From: an uncultured virus (IMG/VR IMGVR_UViG_2049941000_000903)
Lineage: Duplodnaviria > Heunggongvirae > Uroviricota > Caudoviricetes
DNA length: 40,775 bases
Virus record (IMG/VR): IMGVR_UViG_2049941000_000903
Reading direction: 5' to 3' (one strand)
Shown: in pieces, positions 1 to 40,775 of the stretch
How positions within the stretch are numbered: position 1 is the first letter of the stretch
Layout of the letters: every line of letters begins with the position of its first letter
Program-made: the position numbers and the translations under genes
The notes under the pieces: generated by a model
Databases searched by the model: none
What the model was told of the DNA's origin: nothing
What the model saw: only the letters and a program-made list of their open reading frames with translations

Positions 1-553
1 ATGATGGCGACCGCTTCTCCAAGATGTTCAACATGTTCATCAGGAATAAGATGCATCTTCTTCCCCAGCCGAAGAACATGCTTCTTGATGACTGGACAAA
101 GGAAAGGCCTGTTCTNNNNNNNNNNCACACAGGGATACGTGTCGTGGAAGCTTCCCAAGAAGACCAGCATTATCCTGACTTCCAACCCGGATAACGGACA
201 GTATAATGTGAATTCCATGGATGCTGCCCAGAGAACACGATTCCTTACCTTCAANNNNNNNNNNTGAAGAGGCTCTGTATGATTCCACCGGACAGTATCG
301 TCCAGACATCGCAAGCTTGCTCGAGAGGCGTTTCGTCAACTATGTGGCAGCGTGGCTCAAGTCAGAGGATAAGACCCCTATCGCCAAGGTAGAGAAGAGA
401 ATCATTGATTTCCTTGACGCAGACAAGAAAGGCGGAAAGGTTCTGTTTAACAAGGACCTGTTTTATCACATGATTAAGGAGATTATCTCCGACAACAAGC
501 GCCAGACCTATAAGCTGATGTCCAATCCCAAGATTGCTAATGTAGTATCCTAA
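1..553 (+). CDS. MoxR-like AAA+ ATPase, crAss-like; three fragments scaffolded out of order
   Basis: 126-254 reads YVSWKLPKKTSIILTSNPDNGQYNVNSMDAAQRTRF (sensor I / Arg-finger region). 1-115 in frame 3 reads FSKMFNMFIRNKMHLLPQPKNMLLDDW. 265-553 gives the C-terminus YRPDIASLLERRF...KLMSNPKI. Likely true order is 126-254, 1-115, 265-553. Confidence 0.7.
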
Positions 554-1620
554 TGGTTCAGTTTTTTACTCCAACATATTTGGAGACTTGTACCTATGAG
601 GTGGATTATCGTGGAAACCCACGTATTTCCAGTAACTATTCCGTAGATAAGACCTTGTACAGGGGTAAATACCTTGTATCAGGTCTTGCCTATGGTCCAT
701 CCCACGGAATAGCAAACCCTGCAGATTCTGCGGACATGCTCAACAGCTACGAGAGGATAGCATCTTCAAAATTTCCGTTTGTGTATGTATCTCCAGAATG
801 CAGAACTTCCAGGGATACCTTGAGAAACAGCGGATTCCATATTGTCAGGAACATGGATAATGCAAGTTTTGTCCTGCTTCCTGACATGAAAGAGTTGGCA
901 TCGTTCTCCTTTAACGTGGGTATTGTTACACCTATGGAGCGTATCTACCTCTTTACTCTTTCAAATGAACTCTATGAGAACTTGAAGCCTGAAGATTACA
1001 ACGTGATTCTGGATAATATCCATAACATGAAGTTCAGCAGCTGGCAAAAATCTGACTTGCAGTTTATCAATGAAGCCGACCTTCATACGCAGGATATGTA
1101 TTCCATATTCAAGTGTCCTGACTACAAGTTGCTGTGGGAAAAGTCTGATACAGATAGAAAGTTCGGCTTTGAGAAGGATGTAGCTCTTGTACCAAGCATA
1201 GAGGTAACTCCAGAACTGTTTTCAGTATGGAGCAAGTGTAAGGATTATCATGTAGTTGCCTGTGCTCTTGCCCAATGTGACTATAATAAGTATCCTATTA
1301 CACTTGCGTATTATCTGTGGCAGCATAAATGCAACATAAGGCATTATGTAAATGACTCACAGAAATATATACTGAAACAGATAGGATTCTTTGACCTGTG
1401 CGATAAAGGAGGTACATACAATCGCGTAGTGGAACCTGACGATTGGAACATGCTGCAGAAATGCAAGTTGTATGATCTTGGTCTTCCCGAAACAGGTGGT
1501 TTGATTAAGGGCCATTCCGCTAACGTGTCTGATATTCCATCTCGCATCCAGGTGAAGCCGTATTACATCTCTGAACCCACTAACTTCAATGTTCTGATAA
1601 ACGCTGCAAATAATATGTAA
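553..1620 (+). CDS. Hypothetical protein, 355 aa, with possible BRCT-like segment
   Basis: Clean ORF coupled to the ATPase by a TAATG overlap. Segment VYVSPECRTSRDTLRNSGFHIVRNMDNASFVLLP resembles a BRCT-type motif and a segment of 20559..21581. Confidence 0.75.
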   Translation: MVQFFTPTYLETCTYEVDYRGNPRISSNYSVDKTLYRGKYLVSGLAYGPSHGIANPADSADMLNSYERIASSKFPFVYVSPECRTSRDTLRNSGFHIVRNMDNASFVLLPDMKELASFSFNVGIVTPMERIYLFTLSNELYENLKPEDYNVILDNIHNMKFSSWQKSDLQFINEADLHTQDMYSIFKCPDYKLLWEKSDTDRKFGFEKDVALVPSIEVTPELFSVWSKCKDYHVVACALAQCDYNKYPITLAYYLWQHKCNIRHYVNDSQKYILKQIGFFDLCDKGGTYNRVVEPDDWNMLQKCKLYDLGLPETGGLIKGHSANVSDIPSRIQVKPYYISEPTNFNVLINAANNM

Positions 1621-1637
1621 AATATTTTTTGCTGGGT

Positions 1638-1669
1638 ATTGCAGATTTATAACATTTTTGTTACATTTG
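1638..1669 (+). promoter_or_regulatory. Bacteroidetes sigma-A type promoter
   Basis: TACATTTG at 1662-1669 matches TAnnTTTG, with TTG about 20 nt upstream. Lies in an intergenic region before the nuclease gene. Confidence 0.6.
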
Positions 1670-1710
1670 CTGTAGGTGAATCACTTATGGCAAATGTATT
1701 TTTTATAGAT

Positions 1711-1865
1711 AAAGGGAAAAGGCAGTCGTTCTGTTGTCCGACAAGAGAACATAAGGCGTTCTGCCACTAACTAATTGCTTATAGCACATACCATATTCAG
1801 GGAAACTTACTCAATACACTTTCTATTTCAATGCTTGATTCAGTTCTCTAAAACCTTTTCCCTTT
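1711..1865 (+). ncRNA. Putative structured leader RNA: 12-bp closing stem around about 130 nt
   Basis: AAAGGGAAAAGG (1711-1722) is the exact reverse complement of CCTTTTCCCTTT (1854-1865). Followed by TTTTAAC and the next ATG. Confidence 0.45.
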
Positions 1866-1884
1866 TCTTTTAACACATTAACAG

Positions 1885-2232
1885 ATGAAATCCCTTAAAG
1901 ACTACTCGCTAAAGCTTACCGAAGAGCAGTACCATGCTTATCCTGCGTGGTCGTATTCTACCATATCAAGATATGCCAAGGAGGGATTCTCCTCCATAGC
2001 AACTATACATGAGAGCGTAACTCCCACACCTTCAATGGAATTCGGCTCTCTGTTTGACTGCCTTATCACCGACGCTGACCATGTTAGTGACAGGTATGTA
2101 GTTTTGGATACAGTACCTCCACCGGCAGAGAAGAATGTCCTGGATACTCTTTCCAAGATGACTGACAAGTCCTTTGATTTGGTTCCTGATGCTACGATAC
2201 AGGAGGCAATTGCACAGTGCAGTTACCAAGGC
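1885..2232 (+). CDS. PD-(D/E)XK exonuclease (RecE/ExoVIII-like, crAss-type), N-terminal part
   Basis: Motifs YHAYPAWSYSTI and TPSMEFGSLFDCLIT. The last ~90 nt overlap 19790-19881 with a few SNPs, so the gene continues at 19789..20559. Confidence 0.75.
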
Positions 2233-2242
2233 NNNNNNNNNN

Positions 2243-2413
2243 AAAAGCCGTCATTGGAAACCCAGCGAGGAGCAGATGAACGCTCTGAACTTCGCAATCA
2301 CCTACTTTATGCACGAAACCAGTTACAAGAATCCAACGGAACTTCGTGACCTCTACAATGACCTCTTGAAACTGAAAGGGGGTGTTGCTCCTATGAGGGA
2401 TATTGATGAATAA
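2243..2413 (+). CDS. C-terminal fragment of the modular ESEDERIRKE/WKPSEEQ family protein
   Basis: HWKPSEEQMNAL...LRDLYNDLLKL has the same terminal module as 31125..31985 and 32943..33998. Confidence 0.65.
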   Translation, partial: KSRHWKPSEEQMNALNFAITYFMHETSYKNPTELRDLYNDLLKLKGGVAPMRDIDE

Positions 2414-2495
2414 AACTGATAGGGTGCGTGGTATGTGGATTACCCNNNNNNNNNNACGGTTGCTTCTATGAGATTAAAGCAGAGGAGGATGAGAA

Positions 2496-2639
2496 ATGAA
2501 ATCAAACGAACTGACTTGGGAGGATATAATGACCATTGATATTATTATCCATAACTTACCAGAAGGCAACCACTCTATTAAGGGTTTTTACACGGAAGTG
2601 TTGCGAAGATTTAACGAAGCAAAGGAGGAGAAAAAATGA
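2496..2639 (+). CDS. Small hypothetical protein (47 aa, MKSNELTWEDI...EAKEEKK)
   Basis: Read manually. ATGA overlaps at both ends. Confidence 0.65.
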   Translation: MKSNELTWEDIMTIDIIIHNLPEGNHSIKGFYTEVLRRFNEAKEEKK

Positions 2640-2767
2640 TAGAACGAATTTGTACATCCAACCCCATTATTATTGAGTTGGTACAGAAGATTAACGAACT
2701 CACCGACCAAGTAAACACACCCACCGCCGACGTGCAGATGCTACTTCAAAAGGAGGAACAGAAATGA
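2636..2767 (+). CDS. Small hypothetical protein (43 aa, MIERICTSNP...QKEEQK)
   Basis: Read manually. ATGA overlaps at both ends. Confidence 0.6.
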   Translation: MIERICTSNPIIIELVQKINELTDQVNTPTADVQMLLQKEEQK

Positions 2768-2865
2768 TGTGGGAATACGTCGGCACACTGCTATTCGGAG
2801 TGATAGCGTTCGTGCTTGGATATAAGTTCGGAAGATTAAAGAAACAAAGAGATGACCGCACTTGA
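2764..2865 (+). CDS. Small single-pass membrane peptide MMWEYVGTLLFGVIAF, copy 1
   Basis: Hydrophobic helix plus basic tail. Near-identical copies at 35181 and 40590. Confidence 0.7.
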   Translation: MMWEYVGTLLFGVIAFVLGYKFGRLKKQRDDRT

Positions 2866-3451
2866 CATAGTGGACATATACATCGCCACACTCGGACTGA
2901 AAAGACTCAAGGGCGAAAGGGCATCACCCATACTCCCCTTCTTCATCCTTGACGCGATGTACGACATCCTTACCAAAGACATAGCACCCGTGCCCGTAAA
3001 GGGAATCACCAAGAAGGCTCTCAACGAGTGGATGCACAACTACGGACTGTTCAACCGTTCGTTCTTCCGTGCTTTCACCCAAGACCAACAAGACGAAGTG
3101 ATAGACATTATGGATGCCTTCGAGAAGCATATCGGAAACGACTTGACCGTGACGAAGGTTGCCGTGATGAACCAACTCGCCAAGCACGGCATAGAGTTCG
3201 AGGGGCAGAAAATCCTCGCATCGGCGGTGGTCGCAAACATATTGGCACAACAGGCGGGCATCATTTGGGAAGAGGTGTTCAAGAAATCCAACCGTTACTT
3301 GTCCGCGATAGAGTTGCACTCGAAGCGGTGGATGCAGGGCTATTTCCTGCAACACTTCCCAGGGCACGTCAACCCCAATGACGACGAGAGCATCTGCCTC
3401 GCCGTTGACATCCTATGTAAGAAGATAATCCATTTCCTTGACAAGATATGA
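2852..3451 (+). CDS. Hypothetical protein, 199 aa
   Basis: Clean ORF in an operon with overlapping neighbours. Confidence 0.8.
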   Translation: MTALDIVDIYIATLGLKRLKGERASPILPFFILDAMYDILTKDIAPVPVKGITKKALNEWMHNYGLFNRSFFRAFTQDQQDEVIDIMDAFEKHIGNDLTVTKVAVMNQLAKHGIEFEGQKILASAVVANILAQQAGIIWEEVFKKSNRYLSAIELHSKRWMQGYFLQHFPGHVNPNDDESICLAVDILCKKIIHFLDKI

Positions 3452-4008
3452 AAAAGTACCTACCAATCATCCTCGGACTCCTGACGGGACTGCTAATCTA
3501 CGGGGCATACCACAAGGGTTACAAGAAGGGCATTTCCAAAGCCGTAGAGACGATTATAACGCAAATTGACACCGTTGTAAGGGTGGACACGATAACCGCC
3601 GTAAAACCCGTCTATTTGACGCAAAGGGTGGTTGACTCCATACCTTACTACATCCACGTTGCCGACACCATCTCCGTGCTTGCGTACTTGCCACGGACGG
3701 AACGAACCTACAAGGATTCGGCATACTTTGTACGCATCGCAGGGGTAGAGCCGACCTTGGAAGAAATATCCGTCTATCAAAAGACCAACTACATCCACGA
3801 GGTTACTTACATACCGCAAGAGGACACGCGAAAAGAGTTCGTAGAGCTTGATGCAAAGTTCCTGTGGGACAAAGTACCGACCGCACCCGTAACGCTCAAT
3901 ATAGGGCATTTCTATGGCCCTCTCGCGGTATATGCAGGAGGTGGATACGATTTCTTGCAACGGAGTCCGATTGTCCAAGTGGGAACGAGAGTACAGTTCA
4001 AATTTTAA
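3448..4008 (+). CDS. Membrane-anchored protein, candidate spanin-like lysis accessory
   Basis: N-terminal TM helix, DT-rich spacer (DTVVRVDTI) and amphipathic C-terminal beta-strands ending VQFKF. Confidence 0.55.
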   Translation: MKKYLPIILGLLTGLLIYGAYHKGYKKGISKAVETIITQIDTVVRVDTITAVKPVYLTQRVVDSIPYYIHVADTISVLAYLPRTERTYKDSAYFVRIAGVEPTLEEISVYQKTNYIHEVTYIPQEDTRKEFVELDAKFLWDKVPTAPVTLNIGHFYGPLAVYAGGGYDFLQRSPIVQVGTRVQFKF

Positions 4009-4034
4009 CCTTCCAAAAGTTATCAACAAAGTTG

Positions 4035-4042
4035 TATCTTTG
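4035..4042 (+). promoter_or_regulatory. Bacteroidetes -7 promoter box for the HNH-recombinase unit
   Basis: TATCTTTG in an intergenic region, followed by a stem (AGAGCAGGA 4076-4084 / TCCTGCTCT 4131-4139). Confidence 0.5.
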
Positions 4043-4173
4043 TTGTGAAATCTTGCGATTATGTTGTAACTTTATAGAGCAGGATAGTTGTGGTCGGCCA
4101 CCACGACAACAAAGGTAAGCCATTAGCCCTTCCTGCTCTTCTTTTTAATGGCACAACATAAAATAATGGCAAG

Positions 4174-4731
4174 ATGGAAGAAATCTGGAAGCCAGTCCCT
4201 ATTGACGGACTGTGCAAAAGGTACGAGGTGTCCAACCTCGGAAGAATCAGGAGGCTCCCGTATGCGGTGGTCTCACACAATCAACACGGAGAACACATCC
4301 GTAATCTCCCTTTAAGGATTCTCAAACTACACAAGCAAGAGAAGGGCTATGTGACATTCGGCGTAACCCTGCCGTCCGGGAAGTTTAAGGTTTATCGTGT
4401 ACATCGCCTTGTAGCGATGGCCTTCATTCCTAATCCCAAAAATCTCCCACATATCGACCACATTGATGCGGTAAGAGACAATAATGTTGTCTCCAACCTT
4501 CAATGGTGCACGATGCTTGAGAATAACCGAAACCCCATCACAAGAGCAAGGCGGAGCGAAACCTTGAAAGTTGTTACCGTAGGAAGGAAACACTCCGAGG
4601 AAACGAAGCGAAAGATTGCACAAAGCAGATTGGGTCGCAAAATGCCCCAATGGGTAAAGGATAAGATAAGCGCATCCAAAAGGGGTAAGCATAATCCGTT
4701 GAAGCGGACAATAAACAGAGAGGAGGAATAG
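4174..4731 (+). CDS. NUMOD4-HNH homing endonuclease with NUMOD3-like tail
   Basis: EIWKPV...YEVSNLGRIR (NUMOD4), VHRLVAMAFIPNP...IDHIDAVRDNNVVSNLQW (HNH), GRKHSEETKRKI (NUMOD3). Confidence 0.92.
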   Translation: MEEIWKPVPIDGLCKRYEVSNLGRIRRLPYAVVSHNQHGEHIRNLPLRILKLHKQEKGYVTFGVTLPSGKFKVYRVHRLVAMAFIPNPKNLPHIDHIDAVRDNNVVSNLQWCTMLENNRNPITRARRSETLKVVTVGRKHSEETKRKIAQSRLGRKMPQWVKDKISASKRGKHNPLKRTINREEE

Positions 4732-4733
4732 TT

Positions 4734-5735
4734 ATGGAAGCACATAAGCTCAATTTCAATACATCGGAGAATATCGCTGGTTTTAGGGCATACCTTGAAC
4801 ATTCACTCCGCGACCCGTTCACCCTTAATCTCAAGGACTGTACGCTCATAGAGGTCATACGCGCTTGCACGAAGGCAAAGTCCACCATAAGGCCAAAGTA
4901 TGCCGAGGGGACTCAATCGCTTATCTACAACTTGGAACTCTTGCAGTCACAATACCACATCGTCCTCTATCCCGTGCAAGTGACGGATGTATTTTGGGGA
5001 TATTTCATCGCCTTTCTACAAGACCGTGGGCTTCGTGCCACATCCATCGCAACGCTCTGCTCCAAGCTGCGCTCTGTCCTTAATTGGGCGGTAAAGTACA
5101 ATGCTACTGTCTCCCCTACTTATTCGGACATTCTTATTCCTTCAACACGCCACCAAGGAGTAGCACTAACCGCCGACGAGGTTAGTAGGATAACATACTT
5201 TGATGTGGAGAGGTTCTATCGTGGAAGGCGTAGCGATTTCCGTGACACAATGAATAATATCCGAAACTTGTTCGTGCTGTCTTGCAACCTGGGGCAACGC
5301 TACTCCGACTGCGTTCGCATAGAGCCTACTTGTTTCGAGAGAAATATCTTCAGCATTGTCCAACAAAAGACAGGAAACAGAGCAGTTGTCAATATTGATA
5401 AACTCGCCATAGAGCCGAAAACAACTTATCGTATCTTGGAGCAATACGGATATAATGCCCCATTCAAGGGTACTATCGGCAACTATAATTTCTACCTCCA
5501 TCAGTTGATGAAAGACATCGGTCTTACCGATATGGTACGAGAGGAGGAAAAGATAGGAGGCAAGATTGTGACTCGCGTTGTTCCAAAGTACGAAAGGATT
5601 TCGAGCCACGTTGGAAGAAGGTCGTTCGTCAGCATAAATGTACTTCGCGGGCGGAACATAATGGATATACGAAGAGCAACGGCACACACGGATACACGAG
5701 CCTTCCAAGGCTATGTTGTTGACTTGGAAAACTAA
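4734..5735 (+). CDS. Tyrosine site-specific recombinase (Bacteroidetes type, no obvious arm-binding domain)
   Basis: Catalytic signatures GQRYSD, QQKTG, SSHVGRRSF and AHT...FQGY. SAM-like core-binding region upstream. Confidence 0.88.
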   Translation: MEAHKLNFNTSENIAGFRAYLEHSLRDPFTLNLKDCTLIEVIRACTKAKSTIRPKYAEGTQSLIYNLELLQSQYHIVLYPVQVTDVFWGYFIAFLQDRGLRATSIATLCSKLRSVLNWAVKYNATVSPTYSDILIPSTRHQGVALTADEVSRITYFDVERFYRGRRSDFRDTMNNIRNLFVLSCNLGQRYSDCVRIEPTCFERNIFSIVQQKTGNRAVVNIDKLAIEPKTTYRILEQYGYNAPFKGTIGNYNFYLHQLMKDIGLTDMVREEEKIGGKIVTRVVPKYERISSHVGRRSFVSINVLRGRNIMDIRRATAHTDTRAFQGYVVDLEN

Positions 5736-5768
5736 AAGGGTGGGGACTTAAATCCTCACCCTTTTTTT
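5734..5768. terminator. Bidirectional intrinsic terminator between convergent genes
   Basis: AAAAGGGTGGGGA-loop-TCCTCACCCTTTTTTT. Confidence 0.8.
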
Positions 5769-5830
5769 ATCTATCGTTACTAAATCGTTTCAAGTAACTA
5801 CTACACTTATGGGTTAAAATGACTAACTTA

Positions 5831-7813
5831 TTAGGAAGCCGGATTGAGCCTCATTATGTATCGTCCGACGACATCGTAACGGTTGTCCTTTGCGGCGATT
5901 GAGTTGTCGTTGAAGATAGTGAAGTAACCCTTGTTCCCAGACTTGAAAGCGGACTTTGTCAGTCCTGTGGCACAGAGTTCGCGTTTGCCGAGGTCTATGG
6001 ACGTTTCCAGCCACATCTCGATATGGGTTGCTCCGTCCGCAATCATACCACAAGCGGAATCGTTGCCGGACTCGGTTTCGTCCACATCTCTATTGGTCGC
6101 ACCGACATAACGCCACGAGGTAGTAAGACCGGAACTTATGCCTGTCATTTGGTATCCGTAGAACAACCTGAATTTTACATCCTCCAACGGAATCAATGTT
6201 GTTCTCGCCTTCCACTCCGCGCCGTCGAATGTCAGCACGATGTCCTCGCGCAGAATCTCGCGGCCTGTGCCGTCCGATTTGCGGGTGTTATACCCTTGGA
6301 CGTAATTTGTCCAAGAGAATCGTGCAAATCGTCCAACGCCGCCACCACTTGAAACGACCTTGCCGTCAATTTCTATTTTCAAGTTCTCCATCCTTGCGGT
6401 TGGAGTGGAGCCCGAAATGCCGTTGTCGTATTGGTGCGAGCCGCCCGTGAAGTTGTATGTATTCGGGTCATCACCGTCAATATTAGCGACTGCACCAATC
6501 TGGAATGGTGAGAACCAATCCGAAGTGGATGAATGTAGGCTTGAAATGCTGCTCGGCTTTATTTCCGAATCATACGGGAGTGTCCCCCAGGTGCGGAAGT
6601 CGAATAAATCATTCCCGCCACCGGGTGCGAGACCAATAACGAGGTCACGTCCCTCGGAAGGATAGGAAATATAGATTGTCGTGCCGCTGAATAAATATTT
6701 GAACGGAGGAAGCGGCTGGACTCTCGGAACATTTGCGTACAGGTCTTTGACAACGCCCGAAGCGAACAAGGCGAAAGTCAATTCGTATGTGTAAGAATCT
6801 GCCTTAAACAGCCAAAGGTAATTTATTGCGTCAGTCTTGACAAAATCGAACCAGACTCCGTTCCCTTTGTCGGCATAGGTCGAAACGATGCCCGTCTTGT
6901 TTCCTGAAGTTCCGTACACGTTGATGGCGGAAGGTGCTGACGTGCCAGCAAATTTCAGTTGTATCTTATACGTCCCTGCCGGAAGTCCCGTAATATCAAT
7001 AGACTCGTTTGTGCCGGTGTTGTTAATCGTATAAACCTGTGAAATACCATTTTTCGCGGATTGGAGCATATCTGCGGCGATAAGTTCCGACCTTTGCGCT
7101 ACGGTTGCGGCACTTGTAATTTCCACTAAACACGTTGCGGAGTTGCCTGTGGCGAATTGAATCGCCGCATCCACGTCGGATTCCGGGGTGTATGTATAAG
7201 TGGCTACGGCAAATGGTGATGCGATGCTTTTCTCCAATAAAGTTGTTGAACCGGAAGCGAGTTTGAAATAGATTGGACCTGTACCCGCAGGGCTGGAGGT
7301 TGTAATCTTGATTGTATAGACAACCCCCGCAAACATCTTTACCGTGTCGTAGGTGGGATAACCATAGCCGGAGACGGAGAACGATTTGGAATAGTGCAAA
7401 CCATCCATTTTTTGGTCTAACTGATTGAGTTCCTCTTTAGTCGCATAGTCGCTCAAGTCAATGGAGGTGTTGCCAAGATACAACCAAGAGTAGGTGCTAC
7501 CACTCACTTGCGTGATGTACTCGTCGAAGTGACCGTTGTTGTCATAGACCAAGTATGTCTTGTTCACGGTGGATGACGATGCCGCGAGAGTGCCCGTGTA
7601 GGTATTGCCGTCATAAGTGAATGTAACTCCTGCGGGGATGTTCGCCACCACTGGAGTGCTATTTCCATCCCACGCTACCACATACGAGGGTGCGGAGATA
7701 TTCGCCAATTTGCTTGCGAGAGTCACGCCATTGGAATCAACGACCGCCTTCTCGTGAGTCTGCGGGTAGAACTGCGCTCCCGAAGATTCTTTTAATGGAA
7801 TTATATTTGCCAT
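5831..7813 (-). CDS. Putative tail fibre / receptor-binding protein, 660 aa
   Basis: N-terminal FYPQTHEKAVVDSNGVTL motif, LSDYATKEELNQLDQK neck, beta-rich Ser/Thr/Gly C-terminal domains. Last gene of the tail cluster. Confidence 0.65.
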   Translation of the reverse strand: MANIIPLKESSGAQFYPQTHEKAVVDSNGVTLASKLANISAPSYVVAWDGNSTPVVANIPAGVTFTYDGNTYTGTLAASSSTVNKTYLVYDNNGHFDEYITQVSGSTYSWLYLGNTSIDLSDYATKEELNQLDQKMDGLHYSKSFSVSGYGYPTYDTVKMFAGVVYTIKITTSSPAGTGPIYFKLASGSTTLLEKSIASPFAVATYTYTPESDVDAAIQFATGNSATCLVEITSAATVAQRSELIAADMLQSAKNGISQVYTINNTGTNESIDITGLPAGTYKIQLKFAGTSAPSAINVYGTSGNKTGIVSTYADKGNGVWFDFVKTDAINYLWLFKADSYTYELTFALFASGVVKDLYANVPRVQPLPPFKYLFSGTTIYISYPSEGRDLVIGLAPGGGNDLFDFRTWGTLPYDSEIKPSSISSLHSSTSDWFSPFQIGAVANIDGDDPNTYNFTGGSHQYDNGISGSTPTARMENLKIEIDGKVVSSGGGVGRFARFSWTNYVQGYNTRKSDGTGREILREDIVLTFDGAEWKARTTLIPLEDVKFRLFYGYQMTGISSGLTTSWRYVGATNRDVDETESGNDSACGMIADGATHIEMWLETSIDLGKRELCATGLTKSAFKSGNKGYFTIFNDNSIAAKDNRYDVVGRYIMRLNPAS

Positions 7814-7826
7814 ATCCTCATTAGTT

Positions 7827-8012
7827 TTATACCGTTCCTATTGGCGTTCCGAGGTATGCCACTTGTGCCTTTCCCGCAACACCTATGTTATGCCTCGCTT
7901 GCTCCTTTTGCGTAGCCGTGAGGTCTTGCTCCACATAAAGCACGGCCTCCGTCTTGGTCTCACCACCCAACTCCGAAAGCGTGGGGCTATTTCCACCGTT
8001 GACTATCTTCAT
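7827..8012 (-). CDS. Small virion-associated protein
   Basis: VLYVEQDLTATQKEQARHNIG motif shared with the C-terminus of 18963..19619. Confidence 0.6.
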   Translation of the reverse strand: MKIVNGGNSPTLSELGGETKTEAVLYVEQDLTATQKEQARHNIGVAGKAQVAYLGTPIGTV

Positions 8013-8013
8013 A

Positions 8014-8790
8014 TCAATAAACGTATATCAATCTGTATGTCTGACTCGCAGCGAATGAGCCATTCCCTGCCGTGACGGTGAAAGTTCCGTTATTGTACGA
8101 CTTGCTTCCCGTGGTGTAGTAATACTCTCGCGCTGCGCGTGTTCCCGATGAGTTGTATCTGCAAGCGGTTGTGTACACGTTAGAGCCATCACCAATCACG
8201 CTTGAAACGAGGTATGTCGAGGTTGAAGAGTTCGTCAGGTAAGAGCCAGACGAGGACAATGACAACTGCACGGCAAACATCTTCGGTTGCCCCGACACCG
8301 TAAAAGCGAGTGACGAAGCGTTGCTTGAGCCAACCGTCTTTGTCGTGGTTGCCACCGTTGCAGATGCCCCCGTATAGTTTCCCGCCACGCCAAGGATAGA
8401 TACGCCATTCTTGATGTTTCCTGCCGTGATGTTGGCATCTATGGAGGAAGTCACTGCACCTACTGTAACCTTCGTGAGAAACTTTCCGCTTGTTGGCGTG
8501 ATGTCCTGCGATGAAGTCGAGGGAGTTGCGCTCTTCGTTTCGGTCTGGATCGCACTCACCGTAACTTGGCTCAAGCCGTCATACCCGTTATCCGCCGTGA
8601 TAGTCTGCTGACTTGTCGAAGGCGTTGCCGTCTTGCTCTGCAACGAGGGCGTTGTGGAGATGTTGCCGATGAGGGTGGCATAATCGTCATATCCACTCCC
8701 AGACGGTACGGTAACTCCCTTTGCCGCGATTGCCGATGCTATCGCCGCCGAGTCGTTCTGTAATCTCAATATCTCATCCGCTACCGACAT
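8014..8790 (-). CDS. Tail fibre-like protein, 258 aa
   Basis: AIASAIAAKGVTVP N-terminal motif, two KxATPSTSxQxIT repeats, IKNGVSILGVAG motif. Confidence 0.7.
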   Translation of the reverse strand: MSVADEILRLQNDSAAIASAIAAKGVTVPSGSGYDDYATLIGNISTTPSLQSKTATPSTSQQTITADNGYDGLSQVTVSAIQTETKSATPSTSSQDITPTSGKFLTKVTVGAVTSSIDANITAGNIKNGVSILGVAGNYTGASATVATTTKTVGSSNASSLAFTVSGQPKMFAVQLSLSSSGSYLTNSSTSTYLVSSVIGDGSNVYTTACRYNSSGTRAAREYYYTTGSKSYNNGTFTVTAGNGSFAASQTYRLIYVY

Positions 8791-8791
8791 A

Positions 8792-9118
8792 CTACAAAGC
8801 CGCTAAAAGTGTTTCTATATCTCCAAGCGCATTGCTGACTGCGGTGTCCACATAGTTCTCCGTGGCATACTCAACCGTGGATGCGGAATCTCCCGTGGGA
8901 GTGCCGAGGTACACCACCTTGTCGAACTCCGTCTTGATGACCTTGTTTTGTACGGCATTGGTGGATGACGATGACAACGCGGCGTCAACGGTGGGTGTCG
9001 CGCTTGCCGCTATCTGTGCAGGGGTGATGTATTGGGTGTCGGACACCACAATCTTCTCCGTCCCCGCCAACGAGGACTTCTGCGTCAACTGTCCTATGTC
9101 CTTATACGTTACCGCCAT
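8792..9118 (-). CDS. Small tail-associated protein
   Basis: VDAALSSSSTNAVQNKVI motif typical of phage fibre proteins. Operon context. Confidence 0.65.
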   Translation of the reverse strand: MAVTYKDIGQLTQKSSLAGTEKIVVSDTQYITPAQIAASATPTVDAALSSSSTNAVQNKVIKTEFDKVVYLGTPTGDSASTVEYATENYVDTAVSNALGDIETLLAAL

Positions 9119-9130
9119 ATCATTTCGCTA

Positions 9131-9403
9131 TTACTCATAACCAACCGCGACCTCGTTGCTCGTCATAGCCGTGTTGTTGAAAGTTATGATAGTTATATCC
9201 TTGCCACTTTGGTTCACCGTGAGGGTCTTGGTGATGGTAGTTCCACCCGCACTCGCGGAAAAAGTTATGTCCTTTGTCCTTTCAACATACCCCGTGTGGG
9301 CATCGGAGGTGACTTGTACCGTCTGATTACCCGATGCCGAGGAGTAGGTCAGGTAGATATTCTCACCCGACCCATCTCCCCAAGGTATCGTGGTAGTTGC
9401 CAT
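9131..9403 (-). CDS. BACON-like Ig-fold virion protein
   Basis: GNQTVQVTSDAHTG..ERT..ITF...LTVNQSG pattern. Confidence 0.6.
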   Translation of the reverse strand: MATTTIPWGDGSGENIYLTYSSASGNQTVQVTSDAHTGYVERTKDITFSASAGGTTITKTLTVNQSGKDITIITFNNTAMTSNEVAVGYE

Positions 9404-10020
9404 TAACTGATAGTCCAGTTGGTGTTGGAAGATACAGACACGCTCTGTGCAGGAGTACCGGCAGCAGGTATCGTAATGGTGTCAGGACTGATGGTGAGGT
9501 AGGCATCTCCGGCGGCCTGAGTGATGTTGCAAGTCACGGCGGCACTACTGCCGCTATTCGGAGTGACCGTCAACTGCGAGGTCTTGGACGAAATCGTAGT
9601 GTTCTCACCGATGTTCGAGAATGTGATGCTGAACGCATACTGCTGCGATGCGCCGGGGTCTCCAGTGATAGCCGTTCCGTTGTTCGTACTCACGGAGTTC
9701 GCCGTGTAGGACGAAGGAAGCACCAAGCCGATACCGTTCGTACTCGTAAGGGCGAATGTCAGCTTCGAGGAGTTGGATGTTCCCGTGATTGTAAGAGTGC
9801 CACCCGCTTTATCCACGGCGGCGGTTGCGGAATCGAAACTCACGAACTCTGTCTTTCCCGATTGGATAACTGTAAGTGTCTTGCTCTCAACGCCCGATGC
9901 GGCGAAGGTCGCGGTGGTCTGCCTTGCCTCGCGTCCTGTATGCGCCGAAGCCGACCACGATACGGTATCGTTACCGTTGCCACTGGTTTTACTGGGGTTA
10001 GCCCAACTTGCGTATGCCAT
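9403..10020 (-). CDS. BACON-domain virion protein
   Basis: W..PSKTSGNGNDTV...HTGREARQTTATF...LTVIQSG, with a terminal VSSNTNWTIS. Confidence 0.7.
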   Translation of the reverse strand: MAYASWANPSKTSGNGNDTVSWSASAHTGREARQTTATFAASGVESKTLTVIQSGKTEFVSFDSATAAVDKAGGTLTITGTSNSSKLTFALTSTNGIGLVLPSSYTANSVSTNNGTAITGDPGASQQYAFSITFSNIGENTTISSKTSQLTVTPNSGSSAAVTCNITQAAGDAYLTISPDTITIPAAGTPAQSVSVSSNTNWTIS

Positions 10021-10036
10021 ATCTTTCTATATTTGG

Positions 10037-10333
10037 TTATTCAATATTCCACCTTGTGTTGGAGTAAACATCGTTGTATGCGGGGTCTGTCCATATCCAC
10101 ACAATCGTAGGGCTAATCTCCAAGTAAGGAGAACCGACACCCGACGCGCACACGGGCGAGAGACGGCATTTTAAGCCACCTATACGCCCGAATTGGGCAG
10201 ACATACTACCGATGCGCTGAAGGCTCGTCTGCGCCCCTCCTATGCGCCCTAAAAAGGCAACGCCGCCACCAATGCGTGTCGCATCGGCACTACCGCCACC
10301 AAGACGCGAAAGGGACACATTCAAGCAACTCAT
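10037..10333 (-). CDS. Hypothetical structural protein with RIGG repeats
   Basis: Repeated R(I/L)GG units. The ending VYSNTRWNIE resembles a BACON N-terminal strand. Confidence 0.65.
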   Translation of the reverse strand: MSCLNVSLSRLGGGSADATRIGGGVAFLGRIGGAQTSLQRIGSMSAQFGRIGGLKCRLSPVCASGVGSPYLEISPTIVWIWTDPAYNDVYSNTRWNIE

Positions 10334-10668
10334 ACCGACATCAGCTTGCCAAGTTCAACCTTATAGACCTCCGTGCGGAGGCCGTCGGAGAAATCCATAT
10401 CGGGCACGAAGGCCGTCACTATCGCATAGTAGTTGCCTAAGCCCAAGGCCGCAGTGTCGAAGCACACATAGTAGTGGTGTTTCGTGACGGTGTTGTGCTC
10501 GGCATCCTCTTCCTCGTACTCCTCATCCACGAGGTCGGCTTTGGCGAAGAACTGATGATTCGGGCCACGGACGATCTCAACGGTGAAGTCATCGTCCACC
10601 ATACTGAAGTTATCGGCCTCAATCTCTATGAGGTATTTCAGTTCAGTTCCTACGTAAACATTATCCAT
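10330..10668 (-). CDS. Hypothetical structural protein, 112 aa
   Basis: Clean acidic beta-rich ORF with ATGA overlap. Confidence 0.75.
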   Translation of the reverse strand: MDNVYVGTELKYLIEIEADNFSMVDDDFTVEIVRGPNHQFFAKADLVDEEYEEEDAEHNTVTKHHYYVCFDTAALGLGNYYAIVTAFVPDMDFSDGLRTEVYKVELGKLMSV

Positions 10669-10669
10669 A

Positions 10670-10834
10670 CTACGTCAAACTGTTAATGTATATCTTTATC
10701 TGCTCGTAGCAGTAGTTGTCAACCATCTTGCTTTCCCCCGCGAAGTCGTCTATGACCCTTCGGAAGAAAGGCTCGAAGTCCCGTCCTTTCGGATAGTCAT
10801 CAAGCAAACATTTCAGTGCCGTCTCCTTCGTCAT
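10670..10834 (-). CDS. Small hypothetical protein (54 aa, MTKETALKCLLDDY)
   Basis: Read manually. ATGA overlap with the endolysin stop; fills the gap exactly. Confidence 0.65.
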   Translation of the reverse strand: MTKETALKCLLDDYPKGRDFEPFFRRVIDDFAGESKMVDNYCYEQIKIYINSLT

Positions 10835-11298
10835 CCTTTGAAAATGTACACCTTGGCGGTGTTGTCATACATATCAAGGCAATCCCAATGCACCCAGTTC
10901 ACATCCGACTCCAAGCGGAAGTTGAAAGGAAACAAGTTGGCGTTCTCAATAATCTTCTTCCTCGCTTGCTCTGCCGTCATCCCCTGCACATCGAAGTCCC
11001 AAGACTTGCCGAAAGGGTGTTGCGACATATAAAGCACCCCCGCGTTCGTCTTGTCCTTCACTATCTGGCAGAGATTGCACCTCAATCCCCTCTGGGTCTT
11101 GCCGTTCTTGTAACTGTTCACATACATCGGCACACCGAAGATGGACACACGCATCAGGAGCAATCCGTACAAGGCATTGGTGTCAAGGAACTGCCAACTA
11201 CGCTCCCCATACTTGTTGAAGGTATGAGGACAAACCAACTCGTTAACGGCGAAGTATGGTTTAAGAGCCTTGACTATCGCGTTCTTGTCCAGCGTCAT
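10831..11298 (-). CDS. Endolysin, peptidase M15 family (Zn peptidoglycan peptidase)
   Basis: RGLRC, SQHPFGKSWDF (HxxxxxxD) and WVHWD zinc-binding motifs. Likely start MTLDKN. Confidence 0.85.
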   Translation of the reverse strand: MTLDKNAIVKALKPYFAVNELVCPHTFNKYGERSWQFLDTNALYGLLLMRVSIFGVPMYVNSYKNGKTQRGLRCNLCQIVKDKTNAGVLYMSQHPFGKSWDFDVQGMTAEQARKKIIENANLFPFNFRLESDVNWVHWDCLDMYDNTAKVYIFKG

Positions 11299-11758
11299 CT
11301 TTCTGTTCTCTTCTCCTCTTGTCACCAAGGCGTTTCATCAGCACGTTCACGGGCGTGAAGTCCGCACCGAGGTTCGCCTCGTTCTTGTGCGCCTCGTACC
11401 AAGCATCGCCTTGACCAAGCATCGGGTCGCGGAGACTGCAACCGAGGTGGATGCACATCATATTCTTCGCGGTAGCGCACTCCTCGCACTTGTTCTCGTA
11501 CTTCTCCGTTGTCGCGGCTTGCTTCTCCTCCATCTTCGCTACCATAGCCTCGTACTTGTTCTCAAGGGCGGCATACCGTTCCTCCATCCTCGTTATCTCA
11601 CCACGCAACTGCTCGTTGGTCTGTCGCAAGGGTTCTATCGCAAAGGACTCGTTCTCTATCTTGGCCTTCTTGATGGCCGCGGGGACGGTAAAAATCGCTA
11701 CGAGACCTCCCCCAAGTATAAAGGGGAGCAACTCGCGTATGAGGCTAATCCAATCCAT
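11261..11758 (-). CDS. Holin-like membrane protein with coiled coil
   Basis: N-terminal TM (LPFILGGGLVAIFTV) and long coiled coil, directly upstream of the endolysin. Confidence 0.6.
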   Translation of the reverse strand: MDWISLIRELLPFILGGGLVAIFTVPAAIKKAKIENESFAIEPLRQTNEQLRGEITRMEERYAALENKYEAMVAKMEEKQAATTEKYENKCEECATAKNMMCIHLGCSLRDPMLGQGDAWYEAHKNEANLGADFTPVNVLMKRLGDKRRREQKDDAGQERDSQGS

Positions 11759-11787
11759 TTTCTTGGTACTACTTAACGGTTACACCC

Positions 11788-11820
11788 CAAATATAAAAAA
11801 CGGAAATCACTTTTCGCAAT
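11788..11820 (-). promoter_or_regulatory. Promoter of the lysis cassette
   Basis: The reverse strand reads TATATTTG (11795-11788), with TTG about 21 nt upstream. Confidence 0.6.
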
Positions 11821-11858
11821 CTCCGTTGTACTTTATTGTGAAAATATTGTAATTCGCC

Positions 11859-12038
11859 CTAACCCATCAACTCGTTTATGAGCCGTTTGAGTGTAGGGAA
11901 GGCCATCCAGCCGAGGACTCCGATGGCAACGATACCAACCCAAGCCTTCGCACCGATGGCGAGGAAAAGGGCGCAGATGAAACCTCCGATGCCGAGAAAG
12001 GTAAGGAGGAACTTGATGATTTTCTTTAATGTTTCCAT
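11859..12038 (-). CDS. Small two-TM membrane protein, holin or antiholin candidate (59 aa, METLKKIIKFLLTFLGIGG)
   Basis: Read manually, absent from the ORF track. Two hydrophobic helices and a basic N-terminus, between tail and lysis genes. Confidence 0.7.
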   Translation of the reverse strand: METLKKIIKFLLTFLGIGGFICALFLAIGAKAWVGIVAIGVLGWMAFPTLKRLINELMG

Positions 12039-12045
12039 ATCGCAA

Positions 12046-13644
12046 TTATGTTAGGTCAATGACTTCGTACTCTGTATGGGGGAACGTGGTGTTGCCCAAG
12101 CCTATCTCCGAGACGGACGTTGCCGAGAACCAATGCTCTCCCGATGCACCGCTTGAGAACGCGGGAATCTCATTGAGGGCAACTCCGATGCGAGGGTCGT
12201 CAATCGTCACTTCGTCAAGTATGGGTATCGTCCGTTCATACGACCCCGTGGGGATGTAGTGATAGACAAGACCTCCGATGACCACCTCGCCGGGGAACGT
12301 ACCACTCGTCATCACGAGACGAAGGATTACCTTGCCCGTGCGGAAGTCCACGGTTGGGGAGATAGCCGCCGTGTTCGTGGACGGTGCAACATACGCATCC
12401 TGCTCCACGCTGTCGCTTGCACTCTCGCCAAATTCGGTGATGGTAACGCCGATGTCCCTTGTGAGGATGGTACTCATATTAGGTTCGACCTCGACCGTGA
12501 AAGAACCCGTACCTGTGACAAAATCCGTGTCGGGGATACAGTTGCTTCCACTCACGGTGGCGGTGATGTCCGTCTCCAAGTGAGCGTCGGGCTCGCCCGA
12601 TGTGTAAGTGTCGTACTGCGTCCGCTTGGAAACGTAGTCCACCGAGAATATACCTCCGCTTGACGGTATCGTGCCACTCACGTCAAAGGCAACGGAAAGG
12701 TTGTAGGTGTAGTTGACATCTTCCACGCGGTTGTACTGCTGATAGACCGTCACCGAGTCGGATGCGCTTCCATTGTATGCCGTCAGTTCGGCACTACGAC
12801 CGTTCTGATAAGGCGTAACACCCTCGCTTGCGATGGTCAGGACTCCGTTGGCGAATGTCAGCCACGACGGGAGGGTTGGCGTAGCGATTTCATCCGTGAC
12901 ACCCCAAGGCTGACCGACCATAGTAGGGCCGATTTGGCCGCTTGCCGTGATGACCGCAGGGTCAACAACAACCGCCCCCGATGTGTAGGTGTGCGTGTAG
13001 GTCGTCCAATCGTTCCACGCCGTTGTGGAGTAGTTCGCCTCATCGTGACCACCGTAGAAATACAGCGTTGCCGTACCTCCGTATGCGGGACAGATGTGGT
13101 TGGGGAATGACTCGTAGATATTGAGGTCAACATAGCGGGTGTTCGGCACTTCATCGGGCGCGATGACGGGAGATTCCTCTATGCGAACCGTGGAAGATGT
13201 CGTGGTCTCGTAGTTGCGCTCCTGCTCCACCGCAGAGCCGACACGGAAAGACGGACTGTTGCGATAAGTGACATCCACGTTGGTGCTCTTTATCGCGGAG
13301 GTAGCCGTAGAGCCAAGATTGTATCCGTAGATGTTATGGGCGTTCAGCACCACGAAATCGGAGGTGTTGGTCAATGCGGGAGTGAGCATCGCGTCGGTTA
13401 TAGTGCCCGTGGCTACCCCATCGGTATAGACCACAACCGTACCCGTAACATAGACATAGTTGCCAGAGTAGGTGCTTTCAGCCGCCCCTGCGTCTATGAT
13501 GTTTCCGCTTGAGTAGTGGATTATAGCACCCGTTATCTCGTAGGTGACTGCGTGTGACGTGGGCCACACAAGGTTTTCACCGAGATAAATCGCGGTTACT
13601 TGCCTTGTGCCGACCTTCGCGTCTTGTATATCGTTGGGGTTCAT
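12046..13644 (-). CDS. Tail fibre / adhesin with Ig-like (BACON-like) repeats, 532 aa
   Basis: N-terminal VTAIYLGENLVWP motif, PSWLTF...RSAELT...VTVYQ pattern, Thr/Ser rich. Confidence 0.7.
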   Translation of the reverse strand: MNPNDIQDAKVGTRQVTAIYLGENLVWPTSHAVTYEITGAIIHYSSGNIIDAGAAESTYSGNYVYVTGTVVVYTDGVATGTITDAMLTPALTNTSDFVVLNAHNIYGYNLGSTATSAIKSTNVDVTYRNSPSFRVGSAVEQERNYETTTSSTVRIEESPVIAPDEVPNTRYVDLNIYESFPNHICPAYGGTATLYFYGGHDEANYSTTAWNDWTTYTHTYTSGAVVVDPAVITASGQIGPTMVGQPWGVTDEIATPTLPSWLTFANGVLTIASEGVTPYQNGRSAELTAYNGSASDSVTVYQQYNRVEDVNYTYNLSVAFDVSGTIPSSGGIFSVDYVSKRTQYDTYTSGEPDAHLETDITATVSGSNCIPDTDFVTGTGSFTVEVEPNMSTILTRDIGVTITEFGESASDSVEQDAYVAPSTNTAAISPTVDFRTGKVILRLVMTSGTFPGEVVIGGLVYHYIPTGSYERTIPILDEVTIDDPRIGVALNEIPAFSSGASGEHWFSATSVSEIGLGNTTFPHTEYEVIDLT

Positions 13645-13683
13645 TAGGATGTCGTGATTACATAGAACGTACTCGAATCAAGA
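13644..13683 (-). CDS. True C-terminal end of the large tail protein (LDSSTFYVITTS*)
   Basis: Frame read manually. Completes the TQA(K/R)YDxL...TFYVI motif and overlaps the next ATG via TAATG. Confidence 0.6.
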
Positions 13684-13693
13684 NNNNNNNNNN

Positions 13694-13801
13694 AACAGTA
13701 TCGTAGTTACGCTCTTGCTCAACCGCAGAGCCAACACGGAAAGACGGACTATTGCGATAAGTGACATCCACGTTGGTGCTCTTTATCGCGGAGGTAGCCG
13801 T
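13694..13801 (-). repeat. Allelic copy of 13208-13308 (internal piece of the 532-aa gene)
   Basis: About 100 nt near-identical with five synonymous differences, diverging at the final codons. Bounded by N spacers. Confidence 0.8.
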
Positions 13802-13811
13802 NNNNNNNNNN

Positions 13812-14244
13812 TAGCCGTATTGCTCAAGTTCGTCATACTTGGCTTGGGTACAATGGACAACGTGCTTTATCGCCCCAAGGTTGCTATAATACGATTCGGA
13901 GTTAAAGGTTATTACCGACTCCCCTTCTCGCAGGATGTCGCCCACCGTGGTGATAGCAGGGGCGGTGTTATATTGACCAGAACTTGATATATGGAGTAAA
14001 CCTCGCCCACTTACGGGGTTTGTGCTACCGATAATACTGCGATTTATTCGCGTGGTATCATTGTAAGTAATCTCAAAATCTCGGAGTGAGTATTGACACT
14101 CAACGTTGTTATATGTGTTTACTGTCTTGGTAAGACCATCCTGACCGATGGTGTACGGCCCTATCTCGCCCTTCGTGGCGAACATATTGCCCTCATAGTC
14201 CACTCGGAAAGGTGCTTCTTGCGGATAGAAATTGGTTGGGGGGT
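13812..14244 (-). CDS. Large tail protein, C-terminal fragment (probably allele 1)
   Basis: QEAPFRVDYEGNMFATKG...GESVITFN...HVVHCTQAKYDELEQ parallels the end of 14255..15510. Confidence 0.7.
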
Positions 14245-14254
14245 NNNNNNNNNN

Positions 14255-15510
14255 GTGCCCGCTTGCTCAAGGGCATCGTACCTTGCTTGGGTACAATGGA
14301 CAACGTGGAGTATAGCACCGAGGTTGGAAGCATCGGAATCATCGTTGAAAGTGATTACGGATTCACCGTTGCGTTGAATGTCTCCGTTACTAAGACCACC
14401 ACCCGTTACAGAGATGAGCGCGGGCGTAATTGATACCGTACCTGATTGGGTGGTAATACCGCTTCGGAATAGCGTTATTTCCTGCGGAGTGACATCAGCG
14501 TAACTCTGCGTTCCTGCTGCGGCGGTGTACAGCCGCATCTCGCCCATCTCATACTGACCTATTTGGGTAACATTTGTGCTTCCTTGGCGCACTATCCTTT
14601 CGCGGTACAATCCATCCTCGCCAATCTCATAAGGGCCGAGAAATCCCTTCGTGGCGAACATATTTCCCTCGTAGTCCACTCGGAACGGTGCTTCCTGCGG
14701 GACATTACTGCCAGCAAAGAAGTTCACTTGGTTAACCATACTCCCCGAACCCGAAGGCCACTCGGTCTTGCTACCGCCCTGCATACCGGCCACCACAACA
14801 CCGTTACTCGCACCGCTATTGCCGTACATATACACGCCGTTGCCACTCAAGACATCTATGTACGCGTTCTTGGCGAGAAGCACCTTGGTTGCGATGAACT
14901 CAAAGTTGTCTGCCCTTACCCAATAATCTCCCGCCTTGCCAGCACCCACATCGGTAATCGGGTCAACCAAAGTCGCACCCGTGCCGTCCTTACAGTAGAA
15001 GTACAAGGTTTCCTCGGTAATCGGGTCAACCATATAGACCACATCGTAGAACTCAAACTCGGAGTTCATCTCGTCCATACCTTGATAGCCGTCAACGCCA
15101 ATCCCACGGCCATCGGGCAAACCATCCTCACTCCACTCGTTCACACCGCGCATAATCTTACCCATAAGGCCGTTCTCGCCCGCCCATCTTGTAGGCTCAC
15201 TCCAATCCCCAGGGGGGATGTCGGTGTTCCATCCACCATTCACAACCACAGTCCTATTCCTTGATGATACGTTGGCAATGGTGACATACACAACATCAAA
15301 CCAACTCCCCGTACTGGTGGGAGGCTCAACGCTCCAACCATTGAGCGCGGTGGATGGCGTGAGTGTCCTGCTCACGAAGTCATAGGTCATATCGTCTGGT
15401 GAGAGAAGCGATGGGTCGCCACTTGTGCTTTTATACAAGTGTAAGGTAGCATAAGACACTCCGTCCTCGCCCGGATCGCCGTCGTCACCCTTCGGCCCTC
15501 TGCCTCCCTT
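14255..15510 (-). CDS. Large tail protein, alternative C-terminal region (allele 2)
   Basis: Starts with the same DNA as 16208-16257 (KGGRGPKGDDGDPGEDG), then continues as a divergent homologue. Confidence 0.75.
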
Positions 15511-15520
15511 NNNNNNNNNN

Positions 15521-18500
15521 CTGCCACGATGTCGGGGTCAGCACCTCCACTACCGCTATTGCCGTACATATACAAGGCATTGCCACTCGCAACATCTATG
15601 AAGGCATTGTCGGCAAGGAGAACCTTCGTGGCAACAAAGTCAAAGTTGGTAGCCTCCACCCACATTGCCCGTGCCGCAGCCGTATCAGTCCCAGGAGCAA
15701 CGGACATAGCAAGGGTGATAGTCCCCGTGTCGGGGTTGATGTATCGGTCGTTCTCGCAATAGTAATACTTGTCGTTGTATAGCACCACATCGTAGTAGAT
15801 GTGAGAGGTGTCGGTATCGCTCCTTCCTTGGTAGTTTATGGGGTTGGACTGAGTGCCAAGTCCGTAGCCGTCCTCGTTGAACTCGTTGACTCCGCGCATC
15901 ACCTTTCCGATGAGACCGTTGTCACCCGTGAGACGCACAGGCTCACTCCATTCGCCCGGATTCAAGTCGGTATTCCAACCGCCCGTGATGCTAACGGTGG
16001 ATGTCTGCGATGTCACATTCGCTGCGGTCATATAGATAGGGCCACTTCCGCTACTCGGCAAAACCGCCGCCCATCCGTTCAGAGTACCCTGTCCCACGGG
16101 AGTCAAGGTCTGACTCTCGAAATCGTACACGGTATCGGAGATTCGGTATGTCTTGATGTCTCCAACATTGAGCCTACGATAGAGCGTGATGGTAGCCTTC
16201 GACCAACCGTCCTCGCCCGGATCGCCGTCGTCACCCTTCGGCCCTCTGCCTCCCTTGAAGATGCGGATGGTATCTTCGTATGTTATTGGAGTCTGTTCAC
16301 CACCCTCACCGTCATCGTATGCCGCACCGTCGGTCACAACAACCTTGAAATCGGCATAGGTCTTACCTTCGGGGTAGTACAACTCGTTGTCTGCCGTTAC
16401 AAGGTATGCTTGGTCAACCTCATCCCGGAGTGCAACCCAAGTGATAACAACCGTCTCCTCGCCTTCCTCCTCTTCGGGAGGTTCGACGGTCTCCTCGCCG
16501 TAGTACCATTGGTAGGTAGGGCCGTTGATGCCACTCGTCACGGCTGTCAAGGTAATGACTTGTCCGTTGTACTCTCCGTTGTCATCCGCGATGAATAACT
16601 TAGAGTCTGCTTCGATTCGCACACCCACAATCACGGGGATGAAGATTGCTTCGGGGTCATCCTTGGCGGGGACGCGGCTCTCGTCAACGTCCTTGTCGCG
16701 GAGTCTCGCCTGTGTCTCGTTCAACTCACCCGTGATGACTTGCAACATCGTATCCACCTTCTCGTCACGAAGCGTCACGGAGTAGATGGGTATCACGTCC
16801 TCGTTCTCGGCTATCGTCACGGTGGAGATGAGAATCCAATTCACGTTCAGTTCCGTCCCGATGACGGTCTCCACGAGGTCTTGGTCGTAGATAGGCATAT
16901 ACAAGCCTTCCACGAGGGTTACGGAAGCCATAAAGACCTCCTTGGAGTCCACCTCTGGGACGTAGGCCATAACGGGCTTACAGAGCCTCGAAAGGGCATC
17001 TTGCGCGGCTTCCTGCAACCTTGACATCGCCGCCGTCACATACTTGTCGGGCATCTGCAAGTCAAGCAACACGAACCTATCGTCGGGTTGTATGAGATAG
17101 ACCGAGTTCGGGAAATACTGCATCAGCGTCGTATCGTCCTGCCGTTGGCAAGTCAACTCCCATACATTCGTGTCGGCATTGTAGTACGCCTCCTTCACCA
17201 CGAACTCCCGACCCGCACACATTCCCGTCCGCATACTCACCGTACACAAACCGTCCGTAAGTTGCGATGAACCCATAGCATTGAGGTCGAAGCCGATTTG
17301 CTTGAGGTACAACTTGAAGGTCGTGTCAAGCGTGTACTCCACCCTCGCGGTGATGGTGTTCTCTTCAGGGTTGTCCTCCTCCAAACTCGGCGCGGCAAGT
17401 TTGTACACGATGACTAATTGGGGTGACGTTGGGGAAAGTGCCAACTCGCAACGGATGAATATCTTGAGATAACCCACCGCGTTCGTGGTAAACTGTATGT
17501 CCTCGCATACGAAGTCGAACACATCCTGCATCCTCGTTGTCACCACCTTCGCCTCCTTCGCGGTCACAAGGTCAGGGCCGACATACACGTCAATGAACAC
17601 CTTGGGGATTTCCATAAGGTAGTCACCGAGGACACGCCCCGTGGAAGGGTCACACTTGATTTGACCCGCGAGTTTGTGCATCCGTATCACGAAGCGTCCG
17701 TTGCCACCACCGACACCGTTCATCGTCTTGTAGATAGTACCCGTGTCATAGATGGGAGACTCGTAGCCGATGGTGAGTGCCTCCTGCGACTCCAATGTCG
17801 CATAGGTGGTGTTAATCTCCGTCACGCCCAACGTCACGGTGTCATCCTTTAGTTTGATGCTGTCCTCCGTGTACATTCCGTTATCGGACGGATTCGCGGC
17901 ATCCAACACCTCATCAATGCGCTCGTAAGGGTCATAACCCGTGGAAGGAAAATCGTTGTCGGCAACTTGGTATATTGTCATCCCCTCCACGCTCGGATAT
18001 ATCTCGGCAAGGTCGCCCGTGCCGTCGAAGCGCATAACCTTGGGAATGAGTCCGTACTTGTTCACCGCCGAGGTGTTCTGCAAGTATGCCTTCCTCGCAT
18101 CCCTCTGTCCGCCCGTGTACCCCCACGATGTGAGGGGAAGCATCAAGTTCGGGATATAGACGCTCTCGTGGTCTTTGATGTACGGAGTGAGGTTGTTGTA
18201 GTACCTCGTTGGCAAGTTGCGGTCACTGCCGTAGGCGTATATCCTCGTCGCAATCTCGTTCTTCGTGGACACGGCACGGGTGATGACCTTGAGACCATTC
18301 CCTTGACCGTAGGAAAACTCAGGGGTGGTGTTACTCGCGTCTTGCAAGTTCGGCCTACCAAGCACGATGGTGTTCTTGCCGTTCTCCACCTTGTAAATCC
18401 ACGAGATGCCCTTCCAAAGCGCGTAGATTTGGTTGAGAGCGTCCATACAAGTTCCGTCACTCAAGGAGAAAGCCTTGACCTCCTCCATCAAGTCGGTTAT

Positions 18501-18959
18501 CTGCGAGTACGAGGTGGACATCGCACGGATTGTCCATTGGCCGGGCGCGTAGTCATCCATATTCGCCTGTATGCGGTGGATGATGCCGTACACATCCTCG
18601 TAGGTATCCACGTTCGGTATGGACGAGAAATGGATGCCGTTGTCGTACTCCGTGATGTCGCGGAAGAGGGCGAGTTCGAGGTCTTTCGTCGCGCAGAAGA
18701 ACTGGACGTTCTTGTACACGAAGGCATCCCCCGATTCGGTGCGACGTGCGCTCTTTACCACTTGCGGAATCGTGTACAACTTGTAGCGGAATCCCGTGCG
18801 CGTGTAGTCCACATAGTCGCCTATCTGCCACTCTATCGGCACGGGCGATGCTATCTCCGCGAACTCCAAATAGGAAGGCTTGCCGAAGATACCGTTGTAT
18901 TTCGGTGCGCCACTGTATCGGACGGTCAGACCGTCCCTTGACTTTATGTTGAACCTCAT
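15521..18959 (-). CDS. Large tail tip / host-specificity protein, truncated by gap
   Basis: More than 1140 aa following the Dit-like gene. FSYGQGNGL..I and TRIYAYGSDRNLP motifs of tail hub proteins; collagen-like linker. Confidence 0.8.
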
Positions 18960-18962
18960 AGA

Positions 18963-19619
18963 CTAATCCGTTGTGTCAATTACATTACCAAGGATTGCGA
19001 TGCCCGCTACGGGAGCCGCACCGATGTTCTCACGAGCCTGTTGCTGCTGAGAAGCGGTAAGGTCTTGGTCGGTGAACCTCACTACATCCGTCACAATCGG
19101 GTCGGCATCATCGGCGGTGATAACTCCGTTGTTCATCGTCATCCGCGTCACGGGGTCGTTCACCTTGAACTTGACCTTGAACATAACCGTGGCAGTACCA
19201 CCGCGCTCCTTGAAGGTGGCATCCTCGAAATCGCTACCCGCGTAACGGACTCTTTGGAATCCGATTTTCGTGTACTCGTCATAGATGCGGAAGTTGCCCT
19301 CGCGGACGGCGGTAAAGAAAGACCAAGCGGCAAGATGCAAGTCTGCGGCTGCGGTGGAGTCAACCCCATCCACGGCCTTCATATAGAACTCGACCTCCAT
19401 CTCGAAGCCCTTGTAGTGCATATAGGTGGTGTACTCATCCTCACCATCCTCGTCCTTCCAATCGTTCTTGTACGGGTCTTTCGGTGACGGAAGCAAGGGA
19501 TAGGGGTTGGTCTTTGCGACCATCCCCCACGCCTCCTTGGTATCCGTTGCCAATGCGTTCTCACCGTACTGAATGTAGAAGGGCTTGTAGTTCGCTATCG
19601 GTATGTTAACAATCGGCAT
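18963..19619 (-). CDS. Distal tail (Dit-like) protein
   Basis: Position after the tape measure. PKDPYKNDWKDEDGEDEY and FKVKFKVNDP motifs. Confidence 0.65.
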   Translation of the reverse strand: MPIVNIPIANYKPFYIQYGENALATDTKEAWGMVAKTNPYPLLPSPKDPYKNDWKDEDGEDEYTTYMHYKGFEMEVEFYMKAVDGVDSTAAADLHLAAWSFFTAVREGNFRIYDEYTKIGFQRVRYAGSDFEDATFKERGGTATVMFKVKFKVNDPVTRMTMNNGVITADDADPIVTDVVRFTDQDLTASQQQQARENIGAAPVAGIAILGNVIDTTD

Positions 19620-19634
19620 ATATCGTAAAGTTGA

Positions 19635-19778
19635 TTACATAAATACTCTAATCGCTGGCCCATCACTCATCGTCATCACACTGTCAATCCTTTCAAGGAG
19701 ATTTGCGGTGTTCTGCGCGGTGTTGTATGTGTTCGCCTGTATCTGTGTGAGATATTCGGCAAGGGTGGGTGCAGGAGT
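19635..19778 (-). CDS. Probable tape measure protein, C-terminal fragment
   Basis: YLTQIQANTYNTAQNT helix; located directly upstream of the Dit-like gene. Confidence 0.55.
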   Translation of the reverse strand, partial: TPAPTLAEYLTQIQANTYNTAQNTANLLERIDSVMTMSDGPAIRVFM

Positions 19779-19788
19779 NNNNNNNNNN

Positions 19789-20559
19789 TTGGATACTCTT
19801 TCCAAGATGACTAACAAGCCCTTTGATTTGATTCCTGATGCTACGATACAGGAGGCAATTGCACAGTGCAGTTACCAAGGCAGGCTCAAGTATGAGACTC
19901 AACTGGTGAAACTGAGTGCATATAAGGATTACTACAATACTCTCAGTGAAGGTAAGAAGATTGTCAGTTCTACGGACATGAACGATGCCGTCGCTATGGC
20001 TGGTGCTTTCCTTGAAAATCCTTACATCAAATCGCTGTGGACTTCAACATCTTCTGGAATAGAACATCTCTACCAGTTAAAGTTTGCTGCCAAGGCAAAG
20101 CTCACAGACGGTAGGGTTGTGTCTGTAAAATGCATGCCGGATAAGCTTGTCGTAGACCACAATGAAAAGACTATCCAGCCTATTGATGTGAAGACAAGTG
20201 CTATGCCTGCATACGATTTCGTGGAGAATTTCGTCAAGTTCAGGTATGATATACAGGCGTCGTTATATACCAATATCCTGAGGATTGTCCTCAACGCGCA
20301 TGATGAGTATAAGGATTATACTATCCTGCCTTATGTCTTCTGCGACATCAGTCGTACTGACATGCAGCCTGTGTCCTATGTCTACGACCCGTGCTCAGAG
20401 GACCAGATTGACGGCTTCTCGTTCAAGGAATACAAGTACAAGGGATGGAAGGAACTCCTTTCCGAGATTCTTGACTACGAAGCCGCCAAAGCTGTTGTTC
20501 CCAAGGGTATTCTCACTGATGAGGCTAATGACCTTATCTCAATACTAAACTCGAAGTAA
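19789..20559 (+). CDS. PD-(D/E)XK exonuclease, C-terminal part (continuation of 1885..2232)
   Basis: KCMPDKL, IDVKTS and YDIQASLY nuclease motifs. Overlaps 2141-2232. Confidence 0.85.
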   Translation: MDTLSKMTNKPFDLIPDATIQEAIAQCSYQGRLKYETQLVKLSAYKDYYNTLSEGKKIVSSTDMNDAVAMAGAFLENPYIKSLWTSTSSGIEHLYQLKFAAKAKLTDGRVVSVKCMPDKLVVDHNEKTIQPIDVKTSAMPAYDFVENFVKFRYDIQASLYTNILRIVLNAHDEYKDYTILPYVFCDISRTDMQPVSYVYDPCSEDQIDGFSFKEYKYKGWKELLSEILDYEAAKAVVPKGILTDEANDLISILNSK

Positions 20560-21581
20560 TGAAACTATACGTATCCAAAGACGGTGTGGATTATTATGGT
20601 TACACACTGTTCGGTAAGAAATTGGACTATCTCTTCGACGGCGCTGAATATGCGTTTGACAGAAGCGTGGCTGAGAAGTTCCGCAATATAGATTGTCTGG
20701 TTGATACTACTCTCAAACCGAAGAAGGGCGCCTCTTTGAATGTCATTCAGGATTGTGCCCTTCCTGTTGCCACCATAAGGAACAGTTATACGATTAAGAG
20801 AGGGTACGACACGGCAGAATACAATGTATTCTCATCGCAGGATGTTTCCGCCTATTGTTCCGTATACCAGATAGTCCTGTATCCTCCGGCAAAGGTTGCT
20901 TATGTAAACTCCGAGGGTCCGAAGATGACTCGTAAGGATCTGGCAGATGTGCTGCAGACCTATGTTCCGCATATACCGATAATGTATGACGACTGTGTCG
21001 TGATAGAGCCGGTGTCGTATTACGTTCACCTGTTCAGGCTGAGGAAGAACATTAACGAGGCGCCTTTCTTCGGACTCTTGGATGGTGTTCTCAAAAAGCC
21101 TTCAGTGTCCTACAACCAGTTGGACCTTACTACCGACAATGTGCTCACTCCAGACACGCTGTATATCATATACAAGTTGGGAACAGAGCCTGTTGACGGA
21201 GAAACGGTGAAGAAACTGGCTATACAGGTAAAAGCCCTCGAGCAGATGAACATAGACCTGTACCCGGGCACTATGACTCTTCTGAATATGGTATTCCGTA
21301 ACGCAAGGAGGACTTCAGGAGAGGAACTGATTAGCACCAGAAGCAGGTACGATAAAGCCACCAAGAGGATTCTTTCCATATCGAAGGACCCTATATCCAA
21401 CGATGATTATGCAATGGGGCAGGCATTGCTTGATATGATTCTCAACATGAAAGATGTCAAGTTCACTGATATGGATGTCCTGCTCAAGAAAATCAAGAAG
21501 TTCAACATCCCGTGGATGGGATTCAACATGTTCTATTCCAACATGGTCAAACTAAGCAAGAAAACGACAAATGGAGCATAA
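20559..21581 (+). CDS. Hypothetical protein, 340 aa, possible distant paralogue of 553..1620
   Basis: Clean ORF with TAATG coupling. Shares xIRNxxxIxRxxDxAxF/Y and LTPxxxxxxxK...YPxT features. Confidence 0.75.
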   Translation: MKLYVSKDGVDYYGYTLFGKKLDYLFDGAEYAFDRSVAEKFRNIDCLVDTTLKPKKGASLNVIQDCALPVATIRNSYTIKRGYDTAEYNVFSSQDVSAYCSVYQIVLYPPAKVAYVNSEGPKMTRKDLADVLQTYVPHIPIMYDDCVVIEPVSYYVHLFRLRKNINEAPFFGLLDGVLKKPSVSYNQLDLTTDNVLTPDTLYIIYKLGTEPVDGETVKKLAIQVKALEQMNIDLYPGTMTLLNMVFRNARRTSGEELISTRSRYDKATKRILSISKDPISNDDYAMGQALLDMILNMKDVKFTDMDVLLKKIKKFNIPWMGFNMFYSNMVKLSKKTTNGA

Positions 21582-21925
21582 TACCAAGATAACCGTGCCG
21601 TTTGTTGATTGCAATTCCGGCATTCCTATGATAGCTGTGAAGGTAGGAGGGATTGATACGAACGCAATCATTGATACGGGTGCTGAATCTACCCTCGCAA
21701 GCGAGGGTATGATTGAGTTGCCCGGGGTATCCGTGGTTGAGGAAGACCTCACTGCTGACTTCACAGGAATCGGTGATTACAAGAAGAACAATATATCCCA
21801 GTTGAATGTTGAGACCACAATCGGTGACAAGGTGTTTATGGTTTCCGGCTATGAGTTCGACATGTCCTCAGTGATTGAGCATTTCGAACTTTACCGTAAC
21901 TATAACTGTACCGTGGCTCTCATTC
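21571..21925 (+). CDS. Retropepsin-like aspartic protease (3' truncated)
   Basis: AIIDTGAESTL catalytic motif, FTGIG flap, ends VALI at the gap. Confidence 0.8.
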
Positions 21926-21935
21926 NNNNNNNNNN

Positions 21936-22334
21936 GGGCCTGGACCCGCACGTGTGCAGTCTTGCGTCCATGCAGTTCGGTTATCACGACTTTCAGACTG
22001 GTAAGAACACTCAGATAGTCGTTGACTGTGGCAGCATAGATCCGTTGCTGTACAGAAGAACGATAGAAGCATCGCATCTTATAGGTCATAACCTTAAGTT
22101 TGACCTGGAGTTCCTGTATAACTTCCACATAGCCCCGCTTCATGTGTACGATACCATGATATGCGAGCAGTTGCTGTATCTCGGATACAGGGCGGGAAAG
22201 GTTACATACAATCTTCATGATGTATTGTACAGATATACCGGAATCGAGCTTGACAAGTCGTTCCAGAAGGACATAGCCAGTAAAGGACTCACTCCCGAAG
22301 GAATACGCTATGCCGCAAACGACGTCGTGCATCT
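21936..22334 (+). CDS. polA: Family A DNA polymerase, 3'-5' exonuclease fragment
   Basis: GLDPH, GHNLKFD (ExoII), YDTMICEQLL and YAANDV (ExoIII). Confidence 0.85.
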
Positions 22335-22907
22335 NNNNNNNNNNNNNNNNNNNNNNNNNNNNNNNNNNNNNNNNNNNNNNNNNNNNNNNNNNNNNNNNNN
22401 NNNNNNNNNNNNNNNNNNNNNNNNNNNNNNNNNNNNNNNNNNNNNNNNNNNNNNNNNNNNNNNNNNNNNNNNNNNNNNNNNNNNNNNNNNNNNNNNNNNN
22501 NNNNNNNNNNNNNNNNNNNNNNNNNNNNNNNNNNNNNNNNNNNNNNNNNNNNNNNNNNNNNNNNNNNNNNNNNNNNNNNNNNNNNNNNNNNNNNNNNNNN
22601 NNNNNNNNNNNNNNNNNNNNNNNNNNNNNNNNNNNNNNNNNNNNNNNNNNNNNNNNNNNNNNNNNNNNNNNNNNNNNNNNNNNNNNNNNNNNNNNNNNNN
22701 NNNNNNNNNNNNNNNNNNNNNNNNNNNNNNNNNNNNNNNNNNNNNNNNNNNNNNNNNNNNNNNNNNNNNNNNNNNNNNNNNNNNNNNNNNNNNNNNNNNN
22801 NNNNNNNNNNNNNNNNNNNNNNNNNNNNNNNNNNNNNNNNNNNNNNNNNNNNNNNNNNNNNNNNNNNNNNNNNNNNNNNNNNNNNNNNNNNNNNNNNNNN
22901 NNNNNNN

Positions 22908-23240
22908 CAAGGACGCACTCGCCGCCCAGCTTGGTATCTACAAGGTGCTCTTCGAGGCTATCAACCCCGACATCAAGGTACGCAACTGTTATTGCCTCCC
23001 TATCAAGAAAGGCAACAAGGATGACATCCTCAAGGACACTTGCAACAAACTCGTGGAGATAACGCCAATGAGTGCCGATACGGTCAAGGCGGTCATCGAA
23101 GCGGAAAGGGACGGCAACTTGTTCCGTGACGAGAGTACCGACCCCACCACCACGGAGGTTGCCAATGTGGTCGAAGGTTTCTTGTCCGTTGGTTTCGGTG
23201 ATGCTATCAAGTTGATAGCCGACCTTACCGCCCAAGTCAA
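22908..23240 (+). CDS. PD-(D/E)XK (YqaJ-like) nuclease fragment, allele 1
   Basis: AAQLGIYKVL (QxxxY) motif. Near-identical to 23251-23501. Confidence 0.55.
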
Positions 23241-23250
23241 NNNNNNNNNN

Positions 23251-23728
23251 CTACTGCCTCCCAATCAAGAAAGGCAACAAGGATGACATCCTCAAGGACA
23301 CTTGTGCCAAACTCGTGGAGATAACGCCAATGAGTGCCGATAAGGTCAAGGCGGTTATCGAAGCGGAAAGGGACGGCAACTTGTTCCGTGACGATAGCAC
23401 CGACCCCACCACCACGGAGGTCGCCAATGTGGTCGAAGGTTTCTTGTCCGTGGGTTTCGGTGATGCTATCAAGTTGATAGCCGACCTCACCGCCCAGGTC
23501 AAGGAGGTAGAGGAAAGCATCGCATCGGCAAAGGAAACCATCTACCAAGAGATGCTTGCCAAGGGTGTTGATAAGTTGGAGATTGACGGCATCACGCTCA
23601 CCGTGAAGAAGCCGTACACCACCAACAAGTTCGACTCCACGGCATTTAAGAAAGACCACGCAGACCTTGCTGAACAGTACACCAAGGAGTCGGAGGTCAA
23701 AGGAAGTTTAATCATCAAAATAAAGTAA
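23251..23728 (+). CDS. Same nuclease, C-terminal part, allele 2
   Basis: Duplicated start. C-terminal coiled coil and KFDSTAFKKDHADLAEQY tail typical of YqaJ-like phage nucleases. Confidence 0.6.
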
Positions 23729-23730
23729 TT

Positions 23731-24036
23731 ATGGCTTACGAACAGAGAAACAACAACGGGTCACTCTTCAAGAATGACCGCAAGCAGAATGACCGTCAAC
23801 CCGACCTCACGGGAACGGCAATTATCAACGGCAAGACTTGGCGCGTATCCGCTTGGAAAAAGACGAGCCGTGACGGAAGCAAGACCTTCTTGTCCTTGGA
23901 GTTTAACGAGCCAACACAGGCTTACGCTCCGCAGAACAATCCGAGGGGTATGCAGCAGACGGGGCAGATGCCTTCCGCACCCGTGAACAACGATATGCCC
24001 GCCTTTGGTGGCGCGGATGATGACCTCGGATTCTGA
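23731..24036 (+). CDS. Putative single-stranded DNA-binding protein
   Basis: GSLFKNDRK..RQPDLTG...VSAWKK core, Gln/Pro linker, acidic DDDLGF tail. Confidence 0.7.
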   Translation: MAYEQRNNNGSLFKNDRKQNDRQPDLTGTAIINGKTWRVSAWKKTSRDGSKTFLSLEFNEPTQAYAPQNNPRGMQQTGQMPSAPVNNDMPAFGGADDDLGF

Positions 24037-24041
24037 CACCT

Positions 24042-24440
24042 ATGGACTTCGTGGTTCACGATAATGCTGAAAGGGAGGTTATTAGGGATTACATATCCCG
24101 CCTCCCCGAAGGCAAAACCTACGATGTGAGCATCAAACTCCATCGTGCAAAGAGAAGTACGGAGGCCAACGCGTTGTACTGGAAGTGGATAGGCATCATA
24201 GCATCGGAAACGGGGAACGAACGCGAGGTCTGCCACAAGTTCTTCGCAAAGAAGTTCCTCGGCTATGACACCAAGGAGTTCGGAAACGAAAAGATTGCGA
24301 TAGTCAAGTCCACGGCAACGCTTGATACGGCGCAGTTCGCCGAGTATATGAACCAAGTGGAGGCTTTCGCTTCCACGGAACTCGGCATCGTACTGCCCAC
24401 CCCCAATGACCAACTTTATTCAATGATGTCCTATGAGTGA
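24042..24440 (+). CDS. NinB-like recombination protein
   Basis: KRSTEANALYW, KSTATLDTAQFAEYM and LGIVLPTP motifs. Confidence 0.7.
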   Translation: MDFVVHDNAEREVIRDYISRLPEGKTYDVSIKLHRAKRSTEANALYWKWIGIIASETGNEREVCHKFFAKKFLGYDTKEFGNEKIAIVKSTATLDTAQFAEYMNQVEAFASTELGIVLPTPNDQLYSMMSYE

Positions 24441-24780
24441 AATGGATGTAGTTCTCCTGCTTGAATCCAAGTGGGTGACAAGAGAAGAACTCCACGACTT
24501 GCTTGGAATACCCGACCGTGCCGTGCGGAGTTACATAGAGGACTTGAACATCAAGTTGCAGAGTTACGGCAAGTGCATCCTCTCAACAAGTTCAAGGGCG
24601 GGATACCACATCCCAAGTCCACACAACGAGGACGACATCGCGGTTGCAAATGCAGTGATAGCGGAGTTGGAGTCCAAAGCGATTTCCATCTTCCAACGCC
24701 GTAAAGCCGTGACCGAGTTCCTTAAATACGCGGAGAGTGCCAAAGCATCTCAAAGGGAGACACAGTTGACACTCTTTTAG
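24433..24780 (+). CDS. Winged-HTH DNA-binding protein
   Basis: VTREELHDLLGIPDRAVRSYIEDL...ILSTSSRAGYHI. Confidence 0.65.
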   Translation: MSEMDVVLLLESKWVTREELHDLLGIPDRAVRSYIEDLNIKLQSYGKCILSTSSRAGYHIPSPHNEDDIAVANAVIAELESKAISIFQRRKAVTEFLKYAESAKASQRETQLTLF

Positions 24781-24854
24781 TCCGCAAAGCGATGGGAGTC
24801 ATAACGTTTAGTGCAACACTAATTTACACATTTTCAATCAAAAAACCAAACGTT

Positions 24855-25601
24855 ATGAAGAAAGTTTTTACACTTCTCGCACTCCTTGCACTTTGCTCGT
24901 GCAACCAAGATGGTGGCGAACTTGACCGCCCCACGAAGTATCACCGCGTGACCATCGGACTCGCACAGTCGCGCCAAGGCGCAATCACGAAAGTGACCGA
25001 TGCCGAGGTACAGGAGGTGCTTACCATCACCCACCTCGAAAACACCCTCACGATGAGGTTGACATCGAAGAAGGATGGGACGGTCTATGCCGTCAACTTG
25101 GGAGAGCCGGTTGACTTGCCCGTGGGTGAATATGCTTTGTTCGGTGAATACTCGCCGACTTGCTTCCGCGAGGCTTATGCCGCCTACCTCTACCTTGAAC
25201 CGCCGTTCTATGTCGAAGAGGACATCACCATCACCGAGGAACAAGATACCTACTATGTGGATGCCAAGTACCTCTGTGCGGCCTTCGTCTTTGATATGAA
25301 AAGCACAAGCAAGGTTGAACACCGTTCCGAGGTACGCACCTACGAGGAATTGCCGTTGGAAGGTGACTTGCCCGTGGTTTACGCAAGGTGCAATATGCTC
25401 AACTCAACGAACTTGTGGACGGTCAAGGTAACATCCACCAATCCACTCTTCGCAGACCCTACGGTGTTCCAACTTAATTGGACGGAAAGCGGAGACGGAT
25501 TGCACGTTAAGGACGGCTATTGGTACTTGCTTGCACCCGACATCCCCGTGACCACTTTCGGAACAATCAATGTGGCTTGGGCCGAGTGGATTAAGGGATA
25601 A
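24855..25601 (+). CDS. Lipoprotein, beta-rich, moron-like
   Basis: MKKVFTLLALLALCSC signal peptide with lipobox, followed by acidic residues. Confidence 0.75.
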   Translation: MKKVFTLLALLALCSCNQDGGELDRPTKYHRVTIGLAQSRQGAITKVTDAEVQEVLTITHLENTLTMRLTSKKDGTVYAVNLGEPVDLPVGEYALFGEYSPTCFREAYAAYLYLEPPFYVEEDITITEEQDTYYVDAKYLCAAFVFDMKSTSKVEHRSEVRTYEELPLEGDLPVVYARCNMLNSTNLWTVKVTSTNPLFADPTVFQLNWTESGDGLHVKDGYWYLLAPDIPVTTFGTINVAWAEWIKG

Positions 25602-25613
25602 CTTAACAAATCA

Positions 25614-25698
25614 GAGGGGAGTTTGGCACGGTTGGTATCGTGCAGTACAACATAATTGGTTTAGGAAACTTGCGAGGGTTCGACTCCCTCCTCCCCTC
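25614..25698 (+). ncRNA. tRNA-like RNA with non-canonical anticodon arm
   Basis: Acceptor AGGGGAG/CTCCCCT, D-like arm GCACG-GTTGGTAT-CGTGC, T arm GAGGG-TTCGACT-CCCTC. No 5-bp anticodon stem. Confidence 0.6.
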
Positions 25699-25726
25699 CT
25701 ACAACACATCTTAATCGCAATAGTTA

Positions 25727-25970
25727 TGGCAAAGAAAAGACTTGACTACGCAACAATCTACACGTTGTTGCAATCGTCCTCGGTCGAAGAGGTAGCCGAG
25801 GTAACGGGCGTTCACATCAAGAACGTGGCACTCATCAAACACATCGGCGATGCCGTATTGGAGGGCAAACCTAAACCGAAGGACGCTCGTACCATTGACC
25901 AATTCTCGCCAAGGGAGTTGATGATGGAACTCGCCAATCGTGGCTATCGTGGGAAGCTGACCTACCAGCA
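25727..25970 (+). CDS. Hypothetical protein, possible HTH (3' truncated)
   Basis: SVEEVAEVTGVHIKNV and FSPRELMMELANRGYRGKL. Confidence 0.6.
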
Positions 25971-26064
25971 NNNNNNNNNNTGAACAAATAAAAGTTGCCA
26001 AAGCAAACAATCTTGCTTACTCACCATTTGAAAAGTTAATTGACAAACTAAACGAGATGTAACT

Positions 26065-26427
26065 ATGGGAAGAAATAAGAAATATAAAGTTGTAGACCGT
26101 ATCTTCTATGAATGTTACGATGGGAGTGTTGACACTGACACCATTATTGATATAGAAGACCAGAGTTACATAACTGAAAGTGGAAAAGAAATTCACTACA
26201 AGTGGTTAGTGCTATGGCGTGATGGTAAAGTCTCAAGTGGTATTGAGAACTATAACTGTCTTTCACCAAGTAATCCTAAGTGTCGGAGTCTCATCCAGCA
26301 ATTTGCCAAATTTGACAAGAAAAGAAACGAGGTAATTGACTCTATCGTAGAAATTATGCTTCCTTGGGAAAAGAATATTCAGGAGGAAATTATAAAGCTA
26401 CTTAAAGTAAAACTATCATTAGAGTAA
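26065..26427 (+). CDS. Hypothetical protein, 120 aa
   Basis: ORF in a tightly packed small-gene array. Confidence 0.7.
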   Translation: MGRNKKYKVVDRIFYECYDGSVDTDTIIDIEDQSYITESGKEIHYKWLVLWRDGKVSSGIENYNCLSPSNPKCRSLIQQFAKFDKKRNEVIDSIVEIMLPWEKNIQEEIIKLLKVKLSLE

Positions 26428-26429
26428 TT

Positions 26430-26762
26430 ATGGAAAAGACTGAATGGAAAGTATTTGAGAAATCCTTGCTTGACAGAGGGTACAGGAAGTGGTTCAGTGC
26501 CAAATACGGCGAGGAAGACTTTGATGTATCCAAGATGGTTAGAAACGGAGAAGAAGATATGTACCAACTTATCTTCAGATTCTGGAACTTTGAACAGTTT
26601 AGAGAAGGTGCAGGATACTCTGTTGACTTTGTAGTTATGCCTTGTATTGACGGCAGAATGGATGCTGTATGCTCAAGTATGAGTAATGGTCTTTCTACAA
26701 ACATAGAGTTTGCAGAGAAGTTTGCCAAGGAGTATTACGAATTTGTAACGGAAAGGATATGA
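26430..26762 (+). CDS. Hypothetical protein, 110 aa
   Basis: ORF in the array with ATGA overlap to the next gene. Confidence 0.7.
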   Translation: MEKTEWKVFEKSLLDRGYRKWFSAKYGEEDFDVSKMVRNGEEDMYQLIFRFWNFEQFREGAGYSVDFVVMPCIDGRMDAVCSSMSNGLSTNIEFAEKFAKEYYEFVTERI

Positions 26763-26884
26763 CAAGAGCGGAAGAAAAAAGCATAGCCTACCAGTTGGCT
26801 ACACACGGTCCAAGAGTAATGGGAGGTGCAAACATCTTGTCCGAGGATGAGTATATGCGTCTCAATATGAATTACGACTTCAAG
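26759..26884 (+). CDS. Hypothetical protein (3' truncated)
   Basis: MTRAEEKS... up to the gap; not part of the polymerase. Confidence 0.55.
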
Positions 26885-26894
26885 NNNNNNNNNN

Positions 26895-27159
26895 AGGCAG
26901 GAAAGGTTACATATAATCTTCATGATGTCTTGTACAGATATACCGGCATCGAGCTTGACAAGTCGTTCCAGAAGGATATAGCCAGTAAGGGACTCACTCC
27001 CGAAGGAATACGCTATGCCGCAAACGACGTCGTGCATCTTCAAGATATACGGAGGTCACAGATGCTCATAGCAAAAGACAGGGACTGTTTGAATGCCTTT
27101 ACGGTTGAGAACAGATTCGTACCGGCTATAGCTTATCTTGAGTGGTGCGGTATCAAACT
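26895..27159 (+). CDS. polA: Family A DNA polymerase, middle fragment (overlaps about 22190-22334 as an allele)
   Basis: YAANDVVHL and ENRFVPAIAYLEWCGIK. Confidence 0.85.
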
Positions 27160-27169
27160 NNNNNNNNNN

Positions 27170-28424
27170 CGTTGACTGGAACAGTCCAAAACAGGTTGTA
27201 CCGGTTCTGCAGAAACTGGGTTTCGATACCAAGACAAAGGATAAGAAGACCAAGAAAGAGAAAGACTCCGCTCTTGAAAAACTTATCGCCACCCAGAAAG
27301 GAATAGCTGATGATTTCCTGGATATATACTTCAAGTATAAGGAGGCTTCAAAATGTGTGTCGTCTTACGGACAAGGTCATCTCAACCAGATTAATCCCAA
27401 TACCGGAAGATTGCACACGGTGTTCAGGCAATTCGGGACCGTAACTGGTAGGATGTCCTCAGGAGAGAGCAAGAGCTTCAACAGGGACCTTGCAAAACTC
27501 AAAGGACTTCCTGATAGCGACGTGTCTTACTGCAATCTCCAGAATCTTCCCAAGGATGCGGAGACCAGAGGGTGCTTTGTAGCGGAGGATAACAATGTCT
27601 TCGTATCCGTCGACTATGCTGCAGAGGAATCCCGTGTCCAAGCTGATGTGTGGAACGAGAAAACTTTGCTTGACTCATTCGCCAACGGCATAGATACCCA
27701 TAACCTCTATGCCAAACTTTGTTTTCCTGACGAACTCAAGGATGTTGATGTCCGTGATGTTAAGAAGCTCAGACCAGACCTGAGGCAGAAAGCAAAGTCT
27801 GCAGAATTTGCTGTCGGATACGGTTCTGACGGAACTTCTATCGCCACATCAATAGGCCTTCCTGTGGACAAGGCAAGGGCTATGGTAACTGGTATACTCA
27901 AAGGTATGCCAGGCATGGCAAAGTTCAAGAAACAGGCTGGAAAGTTCCTTAAGGAGCATGGATATATAGTCATTAACAAACAAACCGGGCATCGTATATA
28001 CTGGCCAGAATGGGCTTATTGGAAGGCCACTGAGGACAGGTTCGACAGGAAGTTCTGGGATGATTATAAGCTTTACCATAAAGGCACTGATGACGAAGTT
28101 GCCCAGATGGTCAGAAAGCACATCTCCATGGGGCACGACTGGTTCGAGAAGAACGTGCTGAACTATCCCATACAGGGGGGCAGTGCAATAGTAATGAAAC
28201 AGGCAGCGGCGGATCTGTTCGAATGGGTTGTCAAGAATAATCTGTTCGGCAGGGTTCTGTTCTGTGTGTTTGTACATGATGAGCTTGACTGCGAGTGCCC
28301 AAAAGAATTGGCTGAGTCTTTCTCCAAAGTTGTTCAAAACATAATGGAGAAAGCAGCGGCAAAGTATTACAAAAGGTTACCAATACCAGCAGACTGCGAA
28401 GTCAGTTCACACTGGGTACATTAA
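27170..28424 (+). CDS. polA: Family A DNA polymerase, polymerase domain (crAss-like)
   Basis: WNSPKQV, TGRMSS, NLQNLP, motif A DYAAEESR, motif B RQKAKSAEFAVGYG, NYPIQG, motif C VHDE. Confidence 0.95.
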
Positions 28425-28427
28425 TAT

Positions 28428-28501
28428 AATCTGCAGGGGAAGGACCAGTTAGAAGTTAAACAGTCATAGTGTTGAGAGTATATTTCCTTCCCTTGCGGAT
28501 T
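28428..28501 (+). ncRNA. Intergenic long-stem RNA element (copy A)
   Basis: ATCTGCAGGGGAAGGA pairs with TCCTTCCCTTGCGGAT using G-U pairs. 28468-28517 is identical to 31076-31125. Confidence 0.55.
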
Positions 28502-28581
28502 TTTAACGGATAGATTANNNNNNNNNNTGGAGGAGACATAGGTATATCCACTACATCTGGAACTTGTAAAAAGGATTAATT

Positions 28582-28703
28582 ATGAGTTTCTGTATTAAAA
28601 AGTACAAAATAGTATATGATGGTAACGATGGTTATACTTACGAAAAATCAATCTATGCTAAGTTTGAAAATGTCTGGGACGGTCAACTATGGGTAAATGA
28701 AGA
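28582..28703 (+). CDS. Hypothetical protein (3' truncated)
   Basis: Follows an allele of the end of gene 32506..32940. Confidence 0.5.
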
Positions 28704-28713
28704 NNNNNNNNNN

Positions 28714-29449
28714 CGGGAAGAACGGCAACAAGCAGTCGCAGTTCAACAAGTTCTACTACACGCCAAAGGAGGTAGCCGCCAAGATTGACCCGTGGATTGA
28801 CAACTACTTGTGGCTCTACAACAATGACTACAACGACAACTACGATGCCCTTGAAGCCGACATCCGCGAGATTGTCACCAAGGAGAACATAGACCAAATC
28901 TTCATTGACAACCTCACCATCTTGGATATAGACGAACTTGACCACGATATATGGAAGGCACAGAAGGCGTTTATGAAGCGCGTACACTATCTTGCTATCG
29001 AACTCAACATCCATATCCATTGTATATGCCACCCAAACAAGAGTGCGGGTTTCTTGCGTATGAACTCCATAAGCGGTAGCGGTCACTTGCCGGACATCGC
29101 GCAGAACACCTTTATCATCCATCGCATCAACCAAGACTTCGACAACTTGAGCAAGGAGTTCTTGGGCAAGGCAACGCGAGATGACATCCTCGCAAGCGGT
29201 TGTACCAATGTGGTGGAGATATGCAAGTGCCGTGACAAAGGGGCGGCTACCGACCACTTCATCAAACTCTGGTTCGAGCTTGAGTCCAACCGCCTAAAGA
29301 ACGATGTTGCGGAGCAGATTCACTACGGGTGGATGGAGCCTTCGGACATACCGCCAGAACCGCCGAGGGGTGAGTGGTCACGCGAGGAAATGGAGAAATG
29401 GGCAACACAACAATCTAACGAGGAGGATATGCCCGATGACATCTTCTGA
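28714..29449 (+). CDS. SF4 (DnaB / T7 gp4-like) replicative helicase, C-terminal part
   Basis: IFIDNL (Walker B), HIHCICHPNK, ISGSGHL..IAQN.FIIHR and ICKCR motifs. Confidence 0.85.
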
Positions 29450-29849
29450 CTTCATAGCACTTATGGCACAAGTCCGCGCCCTTTCGCCACAAGAGAAAGC
29501 GGCACTTCGTGAGGCTCTCGGCATACCCGTCACGCAACTCGTAGCGGACAAGAAACAAGAACACGCGGAGTGGTACATCGGCAAGATGAATGAGATTCTC
29601 GGACACGATGTGCGCTCCAACTCTCGCAACCAAGTCCTCGTCTATGCACGGTGCGTACTCGCCTATACACTACGGCGCGAGAAATACACTTGGCAGGAGA
29701 TAGGACGGTTGCTCGGTGGGAAGAACCACGCGACCATCATCAACAACTACAACCTGATGCAAGATGCGATGGCGTTCCCACGGCAGTACGCAGACCTTAT
29801 GCACATCTATAACAAGTTCAAGACGGCAATAGACAATGACGGAAAATGA
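29436..29849 (+). CDS. DnaA C-terminal-like HTH protein
   Basis: VYARCVLAY...TWQEIGRLLGGKNHATII resembles DnaA domain IV (IGxxFGGRDHxTV). Confidence 0.7.
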   Translation: MTSSDFIALMAQVRALSPQEKAALREALGIPVTQLVADKKQEHAEWYIGKMNEILGHDVRSNSRNQVLVYARCVLAYTLRREKYTWQEIGRLLGGKNHATIINNYNLMQDAMAFPRQYADLMHIYNKFKTAIDNDGK

Positions 29850-30009
29850 CGAGAGCCTTATGGCTCAAGCGGACAACCTTAATGTCACTAACTTTTGGGA
29901 CGGTGACGCACTTAAAGAACAATGTGACTCCGAGGAAGCACGGGCATACATAGACGCGATAATGCGTAGGATGTACCACTACGAGGAGGCAATGAATGAT
30001 ATGATATGA
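29836..30009 (+). CDS. Small hypothetical protein (57 aa)
   Basis: Read manually. Overlaps both neighbours. Confidence 0.6.
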   Translation: MTENDESLMAQADNLNVTNFWDGDALKEQCDSEEARAYIDAIMRRMYHYEEAMNDMI

Positions 30010-30236
30010 AAACAAGGCTGCTCAAGAGACTAAGGCAAGAGGCAAAGAAACTGTACCACGTGTACCCCGGACCGAGTGGCAAATACTCTGTCCGCACACC
30101 CAACCTCGGCTTACTTGCGATTTGCGATACATTAGAGTCGGCAATCGAAGAGTGCGAAGCACATAGGAGGTTCTACATTATGACAATGCTCCACCTCAAG
30201 AGGAACGAAAGAGTAAAAACAAAGGCAATTTACTGA
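30006..30236 (+). CDS. Hypothetical protein, 76 aa
   Basis: ORF with ATGA overlap. Confidence 0.7.
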   Translation: MKTRLLKRLRQEAKKLYHVYPGPSGKYSVRTPNLGLLAICDTLESAIEECEAHRRFYIMTMLHLKRNERVKTKAIY

Positions 30237-30237
30237 T

Positions 30238-30717
30238 ATGGAACAAGAAGTCAAGAACATCGTCGTCGGGATTGATCCGGGCGAAAAAGGTGGCCTCGCG
30301 GTCCTGCGCGGAGCACAACTCCTTACCTACAAGATGCCGACCACGTACCCCGACATCTTCAGTCTCCTGTCCGGCATCAAGGCCGCATACTCCCCCGCCA
30401 ACATCACTTGCGTAATGGAGCGTGTTGGTACGGGAATCCCCGGCCAATCGTCAAAAGCCACCGCCACCTTCGCACGGCACTGCGGACACCTTGAGATGGC
30501 TCTCTACGCACTCGGCATACCTACCGAGGAGGTCACACCGCAGAAATGGCAGAAGGCGTACTCAAACTCCATCGGCACGGCTAAAGGACTTACCAAAACC
30601 GAATGGAAGAACAAACTCAAAGGGCTTGCACAAAGGCTCTATCCAACGGAGAAAGTCACACTTAACACCGCAGATGCGATACTATTGGCGCACTACGGAA
30701 AAATGAATAACCTATGA
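30238..30717 (+). CDS. ruvC: RuvC-like Holliday junction resolvase
   Basis: VGIDPGEKGGLA, VMERV, VTPQKWQK and ADAILLAHYG. Confidence 0.85.
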   Translation: MEQEVKNIVVGIDPGEKGGLAVLRGAQLLTYKMPTTYPDIFSLLSGIKAAYSPANITCVMERVGTGIPGQSSKATATFARHCGHLEMALYALGIPTEEVTPQKWQKAYSNSIGTAKGLTKTEWKNKLKGLAQRLYPTEKVTLNTADAILLAHYGKMNNL

Positions 30718-30935
30718 AAACACTTGGGATAATCCTGCTCACGGCAATCATCTTCGCCGTCATAGTGGTTGGTGCATTGTTCGGTGTACTTGGGTACATC
30801 AACGAGGAAACACGGAAGCGGTGCGGGAACTGTATGTTCTTCGACCGTGACTTGCGGATATGTTGGGGCAACCTATCCAAGAAAGGTGAGTATATCAAGG
30901 GATGCGAAAAACACGTCAGGAAAGATGAAGGATAA
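30714..30935 (+). CDS. Small membrane protein with CxxC...C...C motif
   Basis: TM helix then KRCGNC...IC...GC. Paralogue of 36361..36597. Confidence 0.7.
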   Translation: MKTLGIILLTAIIFAVIVVGALFGVLGYINEETRKRCGNCMFFDRDLRICWGNLSKKGEYIKGCEKHVRKDEG

Positions 30936-31044
30936 CACGAACTTCGTCTTGGAGTTAATCAAGACCCTTGCATTGGTAGCGATAGCGGTCACGCTCTTCT
31001 GCTTGGTGTATGCCATTTGGCCGATGATACCGATTTATGATTAA
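30925..31044 (+). CDS. Small membrane peptide (39 aa)
   Basis: MKDNTNFVLELIKTLALVAIAVTLFCLVYAIW. Confidence 0.55.
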   Translation: MKDNTNFVLELIKTLALVAIAVTLFCLVYAIWPMIPIYD

Positions 31045-31047
31045 CCG

Positions 31048-31109
31048 AATCCGTGGGGGAAGGTTATTAGTAATAAGTGTTGAGAGTATATTTCCTTCCC
31101 TTGCGGATT
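31048..31109 (+). ncRNA. Intergenic long-stem RNA element (copy B)
   Basis: AATCCGTGGGGGAAGG pairs with CCTTCCCTTGCGGATT (16 bp, three G-U pairs). Confidence 0.55.
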
Positions 31110-31124
31110 TTTAACGGATAGATT

Positions 31125-31985
31125 ATGACAAGAGAAGAAGCAGTTGCGTTGCTTGAACGCTATTCAAATTACGATGGAATGGGCATCCCCAATCTTGCTG
31201 GATGCAAAGAGGCTATGAAGGTAGCTGTTGAGTCGTTAAAGGAGGTATACCCCGAACTCCGCGAGAGCGAGGACGAGAGGATAAGGAAAGAGATGGTAGA
31301 GAAGATTAGCAACTTGGCTTGTGGTTGTTTTATATCGCAAGAACAAAAGCAAAAATTCATCGCCTACCTCGAAAAGCAGAAAGAGCCTCATTACACCAAG
31401 AGGAATGCACTCTTTGACAAGTGCGTGGCAGAATGTGACCCAGAGATTATGCAAAGAGTTTCTGACGAGATAGATGAGATGTTGGAGAAAGAGCAGAAGC
31501 CAACCTCCACGGAAGATATGCCATATATCACTGATGAGCATTTCTATGAAAGGGAGCCAGTCGATTCCTTCAAATACAAACTTGCGGAGTATATGACAAA
31601 GTGCTGCACCAAGAAGGAAGGCCCATACGGATATGAATATGGCATTAGCGCTGAAACCATCTTGAAAATGGCAGAAGAAGAACTACTCAAGAGGGGTGTT
31701 GTTCAGAAGCCAGCAGAGTGGAGCGATGAGGATGAGGATATGCTAAACTCTTGTATTTCCTCAATCGAAGAGGCGAAAGAGAACCGATATGCCTATAAAG
31801 AAACGGATGGAGACACCTCGTATGACCACGAAATTGACTGGCTCAAATCCCTCCGCCCTTCTTGGAAGCCGAGCGAGGAGCAGAAAGAGGCGTTGGAGTA
31901 TGTAATCCGTGACTACCGCGAGGATAGTTGCAACGCCACCGCCAACTACTTACAAGAAATCCTTGACCACTTAAAGAATATGTAA
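31125..31985 (+). CDS. Modular protein, ESEDERIRKE / KPAEWSEED / WKPSEEQ family, 286 aa
   Basis: Conserved linker motifs shared at DNA level with 32943..33998. Confidence 0.85.
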   Translation: MTREEAVALLERYSNYDGMGIPNLAGCKEAMKVAVESLKEVYPELRESEDERIRKEMVEKISNLACGCFISQEQKQKFIAYLEKQKEPHYTKRNALFDKCVAECDPEIMQRVSDEIDEMLEKEQKPTSTEDMPYITDEHFYEREPVDSFKYKLAEYMTKCCTKKEGPYGYEYGISAETILKMAEEELLKRGVVQKPAEWSDEDEDMLNSCISSIEEAKENRYAYKETDGDTSYDHEIDWLKSLRPSWKPSEEQKEALEYVIRDYREDSCNATANYLQEILDHLKNM

Positions 31986-31989
31986 TGAT

Positions 31990-32057
31990 AGGGCGTGGTG
32001 GATGGTAGTATCGTATTACTTTGGAGGTGGGACGATGCTATGTAGGTAACGCACCCT
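31990..32057 (+). ncRNA. Intergenic stem element (copy C)
   Basis: Outer stem AGGGCGT / ACGCACCCT plus inner TAGTATCGT / ACGATGCTA hairpin. Confidence 0.45.
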
Positions 32058-32075
32058 TTTTAACTTGATTTAGAT

Positions 32076-32231
32076 ATGGACAAGATAGAGAAGATACGCC
32101 AAGAGATTGAAAGGCGAAAACAAAGCCTTCGAGCGGCGCGCCAAACCGAAGAGGGAATGTGTGCGAGTTTTATTGGGAGGAACAGAGATGACACTTGGAA
32201 AATTGATATGGGAGAATCTTTCCCAGCTTGA
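32076..32231 (+). CDS. Small hypothetical protein MDKIEKIR (51 aa)
   Basis: Same start as 34105..34551, then unrelated. Confidence 0.5.
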   Translation: MDKIEKIRQEIERRKQSLRAARQTEEGMCASFIGRNRDDTWKIDMGESFPA

Positions 32232-32361
32232 CAAGGAAGACTATGAGGTTGTATCGGCAACAATAGTATTAAAAGACTATAACAGTGGGAAAATCAATTC
32301 TTACGGCGTTGACCAATTCGGTTGCTTCTATGAGATTAAAGCAGAGGAGGAAGAGAAATGA
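32188..32361 (+). CDS. Small hypothetical protein (MTLGKLIW...KAEEEEK)
   Basis: An allele of its 3' end occurs at 2457-2499. ATGA overlap with the next gene. Confidence 0.65.
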   Translation: MTLGKLIWENLSQLDKEDYEVVSATIVLKDYNSGKINSYGVDQFGCFYEIKAEEEEK

Positions 32362-32480
32362 CACTTGCAGATTTAGTAAACAAAGCCCGTGATTGTGGTA
32401 TGCCGTTTTCCGCTTGGAATATTCCACTACTGAAAGATGGGAAGCCTTTTGATATTGATTTTGAAGATGAAGGAAGTAAC
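32358..32480 (+). CDS. Hypothetical protein (3' truncated)
   Basis: MTLADLVNKARD up to the gap. Confidence 0.55.
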
Positions 32481-32505
32481 NNNNNNNNNNGAAGAAACCA
32501 ATACA

Positions 32506-32940
32506 ATGCGCAAAGAAATCAAGCGCAGAATACACGAAGTGGAGAATGAACTACGGGCATTAAAGGAGCTTGTGGACTCCGAGGCTTTTGCTCCCAAAGA
32601 GCCAGCACTGACGGAGTTTGAGGAAATGCTATATTCAATTTTTGATGCATACAACGGATTAAAGATTGATGTTAGAGCAGCAGTTGATGCCAACGCTAAA
32701 ACCCTCCTTGAACTCGCCAAGAAAGAAATCTGCATGGGTTGTACTGTTGGACTTGACCAATATTGGAAAGGTCGCGAGGATGCAAGGAAGGAGTACGATA
32801 AGTCCTACACTTTTCACTATAACCCGCCTTGTTACCACGGAGGAGTATGTACCAATCCTATGAGGGACTGCATCAACTGCCCAAGAACGGGAGGAGACAT
32901 AGGTACATTCACCACATCGGGAACTTGTAAAAAGGATTAG
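32506..32940 (+). CDS. Hypothetical protein with Cys-rich C-terminus
   Basis: PCYHGGVCTNPMRDCINCP. An allele of the last codons occurs at 28528-28580. Confidence 0.75.
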   Translation: MRKEIKRRIHEVENELRALKELVDSEAFAPKEPALTEFEEMLYSIFDAYNGLKIDVRAAVDANAKTLLELAKKEICMGCTVGLDQYWKGREDARKEYDKSYTFHYNPPCYHGGVCTNPMRDCINCPRTGGDIGTFTTSGTCKKD

Positions 32941-32942
32941 TT

Positions 32943-33998
32943 ATGGACAAATACGAGAAACTATACAACGAGGCTTTGGAACGCTTCAAATCGTTCAAAG
33001 AAAAGTATTATACCAAAGACACAAATCTTGGTGATGTAATCTTTGACAAAAACGGTGAAATGCAAAAGGACTTTAATGGTATCTTCCCCGAACTCCGCGA
33101 GAGCGAGGACGAGAGGATAAGGAAAGAGATTGTCTCCATCGTGAAGCAGTACGGCAGAATCTGCGAGAAAGAAGGCGACCCCTGCTGCACAATCAATGAC
33201 TGTCTCGCCTACCTCGAAAAGCAGAAAGAGCCTCATTACACCAAGAGGAACGCGCTCTTTGACAAGTGCGTGGCAGAGTGTGACCCAGAGATTATGCAAA
33301 GGGTTTCTGACGAGATAGATGAGATGTTGGAGAAAGAGCAGAAGCCAGCAAAGCATAATCTTACAACTTGGCATCGTGATGTTGTTTATTGTGCTATGTG
33401 CAATAAAAATCTTGATGAGGGGTTAAGGTGCAACTTGGAAATAGTTTACAAAATTATAAAAGACATTATTGACCGAACACCAGTCGTTAAAGAGCAGAAG
33501 CCTGCAGAGTGGAATCCAAACAATGAAGATGTTATTCTATTCAATAAAGCCGTTACAACAAATCCGAATTTAACTCCATCAGAAAGGGCAAAACTTGACA
33601 TCATTCGAATGAAATTCAAGCATTGCAACGGTCATATCGCAACAAATGATTTTGACCTTGCGCTTGGCGAGAGGTATATCCAAGGATACAACGATGGGCA
33701 CAACGATGCTTTTGGGGAATCAAAGACCGCAGAGTGGAGCGAGGAGGATGAGTACCGCAGAGAGGGTGTAGTTGAGTGGCTACGCGACCATCAAAAGACT
33801 ATTGACAGAAATAGCAATAACCAAGCATACGAAAGCATAGAATCCCTTATTTCTTGGCTTAAATCCCTCCATCCTTCTTGGAAACCATCCGAGGAGCAGA
33901 TTAAGGCCATCGAAAGTTGTTTCTGCGAGTTTGGCGAAGGCTGTCCAGATGAAGATGGACTCCGCTCATTGTATAACGACCTCAAGAAACTGATGTAA
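32943..33998 (+). CDS. Modular protein, ESEDERIRKE / KPAEWSEED / WKPSEEQ family, 351 aa
   Basis: Same linker motifs as 31125..31985, with different intervening modules. Confidence 0.85.
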   Translation: MDKYEKLYNEALERFKSFKEKYYTKDTNLGDVIFDKNGEMQKDFNGIFPELRESEDERIRKEIVSIVKQYGRICEKEGDPCCTINDCLAYLEKQKEPHYTKRNALFDKCVAECDPEIMQRVSDEIDEMLEKEQKPAKHNLTTWHRDVVYCAMCNKNLDEGLRCNLEIVYKIIKDIIDRTPVVKEQKPAEWNPNNEDVILFNKAVTTNPNLTPSERAKLDIIRMKFKHCNGHIATNDFDLALGERYIQGYNDGHNDAFGESKTAEWSEEDEYRREGVVEWLRDHQKTIDRNSNNQAYESIESLISWLKSLHPSWKPSEEQIKAIESCFCEFGEGCPDEDGLRSLYNDLKKLM

Positions 33999-34003
33999 CT
34001 AAT

Positions 34004-34086
34004 AGGGTGGGAAAGCAATCTGTAAATATATGGAAAATTGATAGCAATCTTGTGATGCTCAGGAATACCAATGACTTTTCCACCCT
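34004..34086 (+). ncRNA. Intergenic stem element (copy D)
   Basis: AGGGTGGGAAAG pairs with CTTTTCCACCCT (12 bp). Followed by the same TTTTAACTTGATTTAGATATG as copy C. Confidence 0.5.
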
Positions 34087-34104
34087 TTTTAACTTGATTT
34101 AGAT

Positions 34105-34551
34105 ATGGACAAGATAGAGAAGATAAGATGGTTTGTTAAAGAACTGCAACAAGACTTCATTTCGATTCATCCAAAGGATTGCTCGTTGAAACTCGTCAAG
34201 TCATACGCAGGGTATGCCTATTTGGACAAGGTACTTTCCTTCCTTGACACCCTCTCGGAAGAACCCGACAAGAGTCTGGAGGAAGTAGCATATAAATACT
34301 CGTTTGATAGCAGATCATCCATATATGGACAAGTAGATGTCATTGATGCCTTCAAAGCAGGAGCAGAGTGGCAGAAGGAGCAGATGCTCAAGATAGTTAC
34401 GAAGGATGATAATCTGGAAGAAGCAGGGACACAGTATGTTGAAACCTATTTCCGTGATATTGAGTGGACTCCTGATGTTATCAAGTCGTGTTTAGAAGAA
34501 GCCTTTATCTCTGGAGGAGAATATGTTTTTAAGCAAATTAAATATGAGTAG
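34105..34551 (+). CDS. Hypothetical modular protein (LEExA...AFxxGxE repeats)
   Basis: Two internal repeats: LEEVA...AFKAGAEW and LEEAG...AFISGGEY. Confidence 0.75.
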   Translation: MDKIEKIRWFVKELQQDFISIHPKDCSLKLVKSYAGYAYLDKVLSFLDTLSEEPDKSLEEVAYKYSFDSRSSIYGQVDVIDAFKAGAEWQKEQMLKIVTKDDNLEEAGTQYVETYFRDIEWTPDVIKSCLEEAFISGGEYVFKQIKYE

Positions 34552-34810
34552 AATTGAGGAATCAATATCCAAGTTAAAAAAATTCAAGTATCACGCAATA
34601 GGAAGGCTTGAACTTGAAGATGCTATTGATAATGTGGTATCGTGGTATGGACAGATGCTCAAGGATGCGGTGGAAGGAGAAGTTTATGATTATGGTGGTG
34701 GCTCCTTTGGGCTTATTGCACGTTGGCTTGATATGCCAAATGAACCTGTTTTCAAGGGTGGAGAAAAGGTCCGCATAGTTGTGCTTAAAGCAGCGGAGGA
34801 AGAGAAATGA
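34544..34810 (+). CDS. Hypothetical protein (QMLKDAVEGEV...KAAEEEK)
   Basis: Shares CAGATGCTCAAG with the preceding gene and ends in the AEEEK linker. Confidence 0.7.
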   Translation: MSRIEESISKLKKFKYHAIGRLELEDAIDNVVSWYGQMLKDAVEGEVYDYGGGSFGLIARWLDMPNEPVFKGGEKVRIVVLKAAEEEK

Positions 34811-35184
34811 AATTCGGAGAACTTAAAAATCTGAACTACCCCGATTGTATGGAGGTGGAACAAGTGCTTGCTGATTTGTTTTACAATGGACAAGTGAGCT
34901 TTTTGAGTGCTGCGGTGGCATATTCCAATTCGCTTGAGAGAGACAGGCACGATAAGGAAAGTCTGTTCAATGAAGCCGCTTGTGTCATTACGATGGCATT
35001 GAGTGGTAATTGGAAAGGCAAGTACAAGGAGCAGCTCGTCAAACGGGCAATTCACATTCTTAATCTCAACAAGACATTTCCTTCAAATATCTACAATGAC
35101 CAGTACGGATATACCAGCGAAGATAAGAAGGAGTGGGACGAGTTTATGAAAATGCACTATGATTATCAAGAGAAGGAGAAATGA
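34807..35184 (+). CDS. Hypothetical protein, 125 aa
   Basis: ATGA overlaps at both ends. Confidence 0.75.
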   Translation: MKFGELKNLNYPDCMEVEQVLADLFYNGQVSFLSAAVAYSNSLERDRHDKESLFNEAACVITMALSGNWKGKYKEQLVKRAIHILNLNKTFPSNIYNDQYGYTSEDKKEWDEFMKMHYDYQEKEK

Positions 35185-35285
35185 TGTGGGAATACGTCGG
35201 CACACTGCTATTCGGAGTGATAGCGTTCTGGCTTGGATATAAGTTCGGAAGATTAAAGAAACAAAGAGATGATGAGGATAGATAA
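35181..35285 (+). CDS. Small membrane peptide MMWEYVGTLL, copy 2
   Basis: Near-identical to 2764..2865. Confidence 0.7.
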   Translation: MMWEYVGTLLFGVIAFWLGYKFGRLKKQRDDEDR

Positions 35286-35511
35286 AAGACTGTTAGAGCC
35301 TGAGTCATCACACGGATCTAAGCAACTAACAGAACGCGAGGAGTGGGAAAAGAACGGATGTAGTAATAATGAAGAATGGCACCGCTTCCTCAACAAACAG
35401 ATGTGGAGGGAATATACTTCTGACCTTAAGAACGGCTGCTATATAGGCACGCACGAATCAAATCTCAATGCTTGGAAGCAAAGAAGGAAAAGAGATATAG
35501 ATATTGATTAA
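35269..35511 (+). CDS. Hypothetical protein, 80 aa
   Basis: An allele begins at 40678. Confidence 0.7.
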   Translation: MMRIDKRLLEPESSHGSKQLTEREEWEKNGCSNNEEWHRFLNKQMWREYTSDLKNGCYIGTHESNLNAWKQRRKRDIDID

Positions 35512-35516
35512 CTGGT

Positions 35517-35903
35517 ATGACCAAGGAACAGATTCTTATAGAGCTTAAAAAGTTGTCCCTGGAGGATAAGTTCTCCGTGCTGGCAACCCTGTCCCGTATT
35601 GCCGGGTTAGAGGAGAAAGATAACCAGTTGGACATACTTGTGAACCATCATATAGATTTAATGAAGCAACTGTCTGGGGACGACTTTCTAACCGGTAGAA
35701 CAAGAAAGAACAGTCAGGCAAGAATGGTTGTAGCAAGATGTCTCCAAGAAGCAGGACTTAACTTGTCACACGTTGGACGTATACTTGGATATGACCATTC
35801 CACCATTTCCCATTACAATAAATTGTGGGAAGATGCGCTGTCTTTACCAGTTGCTTACAAAGACGTACTTAAATTATACACAACTTATAAATCAATGCTA
35901 TGA
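35517..35903 (+). CDS. DnaA C-terminal-like HTH protein, paralogue of 29436..29849
   Basis: QARMVVARCL...LSHVGRILGYDHSTISHY. Confidence 0.7.
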   Translation: MTKEQILIELKKLSLEDKFSVLATLSRIAGLEEKDNQLDILVNHHIDLMKQLSGDDFLTGRTRKNSQARMVVARCLQEAGLNLSHVGRILGYDHSTISHYNKLWEDALSLPVAYKDVLKLYTTYKSML

Positions 35904-36364
35904 CGATAATTGGAATTGATCCAGGAGAGAAGGGAGGTATAGCAATACTGTATCAAACCGATGGGCTTATCAACACCTTCAATATGCCGGAAACCTATCC
36001 GGACATTTATAATCTGCTGAAGAACATCAAGCTCACATCCTCACATGGCGTAAAGTGTTATCTTGAGGACGTGGGTAAAGGCGTTCCTGGTCAGTCATCT
36101 TCTGCAACTGCCAAGTTTGCGAGGCACAACGGACATCTCGAGATGGCTCTTTATGCTCTTGGGATACAGACGGAGAAAGTCACACCGCAAAAGTGGCAGA
36201 AGTTCTATTCCAATCAGGTCGGGAAGTCAACTGGTCTAAGCAAGACGGAGTGGAAGAATAAACTCAAGGGGCTTGCACAAGCCCTATATCCTACGGAGAA
36301 GATTACGCTCAGCACTGCTGATGCAGTCTTAATAGCACATTACGGTAAAAAACAGGAAGTATGA
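35900..36364 (+). CDS. ruvC: RuvC-like Holliday junction resolvase
   Basis: IGIDPGEKGGIA, YLEDV, VTPQKWQK and ADAVLIAHYG. Confidence 0.85.
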   Translation: MTIIGIDPGEKGGIAILYQTDGLINTFNMPETYPDIYNLLKNIKLTSSHGVKCYLEDVGKGVPGQSSSATAKFARHNGHLEMALYALGIQTEKVTPQKWQKFYSNQVGKSTGLSKTEWKNKLKGLAQALYPTEKITLSTADAVLIAHYGKKQEV

Positions 36365-36597
36365 TTTACGTTTGTCTTTTCCTTGCTGCGCTGGTAGTCG
36401 CAGTTCTGTTCCTCTTTGCTGCATATTATCTTGCCAATCGTTCCAATGAACTTACCAAGAAGAAGTGCGGTAACTGCGACTTGTACGACAGTTCTATGTC
36501 TACTTGTTGGTTGAGGTGCGAGAAACGCTATCCGGGAGACGACGGCTGCGACTACTTTGACCTTAAGGAAGCCGATTGTGAAACACCCAGTCAATAA
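36361..36597 (+). CDS. Small membrane protein with CxxC...C...C motif
   Basis: TM helix then KKCGNC...TC...GC. Confidence 0.7.
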   Translation: MIYVCLFLAALVVAVLFLFAAYYLANRSNELTKKKCGNCDLYDSSMSTCWLRCEKRYPGDDGCDYFDLKEADCETPSQ

Positions 36598-36625
36598 CTT
36601 TACAGTTTGCAAATAATGTATTAAT

Positions 36626-37384
36626 ATGGAATGGAAGATAATTGATGGATATCCATTATACAAAATTAATAATATCGGGCAAGTAAAGAGTATCTGGTTT
36701 AATAAAGAAAAAATTATTAAACCGATTATAGGTCACGGGTATTACTACGTAAATCTTCATAATAATAATGGGACTAAAAGATTCGCGGTTCATAGATTAG
36801 TAGCAAATGCCTTCATTAGTAACCCTTACAACAAATTATATGTAGATCACATTGACGGTAATAAAAGTAATAATGCCGCAACAAATTTAAGATGGGTTAC
36901 TGCAAAAGAAAATTCAAATAATCCAATTTCTCTTGATAGAATGAGAAAGAATCTTGTCGGGCACTATGCTGGTTTGGGAAGATATGGTAAAAAACATCCG
37001 CTTGCGAAGCCGGTGGACAGAATTGACATATATGGGAATATAAAATCATATGAATGTATAGAAGAAGCTGCAAGAGATGGGTTCGAGAAAAACAGCATAA
37101 GCAAATGTTGTCGAAAACTATTAAAATCTTATAAAGGGTACATATGGAGATTCGCAGGTGATGACGACAGGGATTTATCTATATTACATAAAGAACTTGC
37201 AAAGCGTGATTGGCCAGTATGGAGAAAAGATATAGATGGTACAATAACTTATTATGAACACGTATCAGATGCCATAAAGCAGTATGGGTTATCAAAAAAG
37301 CATATATATCAATGCTGTAAAAGCCCATATAAAAGGCATTATAATGGGTTTGTCCATTGGTCCTTTATTCCATTTAGTGCATAA
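36626..37384 (+). CDS. NUMOD4-HNH homing endonuclease with NUMOD1-like repeats
   Basis: EWKIIDGYPLYKINNIGQV, VHRLVANAF, VDHIDGNKSNN and ISKCCRK...YKGYIW. Markedly AT-rich. Confidence 0.92.
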   Translation: MEWKIIDGYPLYKINNIGQVKSIWFNKEKIIKPIIGHGYYYVNLHNNNGTKRFAVHRLVANAFISNPYNKLYVDHIDGNKSNNAATNLRWVTAKENSNNPISLDRMRKNLVGHYAGLGRYGKKHPLAKPVDRIDIYGNIKSYECIEEAARDGFEKNSISKCCRKLLKSYKGYIWRFAGDDDRDLSILHKELAKRDWPVWRKDIDGTITYYEHVSDAIKQYGLSKKHIYQCCKSPYKRHYNGFVHWSFIPFSA

Positions 37385-38769
37385 TTTATTACCATTCTGT
37401 TTGCACGATCCACCTTTGACTGGTCATACCTGATGTATATCATGGTAGTACGGTTATTCATGGAATGACCAAGAGCCTGTGATATAACATCTATAGGTAT
37501 CCCAATCTGGTAGGCGAAGGTGGCCCACGAATGTCTGGCGAAATATGTGGTTATCCCTGGAATGACAGGCTCTACCTCCTCACGTTCCTCCCCGAAGATT
37601 TCATCCTGCCTCTTGACAACTGGTCCAATCTTCTGGCAGGCTTCGTTGATGGCCCTTGCAAACGACTTGTGATGCTTGCAGTGATCCATTGCTTCGAGCA
37701 GGTAATCCTTGCCTCTATACTTGTCAAGCAGCGCTTGTGCTTCCGGCTCAATCCTGATGGAGTATTTCTTATGCGTCTTGTTCCTTATGTATTCTAACCT
37801 GCCATCAACTATCTGACCATGCTTGGCAAGAAGAAGGTCCTTAATATTGATTCCGATAAGGAGAAAGGNNNNNNNNNNGTCCATTGCTTCGAGCAGATGC
37901 GTCTCACCGGCATACTTGTCAAGAAGCACTTGAGCCTCCGGTTCAATCCTGATGGAGTATTTCTTATGTGTTTTGTTCCTTATATACTCTAACCTTCCAT
38001 CCACTATCTGACTATGCTTGGCAAGAAGAAGGTCCTTAATATTGATTCCGATAAGGAGAAAGGACAGGAGAAAGTAATCCCTGTACTTACCATTGATTAC
38101 GTCTGTGGGAAATTCCACGAAGGCACGGAAATCTTCCACACTTACGCTTCTTTTCCTCGTAGGCTCCGTCTTGAACTTGAAGCCATCGAAAGGATTAACA
38201 GATACTATGTGTGTCTTAAAAGAATAGTGGCAAATCGCCCTTACGCATCGAAAGTAGATTGCTCTTCCATTTGGACCTTGAGTTCTGGCAAGGAATTTCT
38301 CAAATCCGAAAAGCCATTTAAGATTTACACTCTCTATCTTAAGACTTTCCCCTCCGTAAGAAAGCATTTTCTTAAGCGCACACTTGTAAACCTCACGCGT
38401 TCCGTCCTTCATTGGCTTGGACATATACTCTTCAAAGATGTCATTAACCAGATGTCCTTTGTTAGTGTCTGGAGAGGACGACATGATTCTTACCTTTATC
38501 TCGGCAGCGGTCAGGGTCTCAAAATAGTTTTCAAGAGAGAGTAGCGCAATGCTCTTGTCTATCTTGCTCTTCTGTTCTATGAGTTTTATGTTGAGGGCGG
38601 AGTAGGTTGAGGATAGTTTTATCTTTCTTCCGTCCCAGTCATCCGGAGAAAGACGTATGCCGGTAGATATAGAGGCGCTGGTCCTGTTATGGATAATCAT
38701 AATAAGAACAGTCCCCTTACCGTCCTTAGCCTTGGAACGGAGGTCAAGATATAGTTTGGTGGTAGTCAT
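37339..38769 (-). CDS. int: Phage integrase (tyrosine recombinase with arm-binding domain); about 60 codons duplicated across the gap
   Basis: N-terminal YLDLR.KAKDGK...ISTGIRL...WD arm domain. GINIKDL, RNKT, YFARHSWAT, LGHS and TMIY catalytic motifs. Confidence 0.92.
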   Translation of the reverse strand: MTTTKLYLDLRSKAKDGKGTVLIMIIHNRTSASISTGIRLSPDDWDGRKIKLSSTYSALNIKLIEQKSKIDKSIALLSLENYFETLTAAEIKVRIMSSSPDTNKGHLVNDIFEEYMSKPMKDGTREVYKCALKKMLSYGGESLKIESVNLKWLFGFEKFLARTQGPNGRAIYFRCVRAICHYSFKTHIVSVNPFDGFKFKTEPTRKRSVSVEDFRAFVEFPTDVINGKYRDYFLLSFLLIGINIKDLLLAKHSQIVDGRLEYIRNKTHKKYSIRIEPEAQVLLDKYAGETHLLEAMDXXXXFLLIGINIKDLLLAKHGQIVDGRLEYIRNKTHKKYSIRIEPEAQALLDKYRGKDYLLEAMDHCKHHKSFARAINEACQKIGPVVKRQDEIFGEEREEVEPVIPGITTYFARHSWATFAYQIGIPIDVISQALGHSMNNRTTMIYIRYDQSKVDRANRMVINYALNGIKDQWTNPL

Positions 38770-38783
38770 AAGCTTGTTTCACG

Positions 38784-38817
38784 CAAATATAAAAATTCCT
38801 GCAAACAATCCTGCAAA
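38784..38817 (-). promoter_or_regulatory. Integrase promoter overlapping arm sites
   Basis: Reverse strand TATATTTG (38791-38784), 14 nt before the ATG. The TTTG -33 candidate lies inside the arm repeat at 38814-38817. Confidence 0.6.
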
Positions 38818-38863
38818 CACCAGAAGAATGTGCAGTACAGATTTTATAGTGCATAAAAAAGAA

Positions 38864-38898
38864 GAAACACCTCAATTACATTGTAACAGAGATGTTTC
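38864..38898 (-). terminator. Intrinsic terminator downstream of the tRNA fragment
   Basis: Minus strand GAAACATCTC...GAGGTGTTTC followed by TTCTTTTTT. Confidence 0.6.
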
Positions 38899-38927
38899 AT
38901 TCGCTGACTATCAGCTTGCTATATGTG

Positions 38928-38979
38928 TGCTCCCTTAGGGGCTCGAACCCTAGACACCCTGATTAAGAGTCAGGTGCTC
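38928..38979 (-). tRNA. 3' fragment of tRNA-Lys(CTT), attP core; not a complete tRNA gene
   Basis: GAGC A CCTGA CT CTT AA TCAGG GTGTC TAGGG TTCGAGC CCCTA AGGGAGC A. The 5' acceptor strand and D loop are absent. Confidence 0.88.
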
Positions 38980-39056
38980 ATGATTTATAATAACTTAATA
39001 ATCAAATAACTATAAAGGCAATACTAGTTGCCTGCAAACATTTCTGCAAATTTTGT

Positions 39057-39542
39057 ATGAATTATGATTTGAGAAATAAGGAAGACCGCAAGAGATTCCT
39101 AAGGTATGCCAATATGCTGATGAGACAGCAGAGGTCTAACGTGAAGGTTGTTGATGAGTCAAACAGGACTCTTAACCAGAACAGTTATGCCCATGTCCTC
39201 ATTAGGATTGTAGCGGCATATACAGGAGAAACGGAGTACTATGCCAAGCAGGTGTACTTCAAAGCTCTTGCAAATCCTGGTATCTTCTTCGTTGTAACAA
39301 AGGATTCTGCTACCGGCAAGATTATGAAGATGGTCAGGAGCACAGCCGATCTCAGTATAGATGAGATGAGAAAAGCCATTTCAAACTTTCACTGGTGGGT
39401 ACTTCAGACATTCGATGGACAACTGGTGCTCCCGGAAGCAACGATAGAAGACGACGGAACTGTAACATTCCGCTCCGAAGCAGAGAAGGAAGGTCTTGCA
39501 AAGGCTGATATAGAAGCGTCGAAGGCAGAAATATATATGTGA
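39057..39542 (+). CDS. NinB-like protein
   Basis: RTLNQNSYAHVL, RSTADLSIDEMRKAI and LVLPEA motifs. Confidence 0.65.
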   Translation: MNYDLRNKEDRKRFLRYANMLMRQQRSNVKVVDESNRTLNQNSYAHVLIRIVAAYTGETEYYAKQVYFKALANPGIFFVVTKDSATGKIMKMVRSTADLSIDEMRKAISNFHWWVLQTFDGQLVLPEATIEDDGTVTFRSEAEKEGLAKADIEASKAEIYM

Positions 39543-39543
39543 T

Positions 39544-39705
39544 ATGACACAGAGAGAAAAGAACAAAATAAAAAGAGACATCAGGAATCTCCTGGAAGAC
39601 TCTTACGAAGATGACTGCAATTCCTACGAACTTGAGTTCCGTGACATGCTCGAGAACATTTTGGACAAGTGGGAAGAGATAACATCAGTACATCAGAGGA
39701 AATAG
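39544..39705 (+). CDS. Small hypothetical protein (53 aa)
   Basis: Read manually; followed by a hairpin. Confidence 0.6.
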   Translation: MTQREKNKIKRDIRNLLEDSYEDDCNSYELEFRDMLENILDKWEEITSVHQRK

Positions 39706-39706
39706 A

Positions 39707-39740
39707 TAAGGGGTAACCATCACGGCTACCCCTTACTCTT
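39707..39740 (+). terminator. Putative terminator hairpin
   Basis: TAAGGGGTA...TACCCCTTA followed by CTCTT. Confidence 0.55.
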
Positions 39741-39802
39741 AACACATTAATCTTACACTTATGAATAAAGCTTCCTCCTCGCTACTAAGGTATGTATTAT
39801 TA

Positions 39803-39832
39803 TTGCATATTAAACATTAATAAGTATCTTTG
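39803..39832 (+). promoter_or_regulatory. Bacteroidetes promoter
   Basis: TTG at 39803 and TATCTTTG at 39825-39832. Confidence 0.6.
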
Positions 39833-39860
39833 TTAGTAACACATTATAAAAACACTGACT

Positions 39861-40046
39861 ATGGATAAGGATAAACGTTCTCTGACAATATTTGTTATAA
39901 TACTTGTTGCCCTTCTTATAATAAACCTCAACTACATCATTGAGTTCATTCAGGAAAGAGGCTGGGTTGCAGTACTTATACTCTTCGTAATTGTTCCAGT
40001 TCTGATTCTCATATTCAAATGGCTAAAGAGTGACAACATAATCTAG
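39861..40046 (+). CDS. Two-TM small membrane protein with its own promoter (moron-like)
   Basis: Two hydrophobic helices, AT-rich. Confidence 0.7.
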   Translation: MDKDKRSLTIFVIILVALLIINLNYIIEFIQERGWVAVLILFVIVPVLILIFKWLKSDNII

Positions 40047-40408
40047 CGATTGTTGTTCCTGTAGAAACTAATCAATGATGACGGGTCTTTGAACCTTTGT
40101 ACGTGCTTTGCCATTGATATTATAGGCAGGTTCCAGAAATACTTGTACGCCTTGCTGTGCCCTTTGTAGGGGCCACGTGTGACTTCTTCCATATAAGTAC
40201 CTGGCCACAACAACTTGAGTCCGTTAATGGCATCTCGTATTGGCTCAATAGCTGCGAATGGTGACTCGAGGATATTAAGACCTTCCTTTATCATAAGACC
40301 TGGCATTGTTACAGACTGTGAACCTAACTCATTTCGCAATCTATACAACTGGTACAGTGACATCTGTTCTGCCCAAGACAAGAGCTTATTCTTGTCCTTG
40401 TCGTCATC
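40043..40408 (-). CDS. C-terminus of a probable giant crAss-like ejection/cargo protein
   Basis: DDDKDK...WAEQMSLYQLYRLRNELG...EGLNILESPFAA...GPYKGHSKAYK...FY resembles, from memory, the C-terminus of Crassvirales large ejection proteins. The frame is open to the gap. Confidence 0.65.
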   Translation of the reverse strand, partial: DDDKDKNKLLSWAEQMSLYQLYRLRNELGSQSVTMPGLMIKEGLNILESPFAAIEPIRDAINGLKLLWPGTYMEEVTRGPYKGHSKAYKYFWNLPIISMAKHVQRFKDPSSLISFYRNNNR

Positions 40409-40418
40409 NNNNNNNNNN

Positions 40419-40593
40419 AAAATGTGGGTTCTATTTCACTTGCGTAAACCAAGCAGGAGTCGCACAATGCGTTGGACTACAATATTTCGATACGAATCTA
40501 ATGAAGTGGAGAGACTTTGATGAAGAGGTCAGGGAAGTATTTATTGACTACTGGATGGAGATACCAAAACTACCAAAGGAGGAGGAACAATGA
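40419..40593 (+). CDS. Hypothetical protein, C-terminal fragment ending KEEEQ
   Basis: DYWMEIPKLP ending and ATGA overlap. Confidence 0.6.
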
Positions 40594-40694
40594 TGTGGGA
40601 ATATGTAGGAACGTTGTTCGCGTGTGTGATAGCGTTCTGGCTTGGATTCAAGTTTGGAAGATTAAAGAAACAAAGAGATGATGAGAATAGATAA
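40590..40694 (+). CDS. Small membrane peptide MMWEYVGTL, copy 3
   Basis: Variant of the copies at 2764 and 35181. Confidence 0.7.
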   Translation: MMWEYVGTLFACVIAFWLGFKFGRLKKQRDDENR

Positions 40695-40775
40695 AAGACT
40701 GTTAGAGCCTGAACCATCACACGGGTCTAAGCAACTAACAGAACGCGAGGAGTGGGAAAAGAACGGATGTAGTAA
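40678..40775 (+). CDS. Allele of 35269..35511 (runs off the window)
   Basis: MMRIDKRLLEPEPSHGSKQLTEREEW. Confidence 0.7.
   Translation, partial: MMRIDKRLLEPEPSHGSKQLTEREEWEKNGCS

Follow-up and report, generated by a model that had tools for sequence, protein, structure and literature searches.

The small-gene arrays in this window (the whole stretch of DNA analysed, 40,775 nucleotides) are probably the product of a mis-scaffolded mix of related phages combined with classical mosaicism at gene boundaries. The arrays would then represent a fresh example of the known gene-boundary mosaicism of phages.

We examined the make-up of the scaffold. The window contains 20 N runs (19 of 10 N and one of 573 N), which divide it into 21 pieces, and in ten of the 20 repeat pairs the end lies within 0–1 nt of the edge of a piece or of the end of the window. 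Positions 2457–40694 therefore do not form a continuous array of a single genome. The N runs and the repeat pairs that end at piece edges had been overlooked in the earlier sequence-only reading of this DNA. In addition, two genes are split between distant parts of the scaffold:

1885..2232, + strand: N-terminal part of an exonuclease gene, interrupted by a gap; its final 31 residues overlap with the beginning of 19789–20559
19789..20559, + strand: C-terminal part of the exonuclease gene, 17.5 kb from the N-terminal part in the scaffold
21571..22334, + strand: N-terminal part of polA with the 3'-5' exonuclease domain; about 40 residues at its end overlap with piece 15 (from 26897)
26897..28424, + strand: continuation of polA in pieces 15–16 with the DNA_pol_A domain; 4.56 kb of other pieces lie between the polA parts

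Logan contigs leaving positions 28715 and 40408 run into sequence unlike the adjoining piece; the contig from 40408 extends 204 nt further and does not resemble piece 21, which follows piece 20 in the scaffold. The integrase, HNH, RuvC-like and NinB genes each occur twice, and no capsid or terminase gene was recognised in the window. These results indicate that the window is a metagenomic scaffold in which related temperate phages of Bacteroidales from the rumen or gut, at least two and probably three of them, are interleaved. Its content is the early, replication and recombination regions of these phages. The pieces were putatively assigned to haplotypes A and B, as judged from overlaps and GC content. 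The depth per Logan contig was 47–66x and alike across pieces 16, 18, 19 and 20, which carry different haplotype assignments; similar depth is also compatible with one genome, and two prophages in one host strain fit it equally well.

The gene junctions were then compared with shuffled sequence. The four earlier sequence observations (purine-rich linkers, gene ends shared by different next genes, changing neighbours of the MMWEYVGT gene, and a 45-nt junction) are all present and above chance. The seven purine-rich linkers with an ATGA overlap are found at their claimed coordinates and are listed below with one further SD and ATGA start:

2470..2499, + strand: linker at the gene end '...FYEIKAEEDEK*', followed by MKSNEL; SD core and ATGA, 15 nt after the N gap 2446–2455
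2617..2639, + strand: linker AAGGAGGAG...ATGA between a 47-aa gene and a 43-aa gene
2747..2767, + strand: linker AAGGAGGAAC...ATGA, upstream of MMWEYVGT copy 1
32176..32191, + strand: SD and ATGA at the start (32188) of a 57-aa gene; a 51-aa MDKIEKI ORF overlaps out of frame
32333..32361, + strand: linker followed by MTLADL, 25/26 identical to 34785–34810
34785..34810, + strand: linker between the end of a 95-aa gene and a 125-aa gene
35167..35184, + strand: linker AAGGAGAAATGA, upstream of MMWEYVGT copy 2; homology to the relative L001 stops exactly here
40573..40593, + strand: linker AAGGAGGAGGAACAATGA, upstream of MMWEYVGT copy 3

An SD core followed after 3–10 nt by ATGA occurs at 20 distinct + strand sites, compared with 4.8 ± 2.2 (maximum 10) in 200 shuffles, and eight of these sites are true ORF/ORF junctions. 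An overlap of 4 nt is present in ten pairs of consecutive + strand genes. SD cores precede 7 of 20 ATGA-type starts versus 4 of 41 other starts (P = 0.03); 50 of the 61 starts have none. The linkers measure 15–26 nt and lie within coding sequence. The "KAEEEK" peptides are simply the SD and ATGA motif read in the frame of the upstream gene, and the linkers are ribosome-site and stop/start overlap junctions, ordinary in kind. Judging from this arrangement, translation would be coupled at the junctions. Among 241 million metagenome records, a 24-nt linker turned up three times, always at an '...EEK*' gene end; the three contexts are unrelated, and its origin is therefore convergent. Apart from the generic SD and ATGA core, just one linker sequence is shared, and the window has it in two independent contexts. 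Similarity between the 57-aa and 95-aa genes is slight (E = 0.003), yet their last 26 nt are identical at 25 positions.

Repeats also occur at other gene borders:

28468..28517, + strand: 50-nt leader repeat copy 1, downstream of the polA end; stops at an N gap
28529..28584, + strand: gene end '...GTCKKD*' and next start MSFCIK; N gap 1 nt before
31076..31125, + strand: 50-nt leader repeat copy 2, upstream of a 286-aa gene; 100% identical to copy 1
32052..32096, + strand: 45-nt junction copy 1, consisting of a 24-nt leader and the MDKIEKI codons
32890..32945, + strand: gene end '...GTCKKD*' and next start MDKYEK, 91% identical to 28529–28584
34081..34125, + strand: 45-nt junction copy 2, 100% identical to copy 1

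The claim that one gene end leads to different next genes is borne out by two pairs, 2457–2499 with 32319–32361 (98% identity; MKSNEL versus MTLADL) and 28529–28584 with 32890–32945 (91%; MSFCIK versus MDKYEK). For the copies at 2457 and 28529, an N gap ends 1 nt before the start, which leaves the genes upstream of them unseen. The 45-nt junction is likewise real, and the two genes that it starts share their first 8 residues only. The exact repeats span 43–54 nt. A 286-aa and a 351-aa gene form a paralogue pair, each followed by the 45-nt junction in a partly colinear order; most of the small genes showed no detectable paralogy. Furthermore, a Logan contig links 31127 to 32491, and the ATG is then in frame with a piece-19 gene.

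A gene found beside changing neighbours is MMWEYVGT, a small membrane-type gene of 34 aa:

2764..2865, + strand: copy 1, piece 5; a 43-aa gene upstream, a 199-aa gene downstream
35181..35285, + strand: copy 2, piece 19; a 125-aa gene upstream, an 80-aa gene downstream
40590..40694, + strand: copy 3, piece 21 (357 nt); 89% identical to copy 2

The three copies have three different upstream and two different downstream neighbours, as had been proposed. Counted from the ATG, identity between the copies in pieces 5 and 19 is about 98% between positions -6 and +92; the flanks on either side are unrelated. Logan contigs reproduce both piece-5 flanks, as loose ends at 35177 and 35272. Homology begins and ends at gene starts, indicating that single genes such as MMWEYVGT act as cassettes.

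We measured the distance from homology ends to gene starts for the 11 ends not cut by piece edges, a small and hand-curated set. The median distance was 6 nt versus 128 nt at random, and 10 of the 11 ends fell within 25 nt of a gene start (P = 5.7e-9). L001, an independent gap-free contig from another data set, loses its homology to the 125-aa gene at the ATGA of window position 35184 and continues past it with a different, 30-aa membrane-type gene. In the X5 contigs, which come from another study, homology stops at 31125 (a gene start) and at 34791 (within a linker). L001 and L002 are the only relatives that share any small-gene family, and for this reason no broad adjacency graph was obtained. 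Of the cassette exchange at linkers put forward earlier, one part is supported: whole small genes were traded between related phages, homology stopping at gene starts or linkers. The other part, a dedicated integron-like system, is not supported, as the linkers are SD and ATGA junctions that fold no better than shuffles and the recombinases are of phage type. The reordering of a single array, moreover, was read from a scaffold that demonstrably mixes at least two genomes.

The recombination genes and associated elements are as follows:

4734..5735, + strand: tyrosine integrase copy A, with an HNH endonuclease upstream at 4174–4731
24042..24440 and 39057..39542: NinB/Orf (phrog_72), two copies
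30238..30717, + strand: RuvC-like Holliday junction resolvase copy A (phrog_1770)
35900..36364, + strand: RuvC-like resolvase copy B (phrog_1770), 67% aa identity to copy A
37339..38769, - strand: tyrosine integrase copy B, Arm-DNA-bind_5 and SAM_5; 65-codon duplication across the gap 37869–37878
38929..38980, - strand: tRNA 3'-half-like att core adjoining integrase B; depth about 60-fold versus flanks, many contexts

The duplication in integrase B is artefactual; a Logan joint from 37683 to 37879 leaves out its 195 nt. The segment 38929–38980 resembles a tRNA-derived att core in our own reading, and ARAGORN found no full tRNA there. The window also encodes an exonuclease, and polA, primase/helicase and SSB genes lie near the NinB and resolvase genes. 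In phage lambda, the nin region is a series of small, closely set genes whose starts and stops overlap. It is situated among replication and recombination genes, contains NinB/Orf and a Holliday junction resolvase, and is highly mosaic between relatives. The window has the same tight run of small genes with NinB/Orf and a junction resolvase beside replication and recombination genes, but it differs from nin in host phylum and gene families, and here HNH and integrase genes follow the array. It may thus be called nin-like by analogy of layout, NinB (phrog_72) being the one gene with family-level support.

On these grounds, we propose that each phage carries a nin-like run of small genes, head to tail, in which many junctions are an ATGA overlap preceded by an SD-like purine-rich stretch. 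With this stretch inside the K/E-rich 3' end of the upstream gene, the junctions would serve as (re)initiation regions for translation of the downstream gene. Most probably through ordinary phage mosaicism, related phages would recombine illegitimately or at short borders that they share (the 26-nt linker, the 45-nt leader and the 50-nt leader); of the resulting joints, selection would retain only those at gene borders. A module of exonuclease, SSB, NinB and RuvC-like protein, encoded by the phages themselves, probably assists. The sequence itself shows the border sequences, their enrichment, the breakpoints at gene starts and the mis-scaffolding, and from these we infer the translational coupling, the crossover places and the acting enzymes.

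Integron cassette arrays are series of promoterless small genes that gain and lose cassettes. Their attC sites, imperfect inverted repeats at cassette borders, form single-strand hairpins, and an IntI-type integrase with attI and a Pc promoter next to it stands at the head. The arrays here resemble them in their promoterless small genes in series and in cassette-like gain and loss, but lack attC hairpins and appear to lack attI and an integron-type integrase context. In single-stranded DNA folding of the seven linkers and both leader repeats, z ranged from -1.48 to +0.93 (200 shuffles each), with no attC-like hairpin. By PHROGs and Pfam family models, the only tyrosine recombinases are the two integrases, with matches to phage integrase PHROGs and to the Pfam domains Arm-DNA-bind_5 and SAM_5; they stand at the end of the arrays and not at the head, and integrase B adjoins the tRNA-like att core. 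Terminator-like sites between 28300 and 36700 numbered 6, against 6.2 ± 2.2 in shuffles, with none at a linker. Promoter-like sites numbered 22 against 14.1 ± 4.5 in shuffles, and one at 28457–28484 overlaps the 50-nt leader; the promoter scan used an E. coli consensus unsuited to Bacteroidales.

The mosaic joints can also be compared with boundary sequences. Susskind and Botstein, and Clark et al. in 2001, reportedly set out the idea of modular evolution with boundary linkers at mosaic joints of lambdoid and other tailed phages. Here, border sequences common to otherwise unrelated genes are present (the 26-nt linker, the 45- and 50-nt leaders and MMWEYVGT), and breakpoints lie at gene borders. 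As with phage boundary linkers, short border sequences have unrelated flanks, homology blocks are gene-bounded and whole genes are replaced. The present case differs in its uncultured Bacteroidales phages and its SD and ATGA junctions with 45–50-nt leaders, and it is known from a mixed scaffold and one relative rather than from complete genomes. Boundary sequences and illegitimate recombination near gene boundaries are both discussed for phages in PMC3029335. An example there, a gene that carries at its C-terminus a copy of the last 18 residues of the neighbour upstream, is much like the shared gene ends seen here.

The PeSLs of T4-type phages, as PMC2839356 describes them, are about 100 bp long with a strong sigma-70 promoter and a terminator stem-loop, and crossovers between the SD and the -10 box were shown experimentally. 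They resemble the present borders in that they recur, have an SD and a start codon at their end and flank small ORFan genes in a plastic region; a role as sites of recombination in gene shuffling has been proposed for them (PMC2839356 and PMC4122927). In contrast, the linkers here are 15–26 nt long, lie in coding sequence and have no stem-loop or clear promoter; the genes here would be coupled in translation, whereas PeSL genes are transcribed separately. In the strong form of the earlier proposal, which is conceivable but unlikely, the phage recombination module would cross over by preference at the SD and ATGA linkers and the 45- and 50-nt leaders, like PeSLs without promoter or stem-loop, and so add, remove and rearrange cassettes of a single gene. 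Such targeted shuffling would account for near-identity islands (25/26 in the linker, 100% in the leaders) exactly at the borders of nearly unrelated or unrelated genes, for breakpoints concentrated at gene starts and for the exonuclease, SSB, NinB/Orf and RuvC-like proteins encoded in the window, and it has a precedent in the PeSL crossovers. Yet the one shared linker has two independent contexts, the same 24-mer recurs in unrelated contigs, the linkers are far from the size of PeSLs, and selection acting on random joints predicts the same breakpoint pattern. In a fuller version, which we regard as doubtful, these sites would let co-resident Bacteroidales prophages trade cassettes via the exonuclease, NinB and RuvC-like proteins, and the SD-like cores would serve termination-reinitiation. 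If true, the linkers would amount to pared-down equivalents of T4 PeSLs set within coding sequence, and the anti-SD would be usable on terminating ribosomes in a bacterial class considered SD-blind.

Two other explanations concern the scaffold itself. That it is one real genome, in which the repeats are diverged tandem or segmental duplications within a single phage or prophage, appears very improbable. The similar depth of pieces 16, 18, 19 and 20, the partly colinear 286-aa and 351-aa pair with its 45-nt junction, and the weak similarity of the 57-aa and 95-aa genes would all suit it; a single genome would, however, have its essential-type exonuclease and polA genes broken by kilobases with overlapping ends at gaps, an integrase duplication missing from an independent assembly, and doubled integrase, resolvase, NinB and HNH genes with no capsid or terminase gene recognised, and most small genes show no detectable paralogy. 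We consider it extremely unlikely that the alternative adjacencies are nothing but chimeric joins at short repeats, with no biological mosaicism. Although the scaffold order is demonstrably wrong, half of the repeat pairs adjoin gaps and exact repeats of 43–54 nt can mislead short-read assemblers, each repeat has at least two different flanks per side in contiguous sequence under any phasing. Moreover, Logan's independent assembly recovers both piece-5 flanks of MMWEYVGT, the gap-free L001 has its gene-exact boundary in another data set, and the X5 contigs of another study lose homology at a gene start and inside a linker.

Concerning translation signals, Huber et al. 2019 (PMC6728339) describe ATGA overlaps whose SD lies at the 3' end of the gene upstream, and coupling through termination-reinitiation at them. 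The junctions here are of the same form. In the same paper, under about 10% of overlapping pairs in Bacteroidetes are reported with an SD, the one group hardly using it, compared with 7/20 here. As SDs are rare at Bacteroidetes overlaps, the reading of the translation signals is insecure for this host. The L001 orthologues keep the purine-rich ends, and their SD cores are weaker or absent. It is an oddity that SD-type junctions occur in phages whose hosts are reported as not using SD. A Bacteroidales host is supported by the 50 of 61 starts without an SD core, by the closest RuvC loci, which belong to Bacteroidaceae, Prevotella and Bacteroides, and by polA, which shares 46.5% identity with its counterpart in a Bacteroides crAss-like phage.

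The window contains 20 runs of N within its 40,775 bases, 19 of them exactly 10 N long and the twentieth 573 N long (22335-22907), and is therefore a scaffold of 21 pieces of 108 to 11,228 bases. Self-comparison of the pieces gave 20 repeat pairs, of which 10 had an end no more than 1 nt away from the edge of a piece or the end of the window. The sequence-only reading had reported that the same gene end leads to different next genes. These alternative adjacencies are real at their coordinates, although two of the gene ends cited for them, 2457-2499 and 28529-28584, abut gaps, each beginning 1 nt past one. PHROG and Pfam scans pointed to a temperate phage early region together with a tail/lysis region, and no capsid or terminase gene was recognised in the window by these scans.

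Genes recognised in the window by PHROG and Pfam scans
Plus strand: exonuclease, SSB, NinB/Orf, family A DNA polymerase, primase/helicase fragment, RuvC-like resolvase, HNH endonucleases and integrases
5831 to 19619, minus strand: endolysin, spanin-like gene and large tail-type proteins
4734-5735 and 37339-38769: two integrases
4174-4731 and 36626-37384: two HNH endonucleases
30238-30717 and 35900-36364: two resolvases, 67% identical to each other in protein sequence
24042-24440 and 39057-39542: two NinB genes

Three independent observations show that the order of the scaffold does not follow that of a genome. Gaps interrupt the exonuclease gene, its N-terminal 116 codons ending at 2232 and its C-terminal 256 codons starting at 19789; 31 residues (92 nt at 97%) are common to both parts, although 17.5 kb separates them. 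The DNA polymerase gene (polA) is likewise gap-cut: piece 11, at its end (22334), has about 40 residues (144 nt at 96%) in common with the beginning of piece 15 (26897), and 4.56 kb of intervening pieces separates the two. Finally, the integrase ORF at 37339-38769 carries a 184-nt segment repeated across the gap 37869-37878 with 88% identity and a period of 195 nt (65 codons). Logan contigs served as an independent assembly. The best-covering runs were X1 and X3, from one bovine gut sample, possibly that from which the window came; runs X5 and X7, from other studies, covered only parts of the window at low depth, and the parts they left uncovered were taken as no evidence. One Logan contig joined 37683 straight to 37879, omitting exactly the 195-nt integrase period. 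A 3,117-nt contig over 28715-30483 extended 1,348 nt leftward into sequence unlike 26895-28714, and another left 40408 for a further 204 nt unlike piece 21.

Judging from the overlaps and GC content, we infer two interleaved haplotypes, a lower-GC one made up of pieces 3, 10, 11, 15, 16, 19 and 20 and a higher-GC one made up of pieces 5-9, 12-13 and 18, with piece 21, at 89% identity to piece 19, as a B-like third variant. The per-contig depth was 47-66x and alike across both haplotype sets, consistent with a pair of prophages in a single host strain or with equally abundant phages. Similar depths are by themselves also compatible with a single molecule. The sequence-only reading had described small-gene arrays over 2457-40694. 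The split exonuclease, the split polA and the integrase duplication show that this span is a mixed scaffold.

Two further regions deserve a remark. On the minus strand, 13811-18959 holds three gap-separated tail-type ORFs that are paralogous and have repeats in common, such as 15445-15510 and 16191-16256 (91%), which encode Gly-X-Y-like stretches. Since several of these repeats abut N gaps, the region is probably collapsed or mis-scaffolded too. The N-terminus of the polA ORF (21571-21840) gave weak aspartyl-protease matches ahead of the 3'-5' exonuclease domain (RVP, E = 4e-4, scoring 21.0 bits where the cut-off is 20.7; Asp_protease_2, scoring 21.7 bits where it is 24.3), an unusual pairing if real.

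The small-gene linkers described earlier at seven sites were all confirmed by inspection. Each is purine-rich, with a Shine-Dalgarno (SD) core (AGGAGG, GGAGG or AAGGAG) 5-9 nt ahead of an ATG whose ATGA also gives the upstream gene its TGA stop.

SD-bearing ATGA junctions in the window
2496, 2636, 2764, 32358, 34807, 35181 and 40590

Because GAG-GAG-G reads Glu-Glu in the upstream frame, the "(K)AEEEK" peptides are an automatic result of SD plus ATGA. The arrangement exceeds chance: an SD core followed after 3-10 nt by ATGA occurred at 20 distinct plus-strand sites, compared with 4.8 +/- 2.2 (maximum 10) in 200 shuffles, and eight of these sites are junctions of two ORFs of at least 25 codons each. 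We considered whether the linkers merely reflect an SD present at every gene. This was ruled out, since of the 61 gene starts no more than 11 had an SD core of at least 5 nt; among control ATGs the figure was 53 of 701. The core was found at 7/20 ATGA-type starts versus 4/41 other starts (Fisher P = 0.03). A 24-nt linker searched with two positions free had no match in IMG/VR and three among 241 million metagenome records. All three were a gene end '...EEK*' followed by ATGA and had nothing else in common with the window; these unrelated contexts indicate independent origins of the motif rather than a mobile element or one common to the lineage.

We collected all ends of homology blocks (at least 83% identity) that lie between otherwise unrelated flanks and are uncut by piece edges; gap-abutting ends and gene-internal repeats were left out. 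The set, small and curated by hand, comprised 11 breakpoints, nine inside the window and two against L001 (12.4 kb without gaps, from an IMG/VR contig of 23 kb). The median distance from a breakpoint to the nearest gene start was 6 nt, compared with 128 nt when every position of those regions is counted. Six of the 11 lay within 6 nt of a gene start, eight within 12 nt and 10 within 25 nt (binomial P 3e-7 to 6e-9). DNA homology between L001 and the window ended exactly at the ATGA corresponding to 35184. These borders bear out the proposal that whole genes are exchanged. In contigs of X5, similarity to the window broke off at 31125, where a gene starts, and at 34791, within a linker; we regard this as anecdotal, since these positions depend on the 90% identity cut-off.

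The small gene beginning MMWEYVGT behaves like a cassette. It occurs in three copies of 33-34 aa with a hydrophobic core and a basic tail, and the sequence-only account of its changing neighbours held.

Neighbours of the MMWEYVGT gene
Upstream: 43-aa gene; 125-aa gene; '...LPKEEEQ*' gene
Downstream: 199-aa gene or 80-aa gene

Between pieces 5 and 19, the identity was about 98% from 6 nt before the ATG to 92 nt after it and fell to noise level on both sides, so that the flanks are unrelated; the 3' end of the block (+92) falls on the ATGA with which the next gene begins. Copies 2 and 3 differ by 5, 2 and 9 substitutions at codon positions 1, 2 and 3, a pattern compatible with a coding gene. Both piece-5 flanks were recovered in Logan contigs, as loose ends at 35177 and 35272. 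An exact scan of IMG/VR for the gene start gave 0 matches.

Longer identical sequences were also found at gene starts. As the sequence-only reading had noted, a 45-nt junction starts two unrelated genes: 32052-32096 and 34081-34125 are 100% identical over a 24-nt leader and seven codons, and the products have only 'MDKIEKIR' in common. The junction had 0 matches in an exact scan of IMG/VR. A 50-nt leader missing from that reading, 28468-28517, is 100% identical to 31076-31125. In piece 18 it lies ahead of the 286-aa gene, and in a Logan contig joining 31127 to 32491 its ATG is in frame with the Cys-rich gene that opens piece 19. A motif common to the 45-nt and 50-nt repeats, 'TTTTTAAC...GAT...AGAT...ATG', was sought with up to 3 mismatches, and only the two 45-nt copies were returned.

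At gene ends, one pair stands out: the 57-aa gene has little similarity to the 95-aa gene (E = 0.003 over 20 residues), but 25 of their last 26 nt are identical, a true conservation island at a gene boundary. Common ends would also be explained if the small genes were diverged tandem paralogues. The paralogy signal was weak and confined to this one pair. The 57-aa and 47-aa genes gave no BLASTP alignment and M1 was the sole invariant residue in a nine-sequence alignment of small genes, leaving tandem paralogy unsupported for most of them.

The 51-aa MDKIEKI ORF (32076-32231) extends 44 nt beyond the SD-led start of the 57-aa gene (32188-32361), with the usual ATGA stop out of frame, and looks like a degenerate coupling junction. 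Logan variants of this region joined 32115 to 34363, and 34776 back to 32137. The family of 286-, 351- and 321-aa products (window 31125-31985 and 32943-33998; L001 3224-4189) has internal short repeats with motifs such as KPAEWSEEDE and WKPSEEQ, and had no Pfam or PHROG match. Logan contigs contained many joints internal to it (for example 31289 to 33729, 31300 to 33196 and 33123 to 33489), also in a run from another study. It looks like a modular protein that is highly variable within the population.

Megablast of 28714-37868 and 2456-13683 against GenBank phages found no close relative, and tblastn of the 351-aa protein against the same set found no match. L001 carries an array of the same kind, in which the 286/351-aa family, the MKSNEL gene (there ending '...FNKSKEAKK*') and the 125-aa gene (at 85% aa identity) all have homologues. 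In L001, the MMWEYVGT slot after the 125-aa gene is occupied at 6363-6455 by a different 30-aa single-helix, membrane-type protein (MSNYLLWAIYFF...), a positional replacement by an analogous small membrane-type protein. Among 12 IMG/VR loci and five genome loci, only L001 and L002 had a small-gene family in common with the window, L002 having RuvC and the MKSNEL family. Nine of the ten loci L003-L012 had RuvC alone in common with it, L003 having RuvC and the HNH family; the five genome loci compared (L016-L020, of 19) had only RuvC, HNH or integrase.

Homology boundaries that coincide exactly with genes are the classical mark of phage mosaicism, and the present finding is a further example of it. 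The linkers most likely act as translation (re)initiation regions of the downstream gene and lie within the end, rich in K and E, of the gene before it. Translational coupling by way of an ATGA overlap with the SD in the upstream 3' end is well documented (PMC6728339). Whole genes may be exchanged through shared boundary sequences or through illegitimate recombination; the present data fit either route, and the full recombination module of these phages could assist both. Among the junctions, the 26-nt linker and the two leaders (45 and 50 nt) qualify as candidate boundary sequences, but most have only the generic SD+ATGA core in common. Gene exchange here works like the lambdoid boundary-sequence model, and the layout resembles the lambda nin region. 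PeSLs of T4-type phages are described as ~100-bp elements with a strong promoter and a stem-loop (PMC2839356), whereas none of the seven linkers and two leader repeats folded better than shuffled sequences (z -1.48 to +0.93), which argues against a PeSL system. A dedicated integron-like system, as proposed earlier, is not supported, in view of the lack of attC-like hairpins among these linkers and leaders, the phage-type integrases and the independent origin of the linker motif. The window provides a clean, quantified case of mosaic joints placed exactly at genes, with conserved boundary sequences, in uncultured temperate phages of rumen/gut Bacteroidales, of which few genomes have been studied. 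It also calls for caution, as repeats in an N-gapped scaffold can make co-assembled phages pass for one self-shuffling array.

The nearest RuvC-bearing genomes were a Bacteroidaceae MAG (64%), Prevotella, Bacteroides and Paludibacteraceae; polA had 46.5% identity to its counterpart in a crAss-like phage of Bacteroides cellulosilyticus, and the integrase domains were Arm-DNA-bind_5 and SAM_5. Together with the mostly SD-less genes, these features fit a Bacteroidales host. Bacteroidia ribosomes are reported to be blind to the SD (PMC7797042, PMC9976891, PMC13000453), and in Bacteroidetes genomes the SD is reported at under ~10% of overlapping gene pairs (PMC6728339). Given this low reported use, the seven SD-bearing ATGA junctions in the window and five in L016, the closest genomic relative (a Bacteroidaceae MAG), exceed the expectation for such a host. 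The other 16 of the 17 related loci had 0-2 SD+ATGA ORF junctions. L001 orthologues at the junctions kept the purine-rich ends, with SD cores weaker or absent (GGAGG core lost). A narrow full-text literature search found no description of SD-bearing ATGA junctions in Bacteroidales phages. The concentration of strong SD-like motifs at ATGA overlaps is the only feature that could open a new question.

Beside the integrase at 37339-38769, about 50 nt on the minus strand (38929-38980) resemble, in our own interpretation, a tRNA 3' half comprising T-arm and anticodon arm; ARAGORN found no complete tRNA there. The summed depth of this segment was about 60-fold that of its flanks (3,666 versus about 55 in X1), and many distinct sequences flanked it on the left in each of the four runs. 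The segment is probably the attP core.

Follow-up and report, generated by a model that had tools for sequence, protein, structure and literature searches.

A probable attP-integrase module in a crAss-like phage of the ruminant gut, nearest to Steigviridae

The window analysed here is a partial and fragmented viral record of 40.8 kb, assembled in 21 pieces with 20 runs of N between them. One piece, 37879-40408, contains no N and holds all the parts which the first-pass annotation had placed on a gap-free stretch: an integrase with an arm-binding domain, a tRNA core, arm-type repeats on both sides of this core, and a convergent ORF end. When this 2.5-kb piece was searched as DNA against phage records, the tRNA core was the sole match, in two unannotated contigs.

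The integrase is encoded on the minus strand from a start codon at 38769-38767. Its N-terminal 297 codons, out of about 405, lie on the piece (37879-38769) and comprise the arm-DNA-binding domain, the SAM-like core-binding domain and, as far as the scaffold gap that cuts the gene, the first part of the catalytic domain. Pfam matched this part with Arm-DNA-bind_5 (35.4 bits) and Phage_int_SAM_5 (46.4 bits), and 293 of the 297 residues are identical to the uninterrupted integrase of a second contig, L198. The C-terminal catalytic part (37342-37866, minus strand) is found on the neighbouring piece, derives from a strain variant and overlaps the N-terminal part by 62 codons. It is identical to the L198 integrase at 152 of 165 positions and is collinear with full-length homologues. 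Because the ends of the two pieces share a 184-nt overlap with 88% identity, the 476-aa ORF that reads through the gap is an artefact; the integrase of the window is split over two pieces that represent different variants. The Phage_integrase model gave 26.8 bits with the C-terminal part and 26.0-26.8 bits over the integrases scanned, against a curated cut-off of 27.1. PHROG integrase families matched at E 1e-15, and the RHxW, LGH and IY motifs are kept in the alignment. Solved structures yielded only a weak XerC-like match (E 0.006), and NCBIfam returned Xer models only, far under their cut-offs. A further tyrosine recombinase is encoded at 4695-5732; the idea that it is a second copy was rejected, as it has no significant similarity to the integrase.

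The core of the putative attP lies at approximately 38928-38980 on the minus strand and corresponds to the 3' 52-53 nt of a tRNA-Lys(CTT) gene. It spans the 3' side of the D-stem, the anticodon arm, the variable loop, the T arm and the 3' strand of the acceptor stem. The Rfam tRNA model aligned partially (positions 9-63, 20.3 bits against a gathering score of 29, E 0.11), no Rfam match in the window reached its gathering threshold, and direct reading of the anticodon loop, CTCTTAA, gives the anticodon CTT. ARAGORN called no tRNA in the window, as expected for a tRNA fragment. The exact 42-nt core had no match in viral contigs. Two pairs of repeats in the same orientation flank the core. The integrase-proximal (P') pair at 38798-38817 (plus strand) is made of two CCTGCAAA units, 12 nt start to start, and has a counterpart at the matching place in relatives. 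The distal (P) pair at 39031-39050 (plus strand) is made of CCTGCAAA and TCTGCAAA, again 12 nt apart, and is kept in L198 and in relatives. The two 20-nt direct repeats are 90% alike. The motif YCTGCAAA occurs five times in the whole window, with 2.8 expected after shuffling, and four of the five are here, on one strand and as two pairs with 12-nt spacing. These repeats would act as arm sites. Adjoining the 3' side of the tRNA fragment is a 17-nt inverted repeat (38864-38898) whose arms are 82% complementary and 1 nt apart, followed by a T run on the minus strand. This hairpin probably serves as the terminator of a rebuilt tRNA gene, and comparable hairpins were read 3' of the core in three relatives (L002, L005 and L007).

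Beside the distal repeats is a plus-strand gene of 161 aa (39057-39542) for a NinB/Orf-like recombination mediator. It matches PHROG 72 at E 3.9e-12, and Pfam NinB gave 18.9 bits, under the cut-off. A homologue adjoins the att site in all seven viral loci (L001-L007), in L082 and in contig C19 of the metagenome-assembled genome (MAG) G001, so that the gene is a conserved neighbour of attP. Two small plus-strand ORFs follow. One, of 53 aa (39544-39705) and unassigned in function, has no family match in PHROG or Pfam and has a 57% identical homologue at the same place in L004; the other, of 61 aa (39861-40046), comes from the ORF listing, is hydrophobic and has no Pfam family match. Convergent with these three ORFs, and running off the piece, are the last 121 codons of a minus-strand gene (40043-40408; open codons 40046-40408, stop codon 40043-40045). 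The encoded end matched 42 phage records in tblastn at 32-39% identity. Among the 25 matches listed, 22 are named crAss-like phages in which the protein is annotated as 'putative RNA-polymerase subunit'; the other three are Dulem virus 41, bajarodcaudo virus 1 and an unannotated 5-kb contig. The idea that this ORF end belongs to a crAss-type protein is thus borne out by the matches listed. It aligns to residues 1241-1344 of the 1345-aa QOR59700.1 of cr128_1 (39% over 107 residues, E 9e-17), a protein which we take to be ejected from the virion, and a homologue lies at the same place in L002-L005.

A single integrase fragment as query found no close relatives in viral contigs; it took a profile built from 25 homologues to detect them. 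In all, nine other contigs (L001-L007, L082 and L198) share the arrangement of NinB-like gene, repeat-flanked tRNA fragment and integrase. The integrases of L001-L007 are 51-69% identical to the query profile. In all seven of these loci the NinB-like gene, the intergenic tRNA fragment and the integrase are consecutive; the C-terminus of the RNA-polymerase subunit is adjacent in four, and PolA lies within the locus in two. Paired TGC(A/G)G(A/G) repeats, 12 nt apart, are present on both sides of the core in the relatives. By reading, the cores derive from tRNA-Lys(CTT) in the window and L198, Pro(TGG) in L001, Ala(TGC) in L002-L005, Val(TAC) in L006, L007 and L081, and Arg(TCT) in L082; ARAGORN agrees on Val for L007 and L081, and the Rfam model confirms that the L006 core is from a tRNA. 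L198 is a separate 3.4-kb contig with the order arm pair, Lys core, arm pair, integrase, and its uninterrupted 405-aa integrase is 99% identical to that of the window. The earlier assignment of the site to attP, the unintegrated form, holds with phage DNA on both flanks of the core and with the same arrangement in L198.

Our main reading, to which we give a probability of about 80%, is that the piece is the attP-integrase junction of an unintegrated crAss-like phage of the ruminant gut, nearest to Steigviridae, and that it would integrate as follows. The integrase would be a tyrosine recombinase that uses its N-terminal domain to bind the TGCAGR/CTGCAAA arm sites, of which a tandem pair flanks the core on each side, and it would also bind core sites inside the 52-53-nt copy of the tRNA-Lys(CTT) 3' end. 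The attP would then recombine with the tRNA-Lys(CTT) gene of the host, and the phage copy would rebuild the 3' end of the tRNA, with the hairpin behind it. After insertion, the integrase would lie directly downstream of the tRNA, and the NinB-like and RNA-polymerase-subunit genes would be at the far end of the prophage.

An integrated form was found in a relative that targets tRNA-Val. A contig of a Bacteroidales MAG (G001:C5) carries bacterial genes, a complete tRNA-Val(TAC), an integrase and crAss genes up to the contig end. The upstream genes encode PPDK, PhoH/PIN, a Mur-ligase and a 1780-aa alpha-2-macroglobulin, and the neighbourhood of the alpha-2-macroglobulin gene and tRNA-Val recurs in two related bacterial genomes. 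The phage side includes the integrase (52-58% identity), PolA (66%) and TerL. By its gene order, this transition from bacterial flank through a full tRNA-Val to the integrase appears to be a clear attL-type junction. The 51-nt core occurs exactly twice in that MAG, and the second copy, a 3' fragment adjoining the NinB-like gene on C19, is a candidate attR. C19:1-787, which contains a 163-nt, 95% identical duplicate of phage sequence, is not demonstrably bacterial, and the portal and TerL genes of the MAG are on different contigs; attR and the intactness of the prophage are therefore unproven. Among 40 related genomes, none has a counterpart of the sequence past the second core copy (C19:1-790), and the upstream flank of C5 matches relatives at the tRNA only, apart from two genomes in which the contig stops right behind the tRNA. 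Since neither flank has a usable counterpart, the empty attB site could not be rebuilt. For the Lys-targeting lineage, an integrase search of one genome per species and one metagenome scan found no integrated copy with attL or attR: two of the 80 kept loci exceeded 50% identity, neither with a Lys core, and the scan gave only another attP form. Integration as first proposed is thus supported by the attL-type junction of the tRNA-Val relative, and for the present phage we infer that it integrates and that its target is the tRNA-Lys gene of a Bacteroidales host. The recurrence of the module in relatives, together with that junction, makes the lineage very probably temperate.

The alternative that survives best, which we nevertheless regard as unlikely, is that the module is a relic or has another use, such as circularisation, multimer resolution or a plasmid-like state, with no integrated lysogens. 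It would fit the failure to find an integrated Lys-type copy, a catalytic-domain score slightly under the Pfam cut-off, and reports, in the passages found, that crAss-like phages persist without integration (PMC6235969, PMC10983915). It would also fit the lack of an identified repressor and excisionase: the 38 ORFs scanned around the integrase of the window, L198, L001 and L004 gave no match to a CI-, Cro- or Xis-type family at Pfam E <= 0.05, a scan which small, divergent proteins of these kinds can slip past, and the sole recurring helix-turn-helix (HTH) protein was DnaA_C-like. Against this alternative, the integrase ORFs of L198, L001, L004 and L081 are intact at 400-412 aa. Five tRNA species have been exchanged in the core with the arms and gene order unchanged, a pattern difficult to explain unless integration is selected for, and one relative has the junction of bacterial flank, full tRNA and integrase.

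It is quite improbable that the carrier lies outside Crassvirales as a mosaic with a few borrowed crAss-like genes. The window itself has no TerL, portal or capsid gene, and its identities to named crAss-like phages are low, at 32-47%. TerL, portal and two capsid pieces of cr128_1 gave no tblastn match in the window, and only one of ten structural and RNA-polymerase queries from that phage matched, over its last 105 or so residues. The complete relatives with the same module argue otherwise. TerL (46-53%) and portal (54-55%) of cr128_1, a Steigviridae member, are present in all five module-carrying relative records searched; four of these are viral genomes of 94-100 kb (94.3-99.9 kb), 96-100% complete, three with terminal repeats. 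In the window, the PolA fragment at 27171-28421 is closest to Kolpuevirus 'frurule' (46.5%), and 24 of the 25 PolA matches listed are named crAss-like phages. The proposal that the PolA, exonuclease and ATPase-like genes come from the same kind of genome is upheld by synteny in relatives and receives no support from the scaffold. By best matches, the phage appears nearest to Steigviridae.

Still less probable is an assembly chimera, in which the integrase/attP end of an ordinary Bacteroidales prophage or mobilisable element was joined to a crAss-like fragment. The scaffold of the window is tangled and mixes at least two strain variants: its pieces are out of genomic order, piece ends overlap across only two of the 20 gaps, several ends match the starts of non-adjacent pieces, and the last piece (40419-40775) does not carry on the RNA-polymerase-subunit gene. 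Integrases of the same family as that of the window also occur, at 33-41% identity, in other Bacteroidales prophages. The chimeric join that was looked for is contradicted by the same gene order in the nine contigs from other assemblies, four of them complete-size genomes with crAss TerL and portal. Sequencing depth was taken from Logan contigs of four runs of one bovine gut sample, possibly the window's own source; runs X5-X16, with shares of only 0.05-0.13, stand outside the depth comparison and any habitat claim. No joints or breaks were seen inside the piece away from the core, and the depth on the two sides of the core was alike in each run (13/7, 37/39, 53/52-54 and 8/15). Summed depth was 1,457-19,729 in the core bin and 6-55 in the flanks. 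The core, at least 100-fold deeper than its flanks, is thus common to abundant tRNA genes of that community, and many contigs leave the core into other sequence at 38926-38943 and 38974-38979. The Logan contigs are interrupted within the core (38942-38955), no contig spans it with 31 nt on each side, and they neither confirm nor contradict the join across it.

A reading of the piece as the attL or attR end of an integrated prophage is barely credible: prophages are common in bulk metagenomes and the core has very high depth, but the window has no complete tRNA, the fragment is bordered by phage DNA 5' (arm pair, NinB-like gene and RNA-polymerase-subunit end) and by the integrase 3', and free viral genomes that have terminal repeats retain the two flanks together.

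Beyond the attP-integrase junction itself, we lean slightly towards a wider reading, that a Steigviridae-like clade of animal and human guts is truly temperate and has one cassette retargeted between tRNA genes of at least five kinds (Lys, Pro, Ala, Val and Arg). This cassette would lie where the replication and RNA-polymerase modules meet and would consist of the NinB-like gene, arm sites, tRNA core and an IntDOT-type integrase. Lysogeny would be governed by a regulator of unrecognised kind. The conserved DnaA_C-like HTH protein adjoining the integrase is perhaps this regulator.

To our knowledge, cultured crAss-like phages lack integrases. The premise that Crassvirales do not integrate was fair but too flat, as integrases in some of them are already in print. 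One report, in the passage found, notes the 'Presence of an integrase in some of them' (PMC7039812). Passages of a mouse-gut study describe integrase, excisionase and repressor annotations as enriched in Intestiviridae and Zeta, and integrase modules as rare in Steigviridae, the family nearest this lineage (PMC13503771). The predicted prophages of the pig gut include 12 crAss-like genomes, according to part of another report (PMC12454387). The passages found in these three reports describe no attP, tRNA target or att junction. The main text of Yutin 2021 does not contain the word 'integrase', the PhiCrAss002 paper mentions host integrases only, and the passages found in PMC12823448 and PMC12629997 have nothing on crAss integration. 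Some crAss-like phages were already known to have integrases, and a few crAss-like prophages had been predicted; the gain here is anatomical detail and comparative support, and the mechanism is a textbook one with no new principle.

CrAss-like phages persist in gut communities for years. The complete-looking attP-integrase module, its relatives with other tRNA cores and the one inserted relative make integrative lysogeny a concrete and testable option for part of the order, and the finding names the junction sequences to seek in reads. The integrase/attP pairs are also possible integration tools in Bacteroidales. If the wider reading is true, the clade would provide Crassvirales with its first genetically tractable case of integrative lysogeny, and Bacteroidales with a set of natural tools for site-specific integration.

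Steigviridae (the beta crAss-like phages cr128_1 (Mahlunavirus rarus), Kolpuevirus 'frurule', PhiCrAss001 and IAS virus) resemble the window in the RNA-polymerase-subunit C-terminus (32-39%), in PolA (33-47% identity), and in the PD-(D/E)XK exonuclease, Holliday-junction resolvase and aspartyl protease. In cr128_1, by contrast, the end of the 1345-aa subunit gene abuts a second giant gene, and the integrase, tRNA fragment and NinB-like gene are all missing from that border. For PhiCrAss001, no integrase or lysogeny module is reported in the passages found (PMC6235969). Carjivirus communis, the prototypic crAssphage, is likewise a crAss-like phage with non-lytic persistence, described in part of one report as an extrachromosomal phage-plasmid without integration genes (PMC10983915). 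The present lineage differs from it in having an integrase/attP module and an integrated relative.

IntDOT of CTnDOT and IntN1 and IntN2 of NBU1 and NBU2 are Arm-DNA-bind_5 integrases of Bacteroidota that target tRNA 3' ends. The integrase of the window is likened to them by its three-domain Pfam architecture, not by sequence, and the module shares with theirs a tRNA 3' end and arm-type sites. The nearest annotated phage integrases, from Bacteroides phages BS-TP2 and F1/F2/F4, are only 32-33% identical. The carrier here is a crAss-type phage of about 100 kb, whereas IntDOT/IntN1-type carriers are conjugative or mobilisable elements. In classical tRNA-integrating temperate phages, the 3' part of a tRNA gene lies within attP, which the integrase adjoins. 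The present phage departs from these in its crAss-like genome type and in having no identified excisionase or CI-type repressor, and it agrees with them in the tRNA 3' core, the two-sided arm sites, the integrase transcribed away from the core, and a tRNA that would be restored on insertion.

The N-free piece at 37879-40408 is the attP-integrase junction of a crAss-like phage lineage that very probably inserts itself into tRNA genes, in this case tRNA-Lys(CTT). The first-pass annotation had described this piece as uninterrupted by N and as carrying an arm-domain integrase, a tRNA-Lys(CTT) core, arm repeats on both sides and a convergent ORF end; the listing of the window's N runs and the features found in the piece agree with this description throughout. 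The N-terminal part of the integrase (297 codons, minus strand) starts at 38769, stays open to the edge of the piece and contains the Pfam domains Arm-DNA-bind_5 and Phage_int_SAM_5. The adjoining piece encodes the catalytic end (37342-37866, minus strand), which aligns collinearly with full-length homologues; the two pieces overlap by 62 codons. A 476-aa integrase ORF was rejected as an artefact of translation across the gap. The catalytic domain scores slightly below the Pfam cut-off; nonetheless, the conserved motifs are in place in the alignment.

Upstream of the integrase start codon, a repeat search located a pair of CCTGCAAA units at 38798-38817. A 17-nt hairpin (38864-38898) follows between this pair and the tRNA 3' fragment (about 38928-38980, minus strand), which matches positions 9-63 of the Rfam tRNA model with 20.3 bits. 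Its anticodon loop reads CTCTTAA and therefore assigns it to Lys-CTT. A second repeat pair in the same orientation occupies 39031-39050. YCTGCAAA has five matches window-wide, four of which are the units of these two pairs. Beyond the second pair are the NinB-like gene (39057-39542) and two small ORFs, on which the last 121 codons of another gene (40046-40408, minus strand) converge. In Logan contigs from four sequencing runs of a single bovine gut sample, which may be the source sample of the window, depth in the core bin was 1,457-19,729 as compared to 6-55 in the flanks, and many contigs exit the core at both borders into other sequences. The core is therefore common to abundant tRNA genes of that bovine gut community. 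Depth was similar on either side of the core in these four runs of one sample, with 0 Logan contigs bridging it.

The integrase fragment has 255 homologues, and 9 of the 120 listed are on contigs of 92-105 kb. A profile built from 25 integrase homologues retrieved 167 relatives from the viral collection, and the best 80 loci were kept. The seven closest loci (L001-L007), 51-69% identical to the sequence that heads the profile, are on contigs of 94.6, 79.4, 98.6, 99.9, 94.3, 78.6, and 32.7 kb; the other 73 kept loci have at most 44% identity and are carried by other phages. All seven closest loci have the order NinB-like gene, intergenic region, integrase. The C-terminus of the RNA-polymerase subunit adjoins in four of them (L002-L005), PolA is inside the locus in two (L001 and L007), and downstream of the integrase come further replication genes that the window also has. 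In L198, a separate 3.4-kb metagenome contig, the window's arrangement is found nearly base for base. Its integrase is uninterrupted (405 aa) and is identical at 293 of 297 residues to the N-terminal part in the window and at 152 of 165 to the C-terminal piece. The window has an HNH/NUMOD4 homing-endonuclease gene (36626-37381, plus strand), placed between the integrase end and the small ORF that follows the resolvase. L198, although nearly identical, lacks this gene, suggesting an insertion polymorphism. An assembly chimera joining integrase and attP to a crAss-like fragment, which the first-pass annotation had named as a threat to its reading, is excluded by the order shared among L001-L007, by the crAss-like TerL and portal genes of relatives, and by L198.

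In every relative, the stretch separating the NinB-like gene from the integrase includes a tRNA 3' fragment with a pair of TGC(A/G)G(A/G) repeats, at 12-nt spacing, on either side. The core itself is exchanged. By reading of the sequence, the anticodon is Lys-CTT in the window and L198, Pro-TGG in L001, Ala-TGC in L002-L005 (Rfam sees T arm and acceptor only in L002-L004), and Arg-TCT in L082, a further relative. The core is Val-TAC in L006 (again by reading of the sequence), L007 and L081, a contig of a Bacteroidales MAG; ARAGORN confirmed Val in L007 and L081. L006 differs from all other relatives: its tRNA-Val element (9768-9830, minus strand) matches positions 1-71 of the Rfam tRNA model (33.3 bits), almost the full length, and is encoded on the opposite strand from the integrase. 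To judge from sequence, working attachment sites would be expected to show just this pattern, in which the cores are exchanged and the architecture stays constant, and the earlier assignment of the site as attP is thereby upheld.

The 121-residue ORF end had been attributed to a giant crAss-type protein. By tblastn it matches 42 phage records, and 22 of the 25 matches listed are named crAss-like phages; the others are Dulem virus 41, bajarodcaudo virus 1 and one unannotated 5-kb contig. The crAss-like feature matched is annotated as a putative RNA-polymerase subunit. The ORF end aligns with the end of a 1345-aa protein of the crAss-like phage cr128_1 (Steigviridae, Mahlunavirus rarus), encoded after a 2432-aa RNA polymerase, which bears the attribution out. 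For the PolA fragment (27171-28421), 24 of the 25 matches listed are named crAss-like phages, the closest among them being Kolpuevirus 'frurule' (46.5%). A search with cr128_1 proteins found no terminase, portal or capsid gene within the window, and crAss-like membership therefore rests on the ORF end, PolA and the relatives. All five relative records searched contain matches to TerL and portal of cr128_1, with 46-55% identity. Viral genomes with completeness ratings of 96-100% make up four of the five, and terminal repeats are present in three of those four.

In L004, a related crAss-like genome, there is a group I intron-like match at 19716-19983 (minus strand; 40.8 bits vs. a gathering score of 50, E 5e-07). 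The expected RNA-polymerase-subunit region of L004 (about 5000-8800) holds none but short ORFs when translated with table 11, yet tblastn locates the C-terminus there. Stop-codon recoding or introns are possible explanations.

Twenty N runs (19 of 10 N and one of 573 N) divide the window into 21 pieces. Overlapping piece ends were found at only 2 of the 20 gaps, 23241-23250 (251 nt, 95% identity) and 37869-37878 (184 nt, 88%). Several piece ends correspond to the start of a piece that is not their neighbour, for example 2141-2232 with 19790-19881, 22191-22334 with 26896-27039, and 35170-35366 with 40579-40775. The order in the scaffold departs from that in the genome, and variant duplicates of the same region occur at 72-100% identity. 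Two copies each of NinB-like genes, Holliday-junction resolvases, DnaA_C-like HTH genes and HNH endonucleases are present. In our reading, the window is a tangled scaffold that mixes at least two co-occurring, related variants of one kind of phage, and linkage between pieces therefore cannot be derived from the scaffold itself. The proposal that PolA and the other crAss-like genes share a genome with the integrase keeps the support of synteny in relatives, with PolA in the L001 and L007 loci, and loses that of scaffold linkage. Two adjoining ORFs with BACON domains (Bacteroidales-associated, carbohydrate-binding), at 9134-10020 on the minus strand, belong to a block mapping to the tail/structural region of the complete relative G002.

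A search of one genome per species gave integrases above 50% identity at two loci. One is L082, a contig in the attP form that had been assigned to the bin of a Firmicutes MAG. The other (L081) is a 108.6-kb contig of the Bacteroidales MAG G001. Its bacterial side carries PPDK, PhoH/PIN, a Mur-ligase-type gene, a 1780-aa alpha-2-macroglobulin and then a complete tRNA-Val(TAC), followed by an arm repeat pair, integrase, PolA, TerL and other crAss-type genes to the contig end 52 kb away. The alpha-2-macroglobulin/tRNA-Val neighbourhood is also present in two related bacterial genomes. This succession forms an attL-type junction and was taken as good evidence of integration. The 51-nt core has exactly two copies in the MAG. 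The second copy, on contig C19, comprises a 3' fragment beside which lie an arm-like repeat and a NinB-like gene; a terminator hairpin follows. This is how an attR would be expected to look, and the copy is a candidate for one. The 787 nt beyond this core had no match in 40 related genomes. C19 contains a 163-nt direct duplication (554-716 and 1649-1811, 95% identity), in which one copy forms the 3' end of a gene, encoding a small membrane protein, that follows the NinB-like gene, and the second is situated past the displaced tRNA-Val core. Portal and TerL of the MAG are on different contigs, an order unlike that of complete relatives. The unmatched 787 nt, the duplicate of nearby phage sequence that they contain and the separated portal and TerL all tell against treating this attR as more than a candidate, and against assuming that the prophage is intact.

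The first-pass annotation had proposed a crAss-like phage integrating into a Bacteroidales tRNA-Lys gene. The attL-type junction of the tRNA-Val relative in a Bacteroidales MAG supports this, whereas the integrated form of the Lys-type lineage was not found in one genome per species or in one metagenome scan. Among 38 ORFs near the integrase that were scanned against Pfam, no repressor or excisionase was recognised. A small DnaA_C-like HTH protein is encoded near the integrase in all relatives examined (window 35517-35900 and 29304-29846, both plus strand; L198 2216-2599; L004 11585-12028; L001 11778-12239), and is the only recurring DNA-binding candidate regulator among those ORFs. A second tyrosine recombinase (4695-5732, plus strand, 346 aa) overlaps the end of an HNH/NUMOD endonuclease gene (4162-4728). 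Comparison with the attP-linked integrase gave no significant similarity, and the recombinase was rejected as a second copy of it. With Porphyromonas phage integrases it shares 27-29% identity, and G002 lacks a counterpart.

Our literature search on crAss-like integrases and prophages, which covered listings and passages of articles, yielded no description of an attP or tRNA target for a crAss-like phage. Reviews mention integrase or predicted lysogeny modules in some crAss-like genomes (PMC7039812; PMC7511551), a 2026 mouse-gut catalogue gives integrase, excisionase and repressor annotations as enriched in Intestiviridae and Zeta and rare in Steigviridae (PMC13503771), and a pig gut study counts 12 crAss-like genomes among predicted prophages (PMC12454387). 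The mechanism is textbook, and its carrier is unusual though not unheard of.
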